Shown in pieces: positions 1-64,000 of a stretch of 64,000 nt of DNA. Positions within the stretch are counted from its first letter, which is position 1. Every line of letters begins with the position of its first letter. The stretch is from contig CAZCCR010000004.1 in NCBI GenBank assembly GCA_964497425.1, positions 6,345 through 70,344 of the forward strand, in the 5' to 3' direction. Source of the DNA: an uncultured Gaiellales bacterium. GTDB lineage: Bacteria > Actinomycetota > Thermoleophilia > BMS3ABIN01. The notes under the pieces were generated by a model that was given only the letters and a program-made list of their open reading frames with translations, had not been told where the DNA came from and ran no database searches. Made by a program: the position numbers and the translations under genes.

Positions 1-598
1 GACACCGCACCGGTGAATCGTCAACGCCGCTGAATCCCCCCGGGACCGAAGCAGAAGAGACTTCCGCCTTCGCTTCGCCGATGCTCAATACATGACTGAC
101 CACCGACACGCCGAACTCCGCCAGAAGCTTCCTGGCGATGGCTCCCACAGCCACTCTCGCTGCGGTCTCGCGGGCACTGGCCCGTTCCAGCACGTTGCGG
201 ATATCCATGTGCCCGAATTTCTGCATCCCTGCCAGGTCTGCGTGACCGGGCCTGGGAACTGTAACCGCCTCGCCCAGTGAGTTGTCACTGCCCTTGCCGC
301 TGTCACCATCATTACCGCCTCCGGGGTCCATGACCTCACGCCAGTTCTGCCAGTCCCTGTTCTCGATGCGCAGACCGATGGGCGAACCCAGAGTCAGCCC
401 GTGCCTGACGCCGCACGAGATTATCGCCCTGTCGCTTTCAATCTTCATCCGGCCGCCACGTCCGTAGCCCAGCTGCCGACGGGCCAGGTCCGCATCCAGG
501 TCGGCAGCCTCCAGCCGCAGGCCTGCCGGCACCCCCGCGACTACTGCCAGCAACTCCGGCCCATGAGACTCACCAGCTGTGTTGTAAGTTAGGTACAA
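1..598 (-). CDS. aroC: chorismate synthase, N-terminal part (C-terminus lies beyond the window start)
   Basis: Hand translation of the minus strand gives TAGESHGPELLAVVAGVPAGL...LGYGRGGRMKIESD...RPGHADLAGMQKFG...RNVLERASARETAARVAVGAIA, a clear AroC signature. Probable TTG start at 596-598 preceded by GGAGG. The ORF track splits this region into small spurious ORFs. Confidence 0.85.
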   Translation of the reverse strand, partial: MYLTYNTAGESHGPELLAVVAGVPAGLRLEAADLDADLARRQLGYGRGGRMKIESDRAIISCGVRHGLTLGSPIGLRIENRDWQNWREVMDPGGGNDGDSGKGSDNSLGEAVTVPRPGHADLAGMQKFGHMDIRNVLERASARETAARVAVGAIARKLLAEFGVSVVSHVLSIGEAKAEVSSASVPGGFSGVDDSPVRC

Positions 599-706
599 AC
601 CGCCTCCGCAAGACGTGGGATTGCATCATCCACCCGTATTCTATAAAGATTCGTTCCGGAATGACCGGCGAAGAACGTAAAGGGACAGTAAACGCCGCGG
701 GAGCGA

Positions 707-1222
707 CTATTTCGAAGGCACAGGCGTAGTCCCCCCACCTGTCGTCCCCCCGCTAGTGGTGCCACCGGTAGTGCCACCGGTAGTGCCACCGGTAGTGCCG
801 CCCGTAGTCCCTCCCGTGGTCCCACCCGTCGTGCCGCCTGACGGGAATGTGCCGGGAGATGTGGAGCCCGAAGAGGGTGTGACACCAGTCGATGTCCTGA
901 ACGCTCCGATGCCGGGCTGCTCGATGAAAGGATCCTTTCGGTTGAAAACCCTCTTCCACATGGTCGATGAGCTGGTCGGGCTGGCCTGTGCCTGTTGTGA
1001 TTTCTTCCGGGAACTCGATGAAGCAGATTCCTTCTCTGCCTGCGTAGCCGCTTTCGTCCTGCTCTGCGTCTCCGTTTTCGCCTTGGTGACCGGCGGCGGC
1101 GCTTCCTCCTCGCCACAGGAGATCGCGAGTCCGATAGCGAGCACGACGAGAACCACAGCGGCTATAGCCGCCAGCACGGGCGAACCCTTGAACTCGTCTA
1201 TCTTCTGTAGATATCCTTTCAT
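707..1222 (-). CDS. membrane-anchored lipoprotein-like protein in the PilP position, with a C-terminal Gly/Thr tandem repeat
   Basis: N-terminal hydrophobic helix followed by LAISC (lipobox-like). The rest is low complexity (S/T/Q/K-rich) ending in (GGTT)n. It lies directly downstream of pilO in the same orientation. No similarity to pilins. Confidence 0.45.
   Translation of the reverse strand: MKGYLQKIDEFKGSPVLAAIAAVVLVVLAIGLAISCGEEEAPPPVTKAKTETQSRTKAATQAEKESASSSSRKKSQQAQASPTSSSTMWKRVFNRKDPFIEQPGIGAFRTSTGVTPSSGSTSPGTFPSGGTTGGTTGGTTGGTTGGTTGGTTGGTTSGGTTGGGTTPVPSK
755..836 (-). repeat. 12-bp tandem repeat (GGTAGTGCCACC x ~4, degenerating) encoding the (GGTT)n tail
   Basis: Direct reading. 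Confidence 0.8.
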
Positions 1223-1240
1223 CTCCGCAAGAGCCCCCGC

Positions 1241-1894
1241 TTACTGTCCCTGCGCCGCACCGGCGGCCTGCTCGTTTTGTTTCGCTCCCTCGTCGGCAGC
1301 CCGCCCGGCTGTCTTGGACGGCGGCGCCGGCGCCGTGATATAGGTGTTTATCCCCAGTTTGCAGGTGACATAATTGGTCCTCTCCTGCAGGTCTCCCAGT
1401 TCTATCAGCACGGTGACCACACTGATGAAACGGCCGCTTACGTTCACGTCGGAACCTTCCAGTCGCGCGTAGTTCTCGACGCGGTAGAGGAAATCGTTGA
1501 CATCGAAGAACCTGCCCTCGAAGGCGAGGTCCATGGGTACCACCGTGTTGCCGCTTACCTCAACCGGATCCTTGGGGGCTATCTTGACGAAATCGATCCC
1601 GGCCCGGTGCGCGCTCTGGTTCAGTTCGATTATCATCGACGGTACCTGTTCATCCACCGGTATCAGCTTGTTGATCTTCAGCAGGTCTTCCTGGGCCTGC
1701 AGAGCCGCGCGCCGCTCTTCCGGCAGCCGCTCCAGCCTGGCTTTATCCGTCTCGAACTGACGCTTCTCCGCATCCCGTTTCTGCTGCACGTCGGCAAGGT
1801 CGCTGCGCTTGGGGCTGATCATCAGGAAATACCACGCGACAATCAATACCACAACACCCAGGCCTATGAGGATATATATGTCTCTTCGTCTCAT
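1241..1894 (-). CDS. pilO: type IV pilus assembly protein PilO
   Basis: Single N-terminal TM helix followed by coiled-coil (QQKRDAEKRQFETDKARLERLPEERRAALQAQEDLLKINKLIP) and a C-terminal alpha/beta domain. Positioned after pilM-pilN. Confidence 0.75.
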   Translation of the reverse strand: MRRRDIYILIGLGVVVLIVAWYFLMISPKRSDLADVQQKRDAEKRQFETDKARLERLPEERRAALQAQEDLLKINKLIPVDEQVPSMIIELNQSAHRAGIDFVKIAPKDPVEVSGNTVVPMDLAFEGRFFDVNDFLYRVENYARLEGSDVNVSGRFISVVTVLIELGDLQERTNYVTCKLGINTYITAPAPPSKTAGRAADEGAKQNEQAAGAAQGQ

Positions 1895-1906
1895 TACACT
1901 CCCGGG

Positions 1907-2665
1907 TTATCCGGCACCCGTGGTCGTGCCGCCGGTGCCGGCGCCGGTGCTCGTGCCGTTGGTCCCTGTGGTACCCGTGGTTCCTGTATTCGTCGTACCG
2001 GTTCCGGTGGTAGCAGCCGCCGACGGCCCTTCCTCTCCGGTAGTGGGCGCCACCGCCGGCTTGGTGGTATCCTGGTCAGAGGCCAGGTCCGCCCCCACCT
2101 CGAAGTTGATGGCGAGTCCACCGCTGGCTATCTGCTCCCTTTCCGCGCTGACGAGATGGACGTCCGTCAGTCCCGGTATCAGCGCCATGCGCACCATCAG
2201 TATGGCGACCGTGTCCATATCCCTGGTGAAACCCTTGACGGTGAAATCGTACTTCTTCTGCTCGTTCGCCTTGGTTTTCTTCTCCGTGATGACCAGGCCG
2301 GGGACAGTGCCGCTGATCGTATCCAACCATATCTCTTCCGGTATGACAAAAGAGAGGTCATCCATGATCCGTGACCAGCGCACCCTTTGGGAATAGAGGC
2401 TGACGACGGTATCGAGCCTCCCCTGCTTGTCGTCCTGGATACTCTCGTATTCCGCCAGCTCCTTGACCTGCGGCGCCTGGGCGGCGTTGCTGCGCTGGTA
2501 GTCCTCATACTCCTGCTGCGTGTTGCTGACCTGCCTGTCTATGGCGTAATAGGTGCTGCCCATCGCTATCAGGAGTATCGCTGCGCCCGCCACCGGCACG
2601 ATATAGAAGCGGCGGCGGAACTCCTTGCGCTGTTCTTCTATTGGTACAAGATTGACTCGTGGCAC
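1907..2665 (-). CDS. pilN: type IV pilus assembly protein PilN, with a C-terminal Thr/Gly-rich tail
   Basis: MPRVNLVPIEEQRKEF N-terminus (PilN motif that binds PilM) followed by a TM helix. Start overlaps the pilM stop (ATGA). The C-terminal 40 aa are a T/G repeat. Confidence 0.8.
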   Translation of the reverse strand: MPRVNLVPIEEQRKEFRRRFYIVPVAGAAILLIAMGSTYYAIDRQVSNTQQEYEDYQRSNAAQAPQVKELAEYESIQDDKQGRLDTVVSLYSQRVRWSRIMDDLSFVIPEEIWLDTISGTVPGLVITEKKTKANEQKKYDFTVKGFTRDMDTVAILMVRMALIPGLTDVHLVSAEREQIASGGLAINFEVGADLASDQDTTKPAVAPTTGEEGPSAAATTGTGTTNTGTTGTTGTNGTSTGAGTGGTTTGAG

Positions 2666-2667
2666 GG

Positions 2668-4575
2668 CTACTCCTCGTCCTCAAGGGCAAGGCCGATGGC
2701 GATAGCCAGCCTCGGGGCCAGCGCCTTCAGGTCCTCGTCGCTCAGGTCCGATTTATTGCCTGCTATCCTCACCAGCGGATCGCCCAGCTCCACCGGGAAG
2801 GTGAACAGGTGAGAAAGTTGCCGGTCCAGGTTGGGCAGGAGCGCCCCACCGCCGCTCAGCAGGAGACGGCCGATAGGCAGGGACTCTTCCTGGGAAAGAT
2901 AATAATCGAGGGAACGCCTCAGCTCATCGGCGAAGCTGTCCGCCGTGAGTTCCAGGGCCCTTTGTACCGTCTCCTTCAATTCCTTTTCTTCATCCACTGC
3001 CTCATCGCCTGCTTCCGGCCATGACAGTTCGGACCCGGAATCAGGCCCAGCCCCCGTCGCTTCCTCTTCCGGCCGCTCCGGCTGCTCCGGCCGCCCGTCG
3101 CCTTCCCTTCCGCCTTCATCACCGCCGGACGAAACCTGCTCTTCTGATGGTCCCGGCCCCTGCGGTGACGCGGGCCCTTCCAGGAAATCGCCTCCCTGCG
3201 GAGGTACTTCATTTGCAGAGTCATCGTCTCCGGCACTACGGTCTTCTCCATCCTGGTCGTCCGTGGGCGTGCCGCCGTCTGTCTTCGGGTTGCCGGTTTC
3301 CGCATCAGGTCCCGGCCCGGCAGTCTCCGCCCCCGGCGCCGGCAGCCCTGTCTGTGCCTTGAGTGTCTCGGCCTCGATGAACGGTACTCCTGTCTGTTCC
3401 TGGACGGCGCGGGTGAAATCATCTCCACCGAATGAGATGATCCTGGTGAACTGTGGCTCCCCGTTCGCCTCTACCACCATGTTGGTGACATCGGAGGCGA
3501 TATTGACGATGGCCAAAGCCTGGCCTGTCTTGGTCCCTTCGTCCAGGAAGCTGCGCGTGGAGAAGGACCTGAGCATGGCGAACGCCTGCAGATCGATGCC
3601 ATCGATGGTGAGCCTGGCTTTCTTCACGGCGTCTATGTAATTCATTACCATGGCCTTCTGAGCCGCTACCACCAGAACCTTCTGTTTCTCGACACCGTCC
3701 TCATCGGTGAAACGCCGAATGACGTGGAAGTCGAACACCGCGTCCTCTATGGGTATGGGGATGTAGTCCTGGGCCTGGAATTCGATTGCCTGCCGCAGCT
3801 CCTTCTTTGCCAGAGCCGGGAAGTCCAGCGTCCTGACCACTATCTTCTGGCTGGCCAGGCCCAGGGCGACCTTTCTCCCCCGGATCTTGTAGGATTTCCA
3901 GAAGTTCTTCAGGGCGTTGCCCAGCGCATCCACATCGATGACCTCGCCCTCGCTGATGATGCCCTCGGGCAACTGGTCGATTGCCGCCGAGATGACCACT
4001 GAGCCTTCAGTCTGATGTTTCAGCCTGGCGGCGGAGATCGACGACCTCCCCAGGTCGAGGCCGACGGGGCTGTACTTGGAACCGCCGAAGGTCTTCTTTT
4101 TCTTGCTGCCCGAATCCTCAATTTTAAGCTTTGCGGGCTTTTTGGGCTTTCGCGCAAACAGCCCTTTCTTCTTCGGTCCCTTCCCTTCTCCGGCCGGTTC
4201 GCCCGCAGCTGAGGGAGCCTTTCCCTGAGGCGGTAGCTTCGCCTCATCCCCCGGCTCCCCCTCCCCGGCTTTCTTCTTCTTGCCGAACGCGAACAGCGGC
4301 TTCTTCTCCCTGGGCTTCTTATCTTTGGGCTTCTTATCTTTGGGCTTCTTATCTTTTGGTTTTTTCTCTTTTGGTTTCCTGTCTTCAGGCTTTTTCCCGA
4401 AGGAGAACAGCGGCTTTTTCTGCTTTTTCTGCTTTTTCTGCTTCTTCGGTTTCTCCTGGGCGTTTTCAGTCGAACCGCTCCCGGCGGCGCCTGACCCCCC
4501 CGGTGAGGGTTGCTTCACGTCATCTGCGGGCTGCTTTGGTTTCTTTTTAAAAAATCCGGCCATTAATTCATGCAA
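2668..4575 (-). CDS. pilM: type IV pilus assembly ATPase-fold protein PilM, with a ~175 aa polybasic N-terminal extension and a ~130 aa acidic insertion
   Basis: The core (GLDLGRSSISAARL...ASQKIVVRTLDFPALAKKELRQAIEFQAQDYIPIPIEDAVFDF...LLSGGGALLPNLDRQLSHLFTFPVELGDPLV) is an actin-like PilM. The N-terminus holds KKPKDKKPKDKKPKDKKP and KKQKKQKKQKK repeats. An internal D/E/P/G-rich segment is present. The true start within the K-rich region is uncertain. Confidence 0.8.
   Translation of the reverse strand: MHELMAGFFKKKPKQPADDVKQPSPGGSGAAGSGSTENAQEKPKKQKKQKKQKKPLFSFGKKPEDRKPKEKKPKDKKPKDKKPKDKKPREKKPLFAFGKKKKAGEGEPGDEAKLPPQGKAPSAAGEPAGEGKGPKKKGLFARKPKKPAKLKIEDSGSKKKKTFGGSKYSPVGLDLGRSSISAARLKHQTEGSVVISAAIDQLPEGIISEGEVIDVDALGNALKNFWKSYKIRGRKVALGLASQKIVVRTLDFPALAKKELRQAIEFQAQDYIPIPIEDAVFDFHVIRRFTDEDGVEKQKVLVVAAQKAMVMNYIDAVKKARLTIDGIDLQAFAMLRSFSTRSFLDEGTKTGQALAIVNIASDVTNMVVEANGEPQFTRIISFGGDDFTRAVQEQTGVPFIEAETLKAQTGLPAPGAETAGPGPDAETGNPKTDGGTPTDDQDGEDRSAGDDDSANEVPPQGGDFLEGPASPQGPGPSEEQVSSGGDEGGREGDGRPEQPERPEEEATGAGPDSGSELSWPEAGDEAVDEEKELKETVQRALELTADSFADELRRSLDYYLSQEESLPIGRLLLSGGGALLPNLDRQLSHLFTFPVELGDPLVRIAGNKSDLSDEDLKALAPRLAIAIGLALEDEE
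4296..4445 (-). repeat. tandem DNA repeats (15-bp unit CTTCTTATCTTTGGG x3 plus degenerate copies, and 9-bp unit CTTTTTCTG x3) encoding the lysine-rich PilM N-terminus
   Basis: Direct reading of 4301-4345 and 4408-4443. Confidence 0.8.
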
Positions 4576-4691
4576 ACACCATCGGTCCTGAAACGGACTG
4601 GACTGGGGATTAGCTTCGACGATGCGTCAGGTTTTCCTTTATTGCTCAAAAGCTTATCGGCACTCCACGCCGTTTGCTGAGAGCCCTTTAT

Positions 4692-5465
4692 TCAAGGCAA
4701 CAACCCGGAGATCGCTTCCCCCGGGACCGTGCTCCTCATCAGCGCCTCGCCGACGAGCACAGCGTCCACGCCGGCCTGCCTGAGAGCAAGCACATCGTCG
4801 GAGCTATGGATGCCGCTCTCACTCACAACCACCGCCCCCTCGGAGACAAACTCTATCAGATTCAGCGTCGTCTCCAAATCCACCTCGAAACTGTGCAGGT
4901 TCCGGTTGTTGATACCTATTATGGCCGGCTCGACGGCCAGAGCTCGCTCCATCTCTCCCCGGTCGTGCACTTCCACCAGACACTCCAGTCCCAGGGAGTG
5001 AGCGTCGGCGTACAGGCCGGCGAGAGACTCATCGTCGAGAGCCGCCACGATCAGCAGCACGGCGTCAGCGCCCGCGCCGGCGGCCTCGAGCAGCTGGTAT
5101 TCGTCGATGATGAAATCCTTCCTCAGCAGCGGCAGGCTGCAGGCCGAGCGCGCCTGCCCCAGGTCCTCCAGGCTGCCCCGGAAATAGTGCTCTTCGGTGA
5201 GTACTGAGACCGCAGCCGCCCCACCCGCCTCGTAGGAGGCGGCTATCTCCGCCACATCCAGATCCGGCCGTATCGGCCCCCTGGAGGGCGAAGCCCTCTT
5301 TATCTCGGCGATCACTGATATCTCCGGCCCCGCCAGGGCATCCCGGAACACCCGGCCTCCCGGCCGGAAGGCGCCCGTTTTCAGCTCCGTCGCCGAAAGG
5401 CGCCGCTTTCGCGACTCCAGGTCGGCGCGGGTGGAGTCCAGTATCTCCTCAAGGAACCCGGCCAA
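4692..5465 (-). CDS. trpC: indole-3-glycerol phosphate synthase
   Basis: IAEIKRASPSRGPIR...LTEEHYFRGSLEDL...LLRKDFIIDEYQ...IGINNRNLHSFEVDL motifs. The ORF-track start (5567) overlaps trpD by 100 nt. The more likely start is TTG at 5463-5465, which overlaps the trpD stop and follows GGAGG. Confidence 0.85.
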   Translation of the reverse strand: MAGFLEEILDSTRADLESRKRRLSATELKTGAFRPGGRVFRDALAGPEISVIAEIKRASPSRGPIRPDLDVAEIAASYEAGGAAAVSVLTEEHYFRGSLEDLGQARSACSLPLLRKDFIIDEYQLLEAAGAGADAVLLIVAALDDESLAGLYADAHSLGLECLVEVHDRGEMERALAVEPAIIGINNRNLHSFEVDLETTLNLIEFVSEGAVVVSESGIHSSDDVLALRQAGVDAVLVGEALMRSTVPGEAISGLLP

Positions 5466-5466
5466 G

Positions 5467-6513
5467 TCAGTCCCGGCCTCCACTCCTGGTCCTGGCGATG
5501 AAACGGTCCAGCTTCTCCAGAGCGGCGCCGGAGTCGATGCTGCCGCCGGCCTGTTCCACACCGGCATCGATGCTTTCGGCGGCGCCTACCGTGTAAAGGG
5601 CGGCGGCGGCGTTCAGCAACACGATGTCACGCCTGACGCCGGTCTCCCCTTCCAGGATGTTCCTGAGGATACGGGCGTTCTCGGCAGCGTCGCCGCCGGC
5701 GAGCATCTCGTTGTCCTCCGCCGTCTCCAGCCCGAACTGTCCCGGCTCGATGGTATAGACTTCCACGCCATCCTCTCCCTTGACCTCCGCCACGTCCGTG
5801 GGGCCGGAGATGGATATCTCGTCCAGGCCGTCATGCCCGTGCACCACCATGCCCCGGCGGCACCCCAGCCGCCCCAGCGCCTCGGCTAGCACCTCCAGGT
5901 ATGCCCTGGCGGAGACCCCGATCAGCTGGTACTCGGCCCCGGCCGGGTTGGTCAGGGGGCCGAGGAAGTTGAAGATGGTGCGCACGCCCAGCTCCTTGCG
6001 CACCGGCACCACATGCTTCATCGCCTGGTGGTGCACCGGGGCGAACATGAAGCCTATGCCCACCTCTTCTATGCAGGACGCCACATCCCCGGCGGAAAGG
6101 TCCAGGTTCGCCCCCAGGGCTTCCAGCACATCGGCGCTGCCGCACTGGCTGGTGGCGCTGCGGTTGCCGTGCTTGGCCACGCGTCCCTCCGCCCCCGCCA
6201 CCACGAAGGCGGCGGTGGTGGAGATGTTGAAGGTGCCGGCGCGGTCGCCGCCGGTGCCGCAGGTATCCACCAGGCGCAGTCCGGGGACATCCACCGCCAT
6301 CGAGAAGCGGCGCATGGTCCGCGCGAGGCCGGTTATCTCTTCCACTGTCTCACCTTTGGTCCTCAGGGCCACGAGGAAGCCGGCGGTCTGGGCTTCGCCG
6401 GAGTTGCCCGACATTATCTGCTCCAGCACGGCCTCCGTTTCCGCGCCGGTCAGATCGCCGCCGTCCGCCAGACGGTCGATGGCCGCGGTGAGAATATCGT
6501 TAGGCATGTTCAT
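5467..6513 (-). CDS. trpD: anthranilate phosphoribosyltransferase
   Basis: GFLVALRTKGET...DTCGTGGD...AKHGNRSATSQCGSADVLEALG motifs. Confidence 0.95.
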   Translation of the reverse strand: MNMPNDILTAAIDRLADGGDLTGAETEAVLEQIMSGNSGEAQTAGFLVALRTKGETVEEITGLARTMRRFSMAVDVPGLRLVDTCGTGGDRAGTFNISTTAAFVVAGAEGRVAKHGNRSATSQCGSADVLEALGANLDLSAGDVASCIEEVGIGFMFAPVHHQAMKHVVPVRKELGVRTIFNFLGPLTNPAGAEYQLIGVSARAYLEVLAEALGRLGCRRGMVVHGHDGLDEISISGPTDVAEVKGEDGVEVYTIEPGQFGLETAEDNEMLAGGDAAENARILRNILEGETGVRRDIVLLNAAAALYTVGAAESIDAGVEQAGGSIDSGAALEKLDRFIARTRSGGRD

Positions 6514-7096
6514 CCCCTCCCGTTCCCATGTTGAGAAAGTTGCCCAGTATCTTCCTGCCGCTGCCGGTAAGGATGCTCTCCGGGTGGAACTGCACCCCTT
6601 CCAGCGCCGGCAGGGTCAGGTGGCGCACCCCCATCACCACGTCGTCTTCCGTCCAGGCGGTAAGCTCCAGTTCGTCAGGAAGAGGGCTCTCGGCCACCAG
6701 CGAGTGGTAACGCGTGGCTGTCAGCGGGCTCTCCACACCGCTGAAGATGGTGCGTCCGTCATGGAAGACACGGGAGGTCTTTCCGTGGACAGGCTCGCGG
6801 CCACGGGCGATGGAGCCACCGAACACCTGGCAGATGGACTGGTGCCCCAGGCAAACGCCCAGGATGGGAAACTTGCCGCCCAGCTGCCGCACCACATCCA
6901 TGGATATGCCAGCCTCGTTGGGAGTGCAGGGCCCCGGCGATATCACCACATGGCTGGGCCCCCGCTCGGCTATCTCCGCCGGGGTGATGCTATCGTTGCG
7001 GAACACCTCTATACGAGCGCCCAGCTCGCCCAGGAACTGGACCAGGTTGTAGGTGAAAGAGTCGTAATTGTCCACTATCAGGACCCTGGCCGCCAT
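6500..7096 (-). CDS. trpG: anthranilate synthase component II (glutamine amidotransferase)
   Basis: VLIVDNYDSFTYNLVQ...GVCLGHQ...HSL triad. Confidence 0.9.
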   Translation of the reverse strand: MAARVLIVDNYDSFTYNLVQFLGELGARIEVFRNDSITPAEIAERGPSHVVISPGPCTPNEAGISMDVVRQLGGKFPILGVCLGHQSICQVFGGSIARGREPVHGKTSRVFHDGRTIFSGVESPLTATRYHSLVAESPLPDELELTAWTEDDVVMGVRHLTLPALEGVQFHPESILTGSGRKILGNFLNMGTGGDEHA

Positions 7097-8620
7097 CTAT
7101 TCCCACTCCTCCTGGGCCTGGGCCAGCTCTATCGCCTTGAACATGGCGCGGGCCTTGTTGCAGGTCTCCTCGAACTCGCTGGCGGGGACCGAGTCGGCCA
7201 CCACCCCGCCGCCGGCTTGCACGCAGGCGGTGCCGTCCTTGACGATGATGGTGCGGATACAGATACATGTATCCAGCTCGCCGTTATAGCTGAGGTAGCC
7301 GACGGCGCCGGCATACGGCCCCCGTTTCACCGGCTCCAGCTCGTCGATTATCTCCATGGAGCGTATCTTGGGGGCGCCGGAGACGGTGCCGGCGGGGAAG
7401 GCGGCTCTGAGCGCGTCCGTAGCCTTGAGTCCTTCCTTGAGCTTTCCCATCACCACGGAGACGATATGCATCACGTGGGAATAGTACTCTATGCGCATCA
7501 GGTCCACCACTTCCACCGTCCCCGGCTGACAGACCCGGCCCAGGTCGTTTCGCCCCAGATCCACCAGCATGATGTGCTCCGCCCTCTCCTTCTCGTCCGC
7601 CAGCAGATCGTCCGCCAGGCGCTTGTCCTCGTCTGGAGTGGCGCCACGGGGACGGGTACCGGCGATGGGCCTGGTCTCCACCCAGCCGCGGTTCACCTTG
7701 ATCAGGGGCTCCGGTGAAGAGCCTACCAGGGCATAGTCCCCGAAACTGATGAAGTACATATACGGAGACGGGTTCACCGTCCTCAGGCCTCGGTAGATAC
7801 CGAAGGGTGAGATATCCACATCCAGGCTGAACCGCTGTGACGGCACCGTCTGGAACGTGTCTCCGGCGACTATGTATTCCTTCACCCGCTCCACTGCCGC
7901 CTCGAAATCCCGCCGTCGAAAATTGGAGCTCGGTTCCGCCAACGGAGCCCGCTGGTGGGCGACAGGCCGGTGGAGAGGTTCGGAAAGCTTCTCCTTCAGC
8001 GAGCGGACCCGCTCGCAGGCCGCCTGGTAGGACTGCTCCAGATCCGCGCCCTCCTCGATGAAGACATTGGCCAGCAGCACTATGGTGTGCTTGAGATGGT
8101 CGAAGATGACTATGGAATCGGAGACCATGAACGCCATGTCCGGCAGGCCCAAGCCGTCCGGGTTGGGCGGGGGCAGCTCCTCCACCCAGCGCACCAGGTC
8201 GTAGCCGAAGAAGCCTACGGCGCCGCCGATGAAGGGCGGCAGCTCCTCCAGCTCCGGCGCGCGGTAGCGGGAGAGATAGCTCTCGATGGCTCCGAAGGGG
8301 TCGTCGCTGGTAGCGACGGAGGTGGAATCGCCCTCGCGGATAGTGAGTTCACCGTCGCTGAAGGTGACGAGAGCCCTGGGGTCGCAGCCAAGGAAGGAAT
8401 AGCGGCCGATGCGCTCCCCCTGTTCGGCGCTCTCCAGCAGGAACGCTTCCTGACGCGGCCCCAGCTTGAGGAATGCGGAGACAGGCGTCTCCAGGTCGGA
8501 TATGAAACTATGGTAGACCGGGATGAGGTTATATCCCTGGCGGCCCAGTTCCTCAACCTCCTGAAGGCCGGGATGGACCTCGATGCCCGGGGTGCCGGCA
8601 GCGGCCCCGTTCATTTCCAT
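7097..8620 (-). CDS. trpE: anthranilate synthase component I
   Basis: Chorismate-binding enzyme motifs ([29 protein letters not shown]). Confidence 0.92.
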
Positions 8621-9240
8621 CGCTTGAGCAGCTCCTCCCTCACTTCGTCGATGGCGACGCCGGCGCCGGCCAGCAGCACGGTGAGATGATACATGAGGTC
8701 GGCGGCCTCGCGGACCACTTCTTCCCGGCCGCCGCTCCGGGCCGCCTCCGTGAGTTCCGACGACTCCTCGCTTACTTTCGCGAGGACGGCCTCCGGCCCC
8801 TTCCGGAACAGTTCAGTGGTGTAGGAACCGGGGGGCATTATTTGTTTCCTCTGCCTCACCAGCTCGTAAAGCCGCGTCAGCACTTCGAAAGCGGCAGGCT
8901 TCAGCTCCTCCCCATCCAGTGAGCGGTGGAAGCAGGTGTGCTCGCCGGTGTGGCAGGCCGGACCCCTCTGCTCCACCAGGAGCAGGAGGCAGTCCAGGTC
9001 ACAGTCGTAGCGGATGCTCCTGACGAACTGGAAGTGGCCGCTGGTCTCGCCCTTGTTCCACAGCTGCCGGCGCGAACGGCTCCAGAACCAGGTGCGTCCG
9101 GTCCTGATGGTGTTCTCCAGCGATTCACTGTTCATGTAGGCCTGCATCAGGACCTCACCCGTGCTCCAGTCCTGGACGATGGCCGGCAGCAGGCCGCGGT
9201 CATCGAACGTCAGATCACTGATGGCTATCGCTTCTGCCAT
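8611..9240 (-). CDS. hisI: bifunctional phosphoribosyl-AMP cyclohydrolase / phosphoribosyl-ATP pyrophosphatase
   Basis: [21 protein letters not shown]...CHTGEHTCF (HisI) followed by a C-terminal HisE-like helical domain. Confidence 0.88.
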
Positions 9241-9264
9241 GGCGCCAGGCCCCGGGGCGAGCCC

Positions 9265-9969
9265 CTAGACCTCCTTGTCCTGGGAGAATTCTTCCATGAT
9301 GGTGACCGCGTGGCTGGTGCCCAGCCTGGCGGAGCCGGCGTTTATCATGGTCTCGGCGTCCTCGGCGGTGACGATGCCGCCCGCCGCCTTCACGCCCAGG
9401 CTCTCGGAGAGCTCGTCCCGCAAGAGCTCCACATCGGGCACCGTGGCCCCGGCCGGGCCGAACCCCGTCGAGGTCTTGACGAAATCGGCGCCGGCATCCT
9501 CCACCATCCGTGCCACCAGCCGCAGCAGCTTGGGTTCGAAATAGCAGGCCTCCACTATCACCTTCACCAGTACCAGGCCCTTGCCGACGTTCACGCTCTT
9601 CATGCGCACGGCGCGCACCACGGAAGCGACCTCGTCACGCACCAGCTTGAAGTTGCCCGAGAGCATGGCGCCGATGTTTATGACGAACTCCACCTCGTCC
9701 GCTCCCACTCCCACCGCGTTCTCCGCCGCCCTCACCTTGGTGCGGGTCGTGTCGGCGCCGAAGGGGAAGGACACAACGGTGCAGACCTTGGAGTCCTTTC
9801 CCTTCAGAAGGGTGGCTGCCAGCGGCACCCAGGCGGGGAAGATGCAGACTGTGGCGAAATGATGCTCCACCGCCTCCTCACAGAGCTGCTCGATGTCCGC
9901 ACGCGTGGCGTCGGGCCTAAGCAGGGTGTGATCGATGGTCTTGGCCAGCTCTTCGATTCTCAGCGCCAT
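9265..9969 (-). CDS. deoC: deoxyribose-phosphate aldolase
   Basis: TIDHTLL...ATVCIFP...VKVIVEACYF...KTSTGFGPAGATVPDV motifs. The ATG at 9967-9969 (MALRIEEL) with GGAGG upstream is the likely start. The ORF track extends 41 aa further upstream. Confidence 0.85.
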   Translation of the reverse strand: MALRIEELAKTIDHTLLRPDATRADIEQLCEEAVEHHFATVCIFPAWVPLAATLLKGKDSKVCTVVSFPFGADTTRTKVRAAENAVGVGADEVEFVINIGAMLSGNFKLVRDEVASVVRAVRMKSVNVGKGLVLVKVIVEACYFEPKLLRLVARMVEDAGADFVKTSTGFGPAGATVPDVELLRDELSESLGVKAAGGIVTAEDAETMINAGSARLGTSHAVTIMEEFSQDKEV

Positions 9970-10057
9970 CGGCAGCCTCCGTTTCCGTTTCCTGTGCCGG
10001 TGAACAGGGACTTTCCCGGCTAGGGCTATAGTATCACAGCGGTCAAGGAGCTCTCCC

Positions 10058-10957
10058 TCAGAGCCCCAGGTCATCGAGGCGGCGCGAATCATCGCGCCAC
10101 CGCTTCTTCACCCTCACTACCAGTTCGAGGTAGACCCGTGAGCCGAGAAGCTTCTCTATCTCCTTCCTGGCACGGGTGCCTATCTCCCTGATCATCCTTC
10201 CCCTCCTGCCGACCATTATGCCTTTCTGCGATTCCCGTTCGACGATAACGGCGGCGGCTATGTCGATTATGCCTCCCCCCTCTCGTTCGTCCATCGCCGT
10301 CACATCCACGGCGACGGCGTGAGGCACCTCCTCACGTGTCAGCCTGATGGCCTGCTCCCTGATGAGCTCGGCTACCAGCATCCTTTCCGGTTGGTCCGTG
10401 ACCGCGTCTTCAGGAAAGTACCTAGGGCCGGGAGCCAGGGCCGCCATCATGGCAGAGACCAGCTCACCGACACGGTCCCCCCTCAGGGCGCTGACGGGGA
10501 AGAGCTCGCGGCTGTCGCCCAACGCTGCGGCCTGCTGCAGGGCCGGCAATAACTGTGCCTCTTCGGCTATATCCGTCTTGTTCACGGCAATGAACACCGG
10601 CGTGCCGGAGTCGAACGATGCGCTTGCCACCAGACGGTCTCCCGCACCCACCGGCTCCACGGCGCTTGTCACCATCAGGATCATGTCCACCTCAGCCAGC
10701 GTGGTCTCTACTGCTTGCTGCATACGTTCGGTGAGCAGGTCACGCGGCTTCTGAAAGCCCGGCAGGTCGAGCAGCACCAGTTGACCTTCGGGGCGGTTCA
10801 CTATGCCGGCTATGCGGTTGCGGGTGGTCTGGGGCCGGGGGGAGGTTATGGCCACCTTCTCGCCCACCATGCGGTTGACCAGCGTGGACTTGCCGACGTT
10901 GGGCCGGCCGGCGACGGCTGCGAAGCCCGAGTGGGGAATGATATCGCCGCAGCTCAC
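10058..10957 (-). CDS. era: GTPase Era
   Basis: GFAAVAGRPNVGKSTLVN, DLPG and NKTD motifs plus a KH domain at the C-terminus. The GTG start at 10955-10957 with GGGAGG upstream gives a ~300 aa protein. The Arg/Gly-rich 120-aa extension in the ORF track is an antisense/GC artefact overlapping the GNAT gene. Confidence 0.88.
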   Translation of the reverse strand: MSCGDIIPHSGFAAVAGRPNVGKSTLVNRMVGEKVAITSPRPQTTRNRIAGIVNRPEGQLVLLDLPGFQKPRDLLTERMQQAVETTLAEVDMILMVTSAVEPVGAGDRLVASASFDSGTPVFIAVNKTDIAEEAQLLPALQQAAALGDSRELFPVSALRGDRVGELVSAMMAALAPGPRYFPEDAVTDQPERMLVAELIREQAIRLTREEVPHAVAVDVTAMDEREGGGIIDIAAAVIVERESQKGIMVGRRGRMIREIGTRARKEIEKLLGSRVYLELVVRVKKRWRDDSRRLDDLGL

Positions 10958-11409
10958 GCCCCGCCTCCCCGCCTGAGCGGCGCAGCCAGCAGCAGCCGTC
11001 GCCGGCCGGCCCCGTAGAACTCTCCCAGTTCCTCCAGCTCTTCGAAGCCTGTCGCGCGGTAGAGCGCCATGGCTGCCTCGTTGCCCGGGTCCGCCGTCAC
11101 CAGCAGCCTGCTGTACCCCTCCCGGCCCAGCCGGTCCATGACCTGCCCCAGCAGCTCCCTGCCCAGACCCCGGCGGCGTCTTTCCGGGACCACGTAGAAG
11201 GCGTCCATGTAGAGGTCGCCGCTTTCGCGGCAGGCGAACACCTGCGCCGAGGCTATGATGTCCTCCCCCTCCTCGGCCACGAACAGGAACCCGAAGGCCG
11301 CTATCACCGGCAGCAACCATTCACCGGGCGCCGCCGGGCCCAGGGACCTTCGCCCGCAATCGGCCAGCCTTGACAGTAGCCCGGGCTTAAGGGAGATCAC
11401 CAGCCTCAT
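10954..11409 (-). CDS. GNAT family N-acetyltransferase
   Basis: RRRGLGRELL, YSRLLVTADPGNEAAMALYRATGF acetyl-CoA binding motif. Start taken at MRLVISL. The stop overlaps the era start. Confidence 0.75.
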   Translation of the reverse strand: MRLVISLKPGLLSRLADCGRRSLGPAAPGEWLLPVIAAFGFLFVAEEGEDIIASAQVFACRESGDLYMDAFYVVPERRRRGLGRELLGQVMDRLGREGYSRLLVTADPGNEAAMALYRATGFEELEELGEFYGAGRRRLLLAAPLRRGGGA

Positions 11410-11485
11410 CCCGGTTTTTTCCTCATCCCCGCTCAAGATCGATCAGGCCTGACAGGGACTCTCCGCCCGCATGACAGCCGCCGCC

Positions 11486-12196
11486 TCATCCCCAAAGCTG
11501 GAAGAAGAAGATGGTTATGACGATGCCCAGCACGGCCCCGGCCACCACCTCGTAAAAGGAGTGGATGCCCGATTCCACCCGGCTCTGGGCCACCAGCACC
11601 GCCATCATGAAAGCCAGCAGGGAGATGAGGATGCCGTGGGTGAGTGAGGCAGAGGTGAAGGTGATGGCGGTCCAGCCCGCAAAGGCGATGGCGCTGTGTC
11701 CCGACGGCATGCCCCCGTGAAAAGGCGTCCCCCGGTGGAAGAGAGACTTGACCACTATCACCAGCAGAAGCACCATCACCAAAGCGATGACGGAGAGATG
11801 GGTAGGTGACTGTCTCACCCGCGTCACCAGCGTGCGCGTCGGCTCTTCCAGCCGGTCGAAAAAGATGAGGTAGCCAACGGCCAGGGCGTTGAGCGCAGCG
11901 ATGAGCACCGCCCCGGCCGCCACGTCCTTGGCTATCTTGGCCATGGGGTCGAAGGCGGTGCCGAAGGTGTCGATGGCGGCCTCAACGGCGGTGTTTATCA
12001 TCTCCGTGATGAGGACGAAGCTTACCGTTATCAGCAAGGCCGCCAGCTCCGCCCGGGAGAGCTCGAAGAAGAGGCTGCCGCCGATGACGGCGAGGGCCAC
12101 GGTGAAATGGATCTTCATGTTGCGCTGGGTGCGCAGGACATGGACTATGCCCTCGAAAGCCCAGGTGAAGCTCTTTAGTGTGCTGCGTCGAAACAT
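11486..12196 (-). CDS. dgkA: diacylglycerol/undecaprenol kinase (DgkA family) fused to a PAP2 phosphatase domain
   Basis: DgkA motifs (AFEGIVHVLRTQRNMKIH, ITEMINTAVEAAIDT, KDVAAGAVL). C-terminal PSGH and SRVESGIHSFYEVVAG match PAP2 motifs 2 and 3. ATG at 12194-12196. The upstream 98 aa in the ORF track are Arg-rich artefact. Confidence 0.8.
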   Translation of the reverse strand: MFRRSTLKSFTWAFEGIVHVLRTQRNMKIHFTVALAVIGGSLFFELSRAELAALLITVSFVLITEMINTAVEAAIDTFGTAFDPMAKIAKDVAAGAVLIAALNALAVGYLIFFDRLEEPTRTLVTRVRQSPTHLSVIALVMVLLLVIVVKSLFHRGTPFHGGMPSGHSAIAFAGWTAITFTSASLTHGILISLLAFMMAVLVAQSRVESGIHSFYEVVAGAVLGIVITIFFFQLWG

Positions 12197-12236
12197 CTCG
12201 GTAGCCTCGGACGACCTGCCTGCCGACAGGAGTTTT

Positions 12237-12680
12237 TCAGAAGCACAACCGGTTGAACAACCGGTTCTGCAGGGAGTCCATCTCACCGGAATCCTTCTCA
12301 TGGTCGGAGCCGGCGATGTGCAGTATGCCGTGAATGAGCAGCAGGCACATCTCCTCCTCGAAGGTGGTGCCCTCGCTCTCCGCCTGCGCCTGGGCCACCT
12401 CCGGGCTGATGACCACGTCTCCCAGTAGCAGCGGCACCCCTTCCTCCCCCTGCCGCTCTTCACCGGCGTCGATGGGGAAGGCCAGTACATCCGTGGGGCT
12501 GTCCCTGCCCATCTTCTCGCGGTTCAGCTCCCGCATCTCCTCGTGACCGACGAAGGTCAGGCCCAGCTCACCCCTGCCTATCCCCAGGGATTCCAGCACC
12601 CGCCGCGCCAGGGATTCGATCCGTTGCCGGTCCACCTCGATGGACGAACGGCTGTCTATCTGGATCTCCACCCCCGGCAT
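12237..12680 (-). CDS. ybeY: rRNA maturation endoribonuclease YbeY
   Basis: HGILHIAGSDHE zinc-binding motif. Confidence 0.9.
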   Translation of the reverse strand: MPGVEIQIDSRSSIEVDRQRIESLARRVLESLGIGRGELGLTFVGHEEMRELNREKMGRDSPTDVLAFPIDAGEERQGEEGVPLLLGDVVISPEVAQAQAESEGTTFEEEMCLLLIHGILHIAGSDHEKDSGEMDSLQNRLFNRLCF

Positions 12681-14857
12681 CAGGCACTTCCCCGCTGTCG
12701 GCGCCGCCGCGCCAGGTCGTCCGCCGCCGGCAGCCTGTCGACTTCACCCTGCTCCTTGCCGTCCGGGTACGGGATGCGCCTGGCACCATAGCCCTGCATG
12801 TTCTTCTCGAAGACCCGGCGCACCGTTTCCAGTTCGCCGAAGGTCATGCGACTCTCGCTGAACTGGCCGTCCCTCAGACGCTGGTCGAATATCTCGCGGA
12901 TGACAGCATTGATTCCGCGGACCGTCGGGTTCTTCATGGAACGCACCGCCGCTTCCACCGAGTCGGCCATCATCACGATGGCCGCTTCGCGCGAACGGGG
13001 CTTCTTGCCGTCATAACGGAAGGTCTCCTCATCGACGTTGCCGCCTGTCTCCCTGGCCTTGTGATAGAAATATGAGAGGACTGTGGTGCCATGATGTTCC
13101 TCGATGATGTCGATTATCTCCGGCGGCAGCCCCTCCCTCACCGCCAGACGCACCCCGTCGCGCACGTGCGCCTTGATCGCCAGCCGGGAGAGGCTGGGAG
13201 TCAGCCGGTCATGGGGATTCTGCACATGGAACTGGTTCTCGATGAAGTATTCGGGACGGTCGAGCTTGCCGATGTCATGGTAATAGGCCCCCACGCGCGC
13301 CAGCAGTACGTTGGCGCCGATGGCCTCTGCTGCCGACTCCGCCAGGTTCCCCATAAGGATGCTGTGGTTGTAGGTCCCCGGCGCCTTCATCATCAGCTCC
13401 TTGAGGATGTGGCGGGTCGGGTCCCCCAGCTCCAGCAGACGCAGTGGAGTGGCCAGGTTGAAGGCCATCTCGTAGACGGAAAGCAGGCCCATGGCGACGA
13501 TGATGGAAAGCGCCCCGTTCGCCGCCCCCCACACCACGCTCTCGACCAGCTGCGACCATGAGTTCTCGCTCAGCTGACCGGCGGCGGCGGCGGTAGCTGT
13601 CACTATCGCTCCCGCCACCAGGCCGGCGCTGAGGATATCGCCACGCTTGGTGACGTTGGTGACAAGGAACGTGGCGGAGATACCCCCGATGAGGGCGATG
13701 ACCACATACTGGGCCTCCGACCCTCCCACCACCGCGACGTTGACGCTGGCGAACACCACCAGCACCATGGCCAGGCGCGTGCGCAGGAAGATGGTGCCCA
13801 TTATCCCCAGCGCGGCCATCGGCACCAGCATGGGCGTCAGGGGCTCTATGGTGGATACCCTTCCCAACACAGCGAACAGTATCAGGAACGAAGCGGTGAT
13901 GAACTGCAGTGAGCGCGATTCACGCACCCGCTTCTCGAACTGGGCTATGAATGCTGTAGCCAGCAACACCTCGATCAGCACCAGCAGGCCGATACCGGCG
14001 ATAGTGCCGAGCTTCTCCTGCTGCCGGGTGAGGCCCAGGGCGTCCAGAGTAGCCATATCGTCGGCAGTCACCACCTGGCCGCGGGAGAGGATGGTCTCAC
14101 CGTTGCGCACGGTCACGATAACCGGCTGCACCTTGGAGGCCGCTTCCTCCTTGGCCTGCTGCGTCTTCTCCCTGTCCACCTTGTAGTCGGGCTCCAGGTA
14201 GGTGCTTCCTATCTCGGCGGCGGCGCTTTCCTGCCCTGGGCTCATCGCCCTGGTCAACAGCAGCGCCTCCAGCCGGTCCCTGTCGGTTGCCAGCGTCTCT
14301 TCGGTGACGTTCCCCTGCAGGATGGCCTGGGCGCCATCCAGGACCGCTTTGCGCATATCGCTCAGCTGCGCCGGCTCCATAGACGCCAGGGTGGTCAGGG
14401 TCTCGTCACTAAGCTTCGGCAGGTTATCGAGCCTGCGGATGCGGTCCAGCGCCTTCCGGGGGTCGAAGGGTTGGGAGGCGGCCTGGGCGGCGGTCCTCTC
14501 CTCGACCACGACCTTTCCCACTTCATCGAAGAAGGTTGATATATTGCCCGTGACCCGCGGCAGCACCTCCGGGTCGTAGGCATAGACATCGCTTACCTCA
14601 TCGGCCGCCGTCTGCTGTCGCCGCTCCGTCTCCGCCTTGTTCTCATAAGTCAGGGTACGGGGCGCCGTGATCTCCTCGGGTGAGACGTCTCCCTCGGAAA
14701 GGTCGTAGCGCGCAGGCAGGTAGGCGCTGGCCAGGATGGCCCAGACAAGCAGGAAGGTCATCACCGCCATCGCCGCCGAGAACAGCCGGAGGTCGATGTG
14801 ATTCACGCCATTCCTCGCCGAGGCGGCAGCGTGCTCCATGGGGGCGGGCAGCTTCAT
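12680..14857 (-). CDS. 7TM-receptor / HD-domain membrane hydrolase (YqfF/PgpH family)
   Basis: N-terminal extracellular domain, 7 TM helices, C-terminal HD domain (YYHDIGK). Conserved phoH-yqfF-ybeY-dgkA-era synteny. Confidence 0.85.
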   Translation of the reverse strand: MKLPAPMEHAAASARNGVNHIDLRLFSAAMAVMTFLLVWAILASAYLPARYDLSEGDVSPEEITAPRTLTYENKAETERRQQTAADEVSDVYAYDPEVLPRVTGNISTFFDEVGKVVVEERTAAQAASQPFDPRKALDRIRRLDNLPKLSDETLTTLASMEPAQLSDMRKAVLDGAQAILQGNVTEETLATDRDRLEALLLTRAMSPGQESAAAEIGSTYLEPDYKVDREKTQQAKEEAASKVQPVIVTVRNGETILSRGQVVTADDMATLDALGLTRQQEKLGTIAGIGLLVLIEVLLATAFIAQFEKRVRESRSLQFITASFLILFAVLGRVSTIEPLTPMLVPMAALGIMGTIFLRTRLAMVLVVFASVNVAVVGGSEAQYVVIALIGGISATFLVTNVTKRGDILSAGLVAGAIVTATAAAAGQLSENSWSQLVESVVWGAANGALSIIVAMGLLSVYEMAFNLATPLRLLELGDPTRHILKELMMKAPGTYNHSILMGNLAESAAEAIGANVLLARVGAYYHDIGKLDRPEYFIENQFHVQNPHDRLTPSLSRLAIKAHVRDGVRLAVREGLPPEIIDIIEEHHGTTVLSYFYHKARETGGNVDEETFRYDGKKPRSREAAIVMMADSVEAAVRSMKNPTVRGINAVIREIFDQRLRDGQFSESRMTFGELETVRRVFEKNMQGYGARRIPYPDGKEQGEVDRLPAADDLARRRRQRGSA

Positions 14858-15798
14858 TTTCGCCCCGAGAATCTCTTGTAGGCGGCCACTATCTTCTGCA
14901 CCAGCTTGTGTCGTACCACGTCCTTGCTCTCGAAATCGATGAAAGCTATGTCACCGACATCGCCGAGGATGTCCACCACGCTCACCAGGCCGGAGAACCT
15001 GGCATCGGGAAGGTCCACCTGGGTGACATCGCCGGTGACCACCATGCGCGAACCGAAACCCAGCCTGGTCAGGAACATCTTCATCTGCTCCGGACTGGTG
15101 TTCTGCGCCTCGTCCAGGATGATGAAGGAGTCGTTGAGGGTGCGCCCCCGCATGAACGCCAGCGGCGCCACCTCGATTCCGCCCCGCTCCATCAGCGCCG
15201 TCAGCCGGTCCGGCTCCACCATGTCGTAGAGGGCGTCGAACAGGGGTCTCAGGTAGGGGTCGACCTTCTCCAGCATGGTGCCGGGCAGAAAGCCGATCTT
15301 CTCCCCGGCCTCCACCGCCGGCCGGGTGAGGATGATGCGGTTCACCTTCCTGGTCATCAGCTCACTGACGGCCAGGGCCAGGGCCAGATAGGTCTTGCCC
15401 GTTCCGGCGGGGCCGATGGCGAAGGTGATGCTGTGGCTGCGCATGGCATCCACATATCTCTTCTGATTGATGGTCTTGGGGACTATCCTGCGTCCCCGGT
15501 ATTCCCAGACCACGTCACCGTAGACCTCGGAGGGCTTGCCCGAGGCCTCTCCCAGCATGGAGCCTACGGAAGCCACCGTCTCCGCGTCCACCACGTGGCC
15601 GGCGTCGATCAGTTCCACCAGCTCCTCCACCACGGCCCGGCCGCGCTCGACCTCTTCCCTGCTGCCCTCGAAGGAGACCTGGTTGCCCCTGACGCCTATC
15701 TCACAGTCGAGGCGGCGCTCCAGCTCCCTGAGGGTGGCGTCGTGCTCCCCCGCCAGCTCCGCCATGATGTCGTTATCGATCTCCAGTACCTTTTTCAT
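14854..15798 (-). CDS. phoH: PhoH-like ATPase
   Basis: FAIGPAGTGKTYLA Walker A, DEAQN Walker B, KH-like N-terminus. Confidence 0.92.
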   Translation of the reverse strand: MKKVLEIDNDIMAELAGEHDATLRELERRLDCEIGVRGNQVSFEGSREEVERGRAVVEELVELIDAGHVVDAETVASVGSMLGEASGKPSEVYGDVVWEYRGRRIVPKTINQKRYVDAMRSHSITFAIGPAGTGKTYLALALAVSELMTRKVNRIILTRPAVEAGEKIGFLPGTMLEKVDPYLRPLFDALYDMVEPDRLTALMERGGIEVAPLAFMRGRTLNDSFIILDEAQNTSPEQMKMFLTRLGFGSRMVVTGDVTQVDLPDARFSGLVSVVDILGDVGDIAFIDFESKDVVRHKLVQKIVAAYKRFSGRK

Positions 15799-15807
15799 CT
15801 CCGCCGC

Positions 15808-16254
15808 CTAGGAGGTGAGGGCCGACCTCACCATCTCGCTGACCACCTTGCCGTCGGCCCGGCCCGCTATCCTGGCCATGGCCGCCTTCATCACCTGGCC
15901 CATGGCAGACATATCCTCCGCTCCCGTCTCGCTGACGGCTTCCGCCACGATGGCCCTTATCTCTTCCTCGCTCAGGCCCCGGGGCAGATAAGCCTCTATC
16001 ATTTCCATCTCAGACTCCTCCGCCACGGCCCTGTCTTCCCTTCCACCCCGGCGGAACGCCTCCGCCGCCTGGGAGCGCTTCTTCCTCTCAGACTTGAGAA
16101 CAGCCAGCTCCTCCTCCTCACTCAGCTCGCCGCCGGACTCCTTGGCCGCCAGCTGAAGCCTGCTGAGCAGCATGCGCAGGGCGGTTACGCGCCGCCGGTC
16201 ACGCTGCTTCATGGCCGAGGCCATGTCCTCCTGGATCTTTCCCGTGATATTCAA
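15808..16254 (-). CDS. GatB/YqeY domain protein
   Basis: QEDMASAMKQRD...LSEEE...AMG motifs. Probable TTG start at 16252-16254 forming a TTGA overlap with the HIT stop. The ORF track's upstream extension is probably not translated. Confidence 0.75.
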   Translation of the reverse strand: MNITGKIQEDMASAMKQRDRRRVTALRMLLSRLQLAAKESGGELSEEEELAVLKSERKKRSQAAEAFRRGGREDRAVAEESEMEMIEAYLPRGLSEEEIRAIVAEAVSETGAEDMSAMGQVMKAAMARIAGRADGKVVSEMVRSALTS

Positions 16255-16610
16255 ATCCCTTCTCCCAGTTCGAAGCCGACGGACCTCCCCGCCAGCAGAT
16301 GCCAATGAATATGGAAGATGATCTGGCCGCCGCCGGAACCTACATTGGTTATCACCCGGTAGCCGCGGTCCCTCACCCTCAGCTTCTCGGCGGTCCGTAC
16401 CACGAACTCCAGCATGCGCTTGCAGAAATCACCGTCCGCTTCGCCGATGTCGTTCAGCGAGGACATATGCCGCCTGGGTATGACCAGGGCATGCACCGGC
16501 GCCTTCGGATACCTGTCCCATATGGCCATGAATTCCTCATCCTCCAGGATGGTCACAGCGTCCTCCCGGCCATCAATGATACGGCAAAAGAGGCATTCAC
16601 TGTTACCCAT
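16251..16610 (-). CDS. HIT family (histidine triad) protein
   Basis: CLFCRI and HIHWHLL histidine-triad motifs. Confidence 0.9.
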   Translation of the reverse strand: MGNSECLFCRIIDGREDAVTILEDEEFMAIWDRYPKAPVHALVIPRRHMSSLNDIGEADGDFCKRMLEFVVRTAEKLRVRDRGYRVITNVGSGGGQIIFHIHWHLLAGRSVGFELGEGI

Positions 16611-17838
16611 GCCCTGTAACCTTTCCCCTCACGGCCTCGCCGATAACACTGTCACCGCGTACGGACATCAGTTTCCCACAAGCACCGCCTTCCACCAGGT
16701 AGCGCGTGTAGTCGGGGCTGTACCCTGAGAAGACCCCGGGCTCCACCTCCGACTCCAGGAGGATTTCGTCCACCAGGCCCAGTTTCCTTCGACGATGGGC
16801 GTCGCCGAGGATGTCCGACAGCTCCCTCAGCCTGCGGGCCCGCCTCCGCCTCTCCGGGGAGGGCACCTCGCCCGGCATCCCCACCGCCCGGGTGCCCGGA
16901 CGCGCCGAGAAGGGGAAGACATGTACCCTGGTGAACCCAGCCTGCCGCACCAGCGACATGGTGTTCTCGAAAGCCGGACCGTCCTCACCAGGGAAACCGG
17001 CGATCACGTCGGTTGTCAGGTTGACATCCTCCAGCAGCGACCGGGCCAGCTCCATCCGCTCCAGGAAAGCTTTCGGTCCGTAGCGCCGGCCCATGGCCGA
17101 GAGCACGCCGGCGTCTCCGCTCTGAAGCGGTATATGCAGGTGGGGACAGACAGCGTGGCTTGATGCCATTGCTTCCAGCAGCTCACGGTCCACATGTACC
17201 GCCTCGATGGAACTGAGCCTGACCCGCCTGATACCTTCGACTGCGGTGATCATTTCGATCAGCTGCGGTAGCCTGACACCCTGGTCACGGTACGCTCCCA
17301 GGTTTATGCCGCTCAAAACCACCTCGGCGAAGCCCTGCCCGGCACGGGCGCGCGCCTCGGCCAGCACGTCTGCGGCGCTGCGGCTGCGGGGCTTTCCCCT
17401 CACCTGCGGGATGACACAATAGGCGCAGCGGTTGGCGCAGCCGTCCTGGACCTTGATGAGGGCGCGCGTGCGCCCGCCGGCGGGCGCACGCGCGCCCGTC
17501 TCTCCCCGCGCCGCCTCCCCCTTTATCTCCTCCGCCACCTCTCCGGGCTCACCCGTCACGACGGTCACATTACCGCCCAGGGCACTGAATGGCTCCGGGT
17601 CCAGCCGGACGGCGCAGCCGGTGACGAAGACCTTTCCGCCCGTCCCCACCCGCTTCAGGGAACGGCGCACCTCCTTGCGCGACTGCTTAACTGCCTCAGC
17701 GGTAACGCAGCAGGTGGAGACAAGGGCGAGAGGCTCTTCCGCCGACTGCGGCAGCAGTCCCAGTATCCGCTCCGAATCCGCCCGGTTCACCTTGCATCCC
17801 AGTACATGAGCCTGGATCCTTTCGATCCTTTCCTTCAT
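16603..17838 (-). CDS. mtaB: tRNA methylthiotransferase, MtaB-like (radical SAM)
   Basis: MTTase N-terminal domain, CANRCAYC radical-SAM motif, TRAM-like C-terminus. Synteny with rsmE and dnaJ. Confidence 0.85.
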   Translation of the reverse strand: MKERIERIQAHVLGCKVNRADSERILGLLPQSAEEPLALVSTCCVTAEAVKQSRKEVRRSLKRVGTGGKVFVTGCAVRLDPEPFSALGGNVTVVTGEPGEVAEEIKGEAARGETGARAPAGGRTRALIKVQDGCANRCAYCVIPQVRGKPRSRSAADVLAEARARAGQGFAEVVLSGINLGAYRDQGVRLPQLIEMITAVEGIRRVRLSSIEAVHVDRELLEAMASSHAVCPHLHIPLQSGDAGVLSAMGRRYGPKAFLERMELARSLLEDVNLTTDVIAGFPGEDGPAFENTMSLVRQAGFTRVHVFPFSARPGTRAVGMPGEVPSPERRRRARRLRELSDILGDAHRRRKLGLVDEILLESEVEPGVFSGYSPDYTRYLVEGGACGKLMSVRGDSVIGEAVRGKVTGHG

Positions 17839-18563
17839 CCCAGCGCTCCCATACGATGAAGGGCGATGGTCGCCGAGACGATGGCCGCGGTCTCGCTCCG
17901 CAGCAGCCGGCCGCCCAGGGTGGCGATGACAGCGCCCCTTTCCCTCAGCCGGCGCAGCTCACCGCCGCTGAAGCCCGCCTCCGGACCAACCAGCAGGGTG
18001 AGACTGCCGACCTCCTCTTCCATCAGCTCTCCCAACGGCTCCCCGCCGGTCTCGGTGGCAAGGGCTACCAGCCTGCCTTCGCTTCGGGCCGGCAGGTCAT
18101 CGATGGATAACGGCTCAAAGACTTCCATCACATAGTTGCGCCGCGACTGCCCGGAAGCCGCCCGGGCCACCCGCCGCCAGCGCTGAAGCCGGCGCGGACT
18201 CAGCCGCCCCTCAGCCACCACGGAGTTCTCGCTGTATACCGGCACGAGCGAGGCGACACCCAGCTCCGACAGTTTCTCGATTATCAGGTCCATCCTGCCG
18301 GCGCGGGGGATGGACTGGGCAACGGTCAACTCTCCGCGAGACGGCTCAGGAATGAGCATCTCGCCGGCTCTCGCCTCCACCCTGCCGTCGACAGCGGTGA
18401 TGGAGGCGGAATAAACCCGGCCGGCTGCGTCGGCCAGTTCCACCATGTCACCGGCAGCGAGCCTGAGGACCCTCGACACGTGAAAAGCATCGTCACCCTC
18501 CAGGGCCACGACCTCTCCCCGGGAGAGTTCGGTGGTTACGAAGAAGCGGTGGATGTGTGCCAA
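17835..18563 (-). CDS. rsmE: 16S rRNA (uracil1498-N3)-methyltransferase
   Basis: RsmE family (PUA-like N-terminus, SPOUT C-terminus: LLVGPEAGFS). Confidence 0.88.
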   Translation of the reverse strand: MAHIHRFFVTTELSRGEVVALEGDDAFHVSRVLRLAAGDMVELADAAGRVYSASITAVDGRVEARAGEMLIPEPSRGELTVAQSIPRAGRMDLIIEKLSELGVASLVPVYSENSVVAEGRLSPRRLQRWRRVARAASGQSRRNYVMEVFEPLSIDDLPARSEGRLVALATETGGEPLGELMEEEVGSLTLLVGPEAGFSGGELRRLRERGAVIATLGGRLLRSETAAIVSATIALHRMGALG

Positions 18564-18599
18564 TGTCTCGACCCCCGTCCGAAAGCGGCCCGCTCCGCT

Positions 18600-20805
<2,206 letters not shown>

Positions 20806-20863
20806 ATCAGGGGATATTCGAAGGCCGGGCGCAGGGCCCGCCTCTATCCTTCACACGACGTGT

Positions 20864-20888
20864 AAAAAGCAGCCGGCCAGCGGCCGGC
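20864..20888 (-). terminator. rho-independent terminator (GCCGGCC-GCT-GGCCGGC followed by CTTTTT on the minus strand) after the methyltransferase gene
   Basis: Perfect 7-bp GC stem with a 3-nt loop and a T-tract, read on the minus strand. Confidence 0.6.
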
Positions 20889-20932
20889 AACAGCGCGTCA
20901 GGGATATTCTACCACTATCGATGGCGTGGTAT

Positions 20933-21541
20933 TTACTGGATAGCCATCTCTTTGCCGGGATGAGGCTTGCGGGCCTCGACTATCTGATTCATGCCGCACT
21001 GGAAGTAACTGTGCCTGATGTCGTCGAACCCCGTTTCCTCGAGGATGCCGATCAGCTCATCCTTGGAAAAATAGTGCTTGTGGTCCCTGATCTGTTCCTC
21101 GCTCACCAGCTTCAGCCTGTAGGACAGGAACTCCAGCACGGGTCTGGATACCCGTGTGGGGGTAGTGAGGATAAGGTCCCCACCTTCGATAAGGGCATCG
21201 TAAATACCGGAAAGGATGGGCCGCGCATGGTAGACGTGCTCGATGACGGCCAGCATGAAGACCTGGTCCATCTTCCTGCCGTTGGGCAGAGGGAAGCTCA
21301 CCGCGGACTCGCTGTCGAAATCGAAGTTGACCAACTCGACCTTGGGCCTGGTGTAGACCCTTGAGCCGTTTCCCGGGTCGACCCTCTTGTCGATGCCGTA
21401 CCCCTTCTCCATCTCGTCTTCGATCAGACCAAGGAAAAGAGGCTCCTCTCCACATCCCACGTCCATCACCACGGCGCCCTTCCTCACGTTCTTCAGAACC
21501 TTGCCGTAGCGCCATTTCCTCATCCACCAATGGATATTCAC
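20933..21541 (-). CDS. class I SAM-dependent methyltransferase
   Basis: VMDVGCGEEP motif I, LILTTP. No specific family recognised. Confidence 0.7.
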   Translation of the reverse strand: MNIHWWMRKWRYGKVLKNVRKGAVVMDVGCGEEPLFLGLIEDEMEKGYGIDKRVDPGNGSRVYTRPKVELVNFDFDSESAVSFPLPNGRKMDQVFMLAVIEHVYHARPILSGIYDALIEGGDLILTTPTRVSRPVLEFLSYRLKLVSEEQIRDHKHYFSKDELIGILEETGFDDIRHSYFQCGMNQIVEARKPHPGKEMAIQ

Positions 21542-21706
21542 CGAACCGGCTCCTACCGTATCTGGTTGAACTTCAAATATTCAGCATAAACCATATTTAA
21601 CAATACCTGAACGGTATTATTTTACCACCTGCACCATCATTCAGGCTATAACAGGAAGCCCATCCCTGTTCCATGGGTTTATCCATGTATGGCGCCGTGC
21701 GGTTTC

Positions 21707-22864
21707 TCACCGCAGGATACTCGCGCACAGTTCGTTGGCGACGAAGCGCCCCTTCCGCGTCAACAGCACCCTGCCATCCAGGATGGACAGGTGCCCGCTT
21801 CGCTTTAGCCTTTCCAGCGCCGGCATATCCAGGTGTTCCTCTACCCTCTCAAGAGCCACGCCCTCGTCGGTCCTCAGGCCCAGGATCAGCAGTTCCACGG
21901 CTTTCTGGCGGCCGGACAGCACCTCCATGCCGATTCTTCCATCCACTCCCCCCGCCTGATGGATATAGCGCCGGATGTCCTCCTGGTTCCGCCATCGTTC
22001 CTTTCCGACCGTGCTCCAGGCGCCCGCTCCCAGGCCGATGTAGTCATGGCCGCGCCAGTAGGCAAGGTTATGTCGGCACCGCCGTCCCGGAAGGGCGTAG
22101 TTGCTCGTCTCGTACCAGCGGTACCCCGCTCCCTCCAGCGTATCCACTGCTGTCCGGTAGAACCGGTGACCCTGGCCCTGCAGCGCCTCCAATCCGGAGC
22201 GCCAGCGCTTCCAGTAGCGGCTCCCCTCACCGACGGTGAGCTCGTAACAGGAGATATGTGCGGGGGAAAGGTCCAGGGCCGCATCCAGGTCGGCGGCCAG
22301 GTCGCCGGGTTCCTGTCCGGGGATGCCGAAAATCAGGTCGATGCCCACATTGTCGATGCCCGCCGACCTCAGGTCGGACACAGCTTCACCGATAGCCTCG
22401 ATCCGGCCGCTTCGGCCCAGGTTCCGCCGCAGGCTCTCCTGGAAGCTCTGGGCCCCCAGGGATACCCTGTTGACGCCCGCAGCCGCCATCGCGCGCGCCT
22501 TGCCGGCGTCCACCGTCTCCGGGTTGGCTTCCATGGTGACCTCCGCGGCAGGTCCCGCCTCCTCAACCAGTGGACGCAGCAGCCTGTCCAGCAGACCCGC
22601 ATCAAGCAGCGTGGGCGTACCGCCGCCGAAGTAGAGCGTCTCCAGCCGGCCGATGCGGCCGCCATGGCTGTCGGCCTCGGCGATGACCGCATCCACGTAG
22701 TCCGGCGCGAGCCCCAGGCTGGCCGTGGTGGAGAAGAAGTCACAGTAATCGCACCGGGTGCGGCAGAAGGGCACATGCACATACAGATGGCTCACGCCGC
22801 CGGCCCGAGCGCCTCCGCTGTTTTCTTCCCGCACCTGAGTCATGTCATCCCACATCCCGTCCAT
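21707..22864 (-). CDS. hemW: radical SAM heme chaperone HemW (HemN-like)
   Basis: HVPFCRTRCDYCDF CxxxCxxC motif, HemN C-terminal domain. Lies upstream of hrcA as in Bacillus. Start codon uncertain. Confidence 0.85.
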   Translation of the reverse strand: MDGMWDDMTQVREENSGGARAGGVSHLYVHVPFCRTRCDYCDFFSTTASLGLAPDYVDAVIAEADSHGGRIGRLETLYFGGGTPTLLDAGLLDRLLRPLVEEAGPAAEVTMEANPETVDAGKARAMAAAGVNRVSLGAQSFQESLRRNLGRSGRIEAIGEAVSDLRSAGIDNVGIDLIFGIPGQEPGDLAADLDAALDLSPAHISCYELTVGEGSRYWKRWRSGLEALQGQGHRFYRTAVDTLEGAGYRWYETSNYALPGRRCRHNLAYWRGHDYIGLGAGAWSTVGKERWRNQEDIRRYIHQAGGVDGRIGMEVLSGRQKAVELLILGLRTDEGVALERVEEHLDMPALERLKRSGHLSILDGRVLLTRKGRFVANELCASILR

Positions 22865-22961
22865 GTCATGTCATTCCGCACCCGTCTGTCCCCGCCGCCG
22901 CCCTCCTGTGTTATTATGCCAATAACTTGACCTTTTTTATCAACAAACAGCTATCGGCGCC

Positions 22962-24053
22962 ATGACCTCCGGTCCCGGTCCTGAGACCATCCGCAAGCTG
23001 GTGGACCTGGGCAGCGTGACACCGGCAGAGACCGTCACGGCGGATTACGACGTTCACGGGGTCAGCACCCGTGTCGTCACCAACTCCCGCGCCATAGCGG
23101 CCGCCATCGAGCGTTTCCTCCAGCCATTCAAGGCGGAAGCGGCGGTGGCGGAGTCCTCCTCCGGCCCGGACATCAGCGTGCACCTCTTCGCTGTGGACGC
23201 ACTCTCCCCGGAGATGTCCCCTCGTGACGGCGACGCTGAAATGCTCTATAACTGGGGAACGCTCAAGGTATATCATGACGGGCCCCGCCGCTACGCAGAA
23301 GTGGATACACGCGCGAGGATGACGGCTGATGTGGATGCCTGCGCCGCCGCCGGGTTCACCCGCGAGGCGTTGCTGGAATCGGACTGGCTCATCACCAACC
23401 TCTTCTTTTATCCCCTCTGGGCGCAGATGCTCAAGGTGAAGGGGCTTTTCCCCCTCCATGCCGCCGGGCTCTGCCGCGGGGACCGCTCCGCTCTTTTCCT
23501 GGGCAGGAGCGGCAGCGGCAAATCCACCCTTTCCATCAGCCTGGTCAAGGGCGGTTACGGCATACTAAGCGACGACACCGTCTTCCTCAGGGAAAAAGGC
23601 GGCAGACTCGAAGCGCTCGCCTTTCCCGAAGAGATCAACGTCCGTGAGGAGACCATCAGGTTATTGCCGGATCTTTCCCGGGTAAGGAATTTCAACATGA
23701 ACGAGCTCAGACAGAAATCATCCTTCTCCATCGAGGAGCTTTATCCCGGCAGCATCGCCGAATCGTCGCAGCCGGTGGTAATGGCTTTCACGCAAGTTGC
23801 CGACAGTGAGACAACGACCGCCGAGCCCATGTCGGGCACGGAGGCCCTGTCCCAGTCCCTGCGCTACGGGTTCTTCTTCCTTGACCCATCGACGAACGAG
23901 CGACATTTTTATATCATGTCCATGTTGGCGCGGCAGGCGCGATGCTTCCGCCTCCGTACCGGCAGAGACCAGGACGGGCTGGTGCGAGTGGTAGATGGGC
24001 TGCTGGCCGAAGCCGGACAAGGCGATGTATCATCTGAAGAGGGGAAAGGATAA
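22962..24053 (+). CDS. HPr-kinase-related P-loop serine kinase (lasso-peptide-associated type)
   Basis: GRSGSGKSTLS P-loop inside an HprK C-terminal-like fold. First gene of an operon with PqqD and B2 proteins. Confidence 0.7.
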   Translation: MTSGPGPETIRKLVDLGSVTPAETVTADYDVHGVSTRVVTNSRAIAAAIERFLQPFKAEAAVAESSSGPDISVHLFAVDALSPEMSPRDGDAEMLYNWGTLKVYHDGPRRYAEVDTRARMTADVDACAAAGFTREALLESDWLITNLFFYPLWAQMLKVKGLFPLHAAGLCRGDRSALFLGRSGSGKSTLSISLVKGGYGILSDDTVFLREKGGRLEALAFPEEINVREETIRLLPDLSRVRNFNMNELRQKSSFSIEELYPGSIAESSQPVVMAFTQVADSETTTAEPMSGTEALSQSLRYGFFFLDPSTNERHFYIMSMLARQARCFRLRTGRDQDGLVRVVDGLLAEAGQGDVSSEEGKG

Positions 24054-24364
24054 TGGAAACAACGCATTACCTGATCAAGAACGACGAAGTCCTGTTCACC
24101 TCCATGGGTGAAGACGCTGTGCTGCTCCATGTCAACCGGGGCGACTATTACAGCCTCAACAAGGTGGGAGCGCGCCTCTGGATCCTCAGCGACGGCAGCA
24201 GGAGCATCTCCGACCTTGCCTCACTGATCACGGAGGAGTTCGAGATAACCAAGGAGGAGGCGGAAAAAGATATCCTGGAGCTGGCGGAGCAGCTCGTGAG
24301 CGAGGGGCTGGTGAAAGTTGCCGAAACTCCTGAGGACGATAAATCGGCTGAAGGATCCGCGTGA
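24053..24364 (+). CDS. PqqD-family protein (RiPP recognition element / lasso B1-like)
   Basis: 103 aa. DAVLLHVNRGDYYSLNKVGARLWILSDGSRSISDLASLITEEF is a typical PqqD/RRE fold. The ATG overlaps the upstream stop (TAATG). Confidence 0.8.
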   Translation: METTHYLIKNDEVLFTSMGEDAVLLHVNRGDYYSLNKVGARLWILSDGSRSISDLASLITEEFEITKEEAEKDILELAEQLVSEGLVKVAETPEDDKSAEGSA

Positions 24365-24866
24365 CCTCTGGCTCTTCCTGCGCATCCTGGCGATGCTCAT
24401 CCGCCTCCCCAGCCTCATTGAAAAGGAAAGTCTCCCCGACCTGCTGAACCGGCTCGACCCGGGGGTGTCGCCGGGACCCCGCGACCGGGAGATGCTGGAC
24501 AAGACCGCCGGTTTCGTGGACTCCCTCCTCAAGTACCGCTTTTTCCAGCGCTATGGCAGATGCCTGATGCGCTCCCTCACCCTATTCCACTTCCTGCGGC
24601 GGCAGGGCTGGCCGGTAGGCATCCGTTTCGGGGTGAGGAAGACCGGCGGCGAGACTGAGGATGCGGGCGGGGAGGGCAGCGGCGGCGCTGAAGCGTCCAG
24701 CCGGGAGAGAGGCGTCAGCGCAGACGTCCATCGTCCGAAAGCGGATACAGTGCCGGCCGCCGGCGCCGTCTCCATCACCGGCCACAGCTGGCTGGTGCTG
24801 GAGGGAGAACCGTTCCTGGAGAGGGAACCGATCGAAAGCTACGCCGTCACATTCTCCTACCCGTGA
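24318..24866 (+). CDS. lasso-peptide B2-type transglutaminase-like cysteine protease
   Basis: Catalytic Cys in YGRCLMRSLTLFHFLRRQGWPVGIRFGV and His in ITGHSWLVLEGEPFLE, the classic B2 arrangement. TTG start overlaps the end of the PqqD gene. Confidence 0.7.
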   Translation: MPKLLRTINRLKDPRDLWLFLRILAMLIRLPSLIEKESLPDLLNRLDPGVSPGPRDREMLDKTAGFVDSLLKYRFFQRYGRCLMRSLTLFHFLRRQGWPVGIRFGVRKTGGETEDAGGEGSGGAEASSRERGVSADVHRPKADTVPAAGAVSITGHSWLVLEGEPFLEREPIESYAVTFSYP

Positions 24867-24879
24867 GGCCATCCGGCAT

Positions 24880-26772
24880 TTGAGCATCTTGAACGATAAC
24901 CGATACCCAGGATTTCTTGCAGTTGCCTTCACCGGAGGCGCAACAGGGCTGATGTCCGGCTACGTCTTCCTGCAGTCTGACATATCAGGCAACGCCCTGA
25001 TGATGGTCGTCTTCTGTGTGACCGGTGCATTATTGCTGGGTCTGGCATGGGCCGCCGTCTCGAAGGGTGTCTCCATCGCAACGGACACAGACCCGGCTTC
25101 AGTGCGCCACCGCGCCCTCTGGCCTTTCCTTACCTTCATCATCCTGCCGTTGCTCTATCTCCCGTATTTCTATTACCGTAATCACGGAAAGCAGTACATC
25201 CCCGGGATATCGCCTCTCGACCCGTCCTGGCAGATGTTGTTCGTCCTCCTGCTCTCCGCCGGCCTGGTGTTCGCGTTCCTGGCATACAGGTTCCCTTTCC
25301 TCAGGCGCGGCCCCATCGATGCGGCAACCAGGAGACCGGCCATCTCGTTGGCGATAATGATTACCATCTGGTCGATAGCCGTCGTCATCCTGAACCTGCT
25401 GCAGGTCAATTACCTCAACCAGCCCGGCAACAACTCAGCCATCTTCTCCGATATGCTGGATAACGCCTTCTCCGACAGGGGCCTGCTATTCAGTGAACTG
25501 GCGCAGGCGGAAGGCTCCAGTATATTGGGCGTTCACGCGCAACTGATCTGGTTTATCGTCTATCCCTTTTACCTCATCTGGCCCAGCTATCAGTGGCTGC
25601 TGATATTGTCCGATGTCGCTCTCGCGCTTGCGGCAGTGCCACTGTACCTTTTGTCGCGCCGTTTCTTCAATCCCGGCGTCAGTCTGCTCATTGCGGCTGT
25701 TTTCCTTTTCAACCGGATCATCCTGGCGCAGCCCGCGGTCGGCGACCTGTCCGAAGAACGCTTCCTGCCCATGTTGCTGCTGTCGGCCTTCTACTTCTGG
25801 CAGACGAAGAAATACAAGCGCTATCTGCTGTTCACCTTCTTGATGCTGCTGGTGCGGGAAGACACCGGGCTCGTGCTTGTCATGTTCGGCCTTGTCTCCG
25901 CCCTCAACCGCCGGAGCCTGAAGTGGACCATGGTCCCGATCATCGCAGGCCTGAGCTGGGTGGGGACGATGATGCTCTGGCTGATACCTCACATGAACCC
26001 CACCGGCAGCGCCACCAAACCGGTTGTCCTGTACAGCTCTCTCGGCGAGAACAGCCGTGAGATCCTGAAGACCATCATCTTCAAGCCGTGGGTCGTCATC
26101 AGGACAGCTTTCTCCTCCGTCAGCCGGTTCGGCGTGATGTACGGTCTATGGCAATCCTTCGCTTTCGGGGCCCCCCTGATTTCGGCATCGGTGCTGATAG
26201 CCCTGCCGGCGACAGCCGAGAGCTTCCTGGCCTCCACCCCGATCGGCCTGAACCACTTCAACATGCTGGCGCCTGCCGCCGCCCTCTTCCCTTCGCTGGT
26301 CCTGGGGATGGACCGGGCCGAGAGGATAGCGAGGAACAGATGGAACATCCCGATCTCGACAGGACTGGCGGTCATCACCCTGTTTGCGACACTGGCACTG
26401 TCATATACTTGGTTCAGCCCTGGATACTACAAGCCCAGTCAGAATTACGAAGCCGCCGTGAGCATGATTGAAATGATCCCATCCGACGCTTCCGTGATGA
26501 TGCCGAAATACATGATGGTCAAGGCTCAGGGCTCACAAAGGGTGAAAGGCTATTACCAGGCCGAATATGAATACGCGCAAAAGGGAGATATCAACCTGGT
26601 ACAGGATTACATAATCATCGACAGCTCGGAAGTACCGGAATCCTGGAAAAGCGATGTCCAGGAGTTCCGCGGCAGGGAAAGGGTCATCGACTCATTGGAC
26701 TCCTCCCCTGACTATATACTGGTCTTTTCAGAAGACAACCTGAAGATGTTTCAACGAACGGAAACCCGATAA
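24880..26772 (+). CDS. large polytopic membrane protein, GT-C-like (DUF2079-like), with a C-terminal extracytoplasmic domain
   Basis: ~12 predicted TM helices then a ~130 aa soluble tail. Start uncertain (TTG 24880 or ATG 24952). The ORF-track N-terminus overlapping the B2 gene is discarded. Confidence 0.55.
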   Translation: MSILNDNRYPGFLAVAFTGGATGLMSGYVFLQSDISGNALMMVVFCVTGALLLGLAWAAVSKGVSIATDTDPASVRHRALWPFLTFIILPLLYLPYFYYRNHGKQYIPGISPLDPSWQMLFVLLLSAGLVFAFLAYRFPFLRRGPIDAATRRPAISLAIMITIWSIAVVILNLLQVNYLNQPGNNSAIFSDMLDNAFSDRGLLFSELAQAEGSSILGVHAQLIWFIVYPFYLIWPSYQWLLILSDVALALAAVPLYLLSRRFFNPGVSLLIAAVFLFNRIILAQPAVGDLSEERFLPMLLLSAFYFWQTKKYKRYLLFTFLMLLVREDTGLVLVMFGLVSALNRRSLKWTMVPIIAGLSWVGTMMLWLIPHMNPTGSATKPVVLYSSLGENSREILKTIIFKPWVVIRTAFSSVSRFGVMYGLWQSFAFGAPLISASVLIALPATAESFLASTPIGLNHFNMLAPAAALFPSLVLGMDRAERIARNRWNIPISTGLAVITLFATLALSYTWFSPGYYKPSQNYEAAVSMIEMIPSDASVMMPKYMMVKAQGSQRVKGYYQAEYEYAQKGDINLVQDYIIIDSSEVPESWKSDVQEFRGRERVIDSLDSSPDYILVFSEDNLKMFQRTETR

Positions 26773-26775
26773 CCG

Positions 26776-27987
26776 ATGGATCATCACATACATGAGAAGG
26801 AGCTGCTGCTTGCGAGCGCTTCCTACCCGCTGAGAACGTCTGATACGCCTGATATCTCAGAACTGGTCAGACAGCCGCTTGACTGGGAATACATCACCCT
26901 TTCTTCCGGACGCCATGGTCTGGCTTCCCTGCTGTTCAGGATGCTGTCAGAGCATGAGTCCGCCGACCTCGTGCCTGCCGAAGTGATGGAAAGACTGAAG
27001 AAAGGCTATCTCGCCACCCTGATGAGAAACCGTCTTTTTTATCATGTGATCGAACCTCTGCTCTCTTCATTCGCGGAGAACTCTGTGCCGGTTATCCTCC
27101 TGAAGGGGGCCGCGCTATGCATGACCATCTACGACGACATCGCCCTGAGACCGCTTGGCGATATGGACATCATGGTCCATCGTGAACATGTCACCCTCTG
27201 CCGTGAGCTGATGGAGGATGCCGGCTTCCATCTTATAGAGAACAACTATTTCCCCATCCCGGATGATAGAAATGACGAGCTCGGTTGCGAGTGGTCATAT
27301 CATATCCAGAACAATGTGGTGGAGCTGCATTGGGACCTGGTAACCAGGCTGGCTCCGTTCCAGGTGGAGATATCACGTTTTTGGGCGGATGCGGTCGATG
27401 TCGAACCGAAAGGCGGACCAGCACTGATAATGGAGCCCGGGAACCAGCTTCTGCATCTGTGCCTGCACCAGTTCAAACATCACTGGATGCATTTCAGGGA
27501 CCTGGTGGACGTGGCGCTGTTGCTCGAGAAATACGGAGACATCATCGACTGGGACAGGTTCACACGTGACGCGCAGGAGCAGGGTCTGGGCCGATGCGCC
27601 TACTACACCATCAAACTGACGAACCAAACCTTGGGCACACCGGTCGGATATATACCCCTTGCAGGGATACTGGGCCGCCCAAAGCCCAATATCCTGGCAG
27701 ACAGCATGAAAGACCTCATCGCCAGCAACATACTGGAAAGTCATATGCCCAGACGCTTCTGGGAACTGTTGCTGGTCGATGGCGCCGCCAACAAGACCAC
27801 CGTGATAAGAAACACCCTTGCCCATCCGTTCCCACGCAAGTTGACCCGGGGGCAGTTACCGCAGGATTCCAGACAGGGCGTCATCCACAGAACCCGGGCA
27901 GCCATAAGATCGGTGTTCTTCTACCGCAGGTTGTTCATCGAGTTCCCGCGCCATATATGGCGAATCATCAGGAAGCGGGCGAGCTGA
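26776..27987 (+). CDS. nucleotidyltransferase family protein of the type found in lasso-peptide/HprK clusters
   Basis: Polymerase-beta-like NTase core (PLGDMDIMV, ELHWDL). Last gene of the plus-strand operon. Confidence 0.65.
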   Translation: MDHHIHEKELLLASASYPLRTSDTPDISELVRQPLDWEYITLSSGRHGLASLLFRMLSEHESADLVPAEVMERLKKGYLATLMRNRLFYHVIEPLLSSFAENSVPVILLKGAALCMTIYDDIALRPLGDMDIMVHREHVTLCRELMEDAGFHLIENNYFPIPDDRNDELGCEWSYHIQNNVVELHWDLVTRLAPFQVEISRFWADAVDVEPKGGPALIMEPGNQLLHLCLHQFKHHWMHFRDLVDVALLLEKYGDIIDWDRFTRDAQEQGLGRCAYYTIKLTNQTLGTPVGYIPLAGILGRPKPNILADSMKDLIASNILESHMPRRFWELLLVDGAANKTTVIRNTLAHPFPRKLTRGQLPQDSRQGVIHRTRAAIRSVFFYRRLFIEFPRHIWRIIRKRAS

Positions 27988-27999
27988 GGTTGCGCCGGT

Positions 28000-29751
28000 T
28001 CAGGCGGACGGGACTTTGGGGAAGTAATACTGTTGACCATCCGCGTCGTCAGCCCGCTGGTGAATGACCGTCGAGAACGATGTCAGATCCGGCGGGACAT
28101 GATACATGACATCGAAGTCCACGTGCCCACCTGAGGCGACAGGACCCAGGTCTGTGACAGTCGGTGTCGCCTCAACCCCGGAGCTTGCGGATACAGACAG
28201 GATGCTGGTGCTGACGGCATCGCCGATACCCACGTTCGTCGTCCTGAAACGGACTTTGAGGTCGCCGTTCAGATAGTCCGCGTAGCTTGGCCATTCCGAG
28301 TTCACCAGACTGACGATCAGATAAACACCGTCCATGCTTGTCGTGGTGAACGATCCGCTGCTGGCCGCCTCGCCCGAACCATCGGAGGATATCACCTCGT
28401 ACTGGTAAGTCGTAGCCGGCATGAGATTGGTCAGCATGATCCGGTGCTCCGGTGACCATGCCGTCTCCACGGCCTCGGCGGGCTGGGACCCATCGGCCCA
28501 GTACCGGACTCTGGCATCCGTCGCAAGATTGGTCGACCATTCCAGGGCGGCGGTCGTCGGTTCGATATCGGTGACGGCGACGTTCCCGGAAACCTGGGGC
28601 ACCGGGGCTGTGGTCTGGGGGACAAGCTCGATCCAGAACGTATCACTCCAACGGGTACCCTGTGTGACGAGCTTGTGCCTCTCGGACGGCGGCGGGGACC
28701 CTCCCCACCAGGCTGTGTAACGAACCGTATGCCCGTTTGCCTGTTGTGAATAGCTCGAGAACTCGACGTTCTCTGCGGATGTGTCGCCGAACATGCTTTG
28801 GCCGAGCGCGAACAACCCCCCGCCTTCGAAACCGTTGCCGTTGTTATCCATCTTGATCCTTACGGAAGAACCGTTCCCCGGTTTTGTCAGGTTGAAATGC
28901 TCCGAATGCCTGATCTGATAATCATGGTCATGGCCGGTGTCGAGGCCCGTGATCAGCATCGTCTCGTTATTCGGATTCTCTATCCCATTGGAACCCGCGC
29001 CTCCACATCGCCATTCCCCGCCATGCCTCACTGCTTCGGCCTCCTGCCAGCCATACTGCCGGCTGAAGGAGAAGTCGTAGGCAGGTTCCGCCGCGAAGAA
29101 GGAGCGCAGGAACTCCATGCTTATCTCCAGATGGATCTGCCCGCCTGGATAGACGGTCCATCTCTTGTCGACGCGGTAGTCGTCCGGGTTGGCGTCCTGA
29201 AGGTCGAAGTCGTTGTCTTTGACTATGAAGCTTGCTTCAAAAACGGCATTGCCGTCGCTGTCGATGTAATGGTTCCTCGACAGAAGCCGGGCCCATCTCC
29301 CTACATCGGATGTTGCCGGCGCATTGGGGTCCAGAGACCATACATGCGTTGCCCCCAGGCCCCCGATACCCGGCATGTTGGGACTGGTGCTCCCGCCACC
29401 GCCATCGACCACCGCGACGATATTCCTCTCAAGTCCCGGGTCCGTTCTCTTGTCGTAGAGCTCGTAGATGCTGCCTCCGCCCCGGTTGGAGTATTCGCTG
29501 GCGAGCGTCCTGTAATGCCAGACCACTCTGACGACGTCGTTGTCCAAAGTCAGTTTACCCTGGACCGGGTCGTCGGTGAATGTGAATGTGGACACGGTTG
29601 CCGATGTGGACAGGTCGATCGCCTGACCGGCGTACATGTCATCCGTGCCCGGTACAAGAAACATCATTGACACCAGTATGCCAATGACAAAAGTCGCTGC
29701 TATGAGGATTTTCAACACCGTACTCGCTCCTCGGCAGCCGGGCCGTCTCAT
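28000..29751 (-). CDS. signal-anchored secreted protein with a C-terminal fibronectin-III-like domain (possible glycan-processing enzyme)
   Basis: ATG at 29749-29751 (MRRPGCRGASTVLKILIAATFVIGILVSMMFLV signal anchor). FN3 signature near the C-terminus. No confident catalytic family. Confidence 0.55.
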   Translation of the reverse strand: MRRPGCRGASTVLKILIAATFVIGILVSMMFLVPGTDDMYAGQAIDLSTSATVSTFTFTDDPVQGKLTLDNDVVRVVWHYRTLASEYSNRGGGSIYELYDKRTDPGLERNIVAVVDGGGGSTSPNMPGIGGLGATHVWSLDPNAPATSDVGRWARLLSRNHYIDSDGNAVFEASFIVKDNDFDLQDANPDDYRVDKRWTVYPGGQIHLEISMEFLRSFFAAEPAYDFSFSRQYGWQEAEAVRHGGEWRCGGAGSNGIENPNNETMLITGLDTGHDHDYQIRHSEHFNLTKPGNGSSVRIKMDNNGNGFEGGGLFALGQSMFGDTSAENVEFSSYSQQANGHTVRYTAWWGGSPPPSERHKLVTQGTRWSDTFWIELVPQTTAPVPQVSGNVAVTDIEPTTAALEWSTNLATDARVRYWADGSQPAEAVETAWSPEHRIMLTNLMPATTYQYEVISSDGSGEAASSGSFTTTSMDGVYLIVSLVNSEWPSYADYLNGDLKVRFRTTNVGIGDAVSTSILSVSASSGVEATPTVTDLGPVASGGHVDFDVMYHVPPDLTSFSTVIHQRADDADGQQYYFPKVPSA

Positions 29752-30008
29752 TGAGACCCCTGGCTTTGCGTCCCCGCCTTGCGGCGGGTTTGCCTTTTCG
29801 GAAGCTAGTGCGAGTGGTAAACCAGTGTTGCTCCCTCCCCCATCAAGCACACATCCCTCTCGTGTGCACCGCCTCGGTTTAGCCTTCAATTAATTTTTCG
29901 GCAGTAGTACTCCCATGTTTAGCCTGTCCGTTTGCGAAGGGGCGACCAATGGGATTGCGGCTTCCTGCCGCCCAGCGTCCCTGTCGTTGATGGTCCAATT
30001 GCAGCCTC

Positions 30009-31055
30009 ATGCCCCTACAGCTATACTGGATTCAGGACAGCATCTCCCCTTCTTTTCCTGGATTCGTGAAAACAAGGAAGTTGACAGACTACACCAGCCT
30101 CCAGCAGCTGGCCTCACGCCAGTTCGTGATGCTGCGCGGTTTGAACCCCAGGAAGATGGCCAATGCGGCCGGCATCTATTACGAGTACCGCAGAAAGAAG
30201 GTCGTGCTCAAACATAAACCTCTGCTGCTGAAGATCGAACCATCCAATCACTGCAACCTGCGGTGCCCCACCTGCCATCCGGACGGCAATACTTCCGGCG
30301 GCACGATGGACGAGGAGACATTCCGCACTATTCTTGAGAAAGCTCCCATGGACTACTTCCTCAAGAGCACGCTCTACATGTTCGGGGAACCGTTGCTCAA
30401 CAAGCGCATATACAGCATGATCTCGCAGGTATCCAGATACGGCATACCCACTTCCATCAGTACCAATTTCCATGTCTTCGACGAGAAACGCGCCGAGGAG
30501 ATGCTTGCCTCGGGCCTCACCTGGATACTTGTCTGTATCGACGGCGCCAGCCAGGAGACCTACGAGATATACCGCGTCGGCGGTGACCTTGAGAAGGTGA
30601 AGGAGAATATCAGGATACTGGTGGCCGAGAAACAGCGTCAGGGCTCCAAATATCCTGTCATCGAGGTGCAGTCGGTCATCTTCGACCACAACCGTCACGA
30701 GATGGACGAGATAGAGCGTATGGTCCTCTCCCTCGGCGCAGACCGTTTCACCACCAAGGAAGACGTCTTCACCCAGCTCGACTATGGCGATAAAGAGCTT
30801 GTCCCCGAAGAAGGGAAACCGAAGAAGGGCCGCTCGTGCTTCTTCCTCTATGGAACGTTCATGGTGGATTACGACGGCGTGGTCCTGCCCTGTTGCCTCG
30901 GCCGCTCCAGATTCGGCGATCTCAAAGAGTCCTCATTCGAGGAGATCTGGAATAACGAGAAGTTCACAGCGGCGCGACGCTGGTTCTCCAGCGGTTTCAC
31001 CGACAGGGACGACGATCTGGACCTGCCGTGCTATAACTGTCCCCTCTTCATGTAA
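30009..31055 (+). CDS. radical SAM enzyme with a SPASM/twitch C-terminal domain
   Basis: LKIEPSNHCNLRCPTC radical-SAM motif. C-terminal VLPCCLGR...DLPCYNCPLF auxiliary-cluster cysteines. GC3 suggests translation begins nearer 30066 (GTG) than 30009. Confidence 0.75.
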   Translation: MPLQLYWIQDSISPSFPGFVKTRKLTDYTSLQQLASRQFVMLRGLNPRKMANAAGIYYEYRRKKVVLKHKPLLLKIEPSNHCNLRCPTCHPDGNTSGGTMDEETFRTILEKAPMDYFLKSTLYMFGEPLLNKRIYSMISQVSRYGIPTSISTNFHVFDEKRAEEMLASGLTWILVCIDGASQETYEIYRVGGDLEKVKENIRILVAEKQRQGSKYPVIEVQSVIFDHNRHEMDEIERMVLSLGADRFTTKEDVFTQLDYGDKELVPEEGKPKKGRSCFFLYGTFMVDYDGVVLPCCLGRSRFGDLKESSFEEIWNNEKFTAARRWFSSGFTDRDDDLDLPCYNCPLFM

Positions 31056-31097
31056 TCAAGCCTTTTGGTGAGATGCCGGGCCTGCGCAACCCCGCTC

Positions 31098-32825
31098 CTA
31101 CAGATAGCCCAGGTCCTTCAACCGCTGCTCAATGACTTCCGAATCCTCCTCGGAATAGACGTCCTCCTGCTCGGCTTCACCGGCTGTCTCGACACCGTAT
31201 CTGGGCTTGTTGGCCTCAAGGTGTTCCCTTTTGAATATCCGCTCAAGGACCCTGCCGTCGAAGTCTCCGGGGATCTCCTCCCCGAAGTGGTAGAGGACCG
31301 TCGGCGCGACATCGACTATACCGGCGCCTTCCAGCCTCTTGCCCTGCCTTATCGCCGGTCCGGTGGCGATGAATATGCCGTTCAGCTGGTGTCCGCCGGT
31401 GGGATTTCCCAGGGGCCAGTCCCAATCGACAGGTTCCACCGACTCGGACGAACTCCTCGTCCTTATACCGTTGATAACCGCATCGGTGCGCCAGCGGACA
31501 CTGATATCAGCGGCCTTTTCAACCTGTCGGCCCTGGTAGGCATCCTCTCTGCGGAAGACCTCGTCGACGATGGGTTTCCCCGTTGCCGCGTCCCTGGCGT
31601 CCGCCAGTTCAGAACATATGCTTTCACAAAGACCGTCATACTCGGATTGAGGGACGATACCCATGGGGTCACGCCCGGCCAGGTTTATCCAGATATCATC
31701 CATGGCTCCATCACAGAAGGCCTTGGTCCGTCGCCAGTCGATCCCGCCCAGTTTCATCGCCGACTCTACAGCGCCGAGCATGCCAGGGAAACGGCGCGCC
31801 AGTTTCAACTTGGTCGTCGAGGAAAGATACCTGTTGGCCAGTCGGTAACCGGCCCCTCCCACGGCGCCGAACGCGCGCCTGGCGACCTTGCGCGGGTCTG
31901 ACCATGACTGACCTTCCATCCTCATCAGGCCCAGATCGGTGAGCCAATCCCCCAGCAGCTGGGCGCCGCGAGGATTCACCGCTCCACCATGGTCAGATAC
32001 TATCATCACCGTAGCGTCAGGGTTCCTCTCGAGCAGACGCCCGATGATGTCATCCATCCGCTGGTAGACCTTGAGGATGGTGTCGCCGTAGCGTTCCGCT
32101 TCGGCCGGATCATAGGCTGGATGGGATGGGTCGAAGAACTTCCAGTAGAAATGGTGAACGTTGTCGGTCTCGCCGAAGACCACCGTGAAAAGGTCCCAGT
32201 CATATCTGTCCATCAGATAGGAAGTGTGACGATAGCGGATCTCCATACTGTCGAGAAGGCGCTCTGCACCCTCCTTCCAGCGGCCCTCCGACCTGAGCAC
32301 ATGGGTGAGATTGGCGGTGATGCGATACTCACCGTTCTCGGCTATCATCTCCTCGAGCAGGTTCCGGGGATGACACACCTTTTCGCTGTCAACGCCCGGT
32401 GCATCCAGCCCGGCGATCATGCACCCGTTTATCTCCTGTACCGGATAGCTCATGGGCACGTTCACCACGCATCCCGTCCTCTCACCACAGAGGATCTCCC
32501 AGAATGTCCGGGCGCACCGGTGGGCCCCGTTTACGTATCCAAAACCGTAACTGTCGAAATGCCGCTCGGTAAAGCCGAATATGCCATGCTTGCCGGGATT
32601 CTTGCCGGTGCTGAACGATGTCCAGGCCGGCGGGCTGCTCATGGTGGGAACTGAGCGCAAAGGCCCGTACACGCCCCCCTCCATCAGCTTGCCGACGGTC
32701 GGGAGCTTGCCCTCACCGACCCATTTTTCCAGCAGGTCGGGGCTGGTGCCGTCAAACCCCAGTATCAACAACCTGTTTCTCCTACCGTTCTCCAAGCCAC
32801 ACTCCAGGAACTTCCATTCGGTCAC
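31098..32825 (-). CDS. alkaline-phosphatase-superfamily type I phosphodiesterase / nucleotide pyrophosphatase-like enzyme (paralog 1)
   Basis: LILGFDGTSPD metal site, TMSSPPAWTSFSTGKNPGKHGIFGF nucleophile region. Acidic C-terminal tail ending RLKDLGYL. Confidence 0.75.
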   Translation of the reverse strand: MTEWKFLECGLENGRRNRLLILGFDGTSPDLLEKWVGEGKLPTVGKLMEGGVYGPLRSVPTMSSPPAWTSFSTGKNPGKHGIFGFTERHFDSYGFGYVNGAHRCARTFWEILCGERTGCVVNVPMSYPVQEINGCMIAGLDAPGVDSEKVCHPRNLLEEMIAENGEYRITANLTHVLRSEGRWKEGAERLLDSMEIRYRHTSYLMDRYDWDLFTVVFGETDNVHHFYWKFFDPSHPAYDPAEAERYGDTILKVYQRMDDIIGRLLERNPDATVMIVSDHGGAVNPRGAQLLGDWLTDLGLMRMEGQSWSDPRKVARRAFGAVGGAGYRLANRYLSSTTKLKLARRFPGMLGAVESAMKLGGIDWRRTKAFCDGAMDDIWINLAGRDPMGIVPQSEYDGLCESICSELADARDAATGKPIVDEVFRREDAYQGRQVEKAADISVRWRTDAVINGIRTRSSSESVEPVDWDWPLGNPTGGHQLNGIFIATGPAIRQGKRLEGAGIVDVAPTVLYHFGEEIPGDFDGRVLERIFKREHLEANKPRYGVETAGEAEQEDVYSEEDSEVIEQRLKDLGYL

Positions 32826-32932
32826 ATAAAAAAACAGCCCGGGTCGCGCCCCTCGCTGCCTGAGATAATATTACACTCCACGAACATCACCCGCAACGGC
32901 GGGCACTCCCCGGGATCGGCCCCGGTCCCGCA

Positions 32933-34051
32933 TCAACCGCTCCGCTGCCTTTTCCGCCCATATCGGCGGCAAAGCCCCTCATACAGGTCCGTGACACGTT
33001 CCCAGCTGTATTCCTTCCTCACCCTCTCACGGGCTCTCTCCCCGAGCTCCCTGGCCCTTTCCGGCGATGCTATCAGCGCCTTGATCTTTTCGCGCAGGTC
33101 CGCCGCCCCCTTCTTCCCGGAGAAGCTGACACCCGCGTCCCCGATACTCTCCAGGTTGGGCGGATGGTCGTTCACGACCACGCACGCGCCTGCAGCCATG
33201 GCGTCGAGGATCACCGGATGAGTGCCACCGACTTCCGTGGGTATGGCGAAGATGAAGCAATGGAAGCTCAACTCCCTGAAGGCGCCACCGAACTGGTATC
33301 CGGTGAAAATCACCCGCTCGTCGTCGGTCGACTTGAGCCGGTCTATGTATTCTTCAGCGTAAGGTGCATCACCGACGATGACCAGTTTCATGTCCGTCTC
33401 CAGTTCGCTGAAGGCCTCTATCAGGACATGGGCGCAGTTCTCCGGGACCAGGCGTCCTACGAAGAGGATGTACTTTCCCGGTTCAAGCCCGAACCGCTCC
33501 AGGGTCGCGGTGCCTGCGTCCTCGACGACATCCGACCCGTAGGGGATGAAGTCACTGTCCTGGCCGAACCGCTCCAGGTAATAATCCTGTATCACACGGG
33601 AATCGGATATGGTGCGCGTAGCCGCTTTCGGCGCGAACCATTCAGCGAAGCGTATGTACTTCTTCGCCAGCCGGTTCCATTTCTTGCGATGGGAATCAAG
33701 GCCGTCCACGTTGATCAACGACGGTATACCGAACACTCGCGAGAGCAGGGCGAAGGGACTGTTGCCAGCGATGAAGTACAGGGCCACGTCGGCGCGATCG
33801 AACAGGCCCATATGCACCGTGCTGATGAAAGTGTGCACGAAAGTATCAAGGAACTTGTTCCTCACCGTCGGCAGCCTCTTCAGGCGTACGCCCTCGTAAT
33901 GATCACCCTCGTAATCCATCATGTGCGGCCGGCAATAGACAGTCACTTCATGGCCCCTCTGCGCAAGCCTGATGCTGATGGCCTCGACGGCCGTCTCGAA
34001 ACCGCTGTAGCGCCCGGGGATGCCTCTTGTGCCCAGCATGGATATCTTCAA
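32933..34051 (-). CDS. glycosyltransferase family 4 (GT-B)
   Basis: GT4 N-terminal domain and C-terminal EX7E-type region (FAIPTEVGGTHPVILDAMAAG). TTG start at 34049-34051 forms a TTGA overlap with the upstream stop. Confidence 0.8.
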   Translation of the reverse strand: MKISMLGTRGIPGRYSGFETAVEAISIRLAQRGHEVTVYCRPHMMDYEGDHYEGVRLKRLPTVRNKFLDTFVHTFISTVHMGLFDRADVALYFIAGNSPFALLSRVFGIPSLINVDGLDSHRKKWNRLAKKYIRFAEWFAPKAATRTISDSRVIQDYYLERFGQDSDFIPYGSDVVEDAGTATLERFGLEPGKYILFVGRLVPENCAHVLIEAFSELETDMKLVIVGDAPYAEEYIDRLKSTDDERVIFTGYQFGGAFRELSFHCFIFAIPTEVGGTHPVILDAMAAGACVVVNDHPPNLESIGDAGVSFSGKKGAADLREKIKALIASPERARELGERARERVRKEYSWERVTDLYEGLCRRYGRKRQRSG

Positions 34052-35181
34052 CTGGCGCCCGCCTCTCTCAATACGTCCTCGTATACCGCAAGTGTCCTGC
34101 GGGCGCATTCGCGCCAGCTGAAACAGCGCGCCCTCTCGAGGCCCGCCCTGCTGAATGCGGCGTTGACGGCAGGCTCCAGCAACAGGGATGCGGTCGCGGC
34201 GGCGATGCCGTCCACGTCGAAGGGGTCGACCTTGACGCCCGCGTCCCCCACCACCTCAGGCAGTGAGGCCCGGTCCGAGACCACCACCGGCGTACCACAG
34301 GCCATCGCCTCCAGCGGAGGCAACCCGAACCCTTCATATATCGACGGATAGACGAAAACATCCGCGCCGGAGTAGAGCGCGGGCAGGTCCTCGTCCGGGA
34401 CATAACCCGTCAGCACGATATCGTCAGACCAGCGTGACTCTTCGATAAGTGACAGGACGGGGTCGTGGCGCCAGGCTTTCTTGCCTACCAGGACTAGGCG
34501 ATGCCTGATATCCGGCCTGACCGACCTCATGCGTGAATAGGCCCTGATCAGCCGGGGGATGTTCTTCCGCGGCTGGAGATTCCCCACGGCCAGTACATAA
34601 GGCCCGCCGACCCCGTACCGGGACCTCACCGACTCCAGGCGGTCCCTGTCTTCAACAGGGGCGAAATCATCGCCGGCAGCGAGGTATGTCACCGTCACTT
34701 TCTCTTCCGGCAGCCCGTATATCTCCACCAGATCCCGTTTGGAGTGCTCGGAAATGGTCAGGACCCTGGCGGCCAGCCTGGCCGAAAGAGGGAAGGTGGC
34801 CCTGAACTGCAACCGTTCCCTGGCGGAGAAGAACCGGGGATAAGTCTCGAATGATATGTCATGTATCACCGTGACCAGCGGAGCAGTCATCACCGGTGGT
34901 CCCACATACTGGACGTGGAGAAGGTCAAGACCCAGCTTCCAGACCAGCCATGGCGTGACAAAAGGTATTCGCACCAGAGGGTTGGCAGGCAAAGCCATCA
35001 CCGGGCGTGCCTCGGGGAACCTGCCGCCCGCTTCCTCCGCGGCCCGCTCGTCCGTGAACAGCAGCGTGAAACGATGGCCACTGTCAAGTCCGATGAGTCC
35101 GTCTATGAGATTGGTGACATAGGTCTCGTTGCCGGTAAGGCGCCCCCCTATCGCATGAGCATCGATACCGATCTCAGCCAT
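34048..35181 (-). CDS. glycosyltransferase family 4 (GT-B)
   Basis: YPSIYEGFGLPPLEAMACGTPVV EX7E motif. Confidence 0.85.
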   Translation of the reverse strand: MAEIGIDAHAIGGRLTGNETYVTNLIDGLIGLDSGHRFTLLFTDERAAEEAGGRFPEARPVMALPANPLVRIPFVTPWLVWKLGLDLLHVQYVGPPVMTAPLVTVIHDISFETYPRFFSARERLQFRATFPLSARLAARVLTISEHSKRDLVEIYGLPEEKVTVTYLAAGDDFAPVEDRDRLESVRSRYGVGGPYVLAVGNLQPRKNIPRLIRAYSRMRSVRPDIRHRLVLVGKKAWRHDPVLSLIEESRWSDDIVLTGYVPDEDLPALYSGADVFVYPSIYEGFGLPPLEAMACGTPVVVSDRASLPEVVGDAGVKVDPFDVDGIAAATASLLLEPAVNAAFSRAGLERARCFSWRECARRTLAVYEDVLREAGAS

Positions 35182-36631
35182 TTACGGCAACCCGACTTCC
35201 GTTTTGTTCCTCATCGGCCTCTGAGAGCGTCGCTTTGGATAAAGCCACGAGGATGCCGAGATAGATCCAGGGAAAGCCCAGCCAGAAGAAGGATGATGCC
35301 TGTGACGCCACTATCATCACGATGGCCCCCAACGCCATCCCGTAGAGGTTCGCCTTGCGTATCGAGCTGCGGGCTTTCCCCGCCGCCCTGAATGCATAGA
35401 CGATCGGGACGACGTGGATCCAGAGCATGAGGAACGCTCCCACGAGCCCGGTGTCGTGGAGGCTCTGGATCATGGAGCTGAAAAGCCATCCACGATTGGA
35501 GAAATTCTTCTCTCCGATGGACAGGAGCCCGTTTCCCAGGAAGGGGTGACTGCGCCATTCCTCTATCCCCTGGGTCTGGACATCGGTCCGGCCCGCCGCC
35601 GAACTGCTTTGAAAGTTCAACAGGTTCTGCACCCTGCCCAGAAAAGCATTATTCGTTCCTGAAGATTCCGAGAAGACATAATTCACCAGCGGGAAGGAAA
35701 CGGCGAAGATCATGAGCATGGCCAGGATGAATGCTATCGACCTGGGATTTATCACGTTTCTCACCGGCCTCGAGTAGAAAGGCAGATAAACCATCACTAT
35801 TATCACGCCGACCCAGGCGGCGCGCGTCAGTGATGTCATCGTAGCTATGAACAGGAGTATCAGTCCGAGCCAGAGAAACCTCTCACTGGCAATCTTTTCC
35901 TTGCCGTAAGTCACCAGATGAGTGGTGAACAGTATCAGCATGATCGCAACATAGGCGCCCAGGAGGTTCGCTTCCTGGAACAGGCCGCTGGTCGACGGGA
36001 GCTTCAATGTTATCAGGTGGGAAAAGGATATACCGCCTATGTTTATCCCGAGGAAATGCGAGATGAAGGCGGTCAGGGAGTAGAGCGCGTGAATCGCAGC
36101 CATGAGCATCATGAGCTTCACCGTCAGATCCAGCCGTGATCTGTGCTCCAACAGCACATAGACCGTATAGAAGTACATGCTCATGTAGACTATCTGCAGG
36201 AACAGTCCCTGATAGCTGTAAGACGGATCCGGTGAAAACAGGTATGAGGAGACAAAGGCCGTGACAATGAGACCGATGATAGGGATATCGAGAACAGTGG
36301 CCGAGATCCTTGCTTTCCCGCTCAGGAAATAAGTCAGCCAGACAAGGGCGACGATGACCAGGATAACCTGTTCCGGCCTGAATGTGAAAGGGCCCAGGTC
36401 ATAACGGAAGATATTCAGCTGCGCAGCGATCAACAGCAGTATCAGGCCTCGCCAGGGATTGGTGGCGATCGCTGCAACTGCAACGAAAGCGAGAAGCAGC
36501 AACGGGATGACCGGATCGACCATGATCAGGCCGGCGGTGATCAAGCCCGCCGTGACCGCCAAAGCCAGTCCCGATACCACCAGCCAGCGGGCGGCAGGGT
36601 CTAACCTGTACTTTTCCACCAGCTGGTTCAT
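35174..36631 (-). CDS. O-antigen ligase / Wzy-like polysaccharide polymerase membrane protein
   Basis: ~11 TM helices with a Wzy_C-like periplasmic loop. Confidence 0.7.
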   Translation of the reverse strand: MNQLVEKYRLDPAARWLVVSGLALAVTAGLITAGLIMVDPVIPLLLLAFVAVAAIATNPWRGLILLLIAAQLNIFRYDLGPFTFRPEQVILVIVALVWLTYFLSGKARISATVLDIPIIGLIVTAFVSSYLFSPDPSYSYQGLFLQIVYMSMYFYTVYVLLEHRSRLDLTVKLMMLMAAIHALYSLTAFISHFLGINIGGISFSHLITLKLPSTSGLFQEANLLGAYVAIMLILFTTHLVTYGKEKIASERFLWLGLILLFIATMTSLTRAAWVGVIIVMVYLPFYSRPVRNVINPRSIAFILAMLMIFAVSFPLVNYVFSESSGTNNAFLGRVQNLLNFQSSSAAGRTDVQTQGIEEWRSHPFLGNGLLSIGEKNFSNRGWLFSSMIQSLHDTGLVGAFLMLWIHVVPIVYAFRAAGKARSSIRKANLYGMALGAIVMIVASQASSFFWLGFPWIYLGILVALSKATLSEADEEQNGSRVAVNG

Positions 36632-37701
36632 GTTGCCCGTTCTTTTTCAGCTTTGTCACCGGCCGGCCGCGCGCGGCATTTCTCTTCCAGCCTGGAACTG
36701 TATTCCATCGCATACCCGGGGCCGTGCAGACCCAGCCTGAGGGATGTCACCGCATACAAGCGCATGTCTTCATTGCGTGCAACCTCATCATCCATCATGT
36801 GACCGGTGAGAGGTATCAGTCTCGCCAGTGTGACGAGGAGATATCTGATGAAATACGCCATCGACATCAGCAGCCCGAAGATATTGAATCTGGGGAAGCC
36901 CAACTGCCCTGCGGCGACGCGGAACAGGCCGCCCATCCAGAGAAGCCGTGCTTCCGGACTGCCGGTACTGCTGGCTCCCCCGTAATGGACCACCCTTATC
37001 CACGGCAACAGGTGCAGCTTCCATCCGGCCTGACGCATCCTCACCCCGTATTCGACGTCTTCCGCATACATGAAATGCTCATCGTCCAACATGCCCACTT
37101 CGTCAATAACACTACGCCTTGTCACCATGCAGGCGCCGCCTATCCAGTCTACCGGCATCGGTTTCCGCGTACTCCGCGAACGCACGAACATGCCCCTTGA
37201 GCGTCCTCCCAACACCGCCTGCAACCCGGATAACTGGCTGAAGGCGGATGCTGGTGAAGGCGCATAGCCGCCGCTGTATTGCAGATGGCCGGAGCGTCCC
37301 ACCAGTTGTGGTCCGACCGCGGCTACTCCGGGGGAATTCTCCAGATACCGCACGAAGTGGGCCAGGGAGCCCGGCGGCGTCATGATATCCGAATTCACCA
37401 GGGCGATATACTCACCCGAGCTCTCGCGGATACCCTGATTGGTCGCCGCTGCGAAGCCGGTGTTCTCATCATTCTCGATGACCCTGGCCCCGGGGAACTC
37501 CTCACGCACCATCCGCGCGCTGCCATCACTCGAACCGTTATCAATGACGATCGTCTCAAATGCCAAACCTTCCGCGGCAGCCGGGATCCTCTCCAGGCAT
37601 TCTCTTAATATCTCGCGGGTATTCCAGCTTACTATGATCACAGAGAGGCCGATACCTGAGGATGGAGTCTCTGCGGCTAGAGGGCCATTCATTTCCGACA
37701 A
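36628..37701 (-). CDS. glycosyltransferase family 2
   Basis: VIIVSWNTRE...DNGSSDGS...ENDENTGFAAATNQG, with a DxD in ALVNSDI. Confidence 0.85.
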   Translation of the reverse strand: MSEMNGPLAAETPSSGIGLSVIIVSWNTREILRECLERIPAAAEGLAFETIVIDNGSSDGSARMVREEFPGARVIENDENTGFAAATNQGIRESSGEYIALVNSDIMTPPGSLAHFVRYLENSPGVAAVGPQLVGRSGHLQYSGGYAPSPASAFSQLSGLQAVLGGRSRGMFVRSRSTRKPMPVDWIGGACMVTRRSVIDEVGMLDDEHFMYAEDVEYGVRMRQAGWKLHLLPWIRVVHYGGASSTGSPEARLLWMGGLFRVAAGQLGFPRFNIFGLLMSMAYFIRYLLVTLARLIPLTGHMMDDEVARNEDMRLYAVTSLRLGLHGPGYAMEYSSRLEEKCRARPAGDKAEKERAT

Positions 37702-37739
37702 ACCATTCCGTACACGGTCCCGGCCGCACCTGCTTTGAC

Positions 37740-38498
37740 TCAGGACCGCCCCTCCTCGTGTCTCAGGGATTTCCTGACGGAATCCGTGGCGAAACCAAGC
37801 GCCGTCCCCACAACAGCACCAACCAGCAGCGCTATCAGGGTGTTCCGCAACGGCCTTGTAGCTTCGGTGGTGGCGGAAGTAGCGCCGCTGACTATCGTCA
37901 GCCTGTTTGCGCTTGAACTCTCCAGGTTGAGCTCCTCGTATTGCCTGAGCAGCGACTGCCTTGCGCCTTCCAGCGCCTGGATACGACCTGCATCCCCGTT
38001 CGGGTCAGCGCGGAGCCGGGAGAGATCGTTTTCCACATCGGTCAGCTTCTGCAGCAACATCTGCTGGTCTGAAGCGATGTTCTGTTTCTTGAGGTCATCG
38101 ACATATGCCACCAGCCCCTGCGCGACAGCATTGACCCTGTCGATCGCTCCCAGGGCTGTCGTGTCCCTGGCGATAAGTTTCAGGTAAGGGCTGTCTTTGG
38201 CGGTTTCCGTAGCGACACCCCTGAATTCAGAGGCATCGCTGCCGTTCCCGGCCAACTCCGCCGTCTTTTCCAGTACCTCGTTCGTGCCGACCAGCTGGCC
38301 ATAACTGAACGCCAGTTCATCTTCGCGGCCGGGAAGCGAGGTAGAGCTGAAGTTCCCGACCACCAGCATGGATTCGGCCTCGTACGTCTTCTGCCTGGTG
38401 AACGAATCGTATGCCACCACCGAACCCGCCACAACCGCTGTTATCAGGATTATCCACTTGCTGCGCCACAAGACGGCTAGCAACTCTACCAGATCCAA
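37740..38498 (-). CDS. Wzz-like polysaccharide chain-length determinant (polysaccharide co-polymerase without a kinase domain)
   Basis: Two TM helices flanking a coiled-coil periplasmic domain. N-terminal Wzz motif. Confidence 0.7.
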   Translation of the reverse strand: MDLVELLAVLWRSKWIILITAVVAGSVVAYDSFTRQKTYEAESMLVVGNFSSTSLPGREDELAFSYGQLVGTNEVLEKTAELAGNGSDASEFRGVATETAKDSPYLKLIARDTTALGAIDRVNAVAQGLVAYVDDLKKQNIASDQQMLLQKLTDVENDLSRLRADPNGDAGRIQALEGARQSLLRQYEELNLESSSANRLTIVSGATSATTEATRPLRNTLIALLVGAVVGTALGFATDSVRKSLRHEEGRS

Positions 38499-38665
38499 CG
38501 CGCCACCCTTTCTCTACATCCTGTTGACAGATAACCCGGACAGACAACCCGCCTGCCCGATCCCTTTGAAAGAACTTGTCTCTGCGTTACCCGTCTGTTC
38601 TCTTTCGGAACATTCACGGTTTTCCTTCATATTCATCATGCATTTTTTATTATACCTCTTGTCGT

Positions 38666-40015
38666 TCATGCAGGAACCCTTCGCCCCGCCGACCCGGACC
38701 TGCCGGTTCGATCTGTTTCCTTGACACGCAATACGTTCCCATGCATGATGCCCGCGGCAACCCAGAACATGGAAAAGATCGACCATATCATCATGGCGTC
38801 GAAGGTCATGGCGTTGAGGGAGATACCGATCACGCTCACCAGGCCCGCGACTATCCAGGAAACACGCCAATTCTTCCGTGATACCGTCCGCACGCCTTCA
38901 TATATCAAGACACCCAGCAGCCAGATCCAGAGCAGGAACCCGACCAGTCCCTGTTCCAGGAAGGTGTTGATGTAGTTGTTGTCCACGGGCTTGTAGCGGC
39001 CCTTATATATGAGAAACCCGCGGCAGTCCTCGCAGTAGGGGATGATCTCCCTGCGGCCCATCCTCAAACCGACCCCCAGCACCGGATGGTCTTTTATCAC
39101 CTCAAACGACGCCTGCCAACCGGTAAGCCTGAAACTCACGCTTTTTTCAGAACGTTCAGAGGTCTCATGCGCGAGTTTATCCCAGAATATGCCTGTTACC
39201 GCCAGTACGACGATCATCAACAGCATCAACGGCAAAGCCAGTCTTCGCTGCTCCCGCAGGAAGAAGAGGACAAGCGCCCCCGTTAGAATGACTCCCGCAG
39301 CCGCCCAGCTGCCCTTGGTGAAAGTGAATATCAGGGCCAGGACGACGAGAAACGAGACGGCGCCGCCCAGGTACCTGCCGAAACGGGAACCACCCCTCAG
39401 CCAGAACAGCACACAGAACGGCAGTGCCTGCACCAGGAACGCGCCAAAAGCCACCGGGTGGGCCAGGAATGAACCACTGCGGTGGAGCAGCGTGCCCTCC
39501 GCCACGGGAACAGACTCCACCAGATAGCGGCCCAGGATAACGTTGGAGCCATAGAAATACTCAAACAGACCATAAACGGATGTGACGCCGGCAAGAATCA
39601 CGATAAGCATGCCTATCCATTCCATCCGCTTCTCATCGTTGGCTACAAGCACCGCCAGATAGAAGAGGCTGACCGCCAACAAGGCATACTTCACCGAAGC
39701 GCCACCGGACTCGCCACTGATGTTCCTGAGAACGAAATAGGAATAATAGGTCACGAGGGAGATGTCCGCCATGCCCAGAGACAGCCTCCTTCGATTCCGC
39801 CAGAGAAGAGCCACGGCCCCGATCGCCGCCAACGGCATAAGCAAGGTAAGCGGCAGGATATGCTGCGTTCCCGCCATTATCACGTCGGGCATATAGGTCT
39901 CTGGATAAAGGACCGCAGTAGTGATCACAACCGTGAGAAGGATGGCAGCTGCGACCGTACCCCTGAGATGAGGCGAAGGACCCTCCCGGATTCCGGTTGT
40001 ACCCTTGTGATCCAT
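38666..40015 (-). CDS. second O-antigen ligase / Wzy-like membrane protein
   Basis: Polytopic membrane protein with a Wzy-type large loop. Confidence 0.65.
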   Translation of the reverse strand: MDHKGTTGIREGPSPHLRGTVAAAILLTVVITTAVLYPETYMPDVIMAGTQHILPLTLLMPLAAIGAVALLWRNRRRLSLGMADISLVTYYSYFVLRNISGESGGASVKYALLAVSLFYLAVLVANDEKRMEWIGMLIVILAGVTSVYGLFEYFYGSNVILGRYLVESVPVAEGTLLHRSGSFLAHPVAFGAFLVQALPFCVLFWLRGGSRFGRYLGGAVSFLVVLALIFTFTKGSWAAAGVILTGALVLFFLREQRRLALPLMLLMIVVLAVTGIFWDKLAHETSERSEKSVSFRLTGWQASFEVIKDHPVLGVGLRMGRREIIPYCEDCRGFLIYKGRYKPVDNNYINTFLEQGLVGFLLWIWLLGVLIYEGVRTVSRKNWRVSWIVAGLVSVIGISLNAMTFDAMMIWSIFSMFWVAAGIMHGNVLRVKETDRTGRSGSAGRRVPA

Positions 40016-40025
40016 CCCGCTCGGA

Positions 40026-41291
40026 CTAAGACAGCAGACCCGTGATCACCTCAGCCACCTGACGTATGCTGGTGACTTCAGCGGCTGCGTCATCTTCTCT
40101 GGCGGCGAGCCAGAAGGCGTCGTTGAATGTGTGCATACCGGACAGGTGGGTCCTGCCCATTACGTCGGGCCGGCCGATAGCGCCCTTGAGGTCATAACCA
40201 TCGTATGGCATCGCGACCAGGTCGGGAGCCTGCTCCAGGCACGGACCGTGATAGAGTTCGTCACGTTTATATACATGCTGGATGATCTCCCTGCCGGTCT
40301 CCGGGTCCCTCAGGGAAGCTACCGCTTCTGCCAGTTCCTCAACCGCAGCGTCATAGTCGCCGGCGCTGACGATCCCCCCCGGTTCCCTTCCCGCCAGATT
40401 GACATAAAGCCGGCCGGGGTCCATGCAATAGGCGCGAGTCGCTGAAGGTTCGATATCAGCGATGGTGACCGGGCGGTCGCCCCGCAACTCCAGAAACCCC
40501 GCCTGCTGGAGGAAGCGGTTCAGGTATACCTCCTTGTCGATGGAGCAGAAACCGTGATCCGAGAGCATGAATACCGCGGTATCTTCAGGGATCCCGGCCA
40601 GGAACTCACCGATGATCTCGTCGACACGCCGGTAATAGCGGATGAACTCCGACGCATAGGTACTGTCTTTCTCCTGATAATGACGCCAGAGGAAATGATG
40701 CAGGCGGTCCGTACCCGTGAAGACGTTCATGAAGAAGTCCCAGGAACGGGATTCCCAGAAATGAAGCATGGCCTCCCGCCTCTTCTCCAGGGTCTCGTGG
40801 AGGTCTTCCAGCAGCAGGTCGAGGGATTCACGGCCCTTCGATGCGTCCACATCGATCCTGTAACCGCTCTGTCGCAGGTACTCGTATGCTTCGACGGGAT
40901 ACGTCGCCCGCTCCAGGTTCGGCGCAACGAAACCGGAGACTAGGATGCCGTTCAGGGGACGGGCGGGATAGGTGGATGGGACGTTCAGTATGCAGCAGCT
41001 CCTGCCTTCCCCGCTCAACAGATCCCAGAAAGGCTCCGCCTTGAGGTGACTGTAGTTGGGGAAATACAGCTCGTAGGAGCCGGGCTTCCGGCCGGTGAAC
41101 CCGTATATTCCGTGCTCTCCGGGGTTCTTCCCGGTCATGAACGAGGCCCAGGCCACCGAAGAGATGGTGGGAATCTCCGATTCCATCCTGGAGAAGACCC
41201 CTCCGGAAGCCAGGGCGGCTATGTTGGGCAGGTTCCCGGACTCGATCTCATCATTGAGAAAGCTGAACGGAGTGCCGTCCAGACCGACCAC
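40026..41291 (-). CDS. type I phosphodiesterase/NPP-like enzyme (paralog 2)
   Basis: MVGLDGTPF, IPTISSVAWASFMTGKNPGEHGIYGF. GTG start. The N-terminus is shorter than in the paralogs. Confidence 0.75.
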   Translation of the reverse strand: MVGLDGTPFSFLNDEIESGNLPNIAALASGGVFSRMESEIPTISSVAWASFMTGKNPGEHGIYGFTGRKPGSYELYFPNYSHLKAEPFWDLLSGEGRSCCILNVPSTYPARPLNGILVSGFVAPNLERATYPVEAYEYLRQSGYRIDVDASKGRESLDLLLEDLHETLEKRREAMLHFWESRSWDFFMNVFTGTDRLHHFLWRHYQEKDSTYASEFIRYYRRVDEIIGEFLAGIPEDTAVFMLSDHGFCSIDKEVYLNRFLQQAGFLELRGDRPVTIADIEPSATRAYCMDPGRLYVNLAGREPGGIVSAGDYDAAVEELAEAVASLRDPETGREIIQHVYKRDELYHGPCLEQAPDLVAMPYDGYDLKGAIGRPDVMGRTHLSGMHTFNDAFWLAAREDDAAAEVTSIRQVAEVITGLLS

Positions 41292-41463
41292 GACTACGCG
41301 ATTTCCGTTGCGATTGTTTTTGATCGCTACCTACCGCCTGTTTCACTCGGTGCGAAAGAACACACCTGAGCCCACTGATACAAGAAACCTTTTATCTGGA
41401 ACACTACATCAACATGGGTACATCGATATGATTTTACCAGCAATGGAGTTTGATTGGATAACC

Positions 41464-43176
41464 CTAAAGATAGCCAAGGTCCTGCAAGCGCTTGCGCACC
41501 TCTTCTTCATCCTCTTCGGTCAATACCTCCTCAGCCTGCTCCGGCTCAGACTCTCCAACGGCCCTTTCATACGAATCTCCGGCTATAGGCCTGGGGGCCC
41601 CTCCGGTCATGGCGCTAGCCAGTATCTCCCCATCCCAACCTTCGGGTACGGCCAGCCCGAGAAGGTTCAGGGCGGTGGGCGCCACATCGATGATCCGCAC
41701 CTCCCCCAGGTCGGAACCCTGTATATCCGGACCTCCCATGACGAGGATCCCTTCGAGCCTGTGGTTGCCGGTATGTGCAAGCTCCCTGCGTTCCGGGTAG
41801 ACGGACCGCACCAGCCCCGTCCCCGAGAGCTCTGAATAGGTGCTGTAGACCCCCCTGTATGCGTGATTACGCATGGATATGACCATGTCGGGCATCTCCG
41901 GCTCCAGTGGCCCCTGGAATAGGTCCTCCTTCATGTTGAACTCGGTGATGAGCGGCTCTTCGTCTGCAGGGTTCCTGAACCGGGACAGCGCTTCTTTCGC
42001 CCGGGACAGCACTTGTCGCCGTTCCTCTTCGCCGTCGACTATACCCATGGGCTCACGGCCCTTCAGATTGACGTACATGCACCCGAACTGAGCCAGGGAA
42101 TAGATCTGTGTATCACTCCAGTCGATATCGGCGACAAGGGCGTCTACATAGAGTACTACCGCCCTTCCGGTCTCGTAGTCCTTGCGCAGATAGCGCTTCA
42201 TACGCCAGCGGGCCGCGGGCGGGATCAACGGTGTGACCCTGTTGTAGACGAATTCCTTTACCCGGCGCCTGGCTCCTTTCTGCCTGAACCTCAGAAGCCC
42301 CGCCTCGGCGAGGATGCGGTTGAGACAGACCTCGCCTTCAAGCCGCCCGAAACCATGATCCGACATGAAGATAAGGTTGCGGTCCCTGGCCCAGCCGGAC
42401 CAGCGCTCGCCCAGCTCCCTGTCGAGACGTTCATAGCAGGCAAAGATGGCCTCCGCTCTCCTCCTCTCCTTCGCCGATGCTTTCCCGCCGTCGCTGATGA
42501 CGTTCTCAGCCGATCGCCAGAAAACGTGCTGGAGGATGTCGATGGAACGGATCACCGCGATAAAGAGGTCCCAGTCCTCATGATCCATCAGGAAGCGGAT
42601 GGTCTTCAGTTCCGTCTCCATATAAGCACGAAGCCTGGCTATGTACTCATCAACCGGATCGTTGCTGTTCTTTATCAGATACTTGATATCGACCCGGGGC
42701 TCGATGGAGAAGCCGGGGACAGCCCTTTGCAGCTCCCGCTGGAACTCGAGGGGATATACGGCCTTTTCATCAAGACGGGGAGAGTCCATGCCCGATATCA
42801 TGATGCCGTTGACCGGCGCGGCGGGATAAGTCATGGGTACGTTGTAGACACATACGCGCTTGCCCTGGTTGCCTGCTATCTTCCATAGCGGTTCGCCCTT
42901 TACCCGGGTGGCGTTCACCGGCGCGAGCTTGTAGGTGCCGGGGATGCGGGTGAAAAAATCCACGACCCCGTGCTTGCCCGGGTTCGTGCCGGTGTAGAAG
43001 GACGCCCATGCCGCCGGGGTCAAGGGCGGTATGGTCGAGCGCAAGGTAGCCCTGCCACCTCGCTCGAGCAGTGCTCCCATGTTGGGCATCCTCCCCTGTC
43101 CCACAAGATGATCGATTATCCGGAAGGTCCCGCCATCGATACCGATTATCGCTACTTTCGACAAATCCCTCTTCAC
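41464..43176 (-). CDS. type I phosphodiesterase/NPP-like enzyme (paralog 3)
   Basis: VAIIGIDGGTF, IPPLTPAAWASFYTGTNPGKHGVVDFF. Acidic C-terminal tail ending RLQDLGYL. Confidence 0.78.
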   Translation of the reverse strand: MKRDLSKVAIIGIDGGTFRIIDHLVGQGRMPNMGALLERGGRATLRSTIPPLTPAAWASFYTGTNPGKHGVVDFFTRIPGTYKLAPVNATRVKGEPLWKIAGNQGKRVCVYNVPMTYPAAPVNGIMISGMDSPRLDEKAVYPLEFQRELQRAVPGFSIEPRVDIKYLIKNSNDPVDEYIARLRAYMETELKTIRFLMDHEDWDLFIAVIRSIDILQHVFWRSAENVISDGGKASAKERRRAEAIFACYERLDRELGERWSGWARDRNLIFMSDHGFGRLEGEVCLNRILAEAGLLRFRQKGARRRVKEFVYNRVTPLIPPAARWRMKRYLRKDYETGRAVVLYVDALVADIDWSDTQIYSLAQFGCMYVNLKGREPMGIVDGEEERRQVLSRAKEALSRFRNPADEEPLITEFNMKEDLFQGPLEPEMPDMVISMRNHAYRGVYSTYSELSGTGLVRSVYPERRELAHTGNHRLEGILVMGGPDIQGSDLGEVRIIDVAPTALNLLGLAVPEGWDGEILASAMTGGAPRPIAGDSYERAVGESEPEQAEEVLTEEDEEEVRKRLQDLGYL

Positions 43177-43195
43177 GTTCCTTTCATTTGCACCA

Positions 43196-44752
43196 TCATG
43201 CCCTGCCGGGAAGCAGACGGGACTTGAACATGCGGATCACCGCCCTGTCCTCCTCGTTCATGCCCAGGAGGAACACGGCTGGTGTATAGACCGTCACGAA
43301 CAACAGAGCCGACAGCACAACCATGGCCCAGCTGTCTCCGCCGAATATCCAGATGACCATGACGGCGGCCGCGGCGCCGGTGGCGCCGGCGAACAGGGGC
43401 ACCAGATAGTTCCTGTCGTAGGCGTTCATATGCATGATAACCCAAACTTCGATGGCCCGCATGAGGTTGATCACCGCGACCGCGGACATATTGGCGATGG
43501 CGGCGCCGGTGATACCGTAGTCCGGTATCAGCAGGAAACACAGGGATACGTTGACCACTAGCGAGGTCAGCACGTTATAGAGCTCCATATGCGACCTGCC
43601 GGACATGATCACCATCATCCCCACCAGGCCGGTGCCTGCGTTCATCATCTGCCCCAGCGCCAGGAGAAGCAGCGCGTTCCTGCCTTCGGAGAAACCGGAG
43701 CCGAATATACCCATGATCGTCCCGGAGAAGATTATCAGCAGCAGCAGCAGCGGGTAGCTGCAGATAAAGATCCAGCGCGTCACCGTCTTGAACAGGACCC
43801 GCAGTTCGCCTATCTTCCTCTTGTCGTACAAATCCGAGATGACCGGAGCGAAGACGGTACGAAAGGCCGTCAGGATGGCTACGCTGCCGGTCACCCCCAC
43901 CCGGAGAGCCGCGCCATAATACCCTGCGTCCGTCGACGTCCCCAGGTAGCCGACCAGCAGCATATCCGAATACAGCAGGATGATACCGAAGACGTTTGAG
44001 AATGCCAGCGGTAAGGAATAGCGGAAAAGGCCACTCCGGACCTTCGCCAGGCCTTCATCATCTCCACCAGCGACACGTGGCATGATCATCGCCGCGAACA
44101 GCATGGAAAGCGCCGCCGCCGACATCAGCGCCGCCACGTTAGCCCAGACCACACCCACCAGCCCGGCGCCGAAGGCAAGGACTATCAGGGACAGTATCAC
44201 CTTCGATGACTGTTCACCGAAGTCACGGCTGTATACCTGGTAGCGCATGCGATGCATCGCCTGTGTCACGGAGTTGGAGAGTTTGGCTATGGCCCAGAAG
44301 GGTACGGCGATGGCGAATATCCGCATCGCCCTCACCGCGTTCTCGCTGCCGTCGAACAGCGGATCTGCCAGTACGGGGGCGATGAAGAAGAGCGCTACGG
44401 CTATGGCAGCGCCGAGTGACACACCGACCATCAGCGCCGCATTGACGACATGCCTGGTTTTGCGAAAATCGCCTCTGCCGGTGAAGATGGAAACATAGTG
44501 CACCACACCCAGGTCAAGACCTGCGACCGATACCAGCCCGAGGATATTGATGATGGTGAACATGAGGAAGTACTGGCCCAGTTCGGACGCCGGCAGCAGC
44601 CATGCCAGCAGGAGAGTGTACCCGTATAACAAGACCATGCGGACGATGGCGCCCGAGAAGTTTATGGTGGCGCCTTTGGCTACATGGGGCAGATAGGAAC
44701 GCCGGCCTGTGGCACCATCCGGCGAGATCGACCCCGTTTTATTACCAGTCAA
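43196..44752 (-). CDS. wzx: oligosaccharide flippase (MOP superfamily, Wzx-like)
   Basis: 14-TM polysaccharide biosynthesis protein family. Confidence 0.8.
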   Translation of the reverse strand: MTGNKTGSISPDGATGRRSYLPHVAKGATINFSGAIVRMVLLYGYTLLLAWLLPASELGQYFLMFTIINILGLVSVAGLDLGVVHYVSIFTGRGDFRKTRHVVNAALMVGVSLGAAIAVALFFIAPVLADPLFDGSENAVRAMRIFAIAVPFWAIAKLSNSVTQAMHRMRYQVYSRDFGEQSSKVILSLIVLAFGAGLVGVVWANVAALMSAAALSMLFAAMIMPRVAGGDDEGLAKVRSGLFRYSLPLAFSNVFGIILLYSDMLLVGYLGTSTDAGYYGAALRVGVTGSVAILTAFRTVFAPVISDLYDKRKIGELRVLFKTVTRWIFICSYPLLLLLIIFSGTIMGIFGSGFSEGRNALLLLALGQMMNAGTGLVGMMVIMSGRSHMELYNVLTSLVVNVSLCFLLIPDYGITGAAIANMSAVAVINLMRAIEVWVIMHMNAYDRNYLVPLFAGATGAAAAVMVIWIFGGDSWAMVVLSALLFVTVYTPAVFLLGMNEEDRAVIRMFKSRLLPGRA

Positions 44753-44788
44753 TTACCACTCCGCTATGTCCTCTTGACCACAACACCT

Positions 44789-44812
44789 AAAAAGAAGCCC
44801 TGACCAGGGCTT
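44789..44812 (-). terminator. rho-independent terminator downstream of the initiating sugar transferase
   Basis: AAGCCCT-loop-AGGGCTT stem followed by CTTTTT on the minus strand. Confidence 0.55.
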
Positions 44813-44893
44813 TCCCAATCGCGCCTGTACCTGATTGTTTTCCCTCCCGGCCGAATAATCCTCTTGCCGCCAAGGCCGACAGCAGGCCCTTTC

Positions 44894-46450
44894 TCAGTAC
44901 GCCCCCCGCTTGCGCAGGATAGCGATAAACGTCCTGATTATTATCTTCAGGTCCCACCTCAGTGTCCAGTTGGTGACGTATATATAGTCCAGCTGCACCA
45001 TCTCCTCGAAGGGGATGTCGCTGCGGCCCAGTATCTGCCAGAGGCCGGTGATACCCGGCTGCACCATGTGGCGCATGTCGGCGGTACCGGTGCAGGACTC
45101 CGCCTCCGCCACCGGCAGCGGCCGCGGCCCCACCAGGCTCATCTCGCCGCGGAAGACGTTGATCAGCTGGGGCAGTTCATCGATGCTGGTGCGGCGGATG
45201 AAACGGCCGACACGTGTGACCCGTGGGTCCTCCTTCATCTTGAAGATGGGACCGCTGGCGTCGCTCATCTCCTCCAGCTCACCCTTCCGTTCCTCCGCGT
45301 CCGCATGCATGGAACGGAACTTGTACATCATGAAACGTCTGTGGCCCTTGCCCATGCGCTCCTGTCTGAAGAATATGGGGCCGGGAGAGTCCAGCCTGAT
45401 GAGGATCCCCACCAGGATGAGCAGCGGTGACAGCAGTAGCGTCGCCAGCGAGGCGCCCAGCAGGTCCAGGGTCCGCTTCGTCGCCCTCATCATGCGGCCA
45501 TGCCGGGCGTAACGGGGCAGGCTGGCCATGGTCAGACCTTCCACCTCCTCGATCTCGACCCTCTCGGACAGGGCCTCGAAGAAACGTGGCACCACGCTCA
45601 CATCGACCTTCATCTCCTGGCATTCGTGGATCACCTCGAGGATACGGTCATAGGGAGCCCGGGAAAAGGCGACCAGCACCCGGCTGATGCCGTACCTGTC
45701 CACGATTTCCCGCAACTCCGACGGCCTGCCCAGAATCTGCACGTCACCTGCTTCCTCACCTTCCTCCTCAGTGATGGAGTCCAGGAAGCCCACCACCCTC
45801 AGACCGTATTCCTTGTGGCGGTTGAGCCGCCCGATCAGGCTGCGGCCCACTTCACCGGCGCCGACGACCAGGGCGCTGGTGCGGAAAGGGTTATGGAAGG
45901 CCGTGGTCATGCGAAAGGAGGCACGGGCCAGCGGTAACAGGAACAGCAGCATGAACCAGGTGCAGGCCACGAAGAGCCATACAGCCTTGAAGGAGATGTA
46001 ATCAGGCGCCGCGATGAGCAGGATGGAGACACTGAGCCACGCCGCCACCGCCAGAGCTCCGACGGACTGGGGCCACTCATCGAAGGTGGAGACGCACATC
46101 CGCGTTATCTCGCGCTTGTAGACACCGAAAGTGAGGAACACCAGAAGCCAGACCGGGATGGTCGCGAAACTGAGCAACAGGAGCGAACTGTCGATCCTGC
46201 CCACATTGGCTCCCAGCCAACCGCCGAAGAGGCCGTGATTCAGCCAGGCGTCGGCGATGAAGTAGGCGGCCACCATCGCCAGCGATATGGTGACGGTATC
46301 GATAAAGGGGATGGCTGAGGCATGGACCGCCCTCAGCAGCTGCAACTCACGCCGCGGCACCTCCCGCTCGGTCTCGTATGGCAGGAAGCTCCATTGCCGG
46401 GATGCGCCGTCTTTTTGCGCAGCCGGATCCGATTCAGGTCTTCGTTCCAA
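44894..46450 (-). CDS. undecaprenyl-phosphate sugar phosphotransferase (bacterial sugar transferase, WbaP/EpsB-like initiating enzyme)
   Basis: N-terminal TM segments, CoA-binding-like central domain. C-terminal MGKGHRRFMMYKFRSM...DELPQLINV...MSLVGPRP motifs. Confidence 0.88.
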   Translation of the reverse strand: MERRPESDPAAQKDGASRQWSFLPYETEREVPRRELQLLRAVHASAIPFIDTVTISLAMVAAYFIADAWLNHGLFGGWLGANVGRIDSSLLLLSFATIPVWLLVFLTFGVYKREITRMCVSTFDEWPQSVGALAVAAWLSVSILLIAAPDYISFKAVWLFVACTWFMLLFLLPLARASFRMTTAFHNPFRTSALVVGAGEVGRSLIGRLNRHKEYGLRVVGFLDSITEEEGEEAGDVQILGRPSELREIVDRYGISRVLVAFSRAPYDRILEVIHECQEMKVDVSVVPRFFEALSERVEIEEVEGLTMASLPRYARHGRMMRATKRTLDLLGASLATLLLSPLLILVGILIRLDSPGPIFFRQERMGKGHRRFMMYKFRSMHADAEERKGELEEMSDASGPIFKMKEDPRVTRVGRFIRRTSIDELPQLINVFRGEMSLVGPRPLPVAEAESCTGTADMRHMVQPGITGLWQILGRSDIPFEEMVQLDYIYVTNWTLRWDLKIIIRTFIAILRKRGAY

Positions 46451-46564
46451 ATGTATCCTTTGTCCCTGGTGGCACTGTTTGCAACAATCGGGGCGGCTGG
46501 GGAGTGAACTGAATCCGGGAGTCGAATCGCACCATGCTCATGCGCCAGGTCTCATGCCGTAGAT

Positions 46565-46625
46565 ATTATATACTCCTGGGGAAGCTAAAAGTCAACATTA
46601 TTGACCTTATTGGTCAAGTTTATTC
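46565..46625 (-). promoter_or_regulatory. near-consensus promoter (TTGACT-17 nt-TATATAAT on the minus strand) with two overlapping palindromes (GTCAA-CATTA-TTGAC and TTGACC-TTATT-GGTCAA) spanning and upstream of the -35
   Basis: Read directly. The -10 is the reverse complement of 46565-46572 and the -35 is the reverse complement of 46590-46595. It is oriented toward the sugar transferase gene. Confidence 0.55.
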
Positions 46626-46639
46626 TCCCCCGCCTCCTG

Positions 46640-49600
46640 TCAGACCTTCTCGACCCTGACGGCGCATACCTTTAATTCCGGGATCTTGCAGACCGGGTCA
46701 CGGGCGGTGTTGGTAAGAAGGTTGGCGGCGGCTTCAGCGTAATGGAAAGGCAGGAATACACTCCCGGCGGCAGTTCTCGTCTCCACCGAGGCGCGCGCCT
46801 CGAGCGTGCCCCGGCGGCTGATGACCCGGATGAGGTCGCCGGAATCTATGCCCAGCCTGTCCGCGTCGGCGGGATTCATGTCCACGCGGGCATCCGGTTT
46901 CAGCTGGTCCAGACCGCGTGAACGCCGGGTCATGCTTCCCGTATGGAAATGCATCAGGTCGCGTCCGGTGTTCAGGACCAGCGGGTATTCCTCGTCCGGC
47001 AGCTCTGCGGCCTCGATGAAGTCCACCGCCGCCAGCTTGCCGCGGCCGCAGATGAACTCCTCCGCGTGAAGGATGGCCGTCCCCGGGTGGGACTCGGCGG
47101 GACAGGGCCACTGCACCCCGCCGCGCTCCAGCCTCGCGTAGCGGATGCCCCCGTACTGGGGCACAAGGCCGCGGGCCTCGTTGAGAACGTCCTTGGGAGA
47201 GGCGTAGTCCCATGCCGCCCCCATGGTATTGGCTACGTCGCGCACGATACGCCAGTCGGGGCGCGCGTCTCCCAACGGCTCGATGGCCTTCCGCACCCGC
47301 TGCACCCGCCGCTCCGTATTGGTGAAGGTGCCGTTCTTCTCGGCGAATGTGGTCCCCGGCAGCACCACGTCCGCCAGCGCCGCCGTCTCGGTGAGGAAGA
47401 TATCCTGCACCACCAGGAATTCCAGGTTCCTGAGGCCGCTTTCCACATGAGAGGCATCCGGGTCCGACATCATGGGGTTCTCCCCCATGACGTACATGGC
47501 CCTGAGTTCTCCGGCGCCGGCGGCGTCGATCATCTCCGTGACGCTCAGGCCCGGGTCGTCGTTCAGCTCACAGCCCCAGGCCTCGCCGAAGCGGGCTCGG
47601 GCTGCCTGGTCCGTGACCTTCCGGTAGCCGGGCAGCAGGTTGTGCAGCCCTCCCATGTCGCAGCAGCCCTGGACGTTGTTGGCGCCGCGAAGGGGATTGA
47701 CACCGGTCCCCGGCAGGCCGATGTTGCCGGTGATCATGGCCAGGTTGGCGATGCTGCGGACGTTGTCGGTGCCGGTAGCATGCTGGGTCACGCCAAGGCA
47801 GTAGGCGATGGAGCTGCGCCCCTCGCCGGCGTAGAGACGGGCGGCGGCGGCGATATCGCCGGCGTCAACCCCGCACACGGCCGCCGCCTGCTCCAGGGTC
47901 AACTCCTCCAGACTGTCCAGCAGCTCCTGATAACCCTCTGTGCGCAGCTCGATAAATGAATCGTTCTGAAGCCCTTCGTCCACGATGACCCGCATCATGC
48001 CCTTCAGGAGCGCTACGTCGGTGCCGGGGTTGATCTGCAGATGGATGTGGGCGCGCCGCGCCAGCCTGGTCGCCCGCGGGTCCACGACTATCAGTTTCAT
48101 GCCCCGCCTCAGCGCCCGGTTCAGCTGCATGGCGATGACGGGATGGGCGGTGGTGGTGTTGGAGCCTATGAGCAGCATCACGTCCGCCAGCCCCATATCG
48201 CTGATGGAGTTGGTCATCGCCCCGCTGCCGAACGCTGTCGCCAGACCGGCGACGGAAGGAGCGTGTCATAAACGGGCACAGTGGTCCACGTTGTTGCTGC
48301 CGATCACGCTGCGTATGAACTTCTGCAGCAGATAGTTGTCCTCGTTGGTGCAGCGGCCTGACGCCAGTGCTCCCACCGCCCTGCCGCCGTGCTCGTCGCG
48401 GATGCGCTCCAGATTGGCCCTCACCTCCTCGAGCGCCTCTTCCCATGAAGCCGGCGTCAACTCGCCTTGACGCCTTATCAGCGGCGTGGTCAGCCGGTCA
48501 GGATGCTGGATGAAATCGAAACCATATCGGCCCTTGACGCAGAGGCTGGAGCCGTTGACCGAATAGGGGTCGTCGGCGGTCACCTCGATGATCCTGCCGT
48601 GATCCACGTGCAGGTTGATGGAGCATCCCACGCCACAGTAGCAGCAGGTGGTGTTGACCTCCTCAACCTCCTCCGGCTTGCCCCTGAGAGGTAGCGGTCT
48701 CAACTCCCGGCTCATGCGGTTGTCCAGGGCGCCGGTGGGACAGGCGGACACGCACTGGCCGCAGAAGACGCAGTCGGTCTCCTTCAGCTCCCCCTCGAAA
48801 GCGCAGGCGATATGGGTTTCCATGCCCGTGCCCGCCAGCTCCACCGCCTGTGCCGCCACAACCTGGTCGCAGATCCTGGCGCAGGCGCCGCAGGCGATGC
48901 ACTTCTGGTAATCGCGGCTGATGACCGGGTTTCCGTCATCCAGCGCCGGCACCCGGCGCATGGCCCCGCGGAAACGATTGGAGGTGATGCCGTACTCCAC
49001 GCCCAGTCGCCTGAGTTCGCAGAACTCCTCAGCCTGGCATACGCACTGCATGCATCGCGCCGCTTCCATGCGCGCCTGCTTCTCGTCATAGCCAAGCTCA
49101 ACTTCGGAGAAGTCGGAGCAGCAGTTCTCCGGACAGATGGTGGGCATGGGCTGGCGGGGAGTATCCACGGCCGGTTCCTGCCTTATATCCAGGTAGACCG
49201 GCTCCGCTTCGGTGAACTGGCGGGAGGCTTCCACCACGCTCTCGCCCCGCAGATAGGCATCGATGTTGGCCGCCGCCTTCCGGCCCGCCGCCACCGCCTG
49301 GATGACCGTGGCCGGGCCGCTCACCACGTCGCCGCCAGCGAAGACCTCGGGCCGGGCCGTCTGCATCGTCACCCGGTTCACTACGATGGTGCCCCATTCG
49401 GAAGTCCTCACACCTTCCTTCTCCGGCAGGAAGAGCACCTGCTTGCCATCGGTCTCGTGATAGAGTTTGGGCTTCTGGCCGATGGCGACGATGATGGTAT
49501 CGGCTATCATGTCGAATTCAGAGCCGGGGATAGCCATCGGGCGCATACGGCCACCCCTCCGTGTCTCCACCAGCTGCGTCTGCATGCAGCGCAGGCCGGT

Positions 49601-50800
49601 GGCGCGGCCGTCTTGGGTCTCGATCAATTCGGGGATGGCCATCAGCTGGAAGGTCACCCCTTCCGTCTCAGCCTCTTCCACCTCCGATTCATGGGCCGGC
49701 ATCTCCGCCCTCCCGCGGCGGTATACAATGGTGGACTGCTCCGCCCCCAGCCTGATGGCGGTCCTGGCCGCGTCGATGGCGGTGAAGCCCCCTCCCACCA
49801 CCACTACCCGCTTGCCGATCTGGACGCTCTCGCCCGCGCGCACGCGCCTGAGGAAGTCCACCGAAGAGATGACGCCTTCGGCCTCCTCGCCGGGGATCAT
49901 CATCTGATGGTCGCCATGGGCGCCCAGGGCCAGATAGATGGAATCGAAACCATCCGCCAGCAGGCTGTCGATGTCGAAGTCCCGTCCCATGGCGGTACCG
50001 GTCTCGAGCTCCACTCCCAGGGACCAGAGCTGTTCCAGCTCCTGTTCCAGCACCTCCGTGGGCAGCCGGTACTCGGGGATGGCGTAGCGCATCATACCCC
50101 CCGGTTCCGGAAGCGCCTCGAAGATGGTGACCTGGTGGCCCTTGAGGGCCAGGTAATAGGCGCAGGTGAGACCGGAGGGGCCGGCTCCCACCACGGCCAC
50201 CCGTTTGCCTGTAGGCTCCTCACGGGGGAAGGGCAGATCGTCGAACCCCTGTCCGGCAGTCTCGTCACCGGCAAAACGCTTTATGGTGCAGATGGAGACC
50301 GGCTCGTCGTTCTCGCCCCGGCGGCAGACCGACTCGCAGGGCCGGGGGCAGACGCGTCCCAGCGAGCGGGGAAAGGGCAAGCGCTGCTTGATTATCCGAA
50401 CCGCCTCCCGCGGGTCGCCCCAGGCCACCGCCTTCACGTAGCCGGGGATATCCAGCTGGTCGGGACAGCCGTTCTGGCAGGGAGGCAGACAGTAGGCGTT
50501 ATGGTCGGAAAGGATCAGCTCCAGTATCAGGCGACGGTGTTCACGCAGCTTCTCGCTGTCCGTTGTCACCCTCATGCCCTCCTCCACCGATGTGGTGCAG
50601 GCGGTCCTGATATCCTTCTCCGTGTTGACGTGGACGACGCACATGCGGCAGGCGGCGACCGGTTCCATGCGGCCATCGCTGCAGAGATTGGGGATGCGGA
50701 TATCGGCGCCGGCGGCCGCTTCGAAGATGGTCCGGCCCGCGAGCGCCTCCACCTCCCTGCCGTCGATCGTCAGCCTGACGACGTCGCCTCCTTCAGTCAT
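46640..50800 (-). CDS. fdhA: selenocysteine formate dehydrogenase alpha subunit fused to 2Fe-2S, 4Fe-4S and GltD-like NAD(P)H/FAD domains. The in-frame TGA (Sec) is at 48266-48268
   Basis: ORF-track entries 48266..50800 and 46640..48217 are in the same frame. The upstream ORF ends ...NVDHCARL-TGA and translation continues HAPSVAGLATAFGSGAMTNSISD. This is the canonical FDH-H Sec context (CSRVUHGPSV). A hairpin GTCGCC-GGTCT-GGCGAC lies 13 nt downstream of the TGA (SECIS-like). The N-terminus has NuoG-like 2Fe-2S and an inserted GltD-like domain (VAVVGAGPSGL). Confidence 0.85.
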
Positions 50801-50837
50801 AATGTCCTGCCCTTGCCTGTCACGACCGGAACCGGCC

Positions 50838-52334
50838 CTATTTGGCCGCGGCGCCCTCCGCCGCCGTCTCCGCGTCGGTTTCCGGCTTCAGCGGCAGTCC
50901 CTGCAGATAACGGTCGATGGAACGGGACGCCACCTTGCCCGCGCCCATGGCGAGGATGACGGTGGCGGCGCCGGTGACGATGTCGCCGCCGGCGAAGACA
51001 CCTTCCTTGCTGGTGGCGAGCGTATCGGGGTCGGCCACGATGTTGCCCCACTTGTTGAGTTCCATGTCGGGAGTGGCCTGGGTCAGCACCGGGTTGGAGC
51101 GGGTACCCACGGCCATGATCACCACGTCGATGGGTATACGGCTCTCCGAGCCCTCCACCGGTACGGGGCGGCGCCTGCCGGAGTCGTCCGGCTCTCCCAG
51201 CTCCATCTGGATGACCTCGATCTCCTCGACCCAGCCCTCGTTATCGCCGACTATCTGCACCGGGTTGGTGAGCATGTGGAACTGGATGCCCTCTTCCTCA
51301 GCGTGGTGGATCTCCTCATTGCGCGCCGGCATCTCCTCCATGGAGCGCCGGTAGATCAGATGCACGTCGGCGCCGAGCCTCAGCGCCGTGCGGGCGGCGT
51401 CCATGGCCACGTTGCCGCCGCCGACCACTGCCACCTTCTTGCCCACCTTGATGGGCGTGTCGTATTCGGGGAACCTGAAGGCCTTCATCAGGTTGGCGCG
51501 GGTGAGGAACTCGTTGGCGGAGAAGACCCCGTTCAGGTTCTCACCCGGGATGTTCATGAAGATGGGCAGACCGGCGCCGTTGGCGACGAAGACCGCGTCA
51601 TGGCCGTTCTGAAGCATGTCGTCGATGGTCATGGTCTTGCCTATCACGTAATCGAGCTTTATCTCCACGCCCAGACTCTCCACGTACTCGCACTCGCGGT
51701 AGACGATGTCCTTGGGCAGACGGAACTCGGGGATACCGTAGGAGAGCACCCCGCCCGGCTTGTGCAGGGCCTCGTAGATGACCACATCATAGCCCATCTT
51801 GGCCAGTTCGCCGGCGCAGGTAAGGCCAGCGGGGCCTGAGCCGACCACGCCCACTTTCTTGCCCTTCTGCTCCGCGATTCCGGGCTTGGCAGCCGCACCC
51901 TGGGCGGCTTCCCAGTCGGCGGCGTAACGCTCCAACCGGCCGATGGCCACCGGGTCATGCTTCTTGCCCATGATACAGAGTTTCTCGCACTGCTCTTCCT
52001 GGGGACAGACGCGGCCGCAGACCGCCGGGAAGCTGGTGGTCTCCTTCAGCTTGGCGATGGCCGCCGCCGGATCCTCGTGGGCGATGGCGTTAATGAAGGC
52101 GGGGATGTCGATGCCCACGGGACAGCCCTCTACACACTTGGGCTTCTTGCACTGCAGGCAGCGTGTGGCCTCCGTCAGGGCCTGCTCGTCGGAGTAGCCC
52201 AGGGCCACCTCGTCGAAATTGGTCGCCCGCTCCCCGGCGTCCTGCTCGGGTATGGGCGTCCTCGGTATGGCCATGCGCTCCTTCTTGGAGAGCTCGCCCC
52301 TGCCCTGGTTATCCTTGTTCTTTACGTCAGACAT
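50838..52334 (-). CDS. nfnB: GltD-family NAD(P)H-dependent oxidoreductase (NfnB / glutamate-synthase-small-subunit-like)
   Basis: CLQCKKPKCVEGCPV...CGRVCPQEEQCEKLC 4Fe-4S pair, GSGPAGL FAD motif. Paired with an NfnA-like gene. The start may be the internal MAIPRTPIPEQD. Confidence 0.8.
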   Translation of the reverse strand: MSDVKNKDNQGRGELSKKERMAIPRTPIPEQDAGERATNFDEVALGYSDEQALTEATRCLQCKKPKCVEGCPVGIDIPAFINAIAHEDPAAAIAKLKETTSFPAVCGRVCPQEEQCEKLCIMGKKHDPVAIGRLERYAADWEAAQGAAAKPGIAEQKGKKVGVVGSGPAGLTCAGELAKMGYDVVIYEALHKPGGVLSYGIPEFRLPKDIVYRECEYVESLGVEIKLDYVIGKTMTIDDMLQNGHDAVFVANGAGLPIFMNIPGENLNGVFSANEFLTRANLMKAFRFPEYDTPIKVGKKVAVVGGGNVAMDAARTALRLGADVHLIYRRSMEEMPARNEEIHHAEEEGIQFHMLTNPVQIVGDNEGWVEEIEVIQMELGEPDDSGRRRPVPVEGSESRIPIDVVIMAVGTRSNPVLTQATPDMELNKWGNIVADPDTLATSKEGVFAGGDIVTGAATVILAMGAGKVASRSIDRYLQGLPLKPETDAETAAEGAAAK

Positions 52335-53167
52335 GCTTTATCACCCCGGCATTCCAGATAATAATCGTATGCTATCTTCTCCTGCTCCAGGTACTGGCGC
52401 TGGCGGGACATCAGCAGGTCGAAATCCACCTGATGGCCGTCGAACTCCGGCCCCTCCACACAGACGAAGCGGGTCTCGCCGCCGACATTGACGCGGCAGG
52501 CGCCGCACATGCCGGTGCCGTCCACCATGATGGAGTTGAGACTGACGATGGTCTTGACGCCGAAGGGCTCCGTGGTCTTGCAGCAGAACTTCATCATGAT
52601 CGCCGGCCCGATGGCGTACACCAGGTCGATGCCTCCGGCCTCGCATAGTTCCTTGATCGGCTCGGTCACCAGGCATTCCCGCCCGCAGGAACCATCATCG
52701 GTGGTCACTATCACCTCGTCGCTGACCTCTTTCATCCTGTCCTCCCAGAGCAGGAGTGACTTGGTGCGGGCCGCAACGATGGAGATCACCTTGTTGCCCG
52801 CCGCCTTCAGCTCCCGCGCGATGGGGAAGACAGGCGCCACGCCGACGCCGCCGCCGGCGCAGATGACCGTGCCGAAGTCCTCGATCTCGCTGGGCAGTCC
52901 CAAGGGCCCGATCACGTTGGCCAGGCTGTCGCCGGCGCCGTAGGTCTGGAGTTCGCGCGTGGTCTTGCCGATGGCCTGGACCACGATGGTCACCGTTCCC
53001 CGGTCGCGATCGAAATCGGCGATGGTGAGCGGGATACGCTCCCCCTCCTCGTGCAGCTTCACGATGAGGAACTGTCCCGCCTGGGCGGCTTTTGCCACCG
53101 CCGGGGCTTCGATGACCTGCATGTATGTGTCATCCGAATAGTCCTCTTTTTCCAGTATCTTGTACAT
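52322..53167 (-). CDS. nfnA: NfnA / sulfide-dehydrogenase-alpha-like FAD and 2Fe-2S electron transfer subunit
   Basis: PyrK-like fold, C-terminal GMCGACR cysteines. Confidence 0.8.
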   Translation of the reverse strand: MYKILEKEDYSDDTYMQVIEAPAVAKAAQAGQFLIVKLHEEGERIPLTIADFDRDRGTVTIVVQAIGKTTRELQTYGAGDSLANVIGPLGLPSEIEDFGTVICAGGGVGVAPVFPIARELKAAGNKVISIVAARTKSLLLWEDRMKEVSDEVIVTTDDGSCGRECLVTEPIKELCEAGGIDLVYAIGPAIMMKFCCKTTEPFGVKTIVSLNSIMVDGTGMCGACRVNVGGETRFVCVEGPEFDGHQVDFDLLMSRQRQYLEQEKIAYDYYLECRGDKACLT

Positions 53168-53188
53168 GGCCTCCTCTTGCGTTATGGG

Positions 53189-54550
53189 TTATAAGATACG
53201 TTTCAGCGCCGACCTTATCATGCCCGCCGCCCCCCTGCCCACCGGGCAGAGGGCCGTCACGACCAGCGTGTCTGCAAGCTCCCCCAGCGAAACCATGTCG
53301 GGAGGGAACTCCGCTATCATCTCCGCCATGCGCACCGAACCGATACGGCAGGGGACGCAATGTCCGCACAGATGCCCGGCGTTATAGGCGGCCATCTCCT
53401 GGGCGTTGGGATAGATATCCCTGCGGTCCCTCAGCATGTGCACCGTGCGCCAGCGGGGATTGTCCGCCGGTTTCAGGTCGGACATGCGCTGATCCAGCTG
53501 ACCCTCGGTGAGGAACACCCCGCACATGCCCCCCACCAGCGCCTGGGCGCCGGCATGGGTCCCCGCCCTGATGGCCAGGTCCCTGACGGTCACCGAGGCG
53601 TCGGCCTCGATGATGCCCGGGCTGTCCACGGCCCCCGATACACGGTAGAGCCTGGTATCGGAGGACTTGCCACCGGCGAGCACCGCGGTCACGTTGGCGA
53701 AGAGTTCACCGCTGTCGACTACCGACACCCGCCCGTGGACCCTGGAGCCGTCGCCTGACGCCGACGGTACAGGCCTGAGTCCGTTGATCACCGCCCTGGC
53801 GACCGAATCCTCCGAGCCGACCAGGCTGTCAGACCCCTGCACCAGTTCGACGGTGAAACCGTCACCTGCCGCCGCACCTGTCTGCTCGATTGCATCTTTC
53901 AGCCGACCGGCCCTGTCTTCCTCCAAAGGAGCCGTATAGATGAAACCTCCGCTCGCCCCCAGAGCGGCCGCGGCGCAATGCATACCTTCGATCACTGACC
54001 AGGGGTCACGGGCGAGCAGAGACGTGGCCTGACCGGCGATAGGATCGCCTTCATGACAGTTGGCTACTATCACCGGGCCTTCCGCCACCGCCGCCGCCTG
54101 CCATTCCTCACCTTTGCGCGTGAGCCTGCCCAGGACGACCTCCGCCAGCACCTGTTCCGGCTTCATATCCCCCCGGGTGCGGGACAGGGCCTGCATGCCC
54201 CCGCGCTGGCGGTAATCATCCAGGCTCTCCGGCGGCCGGTCGAACCTTGCCGTCAACGGGCCTGCCTCTACCAACTCCGCCTCTCCTGCCCGGATGATGC
54301 GGCTGAAGAACTCAGGCTCCTCTGTGGGCGGACTATGGAGCCGTCTGCCTTCTGTCTCTTCCTCGAATGAGAACTCCGGATAGGAGGCGGCGACCCCGTA
54401 GATCCTGGAGAGCGATACGGCATGGCGGCCGGCAAGCTCAGTGAGCCCGGCCCGGGGCAGAAGCCCGTGCTCCCTCTGCAGATCCCTCAGGGATTCAACC
54501 AGCAGCCCTGCGGCCGGTTCTTTGTCTTTTGCCCGGTCTGCCGTGACCAT
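53189..54550 (-). CDS. NuoF-like (NADH dehydrogenase 51 kDa-type) protein with an N-terminal NuoE-like segment and a degenerate FMN/NADH site
   Basis: VIVANCHEGDPIAGQ...IEGM...GGFIY and CGHCVPCRIG align to NuoF. The GAGAYICGEETAL motif is replaced by GSDSLVGSEDSVA. Confidence 0.6.
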   Translation of the reverse strand: MVTADRAKDKEPAAGLLVESLRDLQREHGLLPRAGLTELAGRHAVSLSRIYGVAASYPEFSFEEETEGRRLHSPPTEEPEFFSRIIRAGEAELVEAGPLTARFDRPPESLDDYRQRGGMQALSRTRGDMKPEQVLAEVVLGRLTRKGEEWQAAAVAEGPVIVANCHEGDPIAGQATSLLARDPWSVIEGMHCAAAALGASGGFIYTAPLEEDRAGRLKDAIEQTGAAAGDGFTVELVQGSDSLVGSEDSVARAVINGLRPVPSASGDGSRVHGRVSVVDSGELFANVTAVLAGGKSSDTRLYRVSGAVDSPGIIEADASVTVRDLAIRAGTHAGAQALVGGMCGVFLTEGQLDQRMSDLKPADNPRWRTVHMLRDRRDIYPNAQEMAAYNAGHLCGHCVPCRIGSVRMAEMIAEFPPDMVSLGELADTLVVTALCPVGRGAAGMIRSALKRIL

Positions 54551-54594
54551 GGATCCCGTGCCTTTCCTCCCTTCGCGGCCTCCGCCGGCGACCT

Positions 54595-55383
54595 CTACTT
54601 GAGCTCCGCGTCGGAGATGGAATAGAGCGATTCGTTCTTCAGCGCCTTCACCAGCCGGATCGTCCGCATCATCTCCGGGTCCTTGGCGTTGACGATGGCC
54701 GACGTCATGCCGCAGGCCGCCAGCATCGGCAGGAAAGCGCGGTCGATGGCGCTCCTCAGCTCATCCGGAGCGCCGTTGGAGGTGTTGGAAAGGCCACAGG
54801 TGGTCTGGACGTTGGGCTCGAAGACCTCCGGCAGCATCCTCAGGACTTCCTGGACGGCGACGGCGTGGGCCTGGCCCACCTCCACGCCGATGGGCAGGAT
54901 GATGGGGTCTATCCAGATACGCTCGTTTGGCACTCCCGCTTCGTTGGCCGCGGCTACGATCTCCGCAGCGATGGCGATGCGCTCGTTGGCGTCTATGGGG
55001 ATATGGGTCGACATGGTCAGCCCGATTATCTCGCACTCGTACTTGGCCGCCAGGGGCAGGATATTCTCCATCTTGTCCGGCTGGGCGCTGAAGGAGTTGA
55101 GCAGAGGCTTCTTCTTGCAGGCCTGGATGCCCGCTTCCATGGCCTCGTGGTTGCTGGTGTCCAGACACAGCTGCAGATCGGTGACTTCCTGCACCGTGTT
55201 CACCACCCACTCCATCATCTCCGGTCCGCCCTTCCGCGCCGGGCCCAGGTTGATGTCCAGCAGGTCGGCGCCGGCCGCGGTGCAGTCCTTCGCCATCTGC
55301 TGGATGGGCTCGGCCTGGCGGTCCTTCATGGCGGCGCCGATGCTTTTCGACATCACGTTGATGTTCTCTGCGATTGCCTTCAT
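54595..55383 (-). CDS. acsE: methyltetrahydrofolate:corrinoid iron-sulfur protein methyltransferase
   Basis: Pterin-binding TIM-barrel (DINLGP..., LCLDTSN, GLSN). Confidence 0.88.
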   Translation of the reverse strand: MKAIAENINVMSKSIGAAMKDRQAEPIQQMAKDCTAAGADLLDINLGPARKGGPEMMEWVVNTVQEVTDLQLCLDTSNHEAMEAGIQACKKKPLLNSFSAQPDKMENILPLAAKYECEIIGLTMSTHIPIDANERIAIAAEIVAAANEAGVPNERIWIDPIILPIGVEVGQAHAVAVQEVLRMLPEVFEPNVQTTCGLSNTSNGAPDELRSAIDRAFLPMLAACGMTSAIVNAKDPEMMRTIRLVKALKNESLYSISDAELK

Positions 55384-55410
55384 TCAGCCTCCTTAAAGCT
55401 GCTTTTTATC

Positions 55411-56331
55411 CTATAACGACAGGGAGCCGGGTTTCAGCCCGGCGCGTGATGTTATCTCCGGTACCGCCTCTTCCCACTCGACGGCCATGATATGCACCCC
55501 GGCCACGCCCTCCACCTCACGCACCCGGTTTATCACGTCGACGCAGATGTTCATCCCCTCGTCCTGGGCGTCCTCCGCCGCCGACATACGCTCTACCACC
55601 TCATCGGGCACGTCCATGCCGGCAACCCGGCTCTTCATGTATTTGGCCATGCCGGCGCTCTTCAGCGGCGCCACGCCGGCGAGGATGCGGCAACGCTCCG
55701 TCACCCCCAGCTCGCGGCACTGGGCCATGAACTGCTCGAACTTGTCCACGTTGTAGATGATCTGTGTCTGCACGAAATCGATGCCCGCATCCACCTTCTT
55801 GGCCAGGCGGATGGCGCGGAAGGGGAAGGGATCGGCGTAAGGGTTGGCGGCGGCGCCGATCAGGAGTTCCGGCGCCTTGGTGATCTCCTCGCCGCACTGG
55901 AAGGCGGGGACGTCCCGCATCTCCTTCACCATCTTTATCAGGGTAACCGAGTCCAGGTCATAGACGCCCTTGGACTTGGGGTGATTACCGAAGCTCTGGT
56001 GGTCGCCGGTGAGGCAGAGCAGGTTCCTCACCCCCAGGGACGCCGCGCCGAGGATGTCCGCCTGCATCGCCAGGCGGTTGCGGTCGCGGCAGGTCATCTG
56101 CATGATGGGCTCCAGGCCCTGTTCGATGACGAGCTTTGCCGCCGCCATGCTGCTCATGCGGGCGATGGCCGTCTGGTTGTCGGTGATATTGACGGCATCG
56201 GCATGGCCCTTGAGGATGCCGGCCTTGTCTATGATCACCTGCGGATCGGCGCCCTTGGGGGGCCCCAGCTCGGCAGTGACAGCGAAGGCTCCGGCCTCAA
56301 GCACCTTTTCCAGTGTCGACCCGGACTTCAT
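55411..56331 (-). CDS. metF: 5,10-methylenetetrahydrofolate reductase
   Basis: MetF fold (VTAELGPP...ITDNQ...LTGD). ATG at 56329-56331 in an ATGA overlap with metV. The ORF-track 46-aa extension is discarded. Confidence 0.88.
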   Translation of the reverse strand: MKSGSTLEKVLEAGAFAVTAELGPPKGADPQVIIDKAGILKGHADAVNITDNQTAIARMSSMAAAKLVIEQGLEPIMQMTCRDRNRLAMQADILGAASLGVRNLLCLTGDHQSFGNHPKSKGVYDLDSVTLIKMVKEMRDVPAFQCGEEITKAPELLIGAAANPYADPFPFRAIRLAKKVDAGIDFVQTQIIYNVDKFEQFMAQCRELGVTERCRILAGVAPLKSAGMAKYMKSRVAGMDVPDEVVERMSAAEDAQDEGMNICVDVINRVREVEGVAGVHIMAVEWEEAVPEITSRAGLKPGSLSL

Positions 56332-56996
56332 GGCTTGAATCCTTCCTTCCTGAATGTCCGAGGGCCGCCATGCTTGGACCAGGACCAGTTCCTGGGTCCG
56401 AGTATCTTCGTGAGCTCGTCCTCCATGCCCAGGCGGGTGAGCCGGTCGTGGATGGACTGCCAGATGCACTCGACGTCAGGCGATATCTCGCAGCGGCCGT
56501 CCTGGGAGCCGCCACAGGGGCCGTTGAGCAGCTCCTTGGCGCAGCGGGCGATGGGACAGAGGCCGCCGGTATACTGGATGACGCAGTCGCCGCAGGCGAC
56601 GCAGTACTCGCTCCAGGTCTGATGTTCCTTTACCATGCCCAGCATGTTGGTGTTCATGCCGGGCACCACGCGCACGTCCTGGTAGCGCTCCGCCAGCGCC
56701 TGGGGACCGATGCTGCAGGCGGTGGAGAGGATGAGGTCGCGCCCCTCCACCTGCTCTTTTATCTCTTCGATATACTCTTTCTCGCACTGCCTCAGCACCG
56801 TCACCGTCTCCACCGTGCCGCCCAGACCCTGGTGGCGGCGATACAGCCTGAGTTTAGCGGCCAGCTGTTCCGCTTCCTTCTCGCCGCCGGTGAGGCAGAC
56901 CGCCACACAGGTGTTGCAGCCCACCACCAGGATGTTCTGGTAAGGATCGGTGAACTGTTTGATCTTTCGGAAAGGTTTTGGTTTGGCGACGATCAT
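56328..56996 (-). CDS. metV: methylene-THF reductase C-terminal-domain-like zinc-finger subunit
   Basis: Cys-rich (CNTCVAVC, CVACGDC, CPIARCAKELLNGPCGG). Adjacent to and coupled with metF. ATG at 56996 overlaps the upstream stop (ATGA). Confidence 0.8.
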   Translation of the reverse strand: MIVAKPKPFRKIKQFTDPYQNILVVGCNTCVAVCLTGGEKEAEQLAAKLRLYRRHQGLGGTVETVTVLRQCEKEYIEEIKEQVEGRDLILSTACSIGPQALAERYQDVRVVPGMNTNMLGMVKEHQTWSEYCVACGDCVIQYTGGLCPIARCAKELLNGPCGGSQDGRCEISPDVECIWQSIHDRLTRLGMEDELTKILGPRNWSWSKHGGPRTFRKEGFKP

Positions 56997-58996
56997 GAGG
57001 CGACGCCTTTCAGGCATCTCTTCTCGGCCACTACCGTGAGTTCTATCAGATCGGGGTCCATACCGATATCCTCCAGGGCGGCCCGGGCTTCATCCACCGC
57101 CGCCCGGGTCTGCCGGTGGCCGTGGATGAAATGGCCGTCGTCGTCATCGCTGCAGACGGCCACGTATACCTTCTCCGCTCCCGCTTCCAGCGCCCTCAGC
57201 AGCATGTTGACGCTGAGCCTGCCGGTGCAGGGCAGCATCACCGCCCTGGCTTCAGGCGCCACCCGCGTCTGTGGATACCAGCATCCGAACTCCAGGGAGC
57301 CGCCCTCGGCCATGGCGGCGTCTATCCGCGTCATGATCTCCTCCTCGGAGAGCACGGCCAGGTCGATAGCCTTGGCCGGGCACTGGCTGAAGCAGATGCC
57401 GCAGGCCTGGCATGCGTCCGGATCGATACCCATCATGCCGTCCTTGTCGGCGGCGGGCGCCCCGTAGGGGCAGACGCGGACACAGGTGAGGCAGGAGACG
57501 CACTTGAGCTGGGAGTAACGGGCGCCGCTACCGCAAAGCAGGCAGCGGGATGCCTCACAGCGGGCATCGACCTCATCCAGGCCGGTCTCCACCTCACCGA
57601 AATCGGCGATACGCTTCTCCGCGGCCCGGGCGGGCATCTGCCGCCGCGGCGCCTTCTTTATCTTCTCGTCACGGACGCCGGCGGGAAGTTCGCCTATCTC
57701 CCGGGGCTCGGGGTAATCCGCCGCTTCGATGCCCAGGAAGCGGGCGATGGCGATGGCGGCCCGCTTGCCGCTGGCCAGGGCGCTTACCGCCGCCCCCGGC
57801 CCGGTGACGACCTCACCGCTGGCGAAGACACCCGGACTGGTGGTAGCCTGACGCCTGGGATCGAAAACCAGCAGTCCCCGCTGGTCCAGCTCCGGTCCGC
57901 TGTCGGGTACGAAGGAGAGGTCCGACATCTGGCCGATGGCGATGATGACCGTGTCGCCGGGGATAGTGGAAAGCTCCGTCTCGCAGAAAGTGGGCGCGAA
58001 GCGGCCGCTCTCGTCGAAGACCGACTCGCACTTCTTCACCTCCAGCCCTTCGACCCTGCCGTCACCGACGATGGCATTGGGGCCCTGGCTGCAGACTATC
58101 TCGATACCCTCATCGCGGGCGTCCCTGATCTCCCAGTCATGGGCCGGCATCTCGTAGTCCGCCTCCAGGCAGACCATGGTGACTTTGCCGCCCGAGACCC
58201 GCCGCGCCGAGCGCGCCACATCGATGGCCACATTGCCGCCGCCGATGACGATGATCTCCTCGCCCAGGTCCACTTCGCGTCCGGCGTTCACGTCCTCGAG
58301 GAACGGCACCGCCAGGTAGACTCGGGGCATGTCCGCCCCGGGCAGTGGTATGGAACGGCTCCGGGAGAGGCCTACGGCGATGAGGACGGCGTCGAACTCC
58401 TCATCCAGCTGCTGAAAGGTCACATCGCCGCCTATGGCTACGCCGGTCCTGATCTCCACTCCCATATCTTCGATATAACGGATGTCCTGGTCGAGGATGT
58501 CCCTGGGCAGACGGTAGTTGAGGATACCCGTCCGCAGGAACCCCCCCGCTTCCGGCTGCCGCTCGAAGATGACCGGCTTCACGCCCATCAGCGCCAGGTC
58601 GTGGGCTGCGGCCAGCCCCGAAGGCCCGGAACCGATGATGGCCACCTGCCTGCCGCTCTTGAACTCCGGCCGTGGCGGCGCCGGCGCCTCTGCCGCGGCG
58701 GCGGCCCCGTCGCCCGCCGCCCGTTTGAGATTGCAGATGGCGATGGGTTCGTCAACCTGCCCGCGCCGACACTCGTCCTCACAGGGATGGGCGCATATCC
58801 TGCCTATCACCTGGGGCAGCGGGTTGGTCTCCCTTACCACCGCCAGCGCATCGGCATAACGGCCCTCAGCCACCAGCTGTACGTATCGCTGTACATCGGT
58901 GTGGATGGGACAGGCGACCTCGCAGGGAGGACGCAGCCCCGTATCGGCCGGTACCGGCCGCGAGAAAGATCGATTCTGGGTTCGGCTCAACGTCAT
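56993..58996 (-). CDS. GltD-like NAD(P)H:FAD oxidoreductase fused to a 2x[4Fe-4S] ferredoxin and an MvhD-like domain (Hdr/Mvh-type electron-transfer partner of MetFV)
   Basis: N-terminal CEVACPIH...GRICAHPCEDEC (GltD 4Fe-4S), IIGSGPSGL, CGSGARYS...CVSCLTCVRVCPYG...CQACGICFSQCP, C-terminal MvhD-like Cys motifs. Confidence 0.7.
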   Translation of the reverse strand: MTLSRTQNRSFSRPVPADTGLRPPCEVACPIHTDVQRYVQLVAEGRYADALAVVRETNPLPQVIGRICAHPCEDECRRGQVDEPIAICNLKRAAGDGAAAAAEAPAPPRPEFKSGRQVAIIGSGPSGLAAAHDLALMGVKPVIFERQPEAGGFLRTGILNYRLPRDILDQDIRYIEDMGVEIRTGVAIGGDVTFQQLDEEFDAVLIAVGLSRSRSIPLPGADMPRVYLAVPFLEDVNAGREVDLGEEIIVIGGGNVAIDVARSARRVSGGKVTMVCLEADYEMPAHDWEIRDARDEGIEIVCSQGPNAIVGDGRVEGLEVKKCESVFDESGRFAPTFCETELSTIPGDTVIIAIGQMSDLSFVPDSGPELDQRGLLVFDPRRQATTSPGVFASGEVVTGPGAAVSALASGKRAAIAIARFLGIEAADYPEPREIGELPAGVRDEKIKKAPRRQMPARAAEKRIADFGEVETGLDEVDARCEASRCLLCGSGARYSQLKCVSCLTCVRVCPYGAPAADKDGMMGIDPDACQACGICFSQCPAKAIDLAVLSEEEIMTRIDAAMAEGGSLEFGCWYPQTRVAPEARAVMLPCTGRLSVNMLLRALEAGAEKVYVAVCSDDDDGHFIHGHRQTRAAVDEARAALEDIGMDPDLIELTVVAEKRCLKGVAS

Positions 58997-59071
58997 GGCA
59001 GGGCTGATCCAGGTCGTTTACATTAACGTGCACGGAAGCGCCGGGCGGCCGGCCCAACGGCCGTCCGCAGT

Positions 59072-60418
59072 TCAGTTATCGCTCAGTTGCCGCAGGTACT
59101 TGGGGATGTCCGCCGCCTCACGCACTCCCACCTGCACCTCCCAGCCTTCACCCAGCTCCTCTTCCAGCTCGCCGGAGATCTGGGCCACATAGCCGGGGAT
59201 GGTCACCTTCTTATGAGGCGCTTTCTCATCGATGCCGCTCTTCTTCAGGAAGGGCGCAATGGCGTCGGCGACGAACTTGCCCGCCGCCCAGGCGGTCAGC
59301 ACCGACTGTCCTTCCACATCCATGATACACAGCCAGGCAGGCACCTTGCTGGCCTCCACCTCGGAAGAGACGGTGAAATATGTCAGCGAGAAGTTGGTGG
59401 TTACCAGGATGGGTGAGCTTTCATCCGGATCGTTGATGGGATAGACCCCCTGGTCCATCTGCATGGGACGCTGCGGGTCGGTGTAGATGTTCTGGCTCAG
59501 GTAGAGCAGGGGCATCACCCGGGCCGGGTCCAGGTCGGAGAGGATGATGATGCCGGCGTATTTGGCTACGAAAGTCGAGGCGAATACCGCCTCCTGCAGC
59601 TTGTCGTCGGTCATGTCGCAGGGGAAGCCGATGGTGGGGAAACCGAAGGGCCGGAAGGTCTGCTTCACCGCTGCGCGGCGGATGAGCGTCTGGTCCATCA
59701 GCACGTCGCCCAGGGACGCCGACGACGGGTCCAGCACGACCTCCTTGAAATCGCCGTCCACACATCTCTGTCCCAGGTCGGCCAGTTTCTCCAGGGAGTC
59801 GGCCTTGATGGCGAAGGGTACGTCCAGCTCCTTTGCCACGGCGGCGACATCATCGAAGTTGGACTCGGTGGCCGCGTACAGCAGCGGTTTCTTCTCCTTC
59901 AGGGGTTCGGCGGCGGCCTTCAGCGCCGCGGCGTCCTCATTCATCAGAACCAGGGCGGCCCCGGCCTTCTCGTCGGCCCTGGCCGCCAGCTCCGCCAGCC
60001 TGGCGCCGTCGTCAGCCTTTATCGCCGCCATCCTCGGGCGCAGGGTCTGTCCCACGTAGTTGAACTCCTGCTGTGCCAGCTGCCCGAGGATGGAATCGAC
60101 TTCGCCGTCGTCCATGTCGGCAGTGATCAGCACTCCCAGTCCCGGCATGTGCTCGAAACGCTTCTCATGCCGGTAAAGAACGGTCTCCTCGCCGATGGTC
60201 ACAGCCAGATCGCCGGCGCCGATGGTGACCTTCCGCACCGGCGGCGCGGAGGCCTCACCCAGCTCGGCCTTCGCCTCGTCGGAGACATAAGGGCACCCAT
60301 CCAGCTCTGCCTTCCCCGCCGCCAGCTGCATGGCGAATGCCATACAGGTGGCCTGGCCGCATTCCTTGCAGTTGGTCTTGGGAAGCAGTTTGAATATTTG
60401 CAGACCGCTCAGAGCCAC
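59072..60418 (-). CDS. acsC: corrinoid iron-sulfur protein large subunit (CFeSP gamma)
   Basis: NCKECGQATCMAFAMQLA 4Fe-4S N-terminus plus TIM-barrel and corrinoid-binding domains. Confidence 0.9.
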   Translation of the reverse strand: MALSGLQIFKLLPKTNCKECGQATCMAFAMQLAAGKAELDGCPYVSDEAKAELGEASAPPVRKVTIGAGDLAVTIGEETVLYRHEKRFEHMPGLGVLITADMDDGEVDSILGQLAQQEFNYVGQTLRPRMAAIKADDGARLAELAARADEKAGAALVLMNEDAAALKAAAEPLKEKKPLLYAATESNFDDVAAVAKELDVPFAIKADSLEKLADLGQRCVDGDFKEVVLDPSSASLGDVLMDQTLIRRAAVKQTFRPFGFPTIGFPCDMTDDKLQEAVFASTFVAKYAGIIILSDLDPARVMPLLYLSQNIYTDPQRPMQMDQGVYPINDPDESSPILVTTNFSLTYFTVSSEVEASKVPAWLCIMDVEGQSVLTAWAAGKFVADAIAPFLKKSGIDEKAPHKKVTIPGYVAQISGELEEELGEGWEVQVGVREAADIPKYLRQLSDN

Positions 60419-60544
60419 TGACTACACTCCCTTCATCGCTTTACGGGACACTTATCACGTGGATACCATGCCTGTTTCGCCTCGCGTGTAGGACAGATAC
60501 CGTCTCACATCCCGCGGAACAGGCCAGGCGTCCCCCTGTTCATA

Positions 60545-62743
60545 TCAGAACAGCGGGTCCATCTCCAGCGCCGGATGACCGACCCTGGTCAGATATTCCA
60601 GAACCTCTTCTTCCTCCACCGCGTCCTCCTCGGTGGCTATCTTGTCGATCAGGTCGGGGACGCCTTCGCGCTCACCGGCCTTTTCCAGGATGTCGCGCAT
60701 CTCCTCTTTCAGCTCCTTGGGCATCCAGACCAGACGCTTGATGCCACCGTCGGCGGCGATGAATTTGGGCGAGCCCATGTAGAAACGTGAGTGCCCCAGA
60801 AAGCCCGGGGTCTGGACACCGCCGCCCACGGAGCCGGCCAGGGTGGAGAATTTCATGCCCGAGGGCGTCTCCCCCTTGAACTCGCGGTTGACGGTCATGA
60901 TGCCGTTGCACATGGGCAGCACGCAGCTGATCACCTCGAAGCAGCCGCAGGAGGTCATGGGGTTCTCCATCATCGAGTAGGTGTTGAAGGCCTCCACCTG
61001 ACCTTGTGAGTTCTCCTTGACGTACTCGTTGACGCCGGTCCACTGGCCGCGGGCGTCGTCGATGGTCTCGCCCTTGGGCACCGGCTGATTGCCGCCGGTG
61101 GGGTTCATCTCGTAGGCGGCCTTTCCGTCCAGCCAGTTGTAGGAGCCGCAGAGGCCGGGCCTCTCCGGCGTTATCACGCAGACATGGGTCGGCGCGAAGC
61201 TCTGGCAGAGGATGCAGGAGTAGAACGTGTCCACACTCTCGTCCGTGAGGCTGCCCAGGCGCTCGTCACGCTCGTGATAGGCCTGACGCGCGCGCTCCAG
61301 CAAGTTCTCCACGTCCTCCTGTTTGGTGTAGATGGTCACCTGCACCTTGTCCACCACCTCGCCGAAGTCGGCGTGGTAGCGGGCGTGGATTATCTTGCCC
61401 AGGTGTTCGAAGGTGAAGCCGGCGTCCTTGGCGCGCTTGCTGATGCGCATCCAGATAGTGTCGCGCTGGCCCATGTGCAGCACACCTTCGGCTTCGTTGT
61501 AGAAGGTATGTCCCTGACGCTCGAGGATGGGCTCGAAGTCCTTCTGCATCTTGCGCCCCGAGACCTCCACATGGATGGCGAAGGGAATGGTGGACTCCTC
61601 CTCCACCTCGTCGATCTCGGGACCTACGACCTCAACCTTGCCATCCTCCACGTCCTCGGCTATCTCGGTGAACTCGCAGCCGGCGGACTTGGGGCCCGCC
61701 AGCTCCACCCAGTACTCGCCCTTGCGGATGCGCTCACCCTCGAAAGCGGGGCTGTAGGCCACCGGCACCGGCACCTCGCTGACCACCACCTTGAGGCCGC
61801 GCACCTCGATGGCGCGGGCTACCATCTCGTCGTGGGGCACTTCGCTGACCACGTGTTCGTAGGTGCAGACGCCCGTGGGGAGTATCTCCGGGATGGGCGT
61901 ATCGGCGATGGCCGGGAAACCGTAGGAGATGGCCCCGGCGGCGGTGGCGTATTTCTTGTCCGTCACTTCGCCGAATGCCATGACGAAGGCGAAGATTCGG
62001 TCCTTGTTGTAACGGAGCACCCGGCGATAGTCTCCGGCTTCGACACCGCCGAAAGCAAGCGCCGCGCGGGTGGCGAAGCCCAGAGAGAAGATGTGACCGT
62101 AGATGGAGGGGCTGAAGGGGACCAGGCGCGTGTTCCAGCCCAGTTCCACGCCGCCCTCCACAAGCTGTTCGGCGAAGCTGACCCCCTGGTCCTTGCCGGC
62201 GATGAAGACATACAGCATCTTCTGCTTCAGTTCCTGGGCGATATTCACAGCCGTCTCCACGTCCGGGGCGGCGCCGGTGATTGCGGCGAAGCCGGGGGCG
62301 GTGCCGTCTACGAACTCGACGCCGCGCTCGCGCATGATGACGTCGTCAGCGGCGCCCAGCCAGAGGTTGTCCTCCGTGGGCGCGTCCGTGGCGGTATATG
62401 TCCCGGGCTCGAGCAGGTACTTGAGGCTCTCGATGATCTCCTCGCAGAACAGCGTGGCGATACCGGCGTCGAGAGTGGTGCCCAGATAAGGCGTCCAGAG
62501 CCGGTCCGAGGGCTCGTCGGGCAGCAGCTCGCGCGCGTGCCCCAGCACCTGCTCCATGTCCCCCACCTTCTCCACGCGGATGCCGGTCAGTCCGTAGATG
62601 ACCGGCAGGTAGTAGCCGGTGTTTGGAAGCTCGACGACAGCATCGGCGCCGACGCTGTCCATGGCCTTCTGGAAGGATTCCTCGGCCTCGTTGAATATCT
62701 GGTGAGCCCCGGCGATTGCGGATGTTGCGATTATTTTACTCAT
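60545..62743 (-). CDS. acsB: acetyl-CoA synthase (CODH/ACS beta subunit)
   Basis: A-cluster ligands CILCQSFAPTHVCV and CGCFE. Confidence 0.93.
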   Translation of the reverse strand: MSKIIATSAIAGAHQIFNEAEESFQKAMDSVGADAVVELPNTGYYLPVIYGLTGIRVEKVGDMEQVLGHARELLPDEPSDRLWTPYLGTTLDAGIATLFCEEIIESLKYLLEPGTYTATDAPTEDNLWLGAADDVIMRERGVEFVDGTAPGFAAITGAAPDVETAVNIAQELKQKMLYVFIAGKDQGVSFAEQLVEGGVELGWNTRLVPFSPSIYGHIFSLGFATRAALAFGGVEAGDYRRVLRYNKDRIFAFVMAFGEVTDKKYATAAGAISYGFPAIADTPIPEILPTGVCTYEHVVSEVPHDEMVARAIEVRGLKVVVSEVPVPVAYSPAFEGERIRKGEYWVELAGPKSAGCEFTEIAEDVEDGKVEVVGPEIDEVEEESTIPFAIHVEVSGRKMQKDFEPILERQGHTFYNEAEGVLHMGQRDTIWMRISKRAKDAGFTFEHLGKIIHARYHADFGEVVDKVQVTIYTKQEDVENLLERARQAYHERDERLGSLTDESVDTFYSCILCQSFAPTHVCVITPERPGLCGSYNWLDGKAAYEMNPTGGNQPVPKGETIDDARGQWTGVNEYVKENSQGQVEAFNTYSMMENPMTSCGCFEVISCVLPMCNGIMTVNREFKGETPSGMKFSTLAGSVGGGVQTPGFLGHSRFYMGSPKFIAADGGIKRLVWMPKELKEEMRDILEKAGEREGVPDLIDKIATEEDAVEEEEVLEYLTRVGHPALEMDPLF

Positions 62744-62776
62744 ATCCCTGTGTTCCTTTCAGTCCCGGAGCCCGGC

Positions 62777-64000
62777 TCAGTGGGCCTTGAGCTCTCGCCT
62801 GGCCGCCATGTCCATCAGCACCCGCTCCTTCTCCTCCTGGATGCCCAGCGCTTCACGCTTCTCCTGGATGCGGTTCCAGACCATCTCCAGCAGCTTGTCA
62901 TAATCTGGTTCGAACACCAGCTGTCCTCCCACCTTCTGTTCCCAGCCGCTGGACATCAGCTCGACTACCTCCTTGCAGTCCGCGACCGGGTTGCGCACAC
63001 CGAAAGCGACATAAACGCCGGACGCTGCACAGTACGTGCCGATGGCCAGAGCCTTCTCGCAGTAGTATTCGGGGCAGATGCCGGCGACGGGCAGGTCGGA
63101 TATGTCCTCGCCCAGGCCGCCCTCCGCCACCACATGGCTGAGGATGGTGAGGATGCGCGAGTTGTCCACGCAGCTGCCCAGATGCAGCACCGGCGGCATA
63201 CCCACCGCCTCGCAGACCTCCCGCAGGCCCTCGCCTGCCTCCTCCAGCATCTCCGGCTGCAGCAGGCCGTGCTTGGCCGAAGCGTGGGCGGCACAGCCGG
63301 TCTGTACCACCAGCACGTTGCGCTTGATCAACTCGCGGGTGAGATGGATGATGCCCGCGTCCTGGGTCACCCTTGCGTTGTTGCATCCGACGATGGCCAC
63401 CGCTCCCTGGATACGGCCGTTTATGATGTTGTCGTTCAGCGGCCGGAAGGAAGCGCGGTAGCGCCCGCCCAGCATGTAGTTGATGTATTCGTGGGAGAAG
63501 CCGGCCACCTGCTCGCCCTTGTATGAGGGGATGGCGGTCTCGCCGCGGTTCTCGTAGTTGTCGATGCCCATGCGCACAATCTCCTTGGCCATGTCCAGGG
63601 CACGCTCCTCGTCGAACTCCACGTGGATGGCGCCGGTGATCTTGGCCTTGGGCGAAGTGGTGATCAGCTTGGTGTGGAACTTCTCCGCCAGGGGCGCCAG
63701 CGCCTGCATCACGCACTGGACGTCCACGATCATGGCGTCCACGGAGCCGGTGATGAGCGCCAGCTCCTGGTGCAGGAAGTTGCCCGCCGGCGGGATGCCG
63801 TGGCGCATCAGCACCTCGTTGGCGGTGCAGCATATGCCCGCCAGGTTGACGCCCTTGGCGCCCTTGCTCTTGGCGTATTCGATGATCTCCGGGTCCTGGG
63901 CCGCCGCTACGATCATGTCGGAGAGCGTCGGCTCGTGGCCATGGACGATGATGTTCACCTCGTCATCCTTGAGCACGCCCAGGTTGGCCTCCGCCACCAG
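62777..64000 (-). CDS. acsA: anaerobic carbon monoxide dehydrogenase catalytic subunit, C-terminal part (N-terminus beyond the window end)
   Basis: CooS-type C-cluster region (IIVHGHEP, CC...LMRHGIPPAGN, IVGCNNA, GSCVDNSR). The leading M at 63997 is not a real start because the gene runs off the window. Confidence 0.88.
   Translation of the reverse strand: MVAEANLGVLKDDEVNIIVHGHEPTLSDMIVAAAQDPEIIEYAKSKGAKGVNLAGICCTANEVLMRHGIPPAGNFLHQELALITGSVDAMIVDVQCVMQALAPLAEKFHTKLITTSPKAKITGAIHVEFDEERALDMAKEIVRMGIDNYENRGETAIPSYKGEQVAGFSHEYINYMLGGRYRASFRPLNDNIINGRIQGAVAIVGCNNARVTQDAGIIHLTRELIKRNVLVVQTGCAAHASAKHGLLQPEMLEEAGEGLREVCEAVGMPPVLHLGSCVDNSRILTILSHVVAEGGLGEDISDLPVAGICPEYYCEKALAIGTYCAASGVYVAFGVRNPVADCKEVVELMSSGWEQKVGGQLVFEPDYDKLLEMVWNRIQEKREALGIQEEKERVLMDMAARRELKAH

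Follow-up and report, generated by a model that had tools for sequence, protein, structure and literature searches.

To our knowledge, the B1 and B2 enzymes of lasso-peptide clusters have been regarded solely as enzymes that begin the making of a lasso peptide. The described systems closest to the present locus are the clusters of phosphorylated and phospho-glycosylated lasso peptides (paeninodin, Bsf of Bradymonas, pseudomycoidin), which share with it a discrete B1 and a discrete B2 protein (PMC8498205, PMC10368454). Also shared are an HPr-kinase-type Ser kinase, there acting on the leader-bearing precursor, a cluster nucleotidyltransferase, and the leader YxxPxL...T(-2), which is present in the precursors associated with the system described here. 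In the Bsf cluster the HprK-type kinase BsfK phosphorylates Ser3 of the core in a B1-dependent manner (PMC10368454). The nucleotidyltransferase PsmN of the pseudomycoidin cluster adds hexoses to phospho-Ser, and such enzymes of lasso clusters can occur as fusions with B2 (PMC8498205).

The HprK-related kinase A/B and SynChlorMet (Scm) families likewise have an HprK-like P-loop protein beside PqqD, often together with a rSAM/SPASM enzyme. The HprK_rel_A system is noted near exopolysaccharide loci. No paper on these cassettes was found in the literature searched, and their descriptions, which name no B2 protease, GT-C protein or precursors of the present kind, set them apart from the locus. Another point of reference is the γ-subunit of quinohemoprotein amine dehydrogenase, QhpC, which is modified in the cytoplasm via QhpD/E/F, loses its leader, is exported and joins secreted partners encoded beside it. 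By analogy, a RiPP-like small subunit may have its precedent in Qhp maturation. The enzymes differ, however, in that Qhp uses a rSAM/SPASM cross-linker, a subtilisin-type peptidase and a dedicated ABC exporter, and has no kinase, lasso-type leader or GT-C protein.

Results

Organization of the operon

The window, i.e. the whole 64-kb stretch of DNA that was analysed, carries five coupled genes on the plus strand (Table 1). This arrangement, claimed in a preliminary description of the sequence, was confirmed from open reading frames, overlaps and short gaps. The stop and start codons of the kinase and PqqD genes overlap in the junction ATAATGG, the B2-like gene overlaps the PqqD gene by 47 nt, and gaps of 13 nt and 3 nt precede the genes of the DUF2079 protein and the nucleotidyltransferase, respectively. 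The early TTG start of the B2-like gene is supported because the residues before the next ATG (24393) are kept in 31 homologues. The start of the DUF2079 gene at 24880 is uncertain because public gene calls begin at 24952 (606 aa). GC content falls from about 0.64 to 0.55-0.60, beginning inside the operon at about 24 kb and continuing through the exopolysaccharide (EPS) locus.

Table 1. Genes of the operon and its neighbours, with positions in the window
Feature	Position	Strand	Basis of assignment
P-loop kinase K1 (HprK/PEPCK fold)	22962..24053	+	weak Pfam/NCBIfam matches, motifs, AF2 fold
PqqD-family RiPP recognition element, lasso B1-like	24053..24364	+	PF05402
Transglutaminase-core Cys protease, lasso B2-like	24318 (TTG)..24866	+	PF13471, NF033537
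DUF2079 polytopic membrane protein, GT-C fold	24880 (TTG)..26772, alternative start 24952	+	PF09852, AF2/Foldseek
Pol-beta-type nucleotidyltransferase	26776..27987	+	PF14907
FN3 protein (SecP family), secreted or membrane-anchored	28000..29889, likely start 29751 or later	-	FN3 matches
rSAM/SPASM enzyme	30009..31055	+	PF04055 plus SPASM

Kinase, PqqD and B2-like protease

The five family assignments of the preliminary description all agreed with Pfam and NCBIfam profile searches, and that of the kinase also with fold and motifs. Judged from sequence and models, catalytic residues and folds appear intact in all five proteins. K1 gave weak matches only, Hpr_kinase_C at 3.6e-4 and HprK-related kinase A (HprK_rel_A, TIGR04352) at 50.6 bits, and assignment to the latter family was rejected at a cutoff of 200; indeed, all curated kinase and PqqD models scored under their cutoffs. 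K1 was also rejected as an HPr kinase/phosphorylase proper, for which TIGR00679 gave 22.5 bits where the cutoff is 240 and the N-terminal domain and overall fold were nearer to PEPCK. H166, the P-loop G184-x-GKS188 and D204/D205 were invariant or nearly so among 18-44 homologues. The AlphaFold (AF2) model of K1 with a pLDDT of 92 matched the PEPCK/HprK P-loop fold, the best PDB match being ATP-PEPCK (E 5e-11) rather than HprK. K1 is predicted to be a Ser kinase for the peptide core. Homologues of K1 bear a precomputed PF27840 'ScmC' label; membership of a SynChlorMet cassette was rejected, since ScmC (17.6 bits, cutoff 125), ScmD (32.9, 100), ScmE (43.9, 400) and ScmF (32.7, 400) were all under cutoff.

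The PqqD protein matched PF05402 at 4e-18 and, as best NCBIfam model, the lasso PqqD chaperone NF033536 with 61 bits at a cutoff of 80. It corresponds to the B1 RiPP recognition element of lasso clusters, and its gene always comes after that of K1 in relatives. The B2-like protein matched Transglut_core3 (PF13471, 1e-11) and passed the cutoff of the lasso B2 model NF033537 narrowly (33.5 vs 33 bits). Its Cys (CLxRSL) and His (GHSW) are kept in 31 of 31 homologues and an acidic residue at His+12 in most, i.e. the Cys/His/acid triad of the B2 leader peptidases is present; the protein also carries a low-complexity insert of about 45 residues. Kinase, PqqD, B2-like protein and nucleotidyltransferase have neither signal peptide nor transmembrane segment.

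DUF2079 protein and nucleotidyltransferase

The DUF2079 protein (PF09852, 2e-48) has about 11-13 hydrophobic segments. Its AF2 model (pLDDT 85.6, pTM 0.87) was submitted to Foldseek, and the 25 PDB matches with E <= 0.001 were without exception GT-C enzymes (ALG12, STT3, PglB, ArnT, AftA, ALG9, DPY19, AglB; TM-score 0.31-0.50), which bears out the earlier call of a GT-C-like membrane protein. With the GT-C enzymes acting on peptides or proteins (PglB/STT3, DPY19, PMT) the model shares fold, polytopic topology and a C-terminal soluble domain, but sequence identity is only 9-15%. GT-C transferases have a catalytic acidic residue in their first extracytoplasmic loop and use a donor linked to polyprenyl phosphate; here a motif F-x-D-A-L-x-N after the early helices is conserved in the majority of 11 aligned sequences, its Asp lying outside the invariant columns. 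A literature search for the family gave no paper, and a link to a RiPP pathway is not known.

The nucleotidyltransferase matched NTP_transf_5 (PF14907) at 3e-55. K110-G111, R125 and D129-x-D131 are invariant, and E183 and H185 occur in 15 of 16 homologues. PsmN would be a possible counterpart among the published cluster nucleotidyltransferases. With an apparent HPr-kinase-type kinase and a nucleotidyltransferase encoded together with B1 and B2, the operon seems to hold the tailoring set of phospho-lasso clusters, and in this respect the likeness proposed earlier to the accessory genes found with phosphorylated lasso peptides was upheld.

Both genes vary among relatives. DUF2079 is present in most syntenic loci and absent from others (L018, L020, L021, L023, L024), as it is from the related clusters L125-127. 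In L001-L003 and further loci the nucleotidyltransferase gene is absent or a methyltransferase gene stands in its place. Thus the five-gene tailoring operon of the preliminary description stood as to its gene families, but DUF2079 and nucleotidyltransferase are variable accessories outside the core.

Absence of lasso cyclase, exporter and precursor

The 51 larger open reading frames of the window, chosen by a GC3 heuristic, were all scanned with Pfam, and neither an Asn_synthase (lasso cyclase) nor an ABC transporter was among them. Scans with a leader HMM and with motifs turned up no reading frame resembling a precursor in the window. The preliminary description had reported these absences and had named canonical lasso genes just outside the window as the finding that would refute it. 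About 10 kb and 7.5 kb past the two window ends only Wood-Ljungdahl and shikimate-pathway genes were seen, with no cyclase, exporter or precursor in these ~17 kb. Asn_synthase was not found as a conserved neighbour in the related loci examined with Pfam either, and no exporter is linked to the operon here or to the loci of K2, a paralogous kinase.

Conservation across genomes

Genes for kinase, PqqD and B2 lie in the same order beside hemW in about 20 species-level genomes of uncultured Actinomycetota, the kinase gene being the first of the operon and the kinases 45-69% identical to K1. Because order and hemW neighbour recur in this way, the arrangement is not due to chance. GT4 and GT2 glycosyltransferases come after the operon in many relatives. 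In other phyla (Acidobacteriota, Meiothermus and other lineages) we found a PqqD-B2-kinase-nucleotidyltransferase cassette; the nucleotidyltransferase is the usual partner of the kinase there and also occurs in several syntenic loci. Asn_synthase was not conserved among 79 open reading frames flanking these cassettes, nor in two loci with Pfam annotation. Some of the cassettes have genes for Big_1 or PD40 lipoproteins inside the operon.

Candidate precursor peptides

In most cassettes of other phyla a small reading frame with the lasso leader motif YxxPxL...T-x directly precedes the enzymes (leader-HMM E 1e-9 to 1e-15, about 1e-5 for the shortest). Their cores have 3-22 residues and include FSDPHRQCGS, LSGDKKVCD and, in Meiothermus, just FSF. 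In the clade of the window, precursors with a leader ending in YAKPELVKHDNLKDITF and the core ECPxWQCSVxVPPPP were found at loci unlinked to the operon, the invariance of the Cys, Trp and Ser positions of the core being partly forced by the search pattern; another related precursor has the core SIVVPGP. There were 86 copies in 79 metagenome loci of this clade, and further copies lie beside K2. The coding sequences had a pN/pS of 0.23 at a pS of 0.62. Directly upstream of 61 of the 86 copies is a gene of the SecP family, while contig ends truncate 14 copies and 11 have other positions.

K1 operon and precursors occur in the same genomes, as judged by shared locus-tag prefixes (WC911, ACYCXF, ACYC6Z, WC935, BMS3Abin01). 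In BMS3Abin01, the closest named genome, whose syntenic kinase is 69% identical, a stand-alone precursor lies beside hemC, a position kept in a second metagenome-assembled genome (MAG). Six MAGs have both K1 and K2 loci, and a precursor was found at five of these six K2 sites. Neither PqqD nor B2 genes were found next to K2 or precursor loci; consequently, the K1 operon is the only leader-handling machinery seen. In the related clusters L125-127, precursors, SecP genes and kinase-PqqD-B2 in the present gene order all lie within 6 kb. The operon had been described as an orphan; it is rather a vertically conserved module whose relatives carry matching lasso-leader precursors at other loci. The case for a precursor in this genome comes from those relatives, because the metagenome scan gave no contig from the window's own sample. 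Thus the earlier statement that there is no precursor applies to the window, whereas the genome probably has one.

The cores preclude a lasso because they are too short or have no Asp or Glu at positions 7-9 for ring closure; in ECPxWQCSV these positions are Cys-Ser-Val. With no C-protein cyclase among the scanned reading frames of the window, in the ~17 kb of flanks or as a conserved neighbour in the related loci, and no ring-capable core, we rejected the operon as a lasso biosynthetic cluster.

Neighbouring FN3 protein and rSAM/SPASM enzyme

The gene of the FN3 protein lies tail-to-tail with the operon and is convergent with it in 10 of the syntenic GTDB loci. The protein has a hydrophobic anchor at its N-terminus and a C-terminal Ig/CARDB-like domain of about 100 residues, which aligns with, and is homologous to, the C-terminal domain of the SecP proteins encoded before precursor genes elsewhere. 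It had been noted as a neighbour, but is no bystander: it belongs to a family whose genes normally precede precursors. The best NCBIfam matches of the rSAM/SPASM enzyme were metalloenzyme-maturase-type rSAMs, all far under cutoff. An ortholog is present only in the closest syntenic genome (L008), other syntenic loci having unrelated rSAM/SPASM genes, while clusters L125-127 pair PqqD with rSAM genes. Its membership of the system is uncertain.

Discussion

In contrast to the phospho-lasso clusters, the operon has no Asn-synthetase-like cyclase and no ABC exporter, and the cores are unfit for a lasso. Precursors in this clade are unlinked from the enzymes and paired with genes of secreted proteins, and the operon itself, with a GT-C membrane protein inside, is chromosomal and vertically conserved beside hemW. 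With moderate confidence we favor the view that it acts in trans as the maturation module of a RiPP-like system that derives from lasso clusters but has no cyclase, the product of which would be a linear Ser-phosphorylated peptide tied to surface proteins. From gene families, catalytic motifs, folds, conservation and synteny, and from the precursors with their leader motif and their linkage to module or SecP genes in relatives, we infer enzyme-substrate pairings, chemistry, export and role as follows. PqqD would bind the lasso-type leader (Y-17 xx P-14 x L-12 ... T-2 x) of small precursors encoded outside the window, the HprK/PEPCK-fold kinase would phosphorylate the core Ser, and the B2-like Cys protease would cut off the leader after Thr-Phe. 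As no macrolactam would be formed, the product would remain linear. The PF14907 nucleotidyltransferase probably adds a sugar or nucleotide to phospho-Ser, and the acceptor that the GT-C protein probably glycosylates would lie outside the cytoplasm, being either the peptide after export or a partner surface protein. The mature peptide may act with SecP-family proteins, e.g. the adjacent FN3 protein, either as a small subunit or partner of theirs or by serving as a signal that controls them; by analogy with Qhp, peptide and SecP protein might form a complex. Several points count against this view. No precursor was found in the window or the ~17 kb around it, and no linked exporter was found here or at K2 loci to account for an extracellular role. 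DUF2079 and nucleotidyltransferase are lacking from several syntenic loci, and the GC drop would fit their membership of the variable glycan locus instead. Finally, the kinase is nearest in fold to PEPCK rather than HprK, and the curated kinase and PqqD models all scored under cutoff. The comparative evidence favors the linear, non-lasso RiPP among the proposals of the preliminary description, and a characterised precedent, which it knew none of, was not found in the literature searched.

Alternatively, two unrelated modules may lie side by side, kinase-PqqD-B2 maturing a peptide and DUF2079 plus nucleotidyltransferase serving a surface-glycan pathway, for instance as GT-C transferase and sugar- or phospho-nucleotidyl enzyme. 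This partly overlaps with the maturation module favored above, and we regard it as unlikely. The absence of either gene from several syntenic loci, the GC drop from within the operon through the EPS locus and the GT4 and GT2 genes downstream in many relatives are in its favor. On the other hand, the B2 and DUF2079 genes are closely coupled (13 nt apart here, overlapping by 4 nt in BMS3Abin01) across the 45-69% range of kinase identity, the nucleotidyltransferase is a constant kinase partner in other phyla with no glycan genes nearby, and published lasso clusters use their nucleotidyltransferase on the peptide (PMC8498205).

That the module modifies the adjacent FN3/SecP protein or a polysaccharide, with PqqD recognising a protein segment, the kinase phosphorylating it and the B2-like protein clipping or cross-linking, seems improbable to us. 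SecP proteins begin with ordinary signal peptides and show no leader of the YxxPxL type, they are exported whereas the four soluble enzymes have no signal peptide or transmembrane segment, and leader-bearing small reading frames are linked to the module in most cassettes examined from other lineages. These points weigh against the convergent FN3 genes of the 10 syntenic loci, the Big_1 or PD40 lipoproteins within operons of other phyla and the lack of a precursor in the window.

A split canonical cluster, completed by cyclase and exporter genes at other loci of the genome and yielding a threaded lasso peptide, is very improbable. Lasso clusters are known to contain each of B1, B2, kinase and nucleotidyltransferase (PMC8498205, PMC10368454) and genome data are incomplete here, but the lack of Asn_synthase among the 51 scanned reading frames of the window, in the ~17 kb of flanks and as a conserved neighbour in related loci, and cores of 3-10 residues or with Cys-Ser-Val at positions 7-9 are at odds with it. 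A decaying, functionless lasso remnant, to which the locally missing cyclase, exporter and precursor and the long insert in the B2 gene might point, can hardly be credited given intact catalytic residues, coupled reading frames that about 20 species-level lineages have kept at one chromosomal site, and a high GC3 typical of expressed genes in this genome.

Beyond the maturation module, we tentatively raise the possibility of a new RiPP class, in which lasso-type leader recognition and cleavage operate without a lasso. Short linear Ser-phosphorylated, maybe glycosylated, peptides would be matched one-to-one with secreted proteins as subunits, anchors or signals, the DUF2079 GT-C protein would finish the modification outside the cell, and other phyla would share this scheme, the three-residue FSF core of Meiothermus being its shortest case. 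The hypothesis is directly testable because enzymes and candidate substrates are now both identified.

If true, a widespread, conserved set of leader recognition, protease, kinase and nucleotidyltransferase without cyclase would be new, and DUF2079, a GT-C family without literature, would gain its first functional context. Lasso machinery would have a second life as a source of linear phospho-peptides, the cores of which number just 3-10 residues in some cases. Precursor genes pair one-to-one with secreted-protein genes, and in anaerobic, deep-branching Actinomycetota the operon keeps a fixed chromosomal place next to housekeeping genes; both facts hint at a function in signalling or in assembly of the cell envelope rather than in antibiosis.

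Genes of the operon

The five plus-strand ORFs reported in the preliminary description were all present in the window, and HMM family searches upheld its assignments of PqqD, the B2-like protease, DUF2079 and PF14907 (see the table). The residues that the early TTG start adds to the B2-like protein (including RTINRLKDPRDLWLFLRIL) are conserved in 31 homologues, which supports this start. The protein scored at the cutoff of the lasso B2 model; its Cys and His were kept in 31/31 homologues and an acidic residue at His+12 in most. A Gly/Ala/Ser/Glu-rich insert of about 45 residues (window 24630-24775), flanked by the conserved motifs FGVRK and ITGHSW, was the longest among the 31 homologues, its length differing between relatives. 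The nucleotidyltransferase retained the G…DxD…E motif.

The kinase was weak at the sequence level, with 50.6 bits for HprK_rel_A at a cutoff of 200, and none of the curated cutoffs of NCBIfam-type models for HprK/P, HprK-related kinase A and the SynChlorMet cassette was reached. H166, the GxGKS P-loop and the D204/D205 pair were kept across 18-44 homologues, and the predicted model (pLDDT 92) matched the PEPCK/HprK P-loop fold. Rather than the HprK catalytic domain alone, its best PDB fold matches were full-length ATP-dependent PEP carboxykinases, aligned over both domains (TM-score 0.5-0.6); PEPCK-like substrate binding by the N-terminal domain is a possibility. For the DUF2079 protein (pLDDT of the predicted model 85.6) all 25 PDB structure matches at E <= 0.001 were GT-C glycosyltransferases. 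Thus the earlier 'GT-C-like' call is supported at the level of the fold. PDB sequence searches were uninformative for the DUF2079 protein, the nucleotidyltransferase and the kinase, and returned FN3-domain matches only for the FN3 protein encoded alongside the operon.

In the divergent hemW/kinase spacer of 97 nt (window 22865-22961) a TTGACC…TATCGG-like pair ends a few bases upstream of the kinase ATG, with no obvious ribosome-binding site; a leaderless kinase transcript is possible. This pair was not picked up by the consensus promoter/terminator scan, which performed at chance level.

Coordinates of features in the window or, where an L-number is given, in related genomic or metagenomic loci
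Feature	Position	Strand	Remarks
Kinase	22962-24053	+	ORF
PqqD	24053-24364	+	Start overlaps kinase stop; PqqD family match 4e-18
B2-like protease	24318 (TTG)-24866	+	47-nt overlap with PqqD; Transglut_core3 1e-11
DUF2079 protein	24880 (TTG)-26772	+	DUF2079 family 2e-48; public gene calls start at ATG 24952
Nucleotidyltransferase	26776-27987	+	PF14907 3e-55
rSAM/SPASM	30009-31055	+	Convergent with one 'Phosphodiest' gene
'Phosphodiest' alkaline-phosphatase-superfamily paralogues (three)	31098-32825; 40026-41291; 41464-43176	-	Inside polysaccharide locus
Wzy_C genes, O-antigen polymerase/ligase-like (two, separate)	35174-36631; 38666-40015	-	In one Wzx/Wzy-type locus
FSF precursor, L037	~2087-2215		Leader motif
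FSF precursors, L041	~5061-5171; ~8044-8136		Leader motif
FSF precursor, L039	~9207-9067	-	Leader motif

Conservation next to hemW and the surrounding region

Kinase homologues occurred in uncultured Actinomycetota labelled Thermoleophilia, Gaiellales or Actinomycetes and in 'bacterium BMS3Abin01'. About 20 species-level genomes, whose kinases are 45-69% identical to that of the window, repeated the arrangement of hemW on the minus strand beside kinase-PqqD-B2(-DUF2079)(-NTase; nucleotidyltransferase) on the plus strand. The module thus shows vertical conservation at one fixed place in the chromosome and is not a mobile orphan. Ten of the syntenic GTDB loci had a convergent FN3 protein gene after the operon.

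The DUF2079 gene was present in most hemW-adjacent loci and missing from five, while the nucleotidyltransferase gene was restricted to a minority. This variable presence and a drop in GC content from about 24 kb both favor a reading that would assign these two genes to the neighboring glycan pathway. The GC content was 0.55-0.60 over window 24000-46000 (DUF2079, nucleotidyltransferase, FN3, rSAM and polysaccharide locus) compared to 0.63-0.655 on either side. Because the kinase and PqqD genes lie on the high-GC side of the drop, the data suggest that a variable or acquired surface-glycan region begins inside the operon.

The Wzx/Wzy-type polysaccharide locus also holds Wzz, a GT2, two GT4 genes, a flippase and a Bac_transf priming enzyme. 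The best NCBIfam matches of the rSAM/SPASM protein were metalloenzyme-maturase-type rSAMs, and it might mature AlkP-superfamily enzymes rather than a peptide. A role as formylglycine-type maturase for the three AlkP-superfamily proteins found no support, with no anSME model among the best 25 of 44 NCBIfam matches. Membership of the rSAM/SPASM protein in the system is uncertain.

The rest of the window comprised trp/his genes, PilMNO, an hrcA-dnaJ-rsmE-mtaB-phoH housekeeping block and a Wood-Ljungdahl-type cluster. The latter is complete and spans window 46640-63997 and beyond (locus L130), encoding ACS/CODH subunits, a corrinoid protein, MTHFR and HdrA/MvhD-like and formate-dehydrogenase-like proteins inside the window and FTHFS, RACo, FolD and CODH past it. 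An anaerobic acetogen-like actinobacterium is the probable host.

Precursors and secreted proteins in the clade

Six MAGs with the hemW-adjacent operon also carried a paralogous kinase, K2, on another contig (35-38% identity). There was no PqqD or B2 gene at the K2 loci, and five of the six held one to three small ORFs in which a leader ending in YAKPELVKHDNLKDITF is followed by the predicted core ECPxWQCSVxVPPPPAP. An example of a precursor is MKKEAYEKPVLIKHENLKEITFECPNWQCSVTVPPPPA. In the K2 loci L004 and L025-L030 the kinase gene lay among pairs of a precursor gene and a gene for SecP, a secreted-protein family that includes the FN3 protein of the window; further neighbors included a Gly/Ser-rich lipoprotein-like ORF, a SurA-like PPIase, GGDEF, DedA and BacA. 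A metagenome scan yielded 86 precursor copies in 79 loci, 61 of them directly downstream of a SecP gene, 14 cut by contig ends and 11 placed otherwise. The coding sequences had a pN/pS of 0.23 at a pS of 0.62, and conserved positions were encoded by several synonymous codons; the invariance in this count is partly forced by the search pattern. NCBIfam contained no model for the precursors; the sole match was a weak one of lasso_cyano to the leader (E 0.018).

SecP proteins vary in their N-terminal parts (propeller-like, FN3 or vWA) and share a C-terminal Ig/CARDB-like domain of ~100 residues, which also forms the C-terminal end of the FN3 protein beside the operon. The Pro-rich C-terminal tail of the latter (...YYFPKVPSA) was rejected as a mimic of the precursor tail (...VTVPPPPA), as homologues differ too much in the residues past the Y/F-P motif. 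That the module acts on SecP itself is disfavored, since SecP signal peptides are ordinary and the enzymes are predicted to be cytoplasmic.

Module and precursors occurred together in three metagenomic clusters (L125-127), where two precursor/SecP pairs (leader ending in RYDAPELAKQKNLKRIAKDTTF, predicted core SIVVPGP) and kinase-PqqD-B2 in the gene order of the window lay within 6 kb; PqqD-rSAM units and an ABC exporter come next. A second RiPP-like sub-cluster adjoining kinase-PqqD-B2 (L125 9270-14868, also L126 and L127) consists of ScmC-like, S24 peptidase, ScmC-like, PqqD, rSAM/SPASM, a Cys-rich peptide of 62 aa whose leader motif is YEKPAI, and an ABC exporter. Five MAGs, matched by locus-tag prefix, held both operon and precursors, a co-occurrence open to binning errors. 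In BMS3Abin01, the closest named relative, a stand-alone precursor (leader MKKEAYEKPVLIKHENLKEITF, predicted core ECPNWQCSVTVPPPPA) adjoins hemC on another contig, a position kept in a second MAG (GCA_040961615.1). As the precursor loci of the window's clade showed neither a PqqD nor a B2 gene nearby, the hemW-adjacent operon is the only candidate leader-handling machinery found.

Regulators flank several precursor genes: divergent HisKA and sigma-54 response regulator genes in BMS3Abin01 (L128 4976-8231), HisKA_3/GerE at the start of L127, the GerE response regulator likewise at the start of L125 and a GGDEF gene in L025 (13186-14181).

Absence of a cyclase, and related cassettes found in other phyla

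All 51 larger window ORFs, chosen by a GC3 heuristic, were scanned with Pfam, and none encoded an Asn-synthetase-like protein or an ABC transporter. The source contig, JGI Ga0256747_1000045 (81.4 kb), and a Logan contig extended the window by about 10 kb and 7.5 kb, where there were Wood-Ljungdahl and shikimate-pathway genes only. Scanned ORFs and flanks thus bear out the lack of cyclase and exporter noted in the preliminary description, and the flanks did not supply a cyclase, precursor and exporter just beyond the window. The window itself was also without a credible precursor-like ORF, as had been claimed. This was the outcome of a leader HMM trained on 16 precursors, of a strict regex and of an intergenic scan with relaxed criteria, and the sole intergenic match (41379-41450) had no start codon. 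As none of the 79 precursor loci came from the window's sample, Ga0256747, a precursor in the window organism is presumed.

More distant relatives of the kinase, from Acidobacteriota, Meiothermus and other lineages, were encoded in a cassette of four genes, PqqD-B2-kinase-NTase. Most of these cassettes were preceded by a small ORF with the leader signature Y(-17)xxP(-14)xL(-12)…T(-2)x, a motif reported for lasso precursors (PMC10368454); in one example the leader MKKYVKPSLKGLGLLRLVTK is followed by the predicted core FSDPHRQCGS. E-values with the leader HMM lay between 1e-9 and 1e-15, except for the shortest peptides, which scored about 1e-5. Cores had 3-22 residues, with Ser at position 2 in many of them, not all. 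The precursors of the Meiothermus and L039 cassettes, with leaders ending in LLRKLTH, stop three residues past the predicted cleavage site, so the predicted core is Phe-Ser-Phe only; FSF was the core in Meiothermus and one actinobacterial MAG.

Asn_synthase was not a conserved neighbor of the cassettes, either among 79 flanking ORFs or in two loci annotated with Pfam. Based on the leader-bearing small ORFs and this absence, the cassettes are cyclase-less and lasso-derived, with precursors of their own. Large ORFs embedded in several of them encode lipoproteins, most with Big_1 or PD40 domains; those of 640-650 aa between B2 and kinase (Meiothermus, L040) were rejected as lasso cyclases because Pfam identified Big_1/PD40 lipoproteins or gave no match. 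A canonical lasso cluster split over the genome is disfavored by the core sequences and the lack of a conserved cyclase. A decaying remnant is disfavored by the conservation of the module and its intact active sites.

Proposed pathway and role of the peptide

In lasso systems an HprK-type kinase phosphorylates Ser3 of the core with the help of B1, and B1/B2 cut off the leader (PMC10368454). The cluster nucleotidyltransferase, sometimes fused to B2, puts hexoses on the phospho-Ser (PMC8498205). By analogy, PqqD would bind the leader and the kinase would phosphorylate the core Ser, which is found in every Actinomycetota core seen and is common at core position 2 in other phyla. The B2-like protease would then cleave after Thr-x and the nucleotidyltransferase would decorate the phosphate; all of this chemistry we infer from the lasso enzymes. 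Ring formation is predicted to be impossible because there is no cyclase and the cores are without Asp/Glu at positions 7-9. The GT-C protein would act on the external side of the membrane, with the exported peptide or SecP as its substrate; this is the least supported step, given the variable presence of DUF2079 and the lack of a linked exporter in the window. The idea that the GT2 of the polysaccharide locus supplies the GT-C enzyme as a polyprenyl-phosphate sugar synthase of the GtrB/DPM1 type was rejected: this GT2 had one C-terminal hydrophobic segment and no specific evidence in favor.

The early steps thus resemble phosphorylated lasso-peptide biosynthesis, but the system lacks what defines a lasso cluster, a cyclase and a ring-competent core. 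Literature searches found nothing on DUF2079, SynChlorMet or HprK-related kinases; those for PF14907 and RRE/kinase/transglutaminase combinations gave no precedent and no description of a cyclase-less B1/B2/kinase cassette. We rate the system as a RiPP pathway assembled from lasso parts.

The presence of one precursor gene per SecP suggests the peptide as a stoichiometric small partner of SecP surface proteins; the gamma subunit of QHNDH is an analogy for such a partner of secreted proteins. The two-component or GGDEF genes flanking precursors in BMS3Abin01, L125-127 and L025 hint at a signaling peptide instead. There is a realistic chance that the system defines a new RiPP class tied to surface proteins.

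Follow-up and report, generated by a model that had tools for sequence, protein, structure and literature searches.

A putative Twitch-type radical-SAM tailoring enzyme in a cell-surface glycan locus of an uncultured actinobacterial lineage

Within the 64,000-nucleotide stretch of DNA analysed here (the window), one gene encodes a radical-SAM enzyme, denoted rSAM-A, that is probably a cytoplasmic Twitch-type enzyme. As judged with moderate confidence from sequence and gene order, it has an accessory, tailoring role in the cell-surface glycan locus next to it. We infer a carbohydrate substrate, and the particular chemistry is proposed by analogy with BtrN and HygY (see below).

Gene model and radical-SAM core

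The gene, its cluster-binding motifs and its upstream region comprise the following features.

30066–31055 (stop codon included), plus strand: rSAM-A, radical-SAM/Twitch enzyme gene, 329 aa, Pfam PF04055 and PF13186
30252–30275, plus strand: radical-SAM [4Fe–4S] cluster motif CX3CX2C (C63, C67, C70), from alignment
30837–31040, plus strand: predicted Twitch-type auxiliary-cluster domain, C258-X12-G-X4-C276(C277) ... C322-X2-C325, from alignment and phmmer comparison with 4m7t
29999–30027, plus strand: candidate rSAM-A promoter read from the sequence, with a −35-like TTGCAG (29999–30004), a 17-nt spacer and a −10 box TATACT (30022–30027)
29729–29803, minus strand: predicted c-di-GMP-I-GGC riboswitch aptamer (RF03167) within the 5′ leader of the gene for the secreted FN3 protein
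28000–29718, minus strand: secreted or membrane-anchored FN3-domain protein, 572 aa, start GTG 29718, with fn3 and Pur_ac_phosph_N matches

rSAM-A is a genuine radical-SAM enzyme. PF04055 is matched at 58.7 bits (gathering score 29.5), and the CX3CX2C motif is invariant in all 17 aligned homologues. In the AF2 model the core elements alternate between beta and alpha, preceded by about 45 N-terminal residues that form helices only. No PqqD/RRE domain was found by NCBIfam, by Pfam or in the AF2 model, in agreement with the original prediction that the enzyme has no fused RRE.

The coding start is GTG 30066, and neither ATG 30009 nor position 29890, from which the feature had originally been drawn. 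This is evident from the start codons of the relatives, which align exactly at this position (TTG in L001, ATG in L002, TTG in L007; L numbers denote related loci), and from the collapse of similarity further upstream, where L001 shows a deletion of about 57 nt. The orthologue N-termini read MK(K/N/T)RK(L/I)TDY. GC3 increases from 0.58 over 30009–30065 to 0.77–0.80 from 30066 onward, which matches the rise noted earlier around 30060. The publicly annotated gene (348 aa, starting at ATG) is consequently too long by 19 codons.

A divergent intergenic region of 347 bp (29719–30065) separates rSAM-A from the FN3 gene. The putative −10 box precedes the rSAM-A start by about 38 nt and is kept as TATACT, TATTGT or TATAAT in L001, L002 and L007; a consensus promoter scan missed it because of the weak −35 element. 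ATG 30009 falls within the promoter spacer. Transcription of rSAM-A presumably starts from a promoter of its own and yields a short 5′ UTR. The long untranslated or low-GC3 leader described previously is attributed to the mis-called start codon together with the riboswitch of the other strand. Comparison of four loci revealed no conserved small ORF in 29719–30120, so that the earlier rejection of an upstream peptide ORF stands. A consensus scan found no terminator between rSAM-A and the convergent PF01663 gene.

A predicted c-di-GMP riboswitch on the opposite strand

The RF03167 match, the GGC variant of the c-di-GMP-I riboswitch, is full-length (1–80) and scores 76.4 bits (gathering score 59; E 2e-16). 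It ends 10 nt before the FN3 start codon, and the SD sequence GAGGAG of that gene (29732–29727) overlaps the 3′ end of the aptamer. Judged by its score above the gathering threshold and its position in the 5′ leader, it is a predicted riboswitch of the divergent secreted-protein gene, on the strand opposite to rSAM-A and not regulating the latter. It is conserved upstream of the orthologous FN3 gene in L001, L002, L003 and L127 (65–70 bits). The start at GTG 29718 follows from the position of the riboswitch and SD sequence and from the length of the relatives (560–575 aa); a minus-strand ORF start at 29889 was rejected as spurious. A riboswitch before a secreted-protein gene in an exopolysaccharide-type locus, as found here, is a typical c-di-GMP regulon setting.

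The C-terminal Fe–S domain

A full SPASM domain is recognised by seven cysteines (CX9-15GX4C – gap – CX2CX5CX3C – gap – C), whereas a Twitch domain carries four. The latter is a truncated SPASM domain with one [4Fe–4S] cluster, and its definition as well as the BtrN mechanism are described in PMC9012708. In rSAM-A, C258, C276, C322 and C325 are invariant across the wide family (17 homologues), and only four residues separate C325 from the C-terminus. The second SPASM half, CX5CX3C, is absent from the sequence, so no second auxiliary cluster is expected. On this cysteine layout the domain is a Twitch domain with a single predicted auxiliary cluster, and not a full SPASM domain. The Pfam 'SPASM' model PF13186 still matches (51 bits), as it covers the part common to both domains. 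The original assignment as an rSAM/SPASM enzyme is therefore retained for the radical-SAM core and the C-terminal Fe–S domain, with a four-cysteine Twitch replacing the SPASM label. In a phmmer comparison with 4m7t, C258 and C276 align with the first two auxiliary-cluster ligands of BtrN, and the CX2C pairs match with a register slip of three residues. C157 and C277 are additional cysteines, invariant and specific to the orthologue group.

Relatives by sequence and fold

BtrN, the 2-deoxy-scyllo-inosamine dehydrogenase of the butirosin pathway (PDB 4M7T), and BlsE are the best solved relatives by sequence, BtrN matching over both domains (E 5e-12). The best fold matches are BlsE (PDB 7VOB, E 1.6e-11), BtrN, SuiB and DesII (PDB 8HZY, E 3.7e-10), at a TM of about 0.5. 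Three of these four act on sugars or cyclitols. However, SuiB, CteB and SkfB reach fold scores nearly equal to those of BtrN and BlsE, likewise at a TM of about 0.5, which counts against a sugar-specific reading; the fold search with the predicted model does not separate sugar-acting from peptide-acting relatives.

BtrN resembles rSAM-A in its radical-SAM core followed by a C-terminal Twitch domain, in four cysteines laid out C...GX4C...CX2C, in having no RRE, and in its carbohydrate-pathway context. It differs in sequence (about 19% identity), lacks the helical N-terminal extension of about 50 residues as well as the extra C157 and C277, and is encoded in an aminoglycoside cluster instead of a cell-envelope glycan locus. 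HygY, a related Twitch sugar epimerase, enters the comparison through a citation in PMC10991966. BlsE (cytosylglucuronate decarboxylase) and DesII are sugar-acting radical-SAM enzymes as well, but with a TM of only about 0.5 and an rSAM_BlsE score of 40 bits (cut-off 400) their chemistry is not transferable. The SPASM maturases (PqqE, anSME, SuiB, sactisynthases) share the superfamily branch and the Pfam SPASM match, whereas rSAM-A is without the second SPASM half (CX2CX5CX3C...C), a fused RRE and a precursor peptide, and scores far below the family cut-offs.

The subfamily profile search proposed with the original prediction assigned no curated NCBIfam family at cut-off, neither to rSAM-A nor to six wider-family members, and membership in anSME or PqqE was not recovered. 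The best 25 matches of rSAM-A, among which anSME does not occur, all stay below 30% of their cut-offs (e.g., PQQ_syn_pqqE, 46 bits with a cut-off of 381). Lipid rSAMs of the GDGT-MAS/Tes and HpnH types showed distant similarity. By sequence, the orthologue group is discrete: its members share 52–85% identity, the next relatives drop from 52% straight to 39%, and clustering at 50% identity yields one representative (582 bits) ahead of the next at 336 bits. The wider family comprises about 1,900 clusters at E ≤ 1e-30.

Glycan-locus context of the orthologues

Downstream, rSAM-A faces the glycan-assembly genes.

31098–32825, minus strand: AP-superfamily (PF01663 phosphodiesterase-type) protein, convergent with rSAM-A, Pfam 99.1 bits, sequence ...PTMSSPPAWTSFSTG..., no formylglycine motif
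32933–46450, minus strand: ORFs of the remaining glycan-assembly locus, namely GT4/DUF1972, GT4, Wzy-like, GT2, Wzz-like, Wzy-like, two more PF01663, flippase-like and initiating sugar transferase-like

In the second segment, profile scanning covered the GT4/DUF1972 gene (32933–34108); for the remaining genes we assign roles from their translations and from the Pfam labels that their syntenic counterparts carry in L007 and L123.

Nine orthologue contexts, the window included, have readable flanks, and every one of them is a glycan locus (some being of one lineage). Several orthologues share an operon with a flippase, GT4, SDR or methyltransferase gene. In L004 the orthologue is followed by a flippase, a B12-rSAM, GT2s, GT4s and methyltransferases. 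A metagenome scan added two contigs, L088 and L089, and a 1.2-kb fragment, L090. In L088, of the same lineage as L004, the orthologue overlaps the flippase gene by 4 bp, and in L089 it ends 8 nt before a GT4 gene. The L005 orthologue lies 6 nt before an SDR gene, surrounded by GT2/GT4 genes and a carbamoyltransferase–SxtJ–DUF5989 set; that of L006 directly follows the same set and rml genes and adjoins a flippase gene. In L007 and L123 a methyltransferase, an acetyltransferase, PF01663, GT4s, Wzy, GT2 and Wzz follow. The B12-rSAM, SDR and carbamoyltransferase partners of these orthologue loci are absent from the window.

The wider family (30–34% identity, mostly Bacteroidota) occurs in housekeeping and not in glycan contexts, and glycan specificity therefore does not hold for the family overall. 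Neighbour clustering of 87 wider-family loci found no neighbour common to more than 13 loci; with Bacteroidota members beside housekeeping genes, the clustering is silent on function.

The HprK–PqqD–B2 module

Upstream of the FN3 gene lies a five-gene operon.

22962–24053, plus strand: HprK-like P-loop kinase, first gene of the HprK–PqqD–B2–DUF2079–NTP_transf_5 operon, NCBIfam HprK_rel_A 50.6 bits (cut-off 200)
24053–24364, plus strand: stand-alone PqqD/RRE protein, PF05402 65.9 bits, lasso_PqqD_Bac 61.4 bits (cut-off 80)
24318–24866, plus strand: Lasso-B2-like transglutaminase-fold protein, PF13471 45.2 bits, NF033537 33.5 bits (cut-off 33)
24661–26772, plus strand: DUF2079 polytopic membrane protein, PF09852 165 bits, start uncertain and probably near 24970–25000 (relatives 565–639 aa)
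26776–27987, plus strand: NTP_transf_5 nucleotidyltransferase, PF14907 187.8 bits

The geometry given in the original prediction is accurate: the PqqD gene ends 5.7 kb upstream of rSAM-A (about 6 kb had been stated), and a single minus-strand FN3 gene, convergent with the operon, stands between operon and enzyme. The functional link drawn from it is unsupported. The HprK–PqqD–B2–DUF2079 module is conserved among related loci, and the co-location of its PqqD, HprK and B2 genes with rSAM-A is confined to a single close clade (the window, L001, L002 and L007). Profile HMMs found none of the three within 10 kb of the L005 and L006 orthologues (full 10-kb upstream flank) or near 80 wider-family loci. 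This absence is informative for one orthologue subclade, L005 and L006, as the L004, L088 and L089 contigs break just upstream. Conversely, the module occurs without rSAM-A in the three sampled loci L125, L126 and L128, rSAM-A is present on 3 of 27 long module-bearing contigs, and the module is about 4–5 times more widespread. It should be noted, as a point against independence, that in the Thermoleophilia-type clade rSAM-A always lies downstream of the module; within the clade, NTP_transf_5, the FN3 protein and rSAM-A either occur or are missing as a set. By its distribution, rSAM-A is independent of the PqqD module, the HprK-like kinase is taken as context, and at this locus a nearby PqqD gene is no reason to annotate a RiPP pathway. 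Our literature search on the module, SynChlorMet and the GGC riboswitch variant returned nothing usable.

Alternative explanations

The gene order invites the reading of rSAM-A as a RiPP-type peptide maturase that uses the stand-alone PqqD in trans as recognition element, on a peptide that the HprK-like kinase and the B2-like protease would process as well. PqqD-family and HprK-like proteins are likewise encoded near the radical-SAM enzymes of the SynChlorMet cassette (ScmC HprK-like, ScmD PqqD-like, ScmE/F rSAM-SPASM), peptide substrates are known for Twitch enzymes, e.g., SkfB, and the co-location in four loci fits. However, the matches to the Scm proteins are weak (ScmC 17.6 bits with a cut-off of 125, ScmD 32.9/100, ScmE 43.9/400, ScmF 32.7/400), and a SynChlorMet cassette would have all four above their NCBIfam equivalog cut-offs. 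Small ORFs were enumerated in the HprK-to-DUF2079 span (eight loci) and upstream of the rSAM gene (four loci), and no independent one is conserved; those that are conserved are shadow ORFs, which lie either within known genes or on the strand opposite the riboswitch. A PqqE-like RiPP maturase with RRE is thus not recognised, given that a PqqD domain and a precursor were not found and that L005 and L006 have no PqqD nearby. A different rSAM/SPASM gene does occur about 5.5 kb downstream of the module in L125 and L126, but these enzymes are 19–26% identical to rSAM-A and also lie among GT genes, whereas L128 has no rSAM gene within 10 kb. Moreover, rSAM-A is transcribed separately, divergent from the secreted-protein gene and outside the module operon. 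Taken together, a peptide maturase appears quite unlikely. We consider it very unlikely that rSAM-A, in trans with the orphan HprK-like kinase, PqqD RRE and B2-like protease, represents a new pathway type for a radical-modified, possibly glycan-linked peptide or protein that includes the riboswitch-controlled secreted protein; in Thermoleophilia-type bacteria the module heads the glycan locus without a lasso cyclase or a recognisable precursor.

Action on a neighbouring protein, which had been suggested for the AP-superfamily neighbours and would be either anSME-like formylglycine formation on PF01663 or another radical modification on the FN3 protein, is highly improbable. A PF01663 gene is immediately convergent in the window, L001, L007 and L123, the FN3 gene adjoins rSAM-A divergently in the window, L001, L002, L003 and L007, and the top NCBIfam match, W_rSAM_matur (106 bits), is a metalloenzyme maturase family. 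That match stays far below its cut-off of 380 and covers the rSAM core only, and L004, L005, L006, L088 and L089 have neither PF01663 nor FN3 neighbours. The three PF01663 proteins of the window read SSPPAW, SSVAW and TPAAW at the nucleophile position and lack the formylglycine motif (C/S)xPxR. anSME has two auxiliary clusters, as compared with the one predicted for rSAM-A, and appears neither among the PDB sequence matches at E ≤ 0.001 nor among the top 50 fold matches. The anSME identity, which the original prediction had named as a potential refutation, is hence ruled out by family scores, cysteine count and the missing motif. Finally, rSAM-A might act on a small molecule or lipid other than a glycan, such as a cofactor or envelope lipid, its position in a glycan locus being incidental. 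Bacteroidota members at 30–34% identity lie beside dxs, pyrH, frr and a membrane protein gene without GT neighbours, and the distant similarity to lipid rSAMs points in the same direction. The uniform glycan context of the nine readable orthologue loci and the repeated operonic coupling described above argue against this reading, which we regard as unlikely.

Proposed mechanism and implications

For the preferred assignment as a glycan-tailoring Twitch enzyme, the following course is conceivable. The CX3CX2C cluster would reductively cleave SAM, and the resulting 5′-deoxyadenosyl radical would abstract a hydrogen from a sugar carbon of a nucleotide-sugar or lipid-linked glycan intermediate. 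The one auxiliary [4Fe–4S] cluster, ligated by Cys throughout, may then take up an electron from the substrate radical, so that an alcohol is converted to a ketone as in BtrN. Alternatively, the radical may regain a hydrogen from a conserved cysteine, giving an epimerisation of the HygY/NeoN kind, with C157 and C277 as candidate donors. A role of rSAM-A as BtrN/HygY-type sugar dehydrogenase or epimerase may be suggested from homology (E 5e-12, about 19% identity) and glycan context.

To our knowledge, radical-SAM enzymes within cell-surface polysaccharide loci are almost entirely uncharacterised. The rSAM-A subfamily is most likely an uncharacterised group of glycan- or sugar-tailoring Twitch enzymes. 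As a discrete clade without a curated NCBIfam match, it offers a well-delimited starting point in the search for new radical chemistry on sugars. The predicted riboswitch, in turn, suggests a connection between c-di-GMP signalling and part of the envelope locus in this uncultured, anaerobic lineage of actinobacteria.

Start, candidate promoter and upstream region of rSAM-A

The following features of the window bear on rSAM-A, the radical-SAM gene under study.

22962-26772 (+): module of HprK-like kinase, stand-alone PqqD/RRE, lasso-B2-like protein and DUF2079 membrane protein
28000-29718 (-): secreted FN3-domain protein, divergent neighbour of rSAM-A
29729-29803 (-): c-di-GMP-I-GGC riboswitch (Rfam, full-length; 76.4 bits versus a gathering score of 59, E 2e-16)
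30066-31055 (+): rSAM-A, 329 aa, GTG start (from start-codon alignment and GC3)
31098-32825 (-), 40026-41291 and 41464-43176 (-): AP-superfamily (PF01663) proteins

The public gene model of rSAM-A, annotated as 'MoaA/NifB/PqqE/SkfB family radical SAM enzyme', starts at ATG 30009 and comprises 348 aa. The N-termini of the orthologues, MK(K/N/T)RK(L/I)TDY, coincide with V20 of this model, and when the window DNA is aligned to that of four related loci, all start codons fall at position 30066 (GTG in the window, TTG in L001 and L007, ATG in L002 and L003). Upstream of 30066 the DNA similarity among the related loci collapses, with a deletion of ~57 nt in L001, and GC3 is 0.58 in 30009-30065 versus 0.72-0.80 in each 50-codon block from 30066. 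Because of the aligned starts, the upstream collapse and the GC3 step, rSAM-A is assigned 329 aa from 30066. A -10-like hexamer, TATACT (30022-30027), is kept in the relatives as TATACT, TATTGT or TATAAT; TTGCAG (29999-30004) precedes it by 17 nt, and ATG 30009 falls within the spacer. The position of the hexamer therefore suggests that the 5' UTR is probably short, about 30 nt. The long leader of the original prediction is lost with the GTG start, since the remaining sequence belongs to the opposite strand, while the rise in GC3 near 30060 is retained.

The real start of the secreted protein is GTG 29718, because the listed start, TTG 29889, would read through the riboswitch. The SD motif GAGGAG (29732-29727) ahead of this GTG overlaps the riboswitch 3' end. 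In the predicted fold, P1 is extended by ACUCGC/GCGAGU and CAACACUG/CGGUGUUG pairings that cover SD and start codon together, which suggests translational control of the secreted protein. The riboswitch also lies ahead of the orthologous gene in L001, L002, L003 and L127 (65-70 bits), and the L007 copy scores below the gathering score. A hairpin, GCACAC...GUGUGC (29840-29862, -), lies just upstream of the aptamer, is partly kept in L001, L002 and L007, and may belong to the leader or to promoter architecture. No small ORF is conserved in 29890-30065 and the sole 'conserved' one of the intergenic region is antisense to the riboswitch, in agreement with the predicted absence of a peptide ORF upstream of rSAM-A.

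Enzyme class of rSAM-A

rSAM-A matches PF04055 (58.7 bits) and PF13186, 'SPASM' (51 bits). Its nine cysteines are C63, C67 and C70 of the radical-SAM cluster, C157, C258, C276, C277, C322 and C325; the triad, C258, C276, C322 and C325 are invariant over 17 homologues with identities as low as 32%. The auxiliary cysteines follow the layout CX12GX4C...CX2C, with the C-terminus four residues later, and the SPASM motif lacks its second half (CX2CX5CX3C...C). As to the radical-SAM/SPASM enzyme first proposed, the radical-SAM core thus stands, whereas only this shorter layout represents SPASM.

In a phmmer search of the PDB the top match was BtrN (E 5e-12), aligned over both core and C-terminal domain: its first two auxiliary-cluster cysteines pair with C258 and C276, and the C-terminal CX2C pairs of the two proteins correspond with a 3-residue register slip. 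BlsE was second, and anSME was not retrieved. Profile comparison with the rSAM-SPASM subfamilies, an earlier suggestion, gave no NCBIfam assignment, as no curated family came near its cut-off. The highest match, tungsten-cofactor oxidoreductase maturase (106 bits versus 380), covers the rSAM core only, and PqqE (46/381), BlsE (40/400), ScmE (44/400) and ScmF (33/400) score far lower than required. In an AF2 model from 12 orthologues (pLDDT 79.5, pTM 0.79), about 45 N-terminal residues form a helical extension and a winged-helix RRE is absent, which bears out that no RRE is fused to the enzyme. Foldseek ranked BlsE, BtrN, SuiB, DesII, CteB, SkfB, MoaA and PqqE in this order among PDB entries, with TM ~0.5 throughout; the predicted model confirms the fold class, and the ranking does not separate sugar-acting from peptide-acting relatives.

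Gene neighbourhoods and alternative partners

Gene order around rSAM-A orthologues (identity to rSAM-A in brackets)
L001 (85%), L002/L003 (64%), L007 (66%): window order kept, i.e. hemW, HprK-like, PqqD, B2-like, DUF2079, NTP_transf_5, secreted protein (-), rSAM-A; then, contig permitting, PF01663, GT4/DUF1972, GT4, Wzy, GT2, Wzz
L004 (58%): rSAM-A, then flippase, B12-rSAM, GT2, methyltransferase, GT2, GT4
L088 (57%): layout of L004; rSAM-A overlaps the flippase gene by 4 bp
L089 (56%): GT4 gene begins 8 nt past rSAM-A
L005 (52%): SDR gene 6 nt downstream, GT2 and GT4 upstream, carbamoyltransferase-SxtJ-DUF5989 alongside
L006 (53%): carbamoyltransferase-SxtJ-DUF5989 and four dTDP-rhamnose genes, rSAM-A, then flippase, SDR, initiating transferase, B12-rSAM

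All readable orthologue contexts are glycan-assembly loci with rSAM-A among tailoring genes; they stem partly from shared lineages, as L005 and L006 form one subclade, and L004 and L088 one lineage because their proteins share a 90% cluster. The carbamoyltransferase-SxtJ-DUF5989 genes directly adjoin rSAM-A in L005 (12484-13675) and L006 (7535-9944) in differing orientations and are absent from the window; they are a possible functional partner in this subclade.

The conserved order in the closest relatives would be compatible with rSAM-A working in trans with the orphan HprK/PqqD/B2 module. Profile HMMs from the window and related sequences, run on all ORFs of 128 loci, detected HprK-like, PqqD and B2-like genes in no loci other than L001, L002, L007 and L125-L128, all of Thermoleophilia type. 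None occurs in the full 10-kb upstream flank of L005 and L006, or nearby in 80 wider-family loci. Module presence is not readable in L004, L088, L089 and L123, where four independent assemblies end 110-930 bp ahead of the orthologue; these breaks hint at a repeat or strain-variable junction at the gene-block edge. The HprK-like protein forms ~76 Thermoleophilia-type clusters (at least 45% identity) versus 17 for rSAM-A (at least 50%), and only three of the 27 HprK clusters with a longest contig of at least 30 kb could be matched by size to rSAM-A contigs (53,095, 106,191 and 31,207). Co-occurrence holds for L001, L002 and L007 and fails in L005 and L006. Across eight loci the module region contained no conserved small ORF that might encode a precursor peptide, and the module has no lasso cyclase. 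With no module within 10 kb of the L005 and L006 genes, and the module often occurring without rSAM-A, the earlier notion of a shared peptide is not supported, and joint action in trans appears improbable.

The module always directly follows the hrcA-dnaJ...hemW housekeeping block and borders a variable glycan locus; the site is fixed in all four contigs inspected (L125-L128, chosen as long contigs, one for close identity to the window HprK). Past the module, L125 and L126 carry methyltransferase, GT4 and GT2 genes and an rSAM/SPASM gene distinct from rSAM-A (19-26% identity). This second, unrelated subfamily (L125 16657-17862, L126 16887-17909) takes a similar position in the variable island and adjoins GT2/GT4 and PMT_2 or acyltransferase genes. 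In L128 no rSAM gene appears within 10 kb, and L127 ends too soon to show whether one follows. Members of the clade have either the whole block of NTP_transf_5, the riboswitch-controlled secreted protein and rSAM-A or none of it. The adjacency is therefore best explained if the conserved module borders a variable glycan island and rSAM-A is among the optional cargo genes of that island.

Action on the AP-superfamily neighbours, also considered originally, finds no support. The first (31098-32825) matches PF01663, and all three read as phosphodiesterase-type, with PTMSSPPAW, PTISSVAW and PPLTPAAW at the nucleophile position; the formylglycine motif (C/S)xPxR is absent from all three, and PF01663 genes are missing from the L004, L005, L006, L088 and L089 contexts. 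Two of them, 31098-32825 (-) and 41464-43176 (-), share an acidic C-terminal tail, ...EED.E.I/V..RL(K/Q)DLGYL, which the third (40026-41291) lacks.

Further along the window, two listed ORFs form a single gene (46640-50800, -) across an in-frame TGA (48268-48266, ...VDHCARL-TGA-HAPSVAGL...). Its product is probably a formate dehydrogenase with selenocysteine and with fused 2Fe-2S, 4Fe-4S and flavin oxidoreductase domains. The Wood-Ljungdahl genes MTHFR, CdhD and ACS/CODH come after this gene (54595-62743).

Family and proposed function

The orthologue-group profile retrieved 1,923 proteins at E<=1e-30 from 1.84 billion representatives; the group itself collapses to a single entry (582 bits), with the next match at 336 bits. 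In a word-indexed search, identity to rSAM-A drops from 52% to 39% without intermediates. A single orthologue was recovered from 185,579 GTDB species genomes (L008, the same contig as L004), the remaining matches being at most 38% identical and mostly from Bacteroidota. Curated NCBIfam families gave no match for rSAM-A or for six members sampled from the wider family.

rSAM-A is most likely a Twitch radical-SAM enzyme tailoring an envelope-glycan sugar; a glycan or sugar as substrate is moderately likely. By analogy, chemistry of the BtrN, HygY, BlsE or DesII kind would apply: a 5'-deoxyadenosyl radical would abstract hydrogen from the substrate, after which the auxiliary cluster would mediate oxidation, or a Cys thiol epimerisation. 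C157 and C277, further cysteines invariant among the orthologues, are speculative candidates for H-donors.

In summary, the analysis corrects the public gene model of rSAM-A, removes a tempting RiPP reading as unsupported, and identifies the protein as a new and so far uncharacterised member of an established enzyme kind, the Twitch radical-SAM enzymes.

Follow-up and report, generated by a model that had tools for sequence, protein, structure and literature searches.

The known glycan phospho-substituent transferases of the alkaline phosphatase (AlkP) superfamily, such as EptA/MCR-1, LtaS, OpgB and GacH-type glycerol-phosphate transferases, belong to the sulfatase branch (PF00884), phospho-decorate glycans using a Thr/Ser nucleophile, and are membrane proteins whose transmembrane domains are N-terminal and whose catalytic domains lie outside the cytoplasm. 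The NPPs (Xanthomonas NPP, 2gsn; ENPP1, 3, 6 and 7; autotaxin) belong to a different family, PF01663, and the known ones are secreted or ecto-enzymes. A further PF01663 member, the actinobacterial c-di-AMP phosphodiesterase AtaC, is a soluble, cytoplasmic, Mn-dependent signalling enzyme modelled on PhnA, a monomer with one domain and a mass of about 44 kDa, with catalytic residues D68, T108, D227, H231, D269, H270 and H384, for which neither a tail nor a basic insert was described (PMC7132281).

The window analysed here (the whole stretch of 64,000 nucleotides) contains, at positions 31098–46450 on the minus strand, a glycan-assembly island of the Wzx/Wzy-dependent type; it comes from an uncultured actinobacterium whose closest relatives are Thermoleophilia MAGs. 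Island genes were assigned with Pfam and NCBIfam profiles, and all of the genes named in the earlier note were found on that strand at the coordinates it gave:

44894..46450, minus strand: PGT, initiating polyprenyl-phosphate glycosyl-1-phosphate transferase (Bac_transf PF02397, 225 bits; TIGR03025, 400 bits, cutoff 295)
43196..44752, minus strand: Wzx-type flippase of the MOP family (Polysacc_synt PF01943, PF13440, MatE)
41464..43176, minus strand: AlkP-A, 570 aa, long-type, NPP-like (PF01663, 133 bits, cutoff 23)
40026..41291, minus strand: AlkP-B, 421 aa, short-type (PF01663, 157 bits, cutoff 23)
38666..40015, minus strand: Wzy_C protein 1, polymerase- or ligase-like (PF04932, 70 bits)
37740..38498, minus strand: short Wzz/PCP-like protein lacking a kinase domain (PF02706, 36 bits, residues 1–57 only)
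36628..37701, minus strand: GT2 glycosyltransferase (PF00535, 87 bits)
35174..36631, minus strand: Wzy_C protein 2 (PF04932, 42 bits)
34048..35181, minus strand: GT4 glycosyltransferase (PF00534, 117 bits)
32933..34108, minus strand: GT4 glycosyltransferase with a DUF1972-type N-terminal domain (PF00534, 75 bits; PF09314)
31098..32825, minus strand: AlkP-C, 575 aa, long-type, third deep clade (PF01663, 99 bits, cutoff 23)
22962..31055, no strand assigned: conserved accessory cassette flanking the island (profile matches; same gene set in locus L039)

The AlkP-A gene starts 20 nt downstream of the end of the Wzx gene, and the Wzx-then-AlkP order was seen again in related loci. The two Wzy_C proteins, the first of which also matches the NCBIfam families IctB and PEP_O_lig_1 below threshold, are only 24% identical over 180 residues, and such gene pairs were found repeatedly in related loci; as the earlier note suggested, they may stand for two polymers or for a polymerase and a ligase. 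The accessory cassette encodes an HprK-related kinase, PqqD-like and transglutaminase-core-like proteins, DUF2079, NTP_transf_5, a secreted FN3 protein and an rSAM/SPASM protein; the same set adjoins an 80% ortholog of AlkP-C in L039. No nucleotide-sugar genes were detected between 22.9 and 46.5 kb, in line with what the earlier note said of the locus, but its suggestion that the AlkP genes replace them did not hold up, as such an absence is common for loci of this type and does not amount to evidence of substitution. Elsewhere in the window, positions 12680–14857 encode a PgpH-type 7TM-HD protein, of a family that includes c-di-AMP phosphodiesterases.

The three AlkP genes diverged long ago within a single, very large cytoplasmic branch of the superfamily that falls in PF01663 (99–157 bits). 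Their products are soluble NPP-type paralogs with intact active sites, in support of the earlier note's assignment to soluble NPP-type enzymes. JGI names the family 'predicted AlkP superfamily phosphohydrolase/phosphomutase', which we take to be COG3379; we found no paper on it and no solved structure of a relative. Homologs number in the thousands: a 50%-identity library contained 16,035 representatives at E ≤ 1e-3 and 3,502 at E ≤ 1e-30. The seven two-metal and nucleophile positions are kept in all three paralogs and in 63–64 of 64 aligned sequences, and their spacing agrees with that published for AtaC (PMC7132281). No Pfam family other than PF01663 scored above cutoff, with PF00884 reaching 16–17 bits (cutoff 25). 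Neither a transmembrane segment nor a signal peptide was found in AlkP-A, AlkP-B or AlkP-C, in which no 19-residue window exceeded a Kyte-Doolittle value of 1.39, and 355 of 367 family members have their first metal-binding Asp among the initial 30 residues (median residue 13), features by which we assign the proteins to the cytoplasm. One relative, P0241, is a tandem AlkP-AlkP fusion in a single protein.

The best fold match of AlkP-A is Xanthomonas NPP (Foldseek, 2gsn, E = 6e-17, TM-score 0.66 normalised to target), and the best 50 PDB matches listed were all NPP/ENPP enzymes, which have in common with the family PF01663, the two-metal ligands and a Thr/Ser nucleophile. Unlike the NPPs, to which they are only 12–16% identical, the family members are cytoplasmic, have about 95 extra residues, a basic hairpin among them, separating the DHG motif from the last His, carry an acidic linker followed by an LGY helix, are encoded in glycan loci, and apparently have Phe where the NPPs have their transition-state Asn, as judged by motif alignment only. 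AtaC resembles them in PF01663 membership and in its catalytic Asp/Thr/His pattern and spacing, compared by its published description; PhnA is the nearest solved relative of both, and the proteins studied here differ in occurring as multiple paralogs within Wzx/Wzy loci. PhnA (3szy, 1ei6) was the best PDB sequence match (E = 0.0098 with a single sequence, 4.9e-9 with the family profile) over only about 100 residues of the N-terminal metal and nucleophile region; the NCBIfam family TIGR02335 scored 20–23 bits against a cutoff of 408, and the locus contained no phosphonate genes. Phosphopentomutase and cofactor-independent phosphoglycerate mutase (iPGM) share with the family a cytoplasmic location, two metals, a Ser/Thr nucleophile and an inserted subdomain, and the database name hints at a mutase; however, neither Pfam family was detected at E ≤ 0.01, neither enzyme was among the best 50 fold matches listed, and iPGM gave weak partial profile matches to the last beta-alpha unit only.

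AlkP-A, AlkP-B and AlkP-C are 29–32% identical to each other and fall into three deep clades. The Thr nucleophile proposed for all of them is correct for AlkP-A (Thr53), while the other two have Ser (Ser64 and Ser44). In AlkP-A the catalytic positions are D14, T53, D213, H217, D273, H274 and H472; its GTG start at 43176 agrees with homologs, and a public gene call starting at Met33 would cut off D14. AlkP-B keeps all catalytic positions; its N-terminus is 7–20 residues shorter than in homologs, and an in-frame ATC at 41324–41326 is a possible start. AlphaFold models of AlkP-A and AlkP-C had pLDDT values of 91.4 and 92.5, and the true start of AlkP-C is probably later in the ORF, whose residues 1–13 had pLDDT < 50. 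Among the homologs listed, the nearest relatives of AlkP-C are 80% and 65% identical and come from Thermoleophilia-type MAGs.

The two long proteins, AlkP-A and AlkP-C, terminate in ...EEDEEEVRKRLQDLGYL and ...EEDSEVIEQRLKDLGYL, respectively. This shared ending is real and is neither specific to these paralogs nor due to chance, since the motif Y-S-x-E-E...[IV]-x-x-R-L-x-x-L-G-Y-[LIV] was present in 373 of the 408 unique family sequences that reach 480 aa; its Leu, Gly and Tyr are 100% conserved among those 373, and the chain ends 1–2 residues past the Tyr in 366. The RL(K/Q)DLGYL ending is the hallmark of the family. The tail was present in 119 of 119 AlkP-C homologs among the matches listed and absent from all 132 short representatives of the AlkP-B clade. 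It is made up of a flexible acidic linker (pLDDT 61–64 ahead of the AlkP-A helix) and, after it, a predicted amphipathic, capped helix, and the long proteins also carry a basic helical hairpin after the SDHG metal motif:

41467..41523, minus strand: AlkP-A tail, residues 552–570, LTEEDEEEVRKRLQDLGYL (predicted helix 554–566, pLDDT 82–87)
31101..31160, minus strand: AlkP-C tail, residues 556–575, VYSEEDSEVIEQRLKDLGYL (predicted helix 559–571, pLDDT 73–81)
42142..42291, minus strand: AlkP-A basic helical hairpin insert, residues 296–345, net charge +11 (helices 302–317 and 320–336, pLDDT 41–80)

In tailed proteins the median insert measured 93 aa and had a net charge of +9, compared to 51 aa and a charge of about 0 in tail-less proteins, and the insert/tail figures of the window proteins were +11/−9 and +8/−7. 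Insert and tail co-occur across the family, and both are missing from the short subfamily to which AlkP-B belongs, a correlation that reflects no more than two or three independent losses in evolution.

The family is a habitual resident of glycan loci in many phyla, often in several diverged copies. In the first sample, 21 of 37 loci had Wzx immediately beside an AlkP-family gene, with gaps often of −3 to 45 nt; such adjacency was much less frequent in the sample of the AlkP-C clade (7 of 36 loci), and no Wzx gene adjoins AlkP-C itself. The Wzx genes that adjoin short AlkP genes group in a clade of their own. Of the 36 loci in the independent metagenome sample that reached 8 kb, 34 had recognisable glycan genes and 17 had Wzx, and 35 of 79 loci held two or more AlkP genes (maximum six). 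Some members adjoin genes for soluble sugar-activation enzymes (GHMP kinases, cytidylyltransferases with NeuB, or PAPS synthase), those of Planctomycetota adjoin a GH3-family adenylating enzyme, and some lie in clusters in which neither Wzx nor PGT was detectable.

As the best explanation as a whole, held tentatively and at somewhat less than an even chance, we propose that, ahead of export, these enzymes modify an intermediate of the repeat unit that contains a phosphate ester and is probably linked to lipid. The substrate would carry a phosphate ester or pyrophosphate at the cytoplasmic membrane face, and a phospho-linked substituent would be added or trimmed via a covalent Thr/Ser-phosphoryl intermediate ahead of Wzx export, with each paralog having its own specificity in the manner of glycosyltransferase paralogs. 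The basic hairpin would hold anionic membrane or a substrate phosphate group and might be masked by the acidic linker. This proposal draws on synteny and sequence features. The transfer or trimming of phospho-substituents suggested in the earlier note is plausible, and the sulfatase-branch transferases offer a functional analogy, although the three proteins score below the PF00884 cutoff, lack a transmembrane segment and are cytoplasmic. Against transfer, the known PF01663 enzymes are hydrolases. Other points against the proposal are the lower frequency of direct Wzx adjacency in the AlkP-C clade sample, the lack of a Wzx gene next to AlkP-C, and the apparent Phe in place of the NPP Asn.

It is less probable, though a serious contender, that the enzymes supply precursors, acting on soluble sugar phosphates or nucleotide-activated sugars rather than a lipid-linked unit, as a phosphatase, phosphomutase or nucleotide-sugar pyrophosphatase that makes or edits glycosyltransferase precursors. 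One source calls the family phosphohydrolase/phosphomutase; in about 10 loci a GHMP sugar kinase is found no more than two genes away; L081-type loci have a GHMP sugar kinase between two AlkP genes and PAPS synthase directly upstream; a short-type AlkP is fused to PAPS_reduct (PP-loop) in a nonulosonic-acid cluster with NeuB and three cytidylyltransferases; and NPP3 binds UDP-GlcNAc (PDB 6f30). Such neighbours, including the GH3-type enzymes, fit soluble substrates as well or better. However, the island encodes no kinase or nucleotidyltransferase that could cooperate, the best 50 fold matches listed were NPPs rather than phosphopentomutase or iPGM (iPGM profile matches were weak and partial, E about 1e-4), and a precursor enzyme would not be expected to come in two to six deeply diverged copies at a locus or to be tightly coupled to Wzx.

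Under the preferred reading, the tail helix would dock onto a catalytic domain, its own or that of a partner subunit, as proposed solely from the pLDDT of the monomer models. We think it unlikely that the tail is instead a short linear motif recruiting the enzyme to a pathway protein (such as Wzx, PGT or a kinase that targets the conserved Tyr/Ser), or a sorting signal. A disordered acidic linker ending in an invariant peptide does resemble C-terminal recruitment peptides, of which the SSB and FtsZ tails are examples. Its fixed distance from the protein end, its retention after the inserted PAPS_reduct domain in P0346, its occurrence once per polypeptide in tandem fusions, and the HprK-related kinase gene in the island are consistent with recruitment, while the confident helix in the monomer models (pLDDT 73–87) suggests docking in cis and the tail is equally conserved in loci lacking an adjacent Wzx. 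Sorting, as the earlier note had it, is disfavoured because the proteins are cytoplasmic and the motif is confined to the family (in approximately 600 kb of related loci, only a few short chance matches occurred elsewhere) and is internal in one TPR fusion; the confident helix of the monomer models and the joint occurrence of tail and basic insert, both absent from the short clade, likewise do not suit a sorting signal.

Very little probability attaches to the enzymes being cytoplasmic nucleotide phosphodiesterases, either AtaC-like c-di-AMP hydrolases regulating polysaccharide output or scavengers of inhibitory by-products, UMP, UDP or PAP for example. AtaC is a soluble cytoplasmic actinobacterial PF01663 enzyme with the same catalytic pattern (PMC7132281), its modelling template PhnA is the best PDB sequence match here, and some loci have sulfotransferases or PAPS synthase; however, a regulator or scavenger should be single-copy, the loci hold up to six paralogs, each often with its own Wzx, all proteins except AlkP-B are 130–190 residues longer than AtaC, with insert and tail, and the window already has the PgpH-type protein. 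Equally improbable is a flippase-coupled quality control that cleaves the pyrophosphate of stalled undecaprenyl-PP-linked intermediates or Und-PP at the cytoplasmic face to free Und-P: NPP-type enzymes cut pyrophosphate and phosphodiester bonds, including those of lipids (autotaxin, ENPP6 and ENPP7 substrates), the genes are coupled to Wzx, and the basic aromatic hairpin could bind membrane, but a generic rescue enzyme would not need several deeply diverged copies at each locus, and some members are found in clusters where neither Wzx nor PGT could be detected.

The observation in the earlier note is therefore confirmed and its interpretation partly supported: it withstood two checks that could have told against it, since the proteins did not group with phosphopentomutase or iPGM, as judged by fold matches and Pfam, and the DLGYL motif was present in homologs. 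Modification of a repeat-unit intermediate before export is our favoured, tentative account of what the enzymes do. The family is found consistently within glycan loci and a role in the polysaccharide pathway is well supported, and since RLxDLGYL is the hallmark of a very large unstudied family in the polysaccharide loci of many phyla, this locus is typical rather than a one-off.

The glycan island of the window comprises eleven co-directional genes on the minus strand (31098-46450), among them those for the three PF01663 enzymes AlkP-A, AlkP-B and AlkP-C.

Genes of the glycan island
44894-46450, minus strand: polyprenyl-phosphate glycosyl-1-phosphate transferase (PGT), PF02397; TIGR03025 at 400 bits against a cutoff of 295
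43196-44752, minus strand: Wzx-type flippase
41464-43176, minus strand: AlkP-A, 570 aa, PF01663
40026-41291, minus strand: AlkP-B, 421 aa, PF01663
38666-40015, minus strand: first Wzy_C protein
37740-38498, minus strand: short Wzz-like protein, N-terminal Wzz match only
36628-37701, minus strand: GT2
35174-36631, minus strand: second Wzy_C protein
34048-35181, minus strand: first GT4
32933-34108, minus strand: second GT4
31098-32825, minus strand: AlkP-C, 575 aa, PF01663

The PGT, Wzx, Wzy-type polymerase and glycosyltransferases are clustered and all score above cutoff, as in a Wzx/Wzy-dependent locus; such pathways make capsules, O-antigens and exopolysaccharides. Neither a BY-kinase nor an outer-membrane exporter was found for this locus. 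The island has a G+C content of 0.55-0.60, compared to ~0.64 around it, and is bordered by housekeeping genes below ~21.5 kb and by a formate-dehydrogenase-like gene above 46.6 kb. Thermoleophilia/Actinomycetota MAGs are the nearest relatives of the window, and one part of JGI metagenome contig Ga0256747_1000045 is identical to it. PF01663 scores were 133, 157 and 99 bits for AlkP-A, -B and -C (curated cutoff 23). The earlier note was correct in observing three phosphodiesterase paralogs in a Wzx/Wzy locus, and wrong in taking them as a substitute for nucleotide-sugar genes.

By HMM, fold and active-site pattern, the three proteins are NPP-type enzymes with predicted phosphodiesterase/pyrophosphatase activity. 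AlphaFold models were confident (pLDDT 91.4 for AlkP-A and 92.5 for AlkP-C; pTM 0.92), and Foldseek matched the AlkP-A model to 2gsn, 7n1s, 4gtw and 5egh at E = 1e-17 to 1e-14, with a target-normalised TM-score of ~0.66, which points to an NPP-like core fold in the predicted structure. The 50 best PDB matches were all NPP-type (Xanthomonas NPP, ENPP1, 3, 6, 7, autotaxin and snake venom PDE), at 12-16% identity. Sequence and profile searches of the PDB returned no family member with a structure, the matches to PhnA and NPP being partial (E = 0.0098 with a single query sequence, ~5e-9 with a profile), and no NCBIfam model fitted, the sole match being PhnA at 20-23 bits against a cutoff of 408. 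Grouping with phosphopentomutase, an outcome that by the earlier note would have refuted its reading, was not found, nor was grouping with iPGM: no Pfam mutase family matched at E ≤ 0.01, NPPs made up all 50 best fold matches, and iPGM profile matches were weak and partial (E ~1e-4). Membership of the sulfatase branch of transferases (EptA, LtaS, OpgB) was likewise rejected, as PF00884 scored 16-17 bits against a cutoff of 25 and the proteins have no TM segment.

The metal ligands and nucleophile (D14, T53, D213, H217, D273, H274 and H472 in AlkP-A numbering) are common to all three paralogs and conserved in 63-64 of 64 aligned sequences, the seven positions being assigned by motif and spacing against AtaC rather than by structural superposition. 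The Thr nucleophile claimed for the three paralogs was present in AlkP-A and replaced by Ser in AlkP-B and AlkP-C. A Phe (Phe74) may occupy the position of the NPP Asn that stabilises the transferred phosphoryl group (Asn111 in the Xanthomonas enzyme), as judged from a hand alignment, rather than a structural one, of the ...TGxNPGKHGvvDF... motif with the NPP motif ...TGLYPESHGIIDN.... Homologs named 'predicted AlkP superfamily phosphohydrolase/phosphomutase' by JGI, a clade for which COG3379 is presumably the number, were among the matches to AlkP-A (34-59% identity) and AlkP-C (36-80%) at 97-100% query coverage. AtaC, a cytoplasmic PF01663 enzyme that acts as a c-di-AMP phosphodiesterase, has a reported spacing of catalytic residues like that of AlkP-A, -B and -C, a comparison of residue pattern only (PMC7132281). 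In contrast to AtaC, however, window-type enzymes occur in multiple copies in glycan loci, which argues against orthology to the Streptomyces protein.

AlkP-A, -B and -C are old paralogs. They share 29-32% pairwise identity and, when 55 family members from related loci were placed in a tree, fell into three deep clades, which led us to reject a recent duplication; AlkP-B belongs to a distinct short clade. Thermoleophilia MAGs hold AlkP-A orthologs at 50-59% identity, and orthologs of AlkP-C were found at 80% and 65%. The family is predicted to be cytoplasmic because no hydrophobic or TM segment was seen in the three paralogs (highest Kyte-Doolittle 19-residue window 1.39, compared to 2.56 in Wzx) and because 355 of 367 family proteins have their first metal Asp among the first 30 residues (median position 13); on the same grounds secretion was rejected. 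The public call for AlkP-A (P0001, 538 aa) begins at Met33 and would thereby lose the metal-binding Asp14, while the GTG at 43176, 20 nt past the Wzx stop, gives a start that agrees with homologs (43081-43176, minus strand). The 421-aa AlkP-B frame begins 'MVGLDG', 7-20 residues later than its homologs (41292-41330 upstream, minus strand), and no ATG, GTG or TTG occurs from the preceding stop codon up to the GTG at 41291. An in-frame ATC at 41324-41326 would yield (M)KNNRNGNRVVVVGLDG, which is similar to homolog N-termini, and AlkP-B could thus have a non-canonical start or be slightly truncated.

Genomic context was assessed in two samples, with locus searches run using narrower alignments. 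In the first, 37 unique loci from GTDB genomes and look-ups (mainly AlkP-A relatives), Wzx was the immediate same-strand neighbour of AlkP in 21 loci, with gaps of -27 to ~300 nt. Some loci held two Wzx-AlkP pairs, as in the Wzx-AlkP-Wzx-AlkP order of L012; in L002, L007 and L014, a long AlkP comes after Wzx, and a short AlkP shares a 4-nt overlap with a second Wzx. Those Wzx genes that adjoin short AlkP genes form a clade of their own. Thermodesulfobacteriota-type loci (L004, L036 and L038, the last from Desulfamplus magnetovallimortis) combine the same Wzx-AlkP order with a PF03279 acyltransferase. The second, independent sample consisted of 80 metagenome loci with AlkP-C relatives at 32-44% identity. 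Glycan genes were recognisable by custom HMMs in 34 of the 36 loci of at least 8 kb, and Wzx was present in 17 of these 36 and immediately adjoined AlkP in 7, probably an undercount, as the Wzx/Wzy HMMs came from Thermoleophilia-rich seeds (the Wzx of L032 was overlooked by the custom HMM and detected by Pfam). Two or more AlkP genes were found in 35 of 79 loci, the extreme being an operon-like array of six paralogs, three either side of a lone Wzx (L047:6299-17706), upstream of which lie a PGT, Wzz, GT4 and a gene matched by our B12-rSAM HMM and not confirmed by Pfam. Counts from that HMM are unreliable because it cross-matches generic radical-SAM genes of the window (HemW-like, MiaB-like), except where confirmed by Pfam (L002, L004, L036, L039 and L040).

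Other partners also recurred. Among 125 otherwise unassigned neighbours were 11 hexapeptide acyltransferases, 10 GHMP kinases, about 9 methyltransferases, 6 FAD amine-oxidase-like proteins and 2 PAPS synthases. A soil metagenome locus (L081:3547-16332) carries a bifunctional PAPS synthase, AlkP, GHMP kinase, AlkP, hexapeptide acyltransferase, GT4, HlyD, OEP (TolC-like), Wzx and TPR, and similar arrangements recur in L057, L067, L080, L089 and L101; some clades may thus be connected with sulfate or sugar-1-phosphate chemistry. In two Planctomycetota genomes, a GH3-family (PF03321) adenylating enzyme directly precedes AlkP (L022:8237-11689 of Kolteria novifilia Pan216, and L026:8133-11668), and custom HMMs detected no Wzx or glycosyltransferase near AlkP in these two loci. 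Overall, the contents of both samples firmly bind the AlkP family to glycan biosynthesis, with a variable immediate partner, and the suspected link of these enzymes to the pathway held.

An accessory cassette adjoins the island (22962-31055), and the same set lies beside the 80% AlkP-C ortholog in L039.

Genes of the accessory cassette
22962-24053: HprK-related kinase
24053-24364: PqqD-like protein
24318-24866: transglutaminase-core3-like protein
within 22962-31055: DUF2079 membrane protein
26776-27987: NTP_transf_5 nucleotidyltransferase
28000-29889, minus strand: secreted FN3 protein
30009-31055: rSAM/SPASM enzyme

The cassette resembles lasso-peptide or RiPP-type accessory genes, and no cyclase was seen within it. 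On the other side of the island, 46640-48217 and 48266-50800 (minus strand) form a single reading frame broken by an in-frame TGA (48264-48266). The TGA context (...VDHCARL-TGA-HAPSVAGLA) is the selenocysteine motif of formate dehydrogenases, and GltD-like, ferredoxin-like and Molybdop_Fe4S4 domains are found in the N-terminal portion, which together suggest that 46640-50800 probably encodes a single selenoprotein of about 1,386 aa. Elsewhere in the window, a prokaryotic diacylglycerol/undecaprenol-kinase domain is fused to a PAP2 phosphatase domain in one gene, adjoined by a PgpH-type 7TM-HD gene (11486-12490 and 12680-14857, minus strand); the fusion may have a role in carrier-lipid recycling.

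The C-terminal ending is a hallmark of the family; the earlier note was right that the motif is conserved. The tail, an acidic linker followed by ...RLxxLGY[LIV], was present in about 110 of the 120 best AlkP-A homologs (down to 34% identity) and in all 119 listed AlkP-C homologs (36-80%). Among 408 unique collected family proteins of at least 480 aa, 373 have [LMIV]-G-Y within the last 14 residues, and 366 of these 373 end 1-2 residues past the Tyr. AlkP-A and AlkP-C carry the tail; the short clade of AlkP-B is tail-less.

Conservation of the tail (positions relative to the terminal Tyr = 0)
-17: Tyr, 84%
-16: Ser/Thr, 82%
-14 and -13: Glu/Asp, 82-95%
-9: Ile/Val, 90%
-6: Arg, 81%
-5: Leu, 100%
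-2: Leu, 97%
-1: Gly, 100%
0: Tyr, 100%
+1: Leu/Ile/Val, 95%

The models place a helix at 554-566 in AlkP-A and 559-571 in AlkP-C (pLDDT 73-87), preceded by a less confident acidic linker. S-x-x-E would form a helix N-capping box and L-G-Y-[LIV] a glycine C-cap, with [IV]-9, L-5, L-2 and Y0 as the likely hydrophobic face. Portability was assessed from ~600 kb of fetched related loci, in which the motif was confined to the AlkP family save for a few short chance matches, and from three fusion proteins: a tandem AlkP-AlkP with a single tail at its extreme end (P0241, 1,104 aa), an AlkP-AlkP-TPR protein with ...QLETLGYL internal, after the second AlkP domain and ahead of the TPR repeats (P0345, 1,276 aa), and a short-type AlkP joined to PAPS_reduct and ...QLRTLGYM (P0346, 707 aa). 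The last of these, with the LGYM tail (L040:8001-10124), is housed in a nonulosonic-acid cluster. Judging from the three fusions, the tail is a modular element present in a single copy per polypeptide, and a free C-terminus is not strictly required. A sorting role, as once proposed, finds no support given the predicted cytoplasmic location and the internal motif of P0345. The confidence of the AlphaFold models favours docking of the tail on a catalytic domain, and a function as recruitment motif for a partner protein seems rather unlikely.

The tail goes together with a basic insert. The stretch from the SDHG metal motif to the N..GREP motif has a median of 93 residues and a median net charge of +9 in tailed proteins, compared to ~51 residues and a charge near 0 in full-length proteins that lack the tail (the short clade and a clade with coiled-coil ends). 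In AlkP-A, the insert comprises helices 302-317 and 320-336, rich in Arg, Lys, Trp and Tyr, with a net charge of +11 at low pLDDT (41-80), and the tail region carries -9; the corresponding charges in AlkP-C are +8 and -7. The correlation is strong by counts, behind which stand only two or three independent evolutionary events, and the sole exception was P0094, which has a tail with a short insert.

The firm part of the picture consists of an intact NPP-like two-metal site, a cytoplasmic location, a genomic setting in glycan loci where coupling to Wzx is frequent, multiple diverged paralogs and the coupling of a conserved tail to a basic insert. We suggest that the enzymes would target a phosphate-ester or pyrophosphate group of a repeat-unit intermediate, for which the lipid-linked unit at the surface of the membrane is the most plausible candidate, and would add or trim a phospho-linked substituent ahead of export. 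This is the best explanation that we can offer and, taken as a whole with its firm parts included, it is tentative, having somewhat less than an even chance of being right. Such a modification would explain why a flippase frequently has its own enzyme, why the paralogs multiplied in the manner of glycosyltransferases, and why the long forms are equipped with a basic aromatic hairpin, which would suit an anionic membrane. The strongest alternative, in which the enzymes would act on sugar phosphates in solution or on activated sugars, draws on the GHMP kinase, cytidylyltransferase and PAPS contexts, but the window island holds no partner enzymes for such a route, and we regard it as fairly unlikely. 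Nucleotide signalling or by-product hydrolysis, and equally carrier-lipid rescue, are improbable. A bolder version of modification of lipid-linked units is doubtful: a new class of cytoplasmic, membrane-peripheral AlkP-fold transferases that would put phosphate-linked substituents (sulfate-linked in loci with PAPS genes) on these units and license their export by the cognate Wzx, with the basic hairpin as membrane anchor and the acidic linker and LGY helix as an autoinhibitory or dimerisation switch.

The literature search found no paper on the AlkP family (COG3379) or its link to Wzx/Wzy loci, and AtaC was the only characterised cytoplasmic PF01663 enzyme found. When 1.84 billion representative proteins were scanned in full with AlkP-B, 16,035 matched at E ≤ 1e-3 and 3,502 at E ≤ 1e-30. 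The family has thousands of members, found next to flippase genes in lineages that include Actinomycetota, Thermodesulfobacteriota, Anaerolineae and Omnitrophota, and the window locus is an ordinary case of a widespread, apparently unstudied arrangement. Its value is to draw attention to the family rather than to anything peculiar to the window. To our knowledge, the known tailoring enzymes of Wzx/Wzy pathways are acetyl-, pyruvyl-, methyl- and sulfotransferases and extracytoplasmic phospho-transferases. Given its intact two-metal site, and with no function, structure or paper found for it, the family points to a component missing from the current inventory of polysaccharide assembly. If its members process only soluble precursors or nucleotides, the result would be a useful refinement of annotation and little beyond. 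If they modify lipid-linked units in the cytoplasm, they would add a reaction class to glycan biosynthesis and explain the co-diversification of flippases and enzymes, and the ...RLxxLGY[LIV] ending would serve as a signature for locating such loci.
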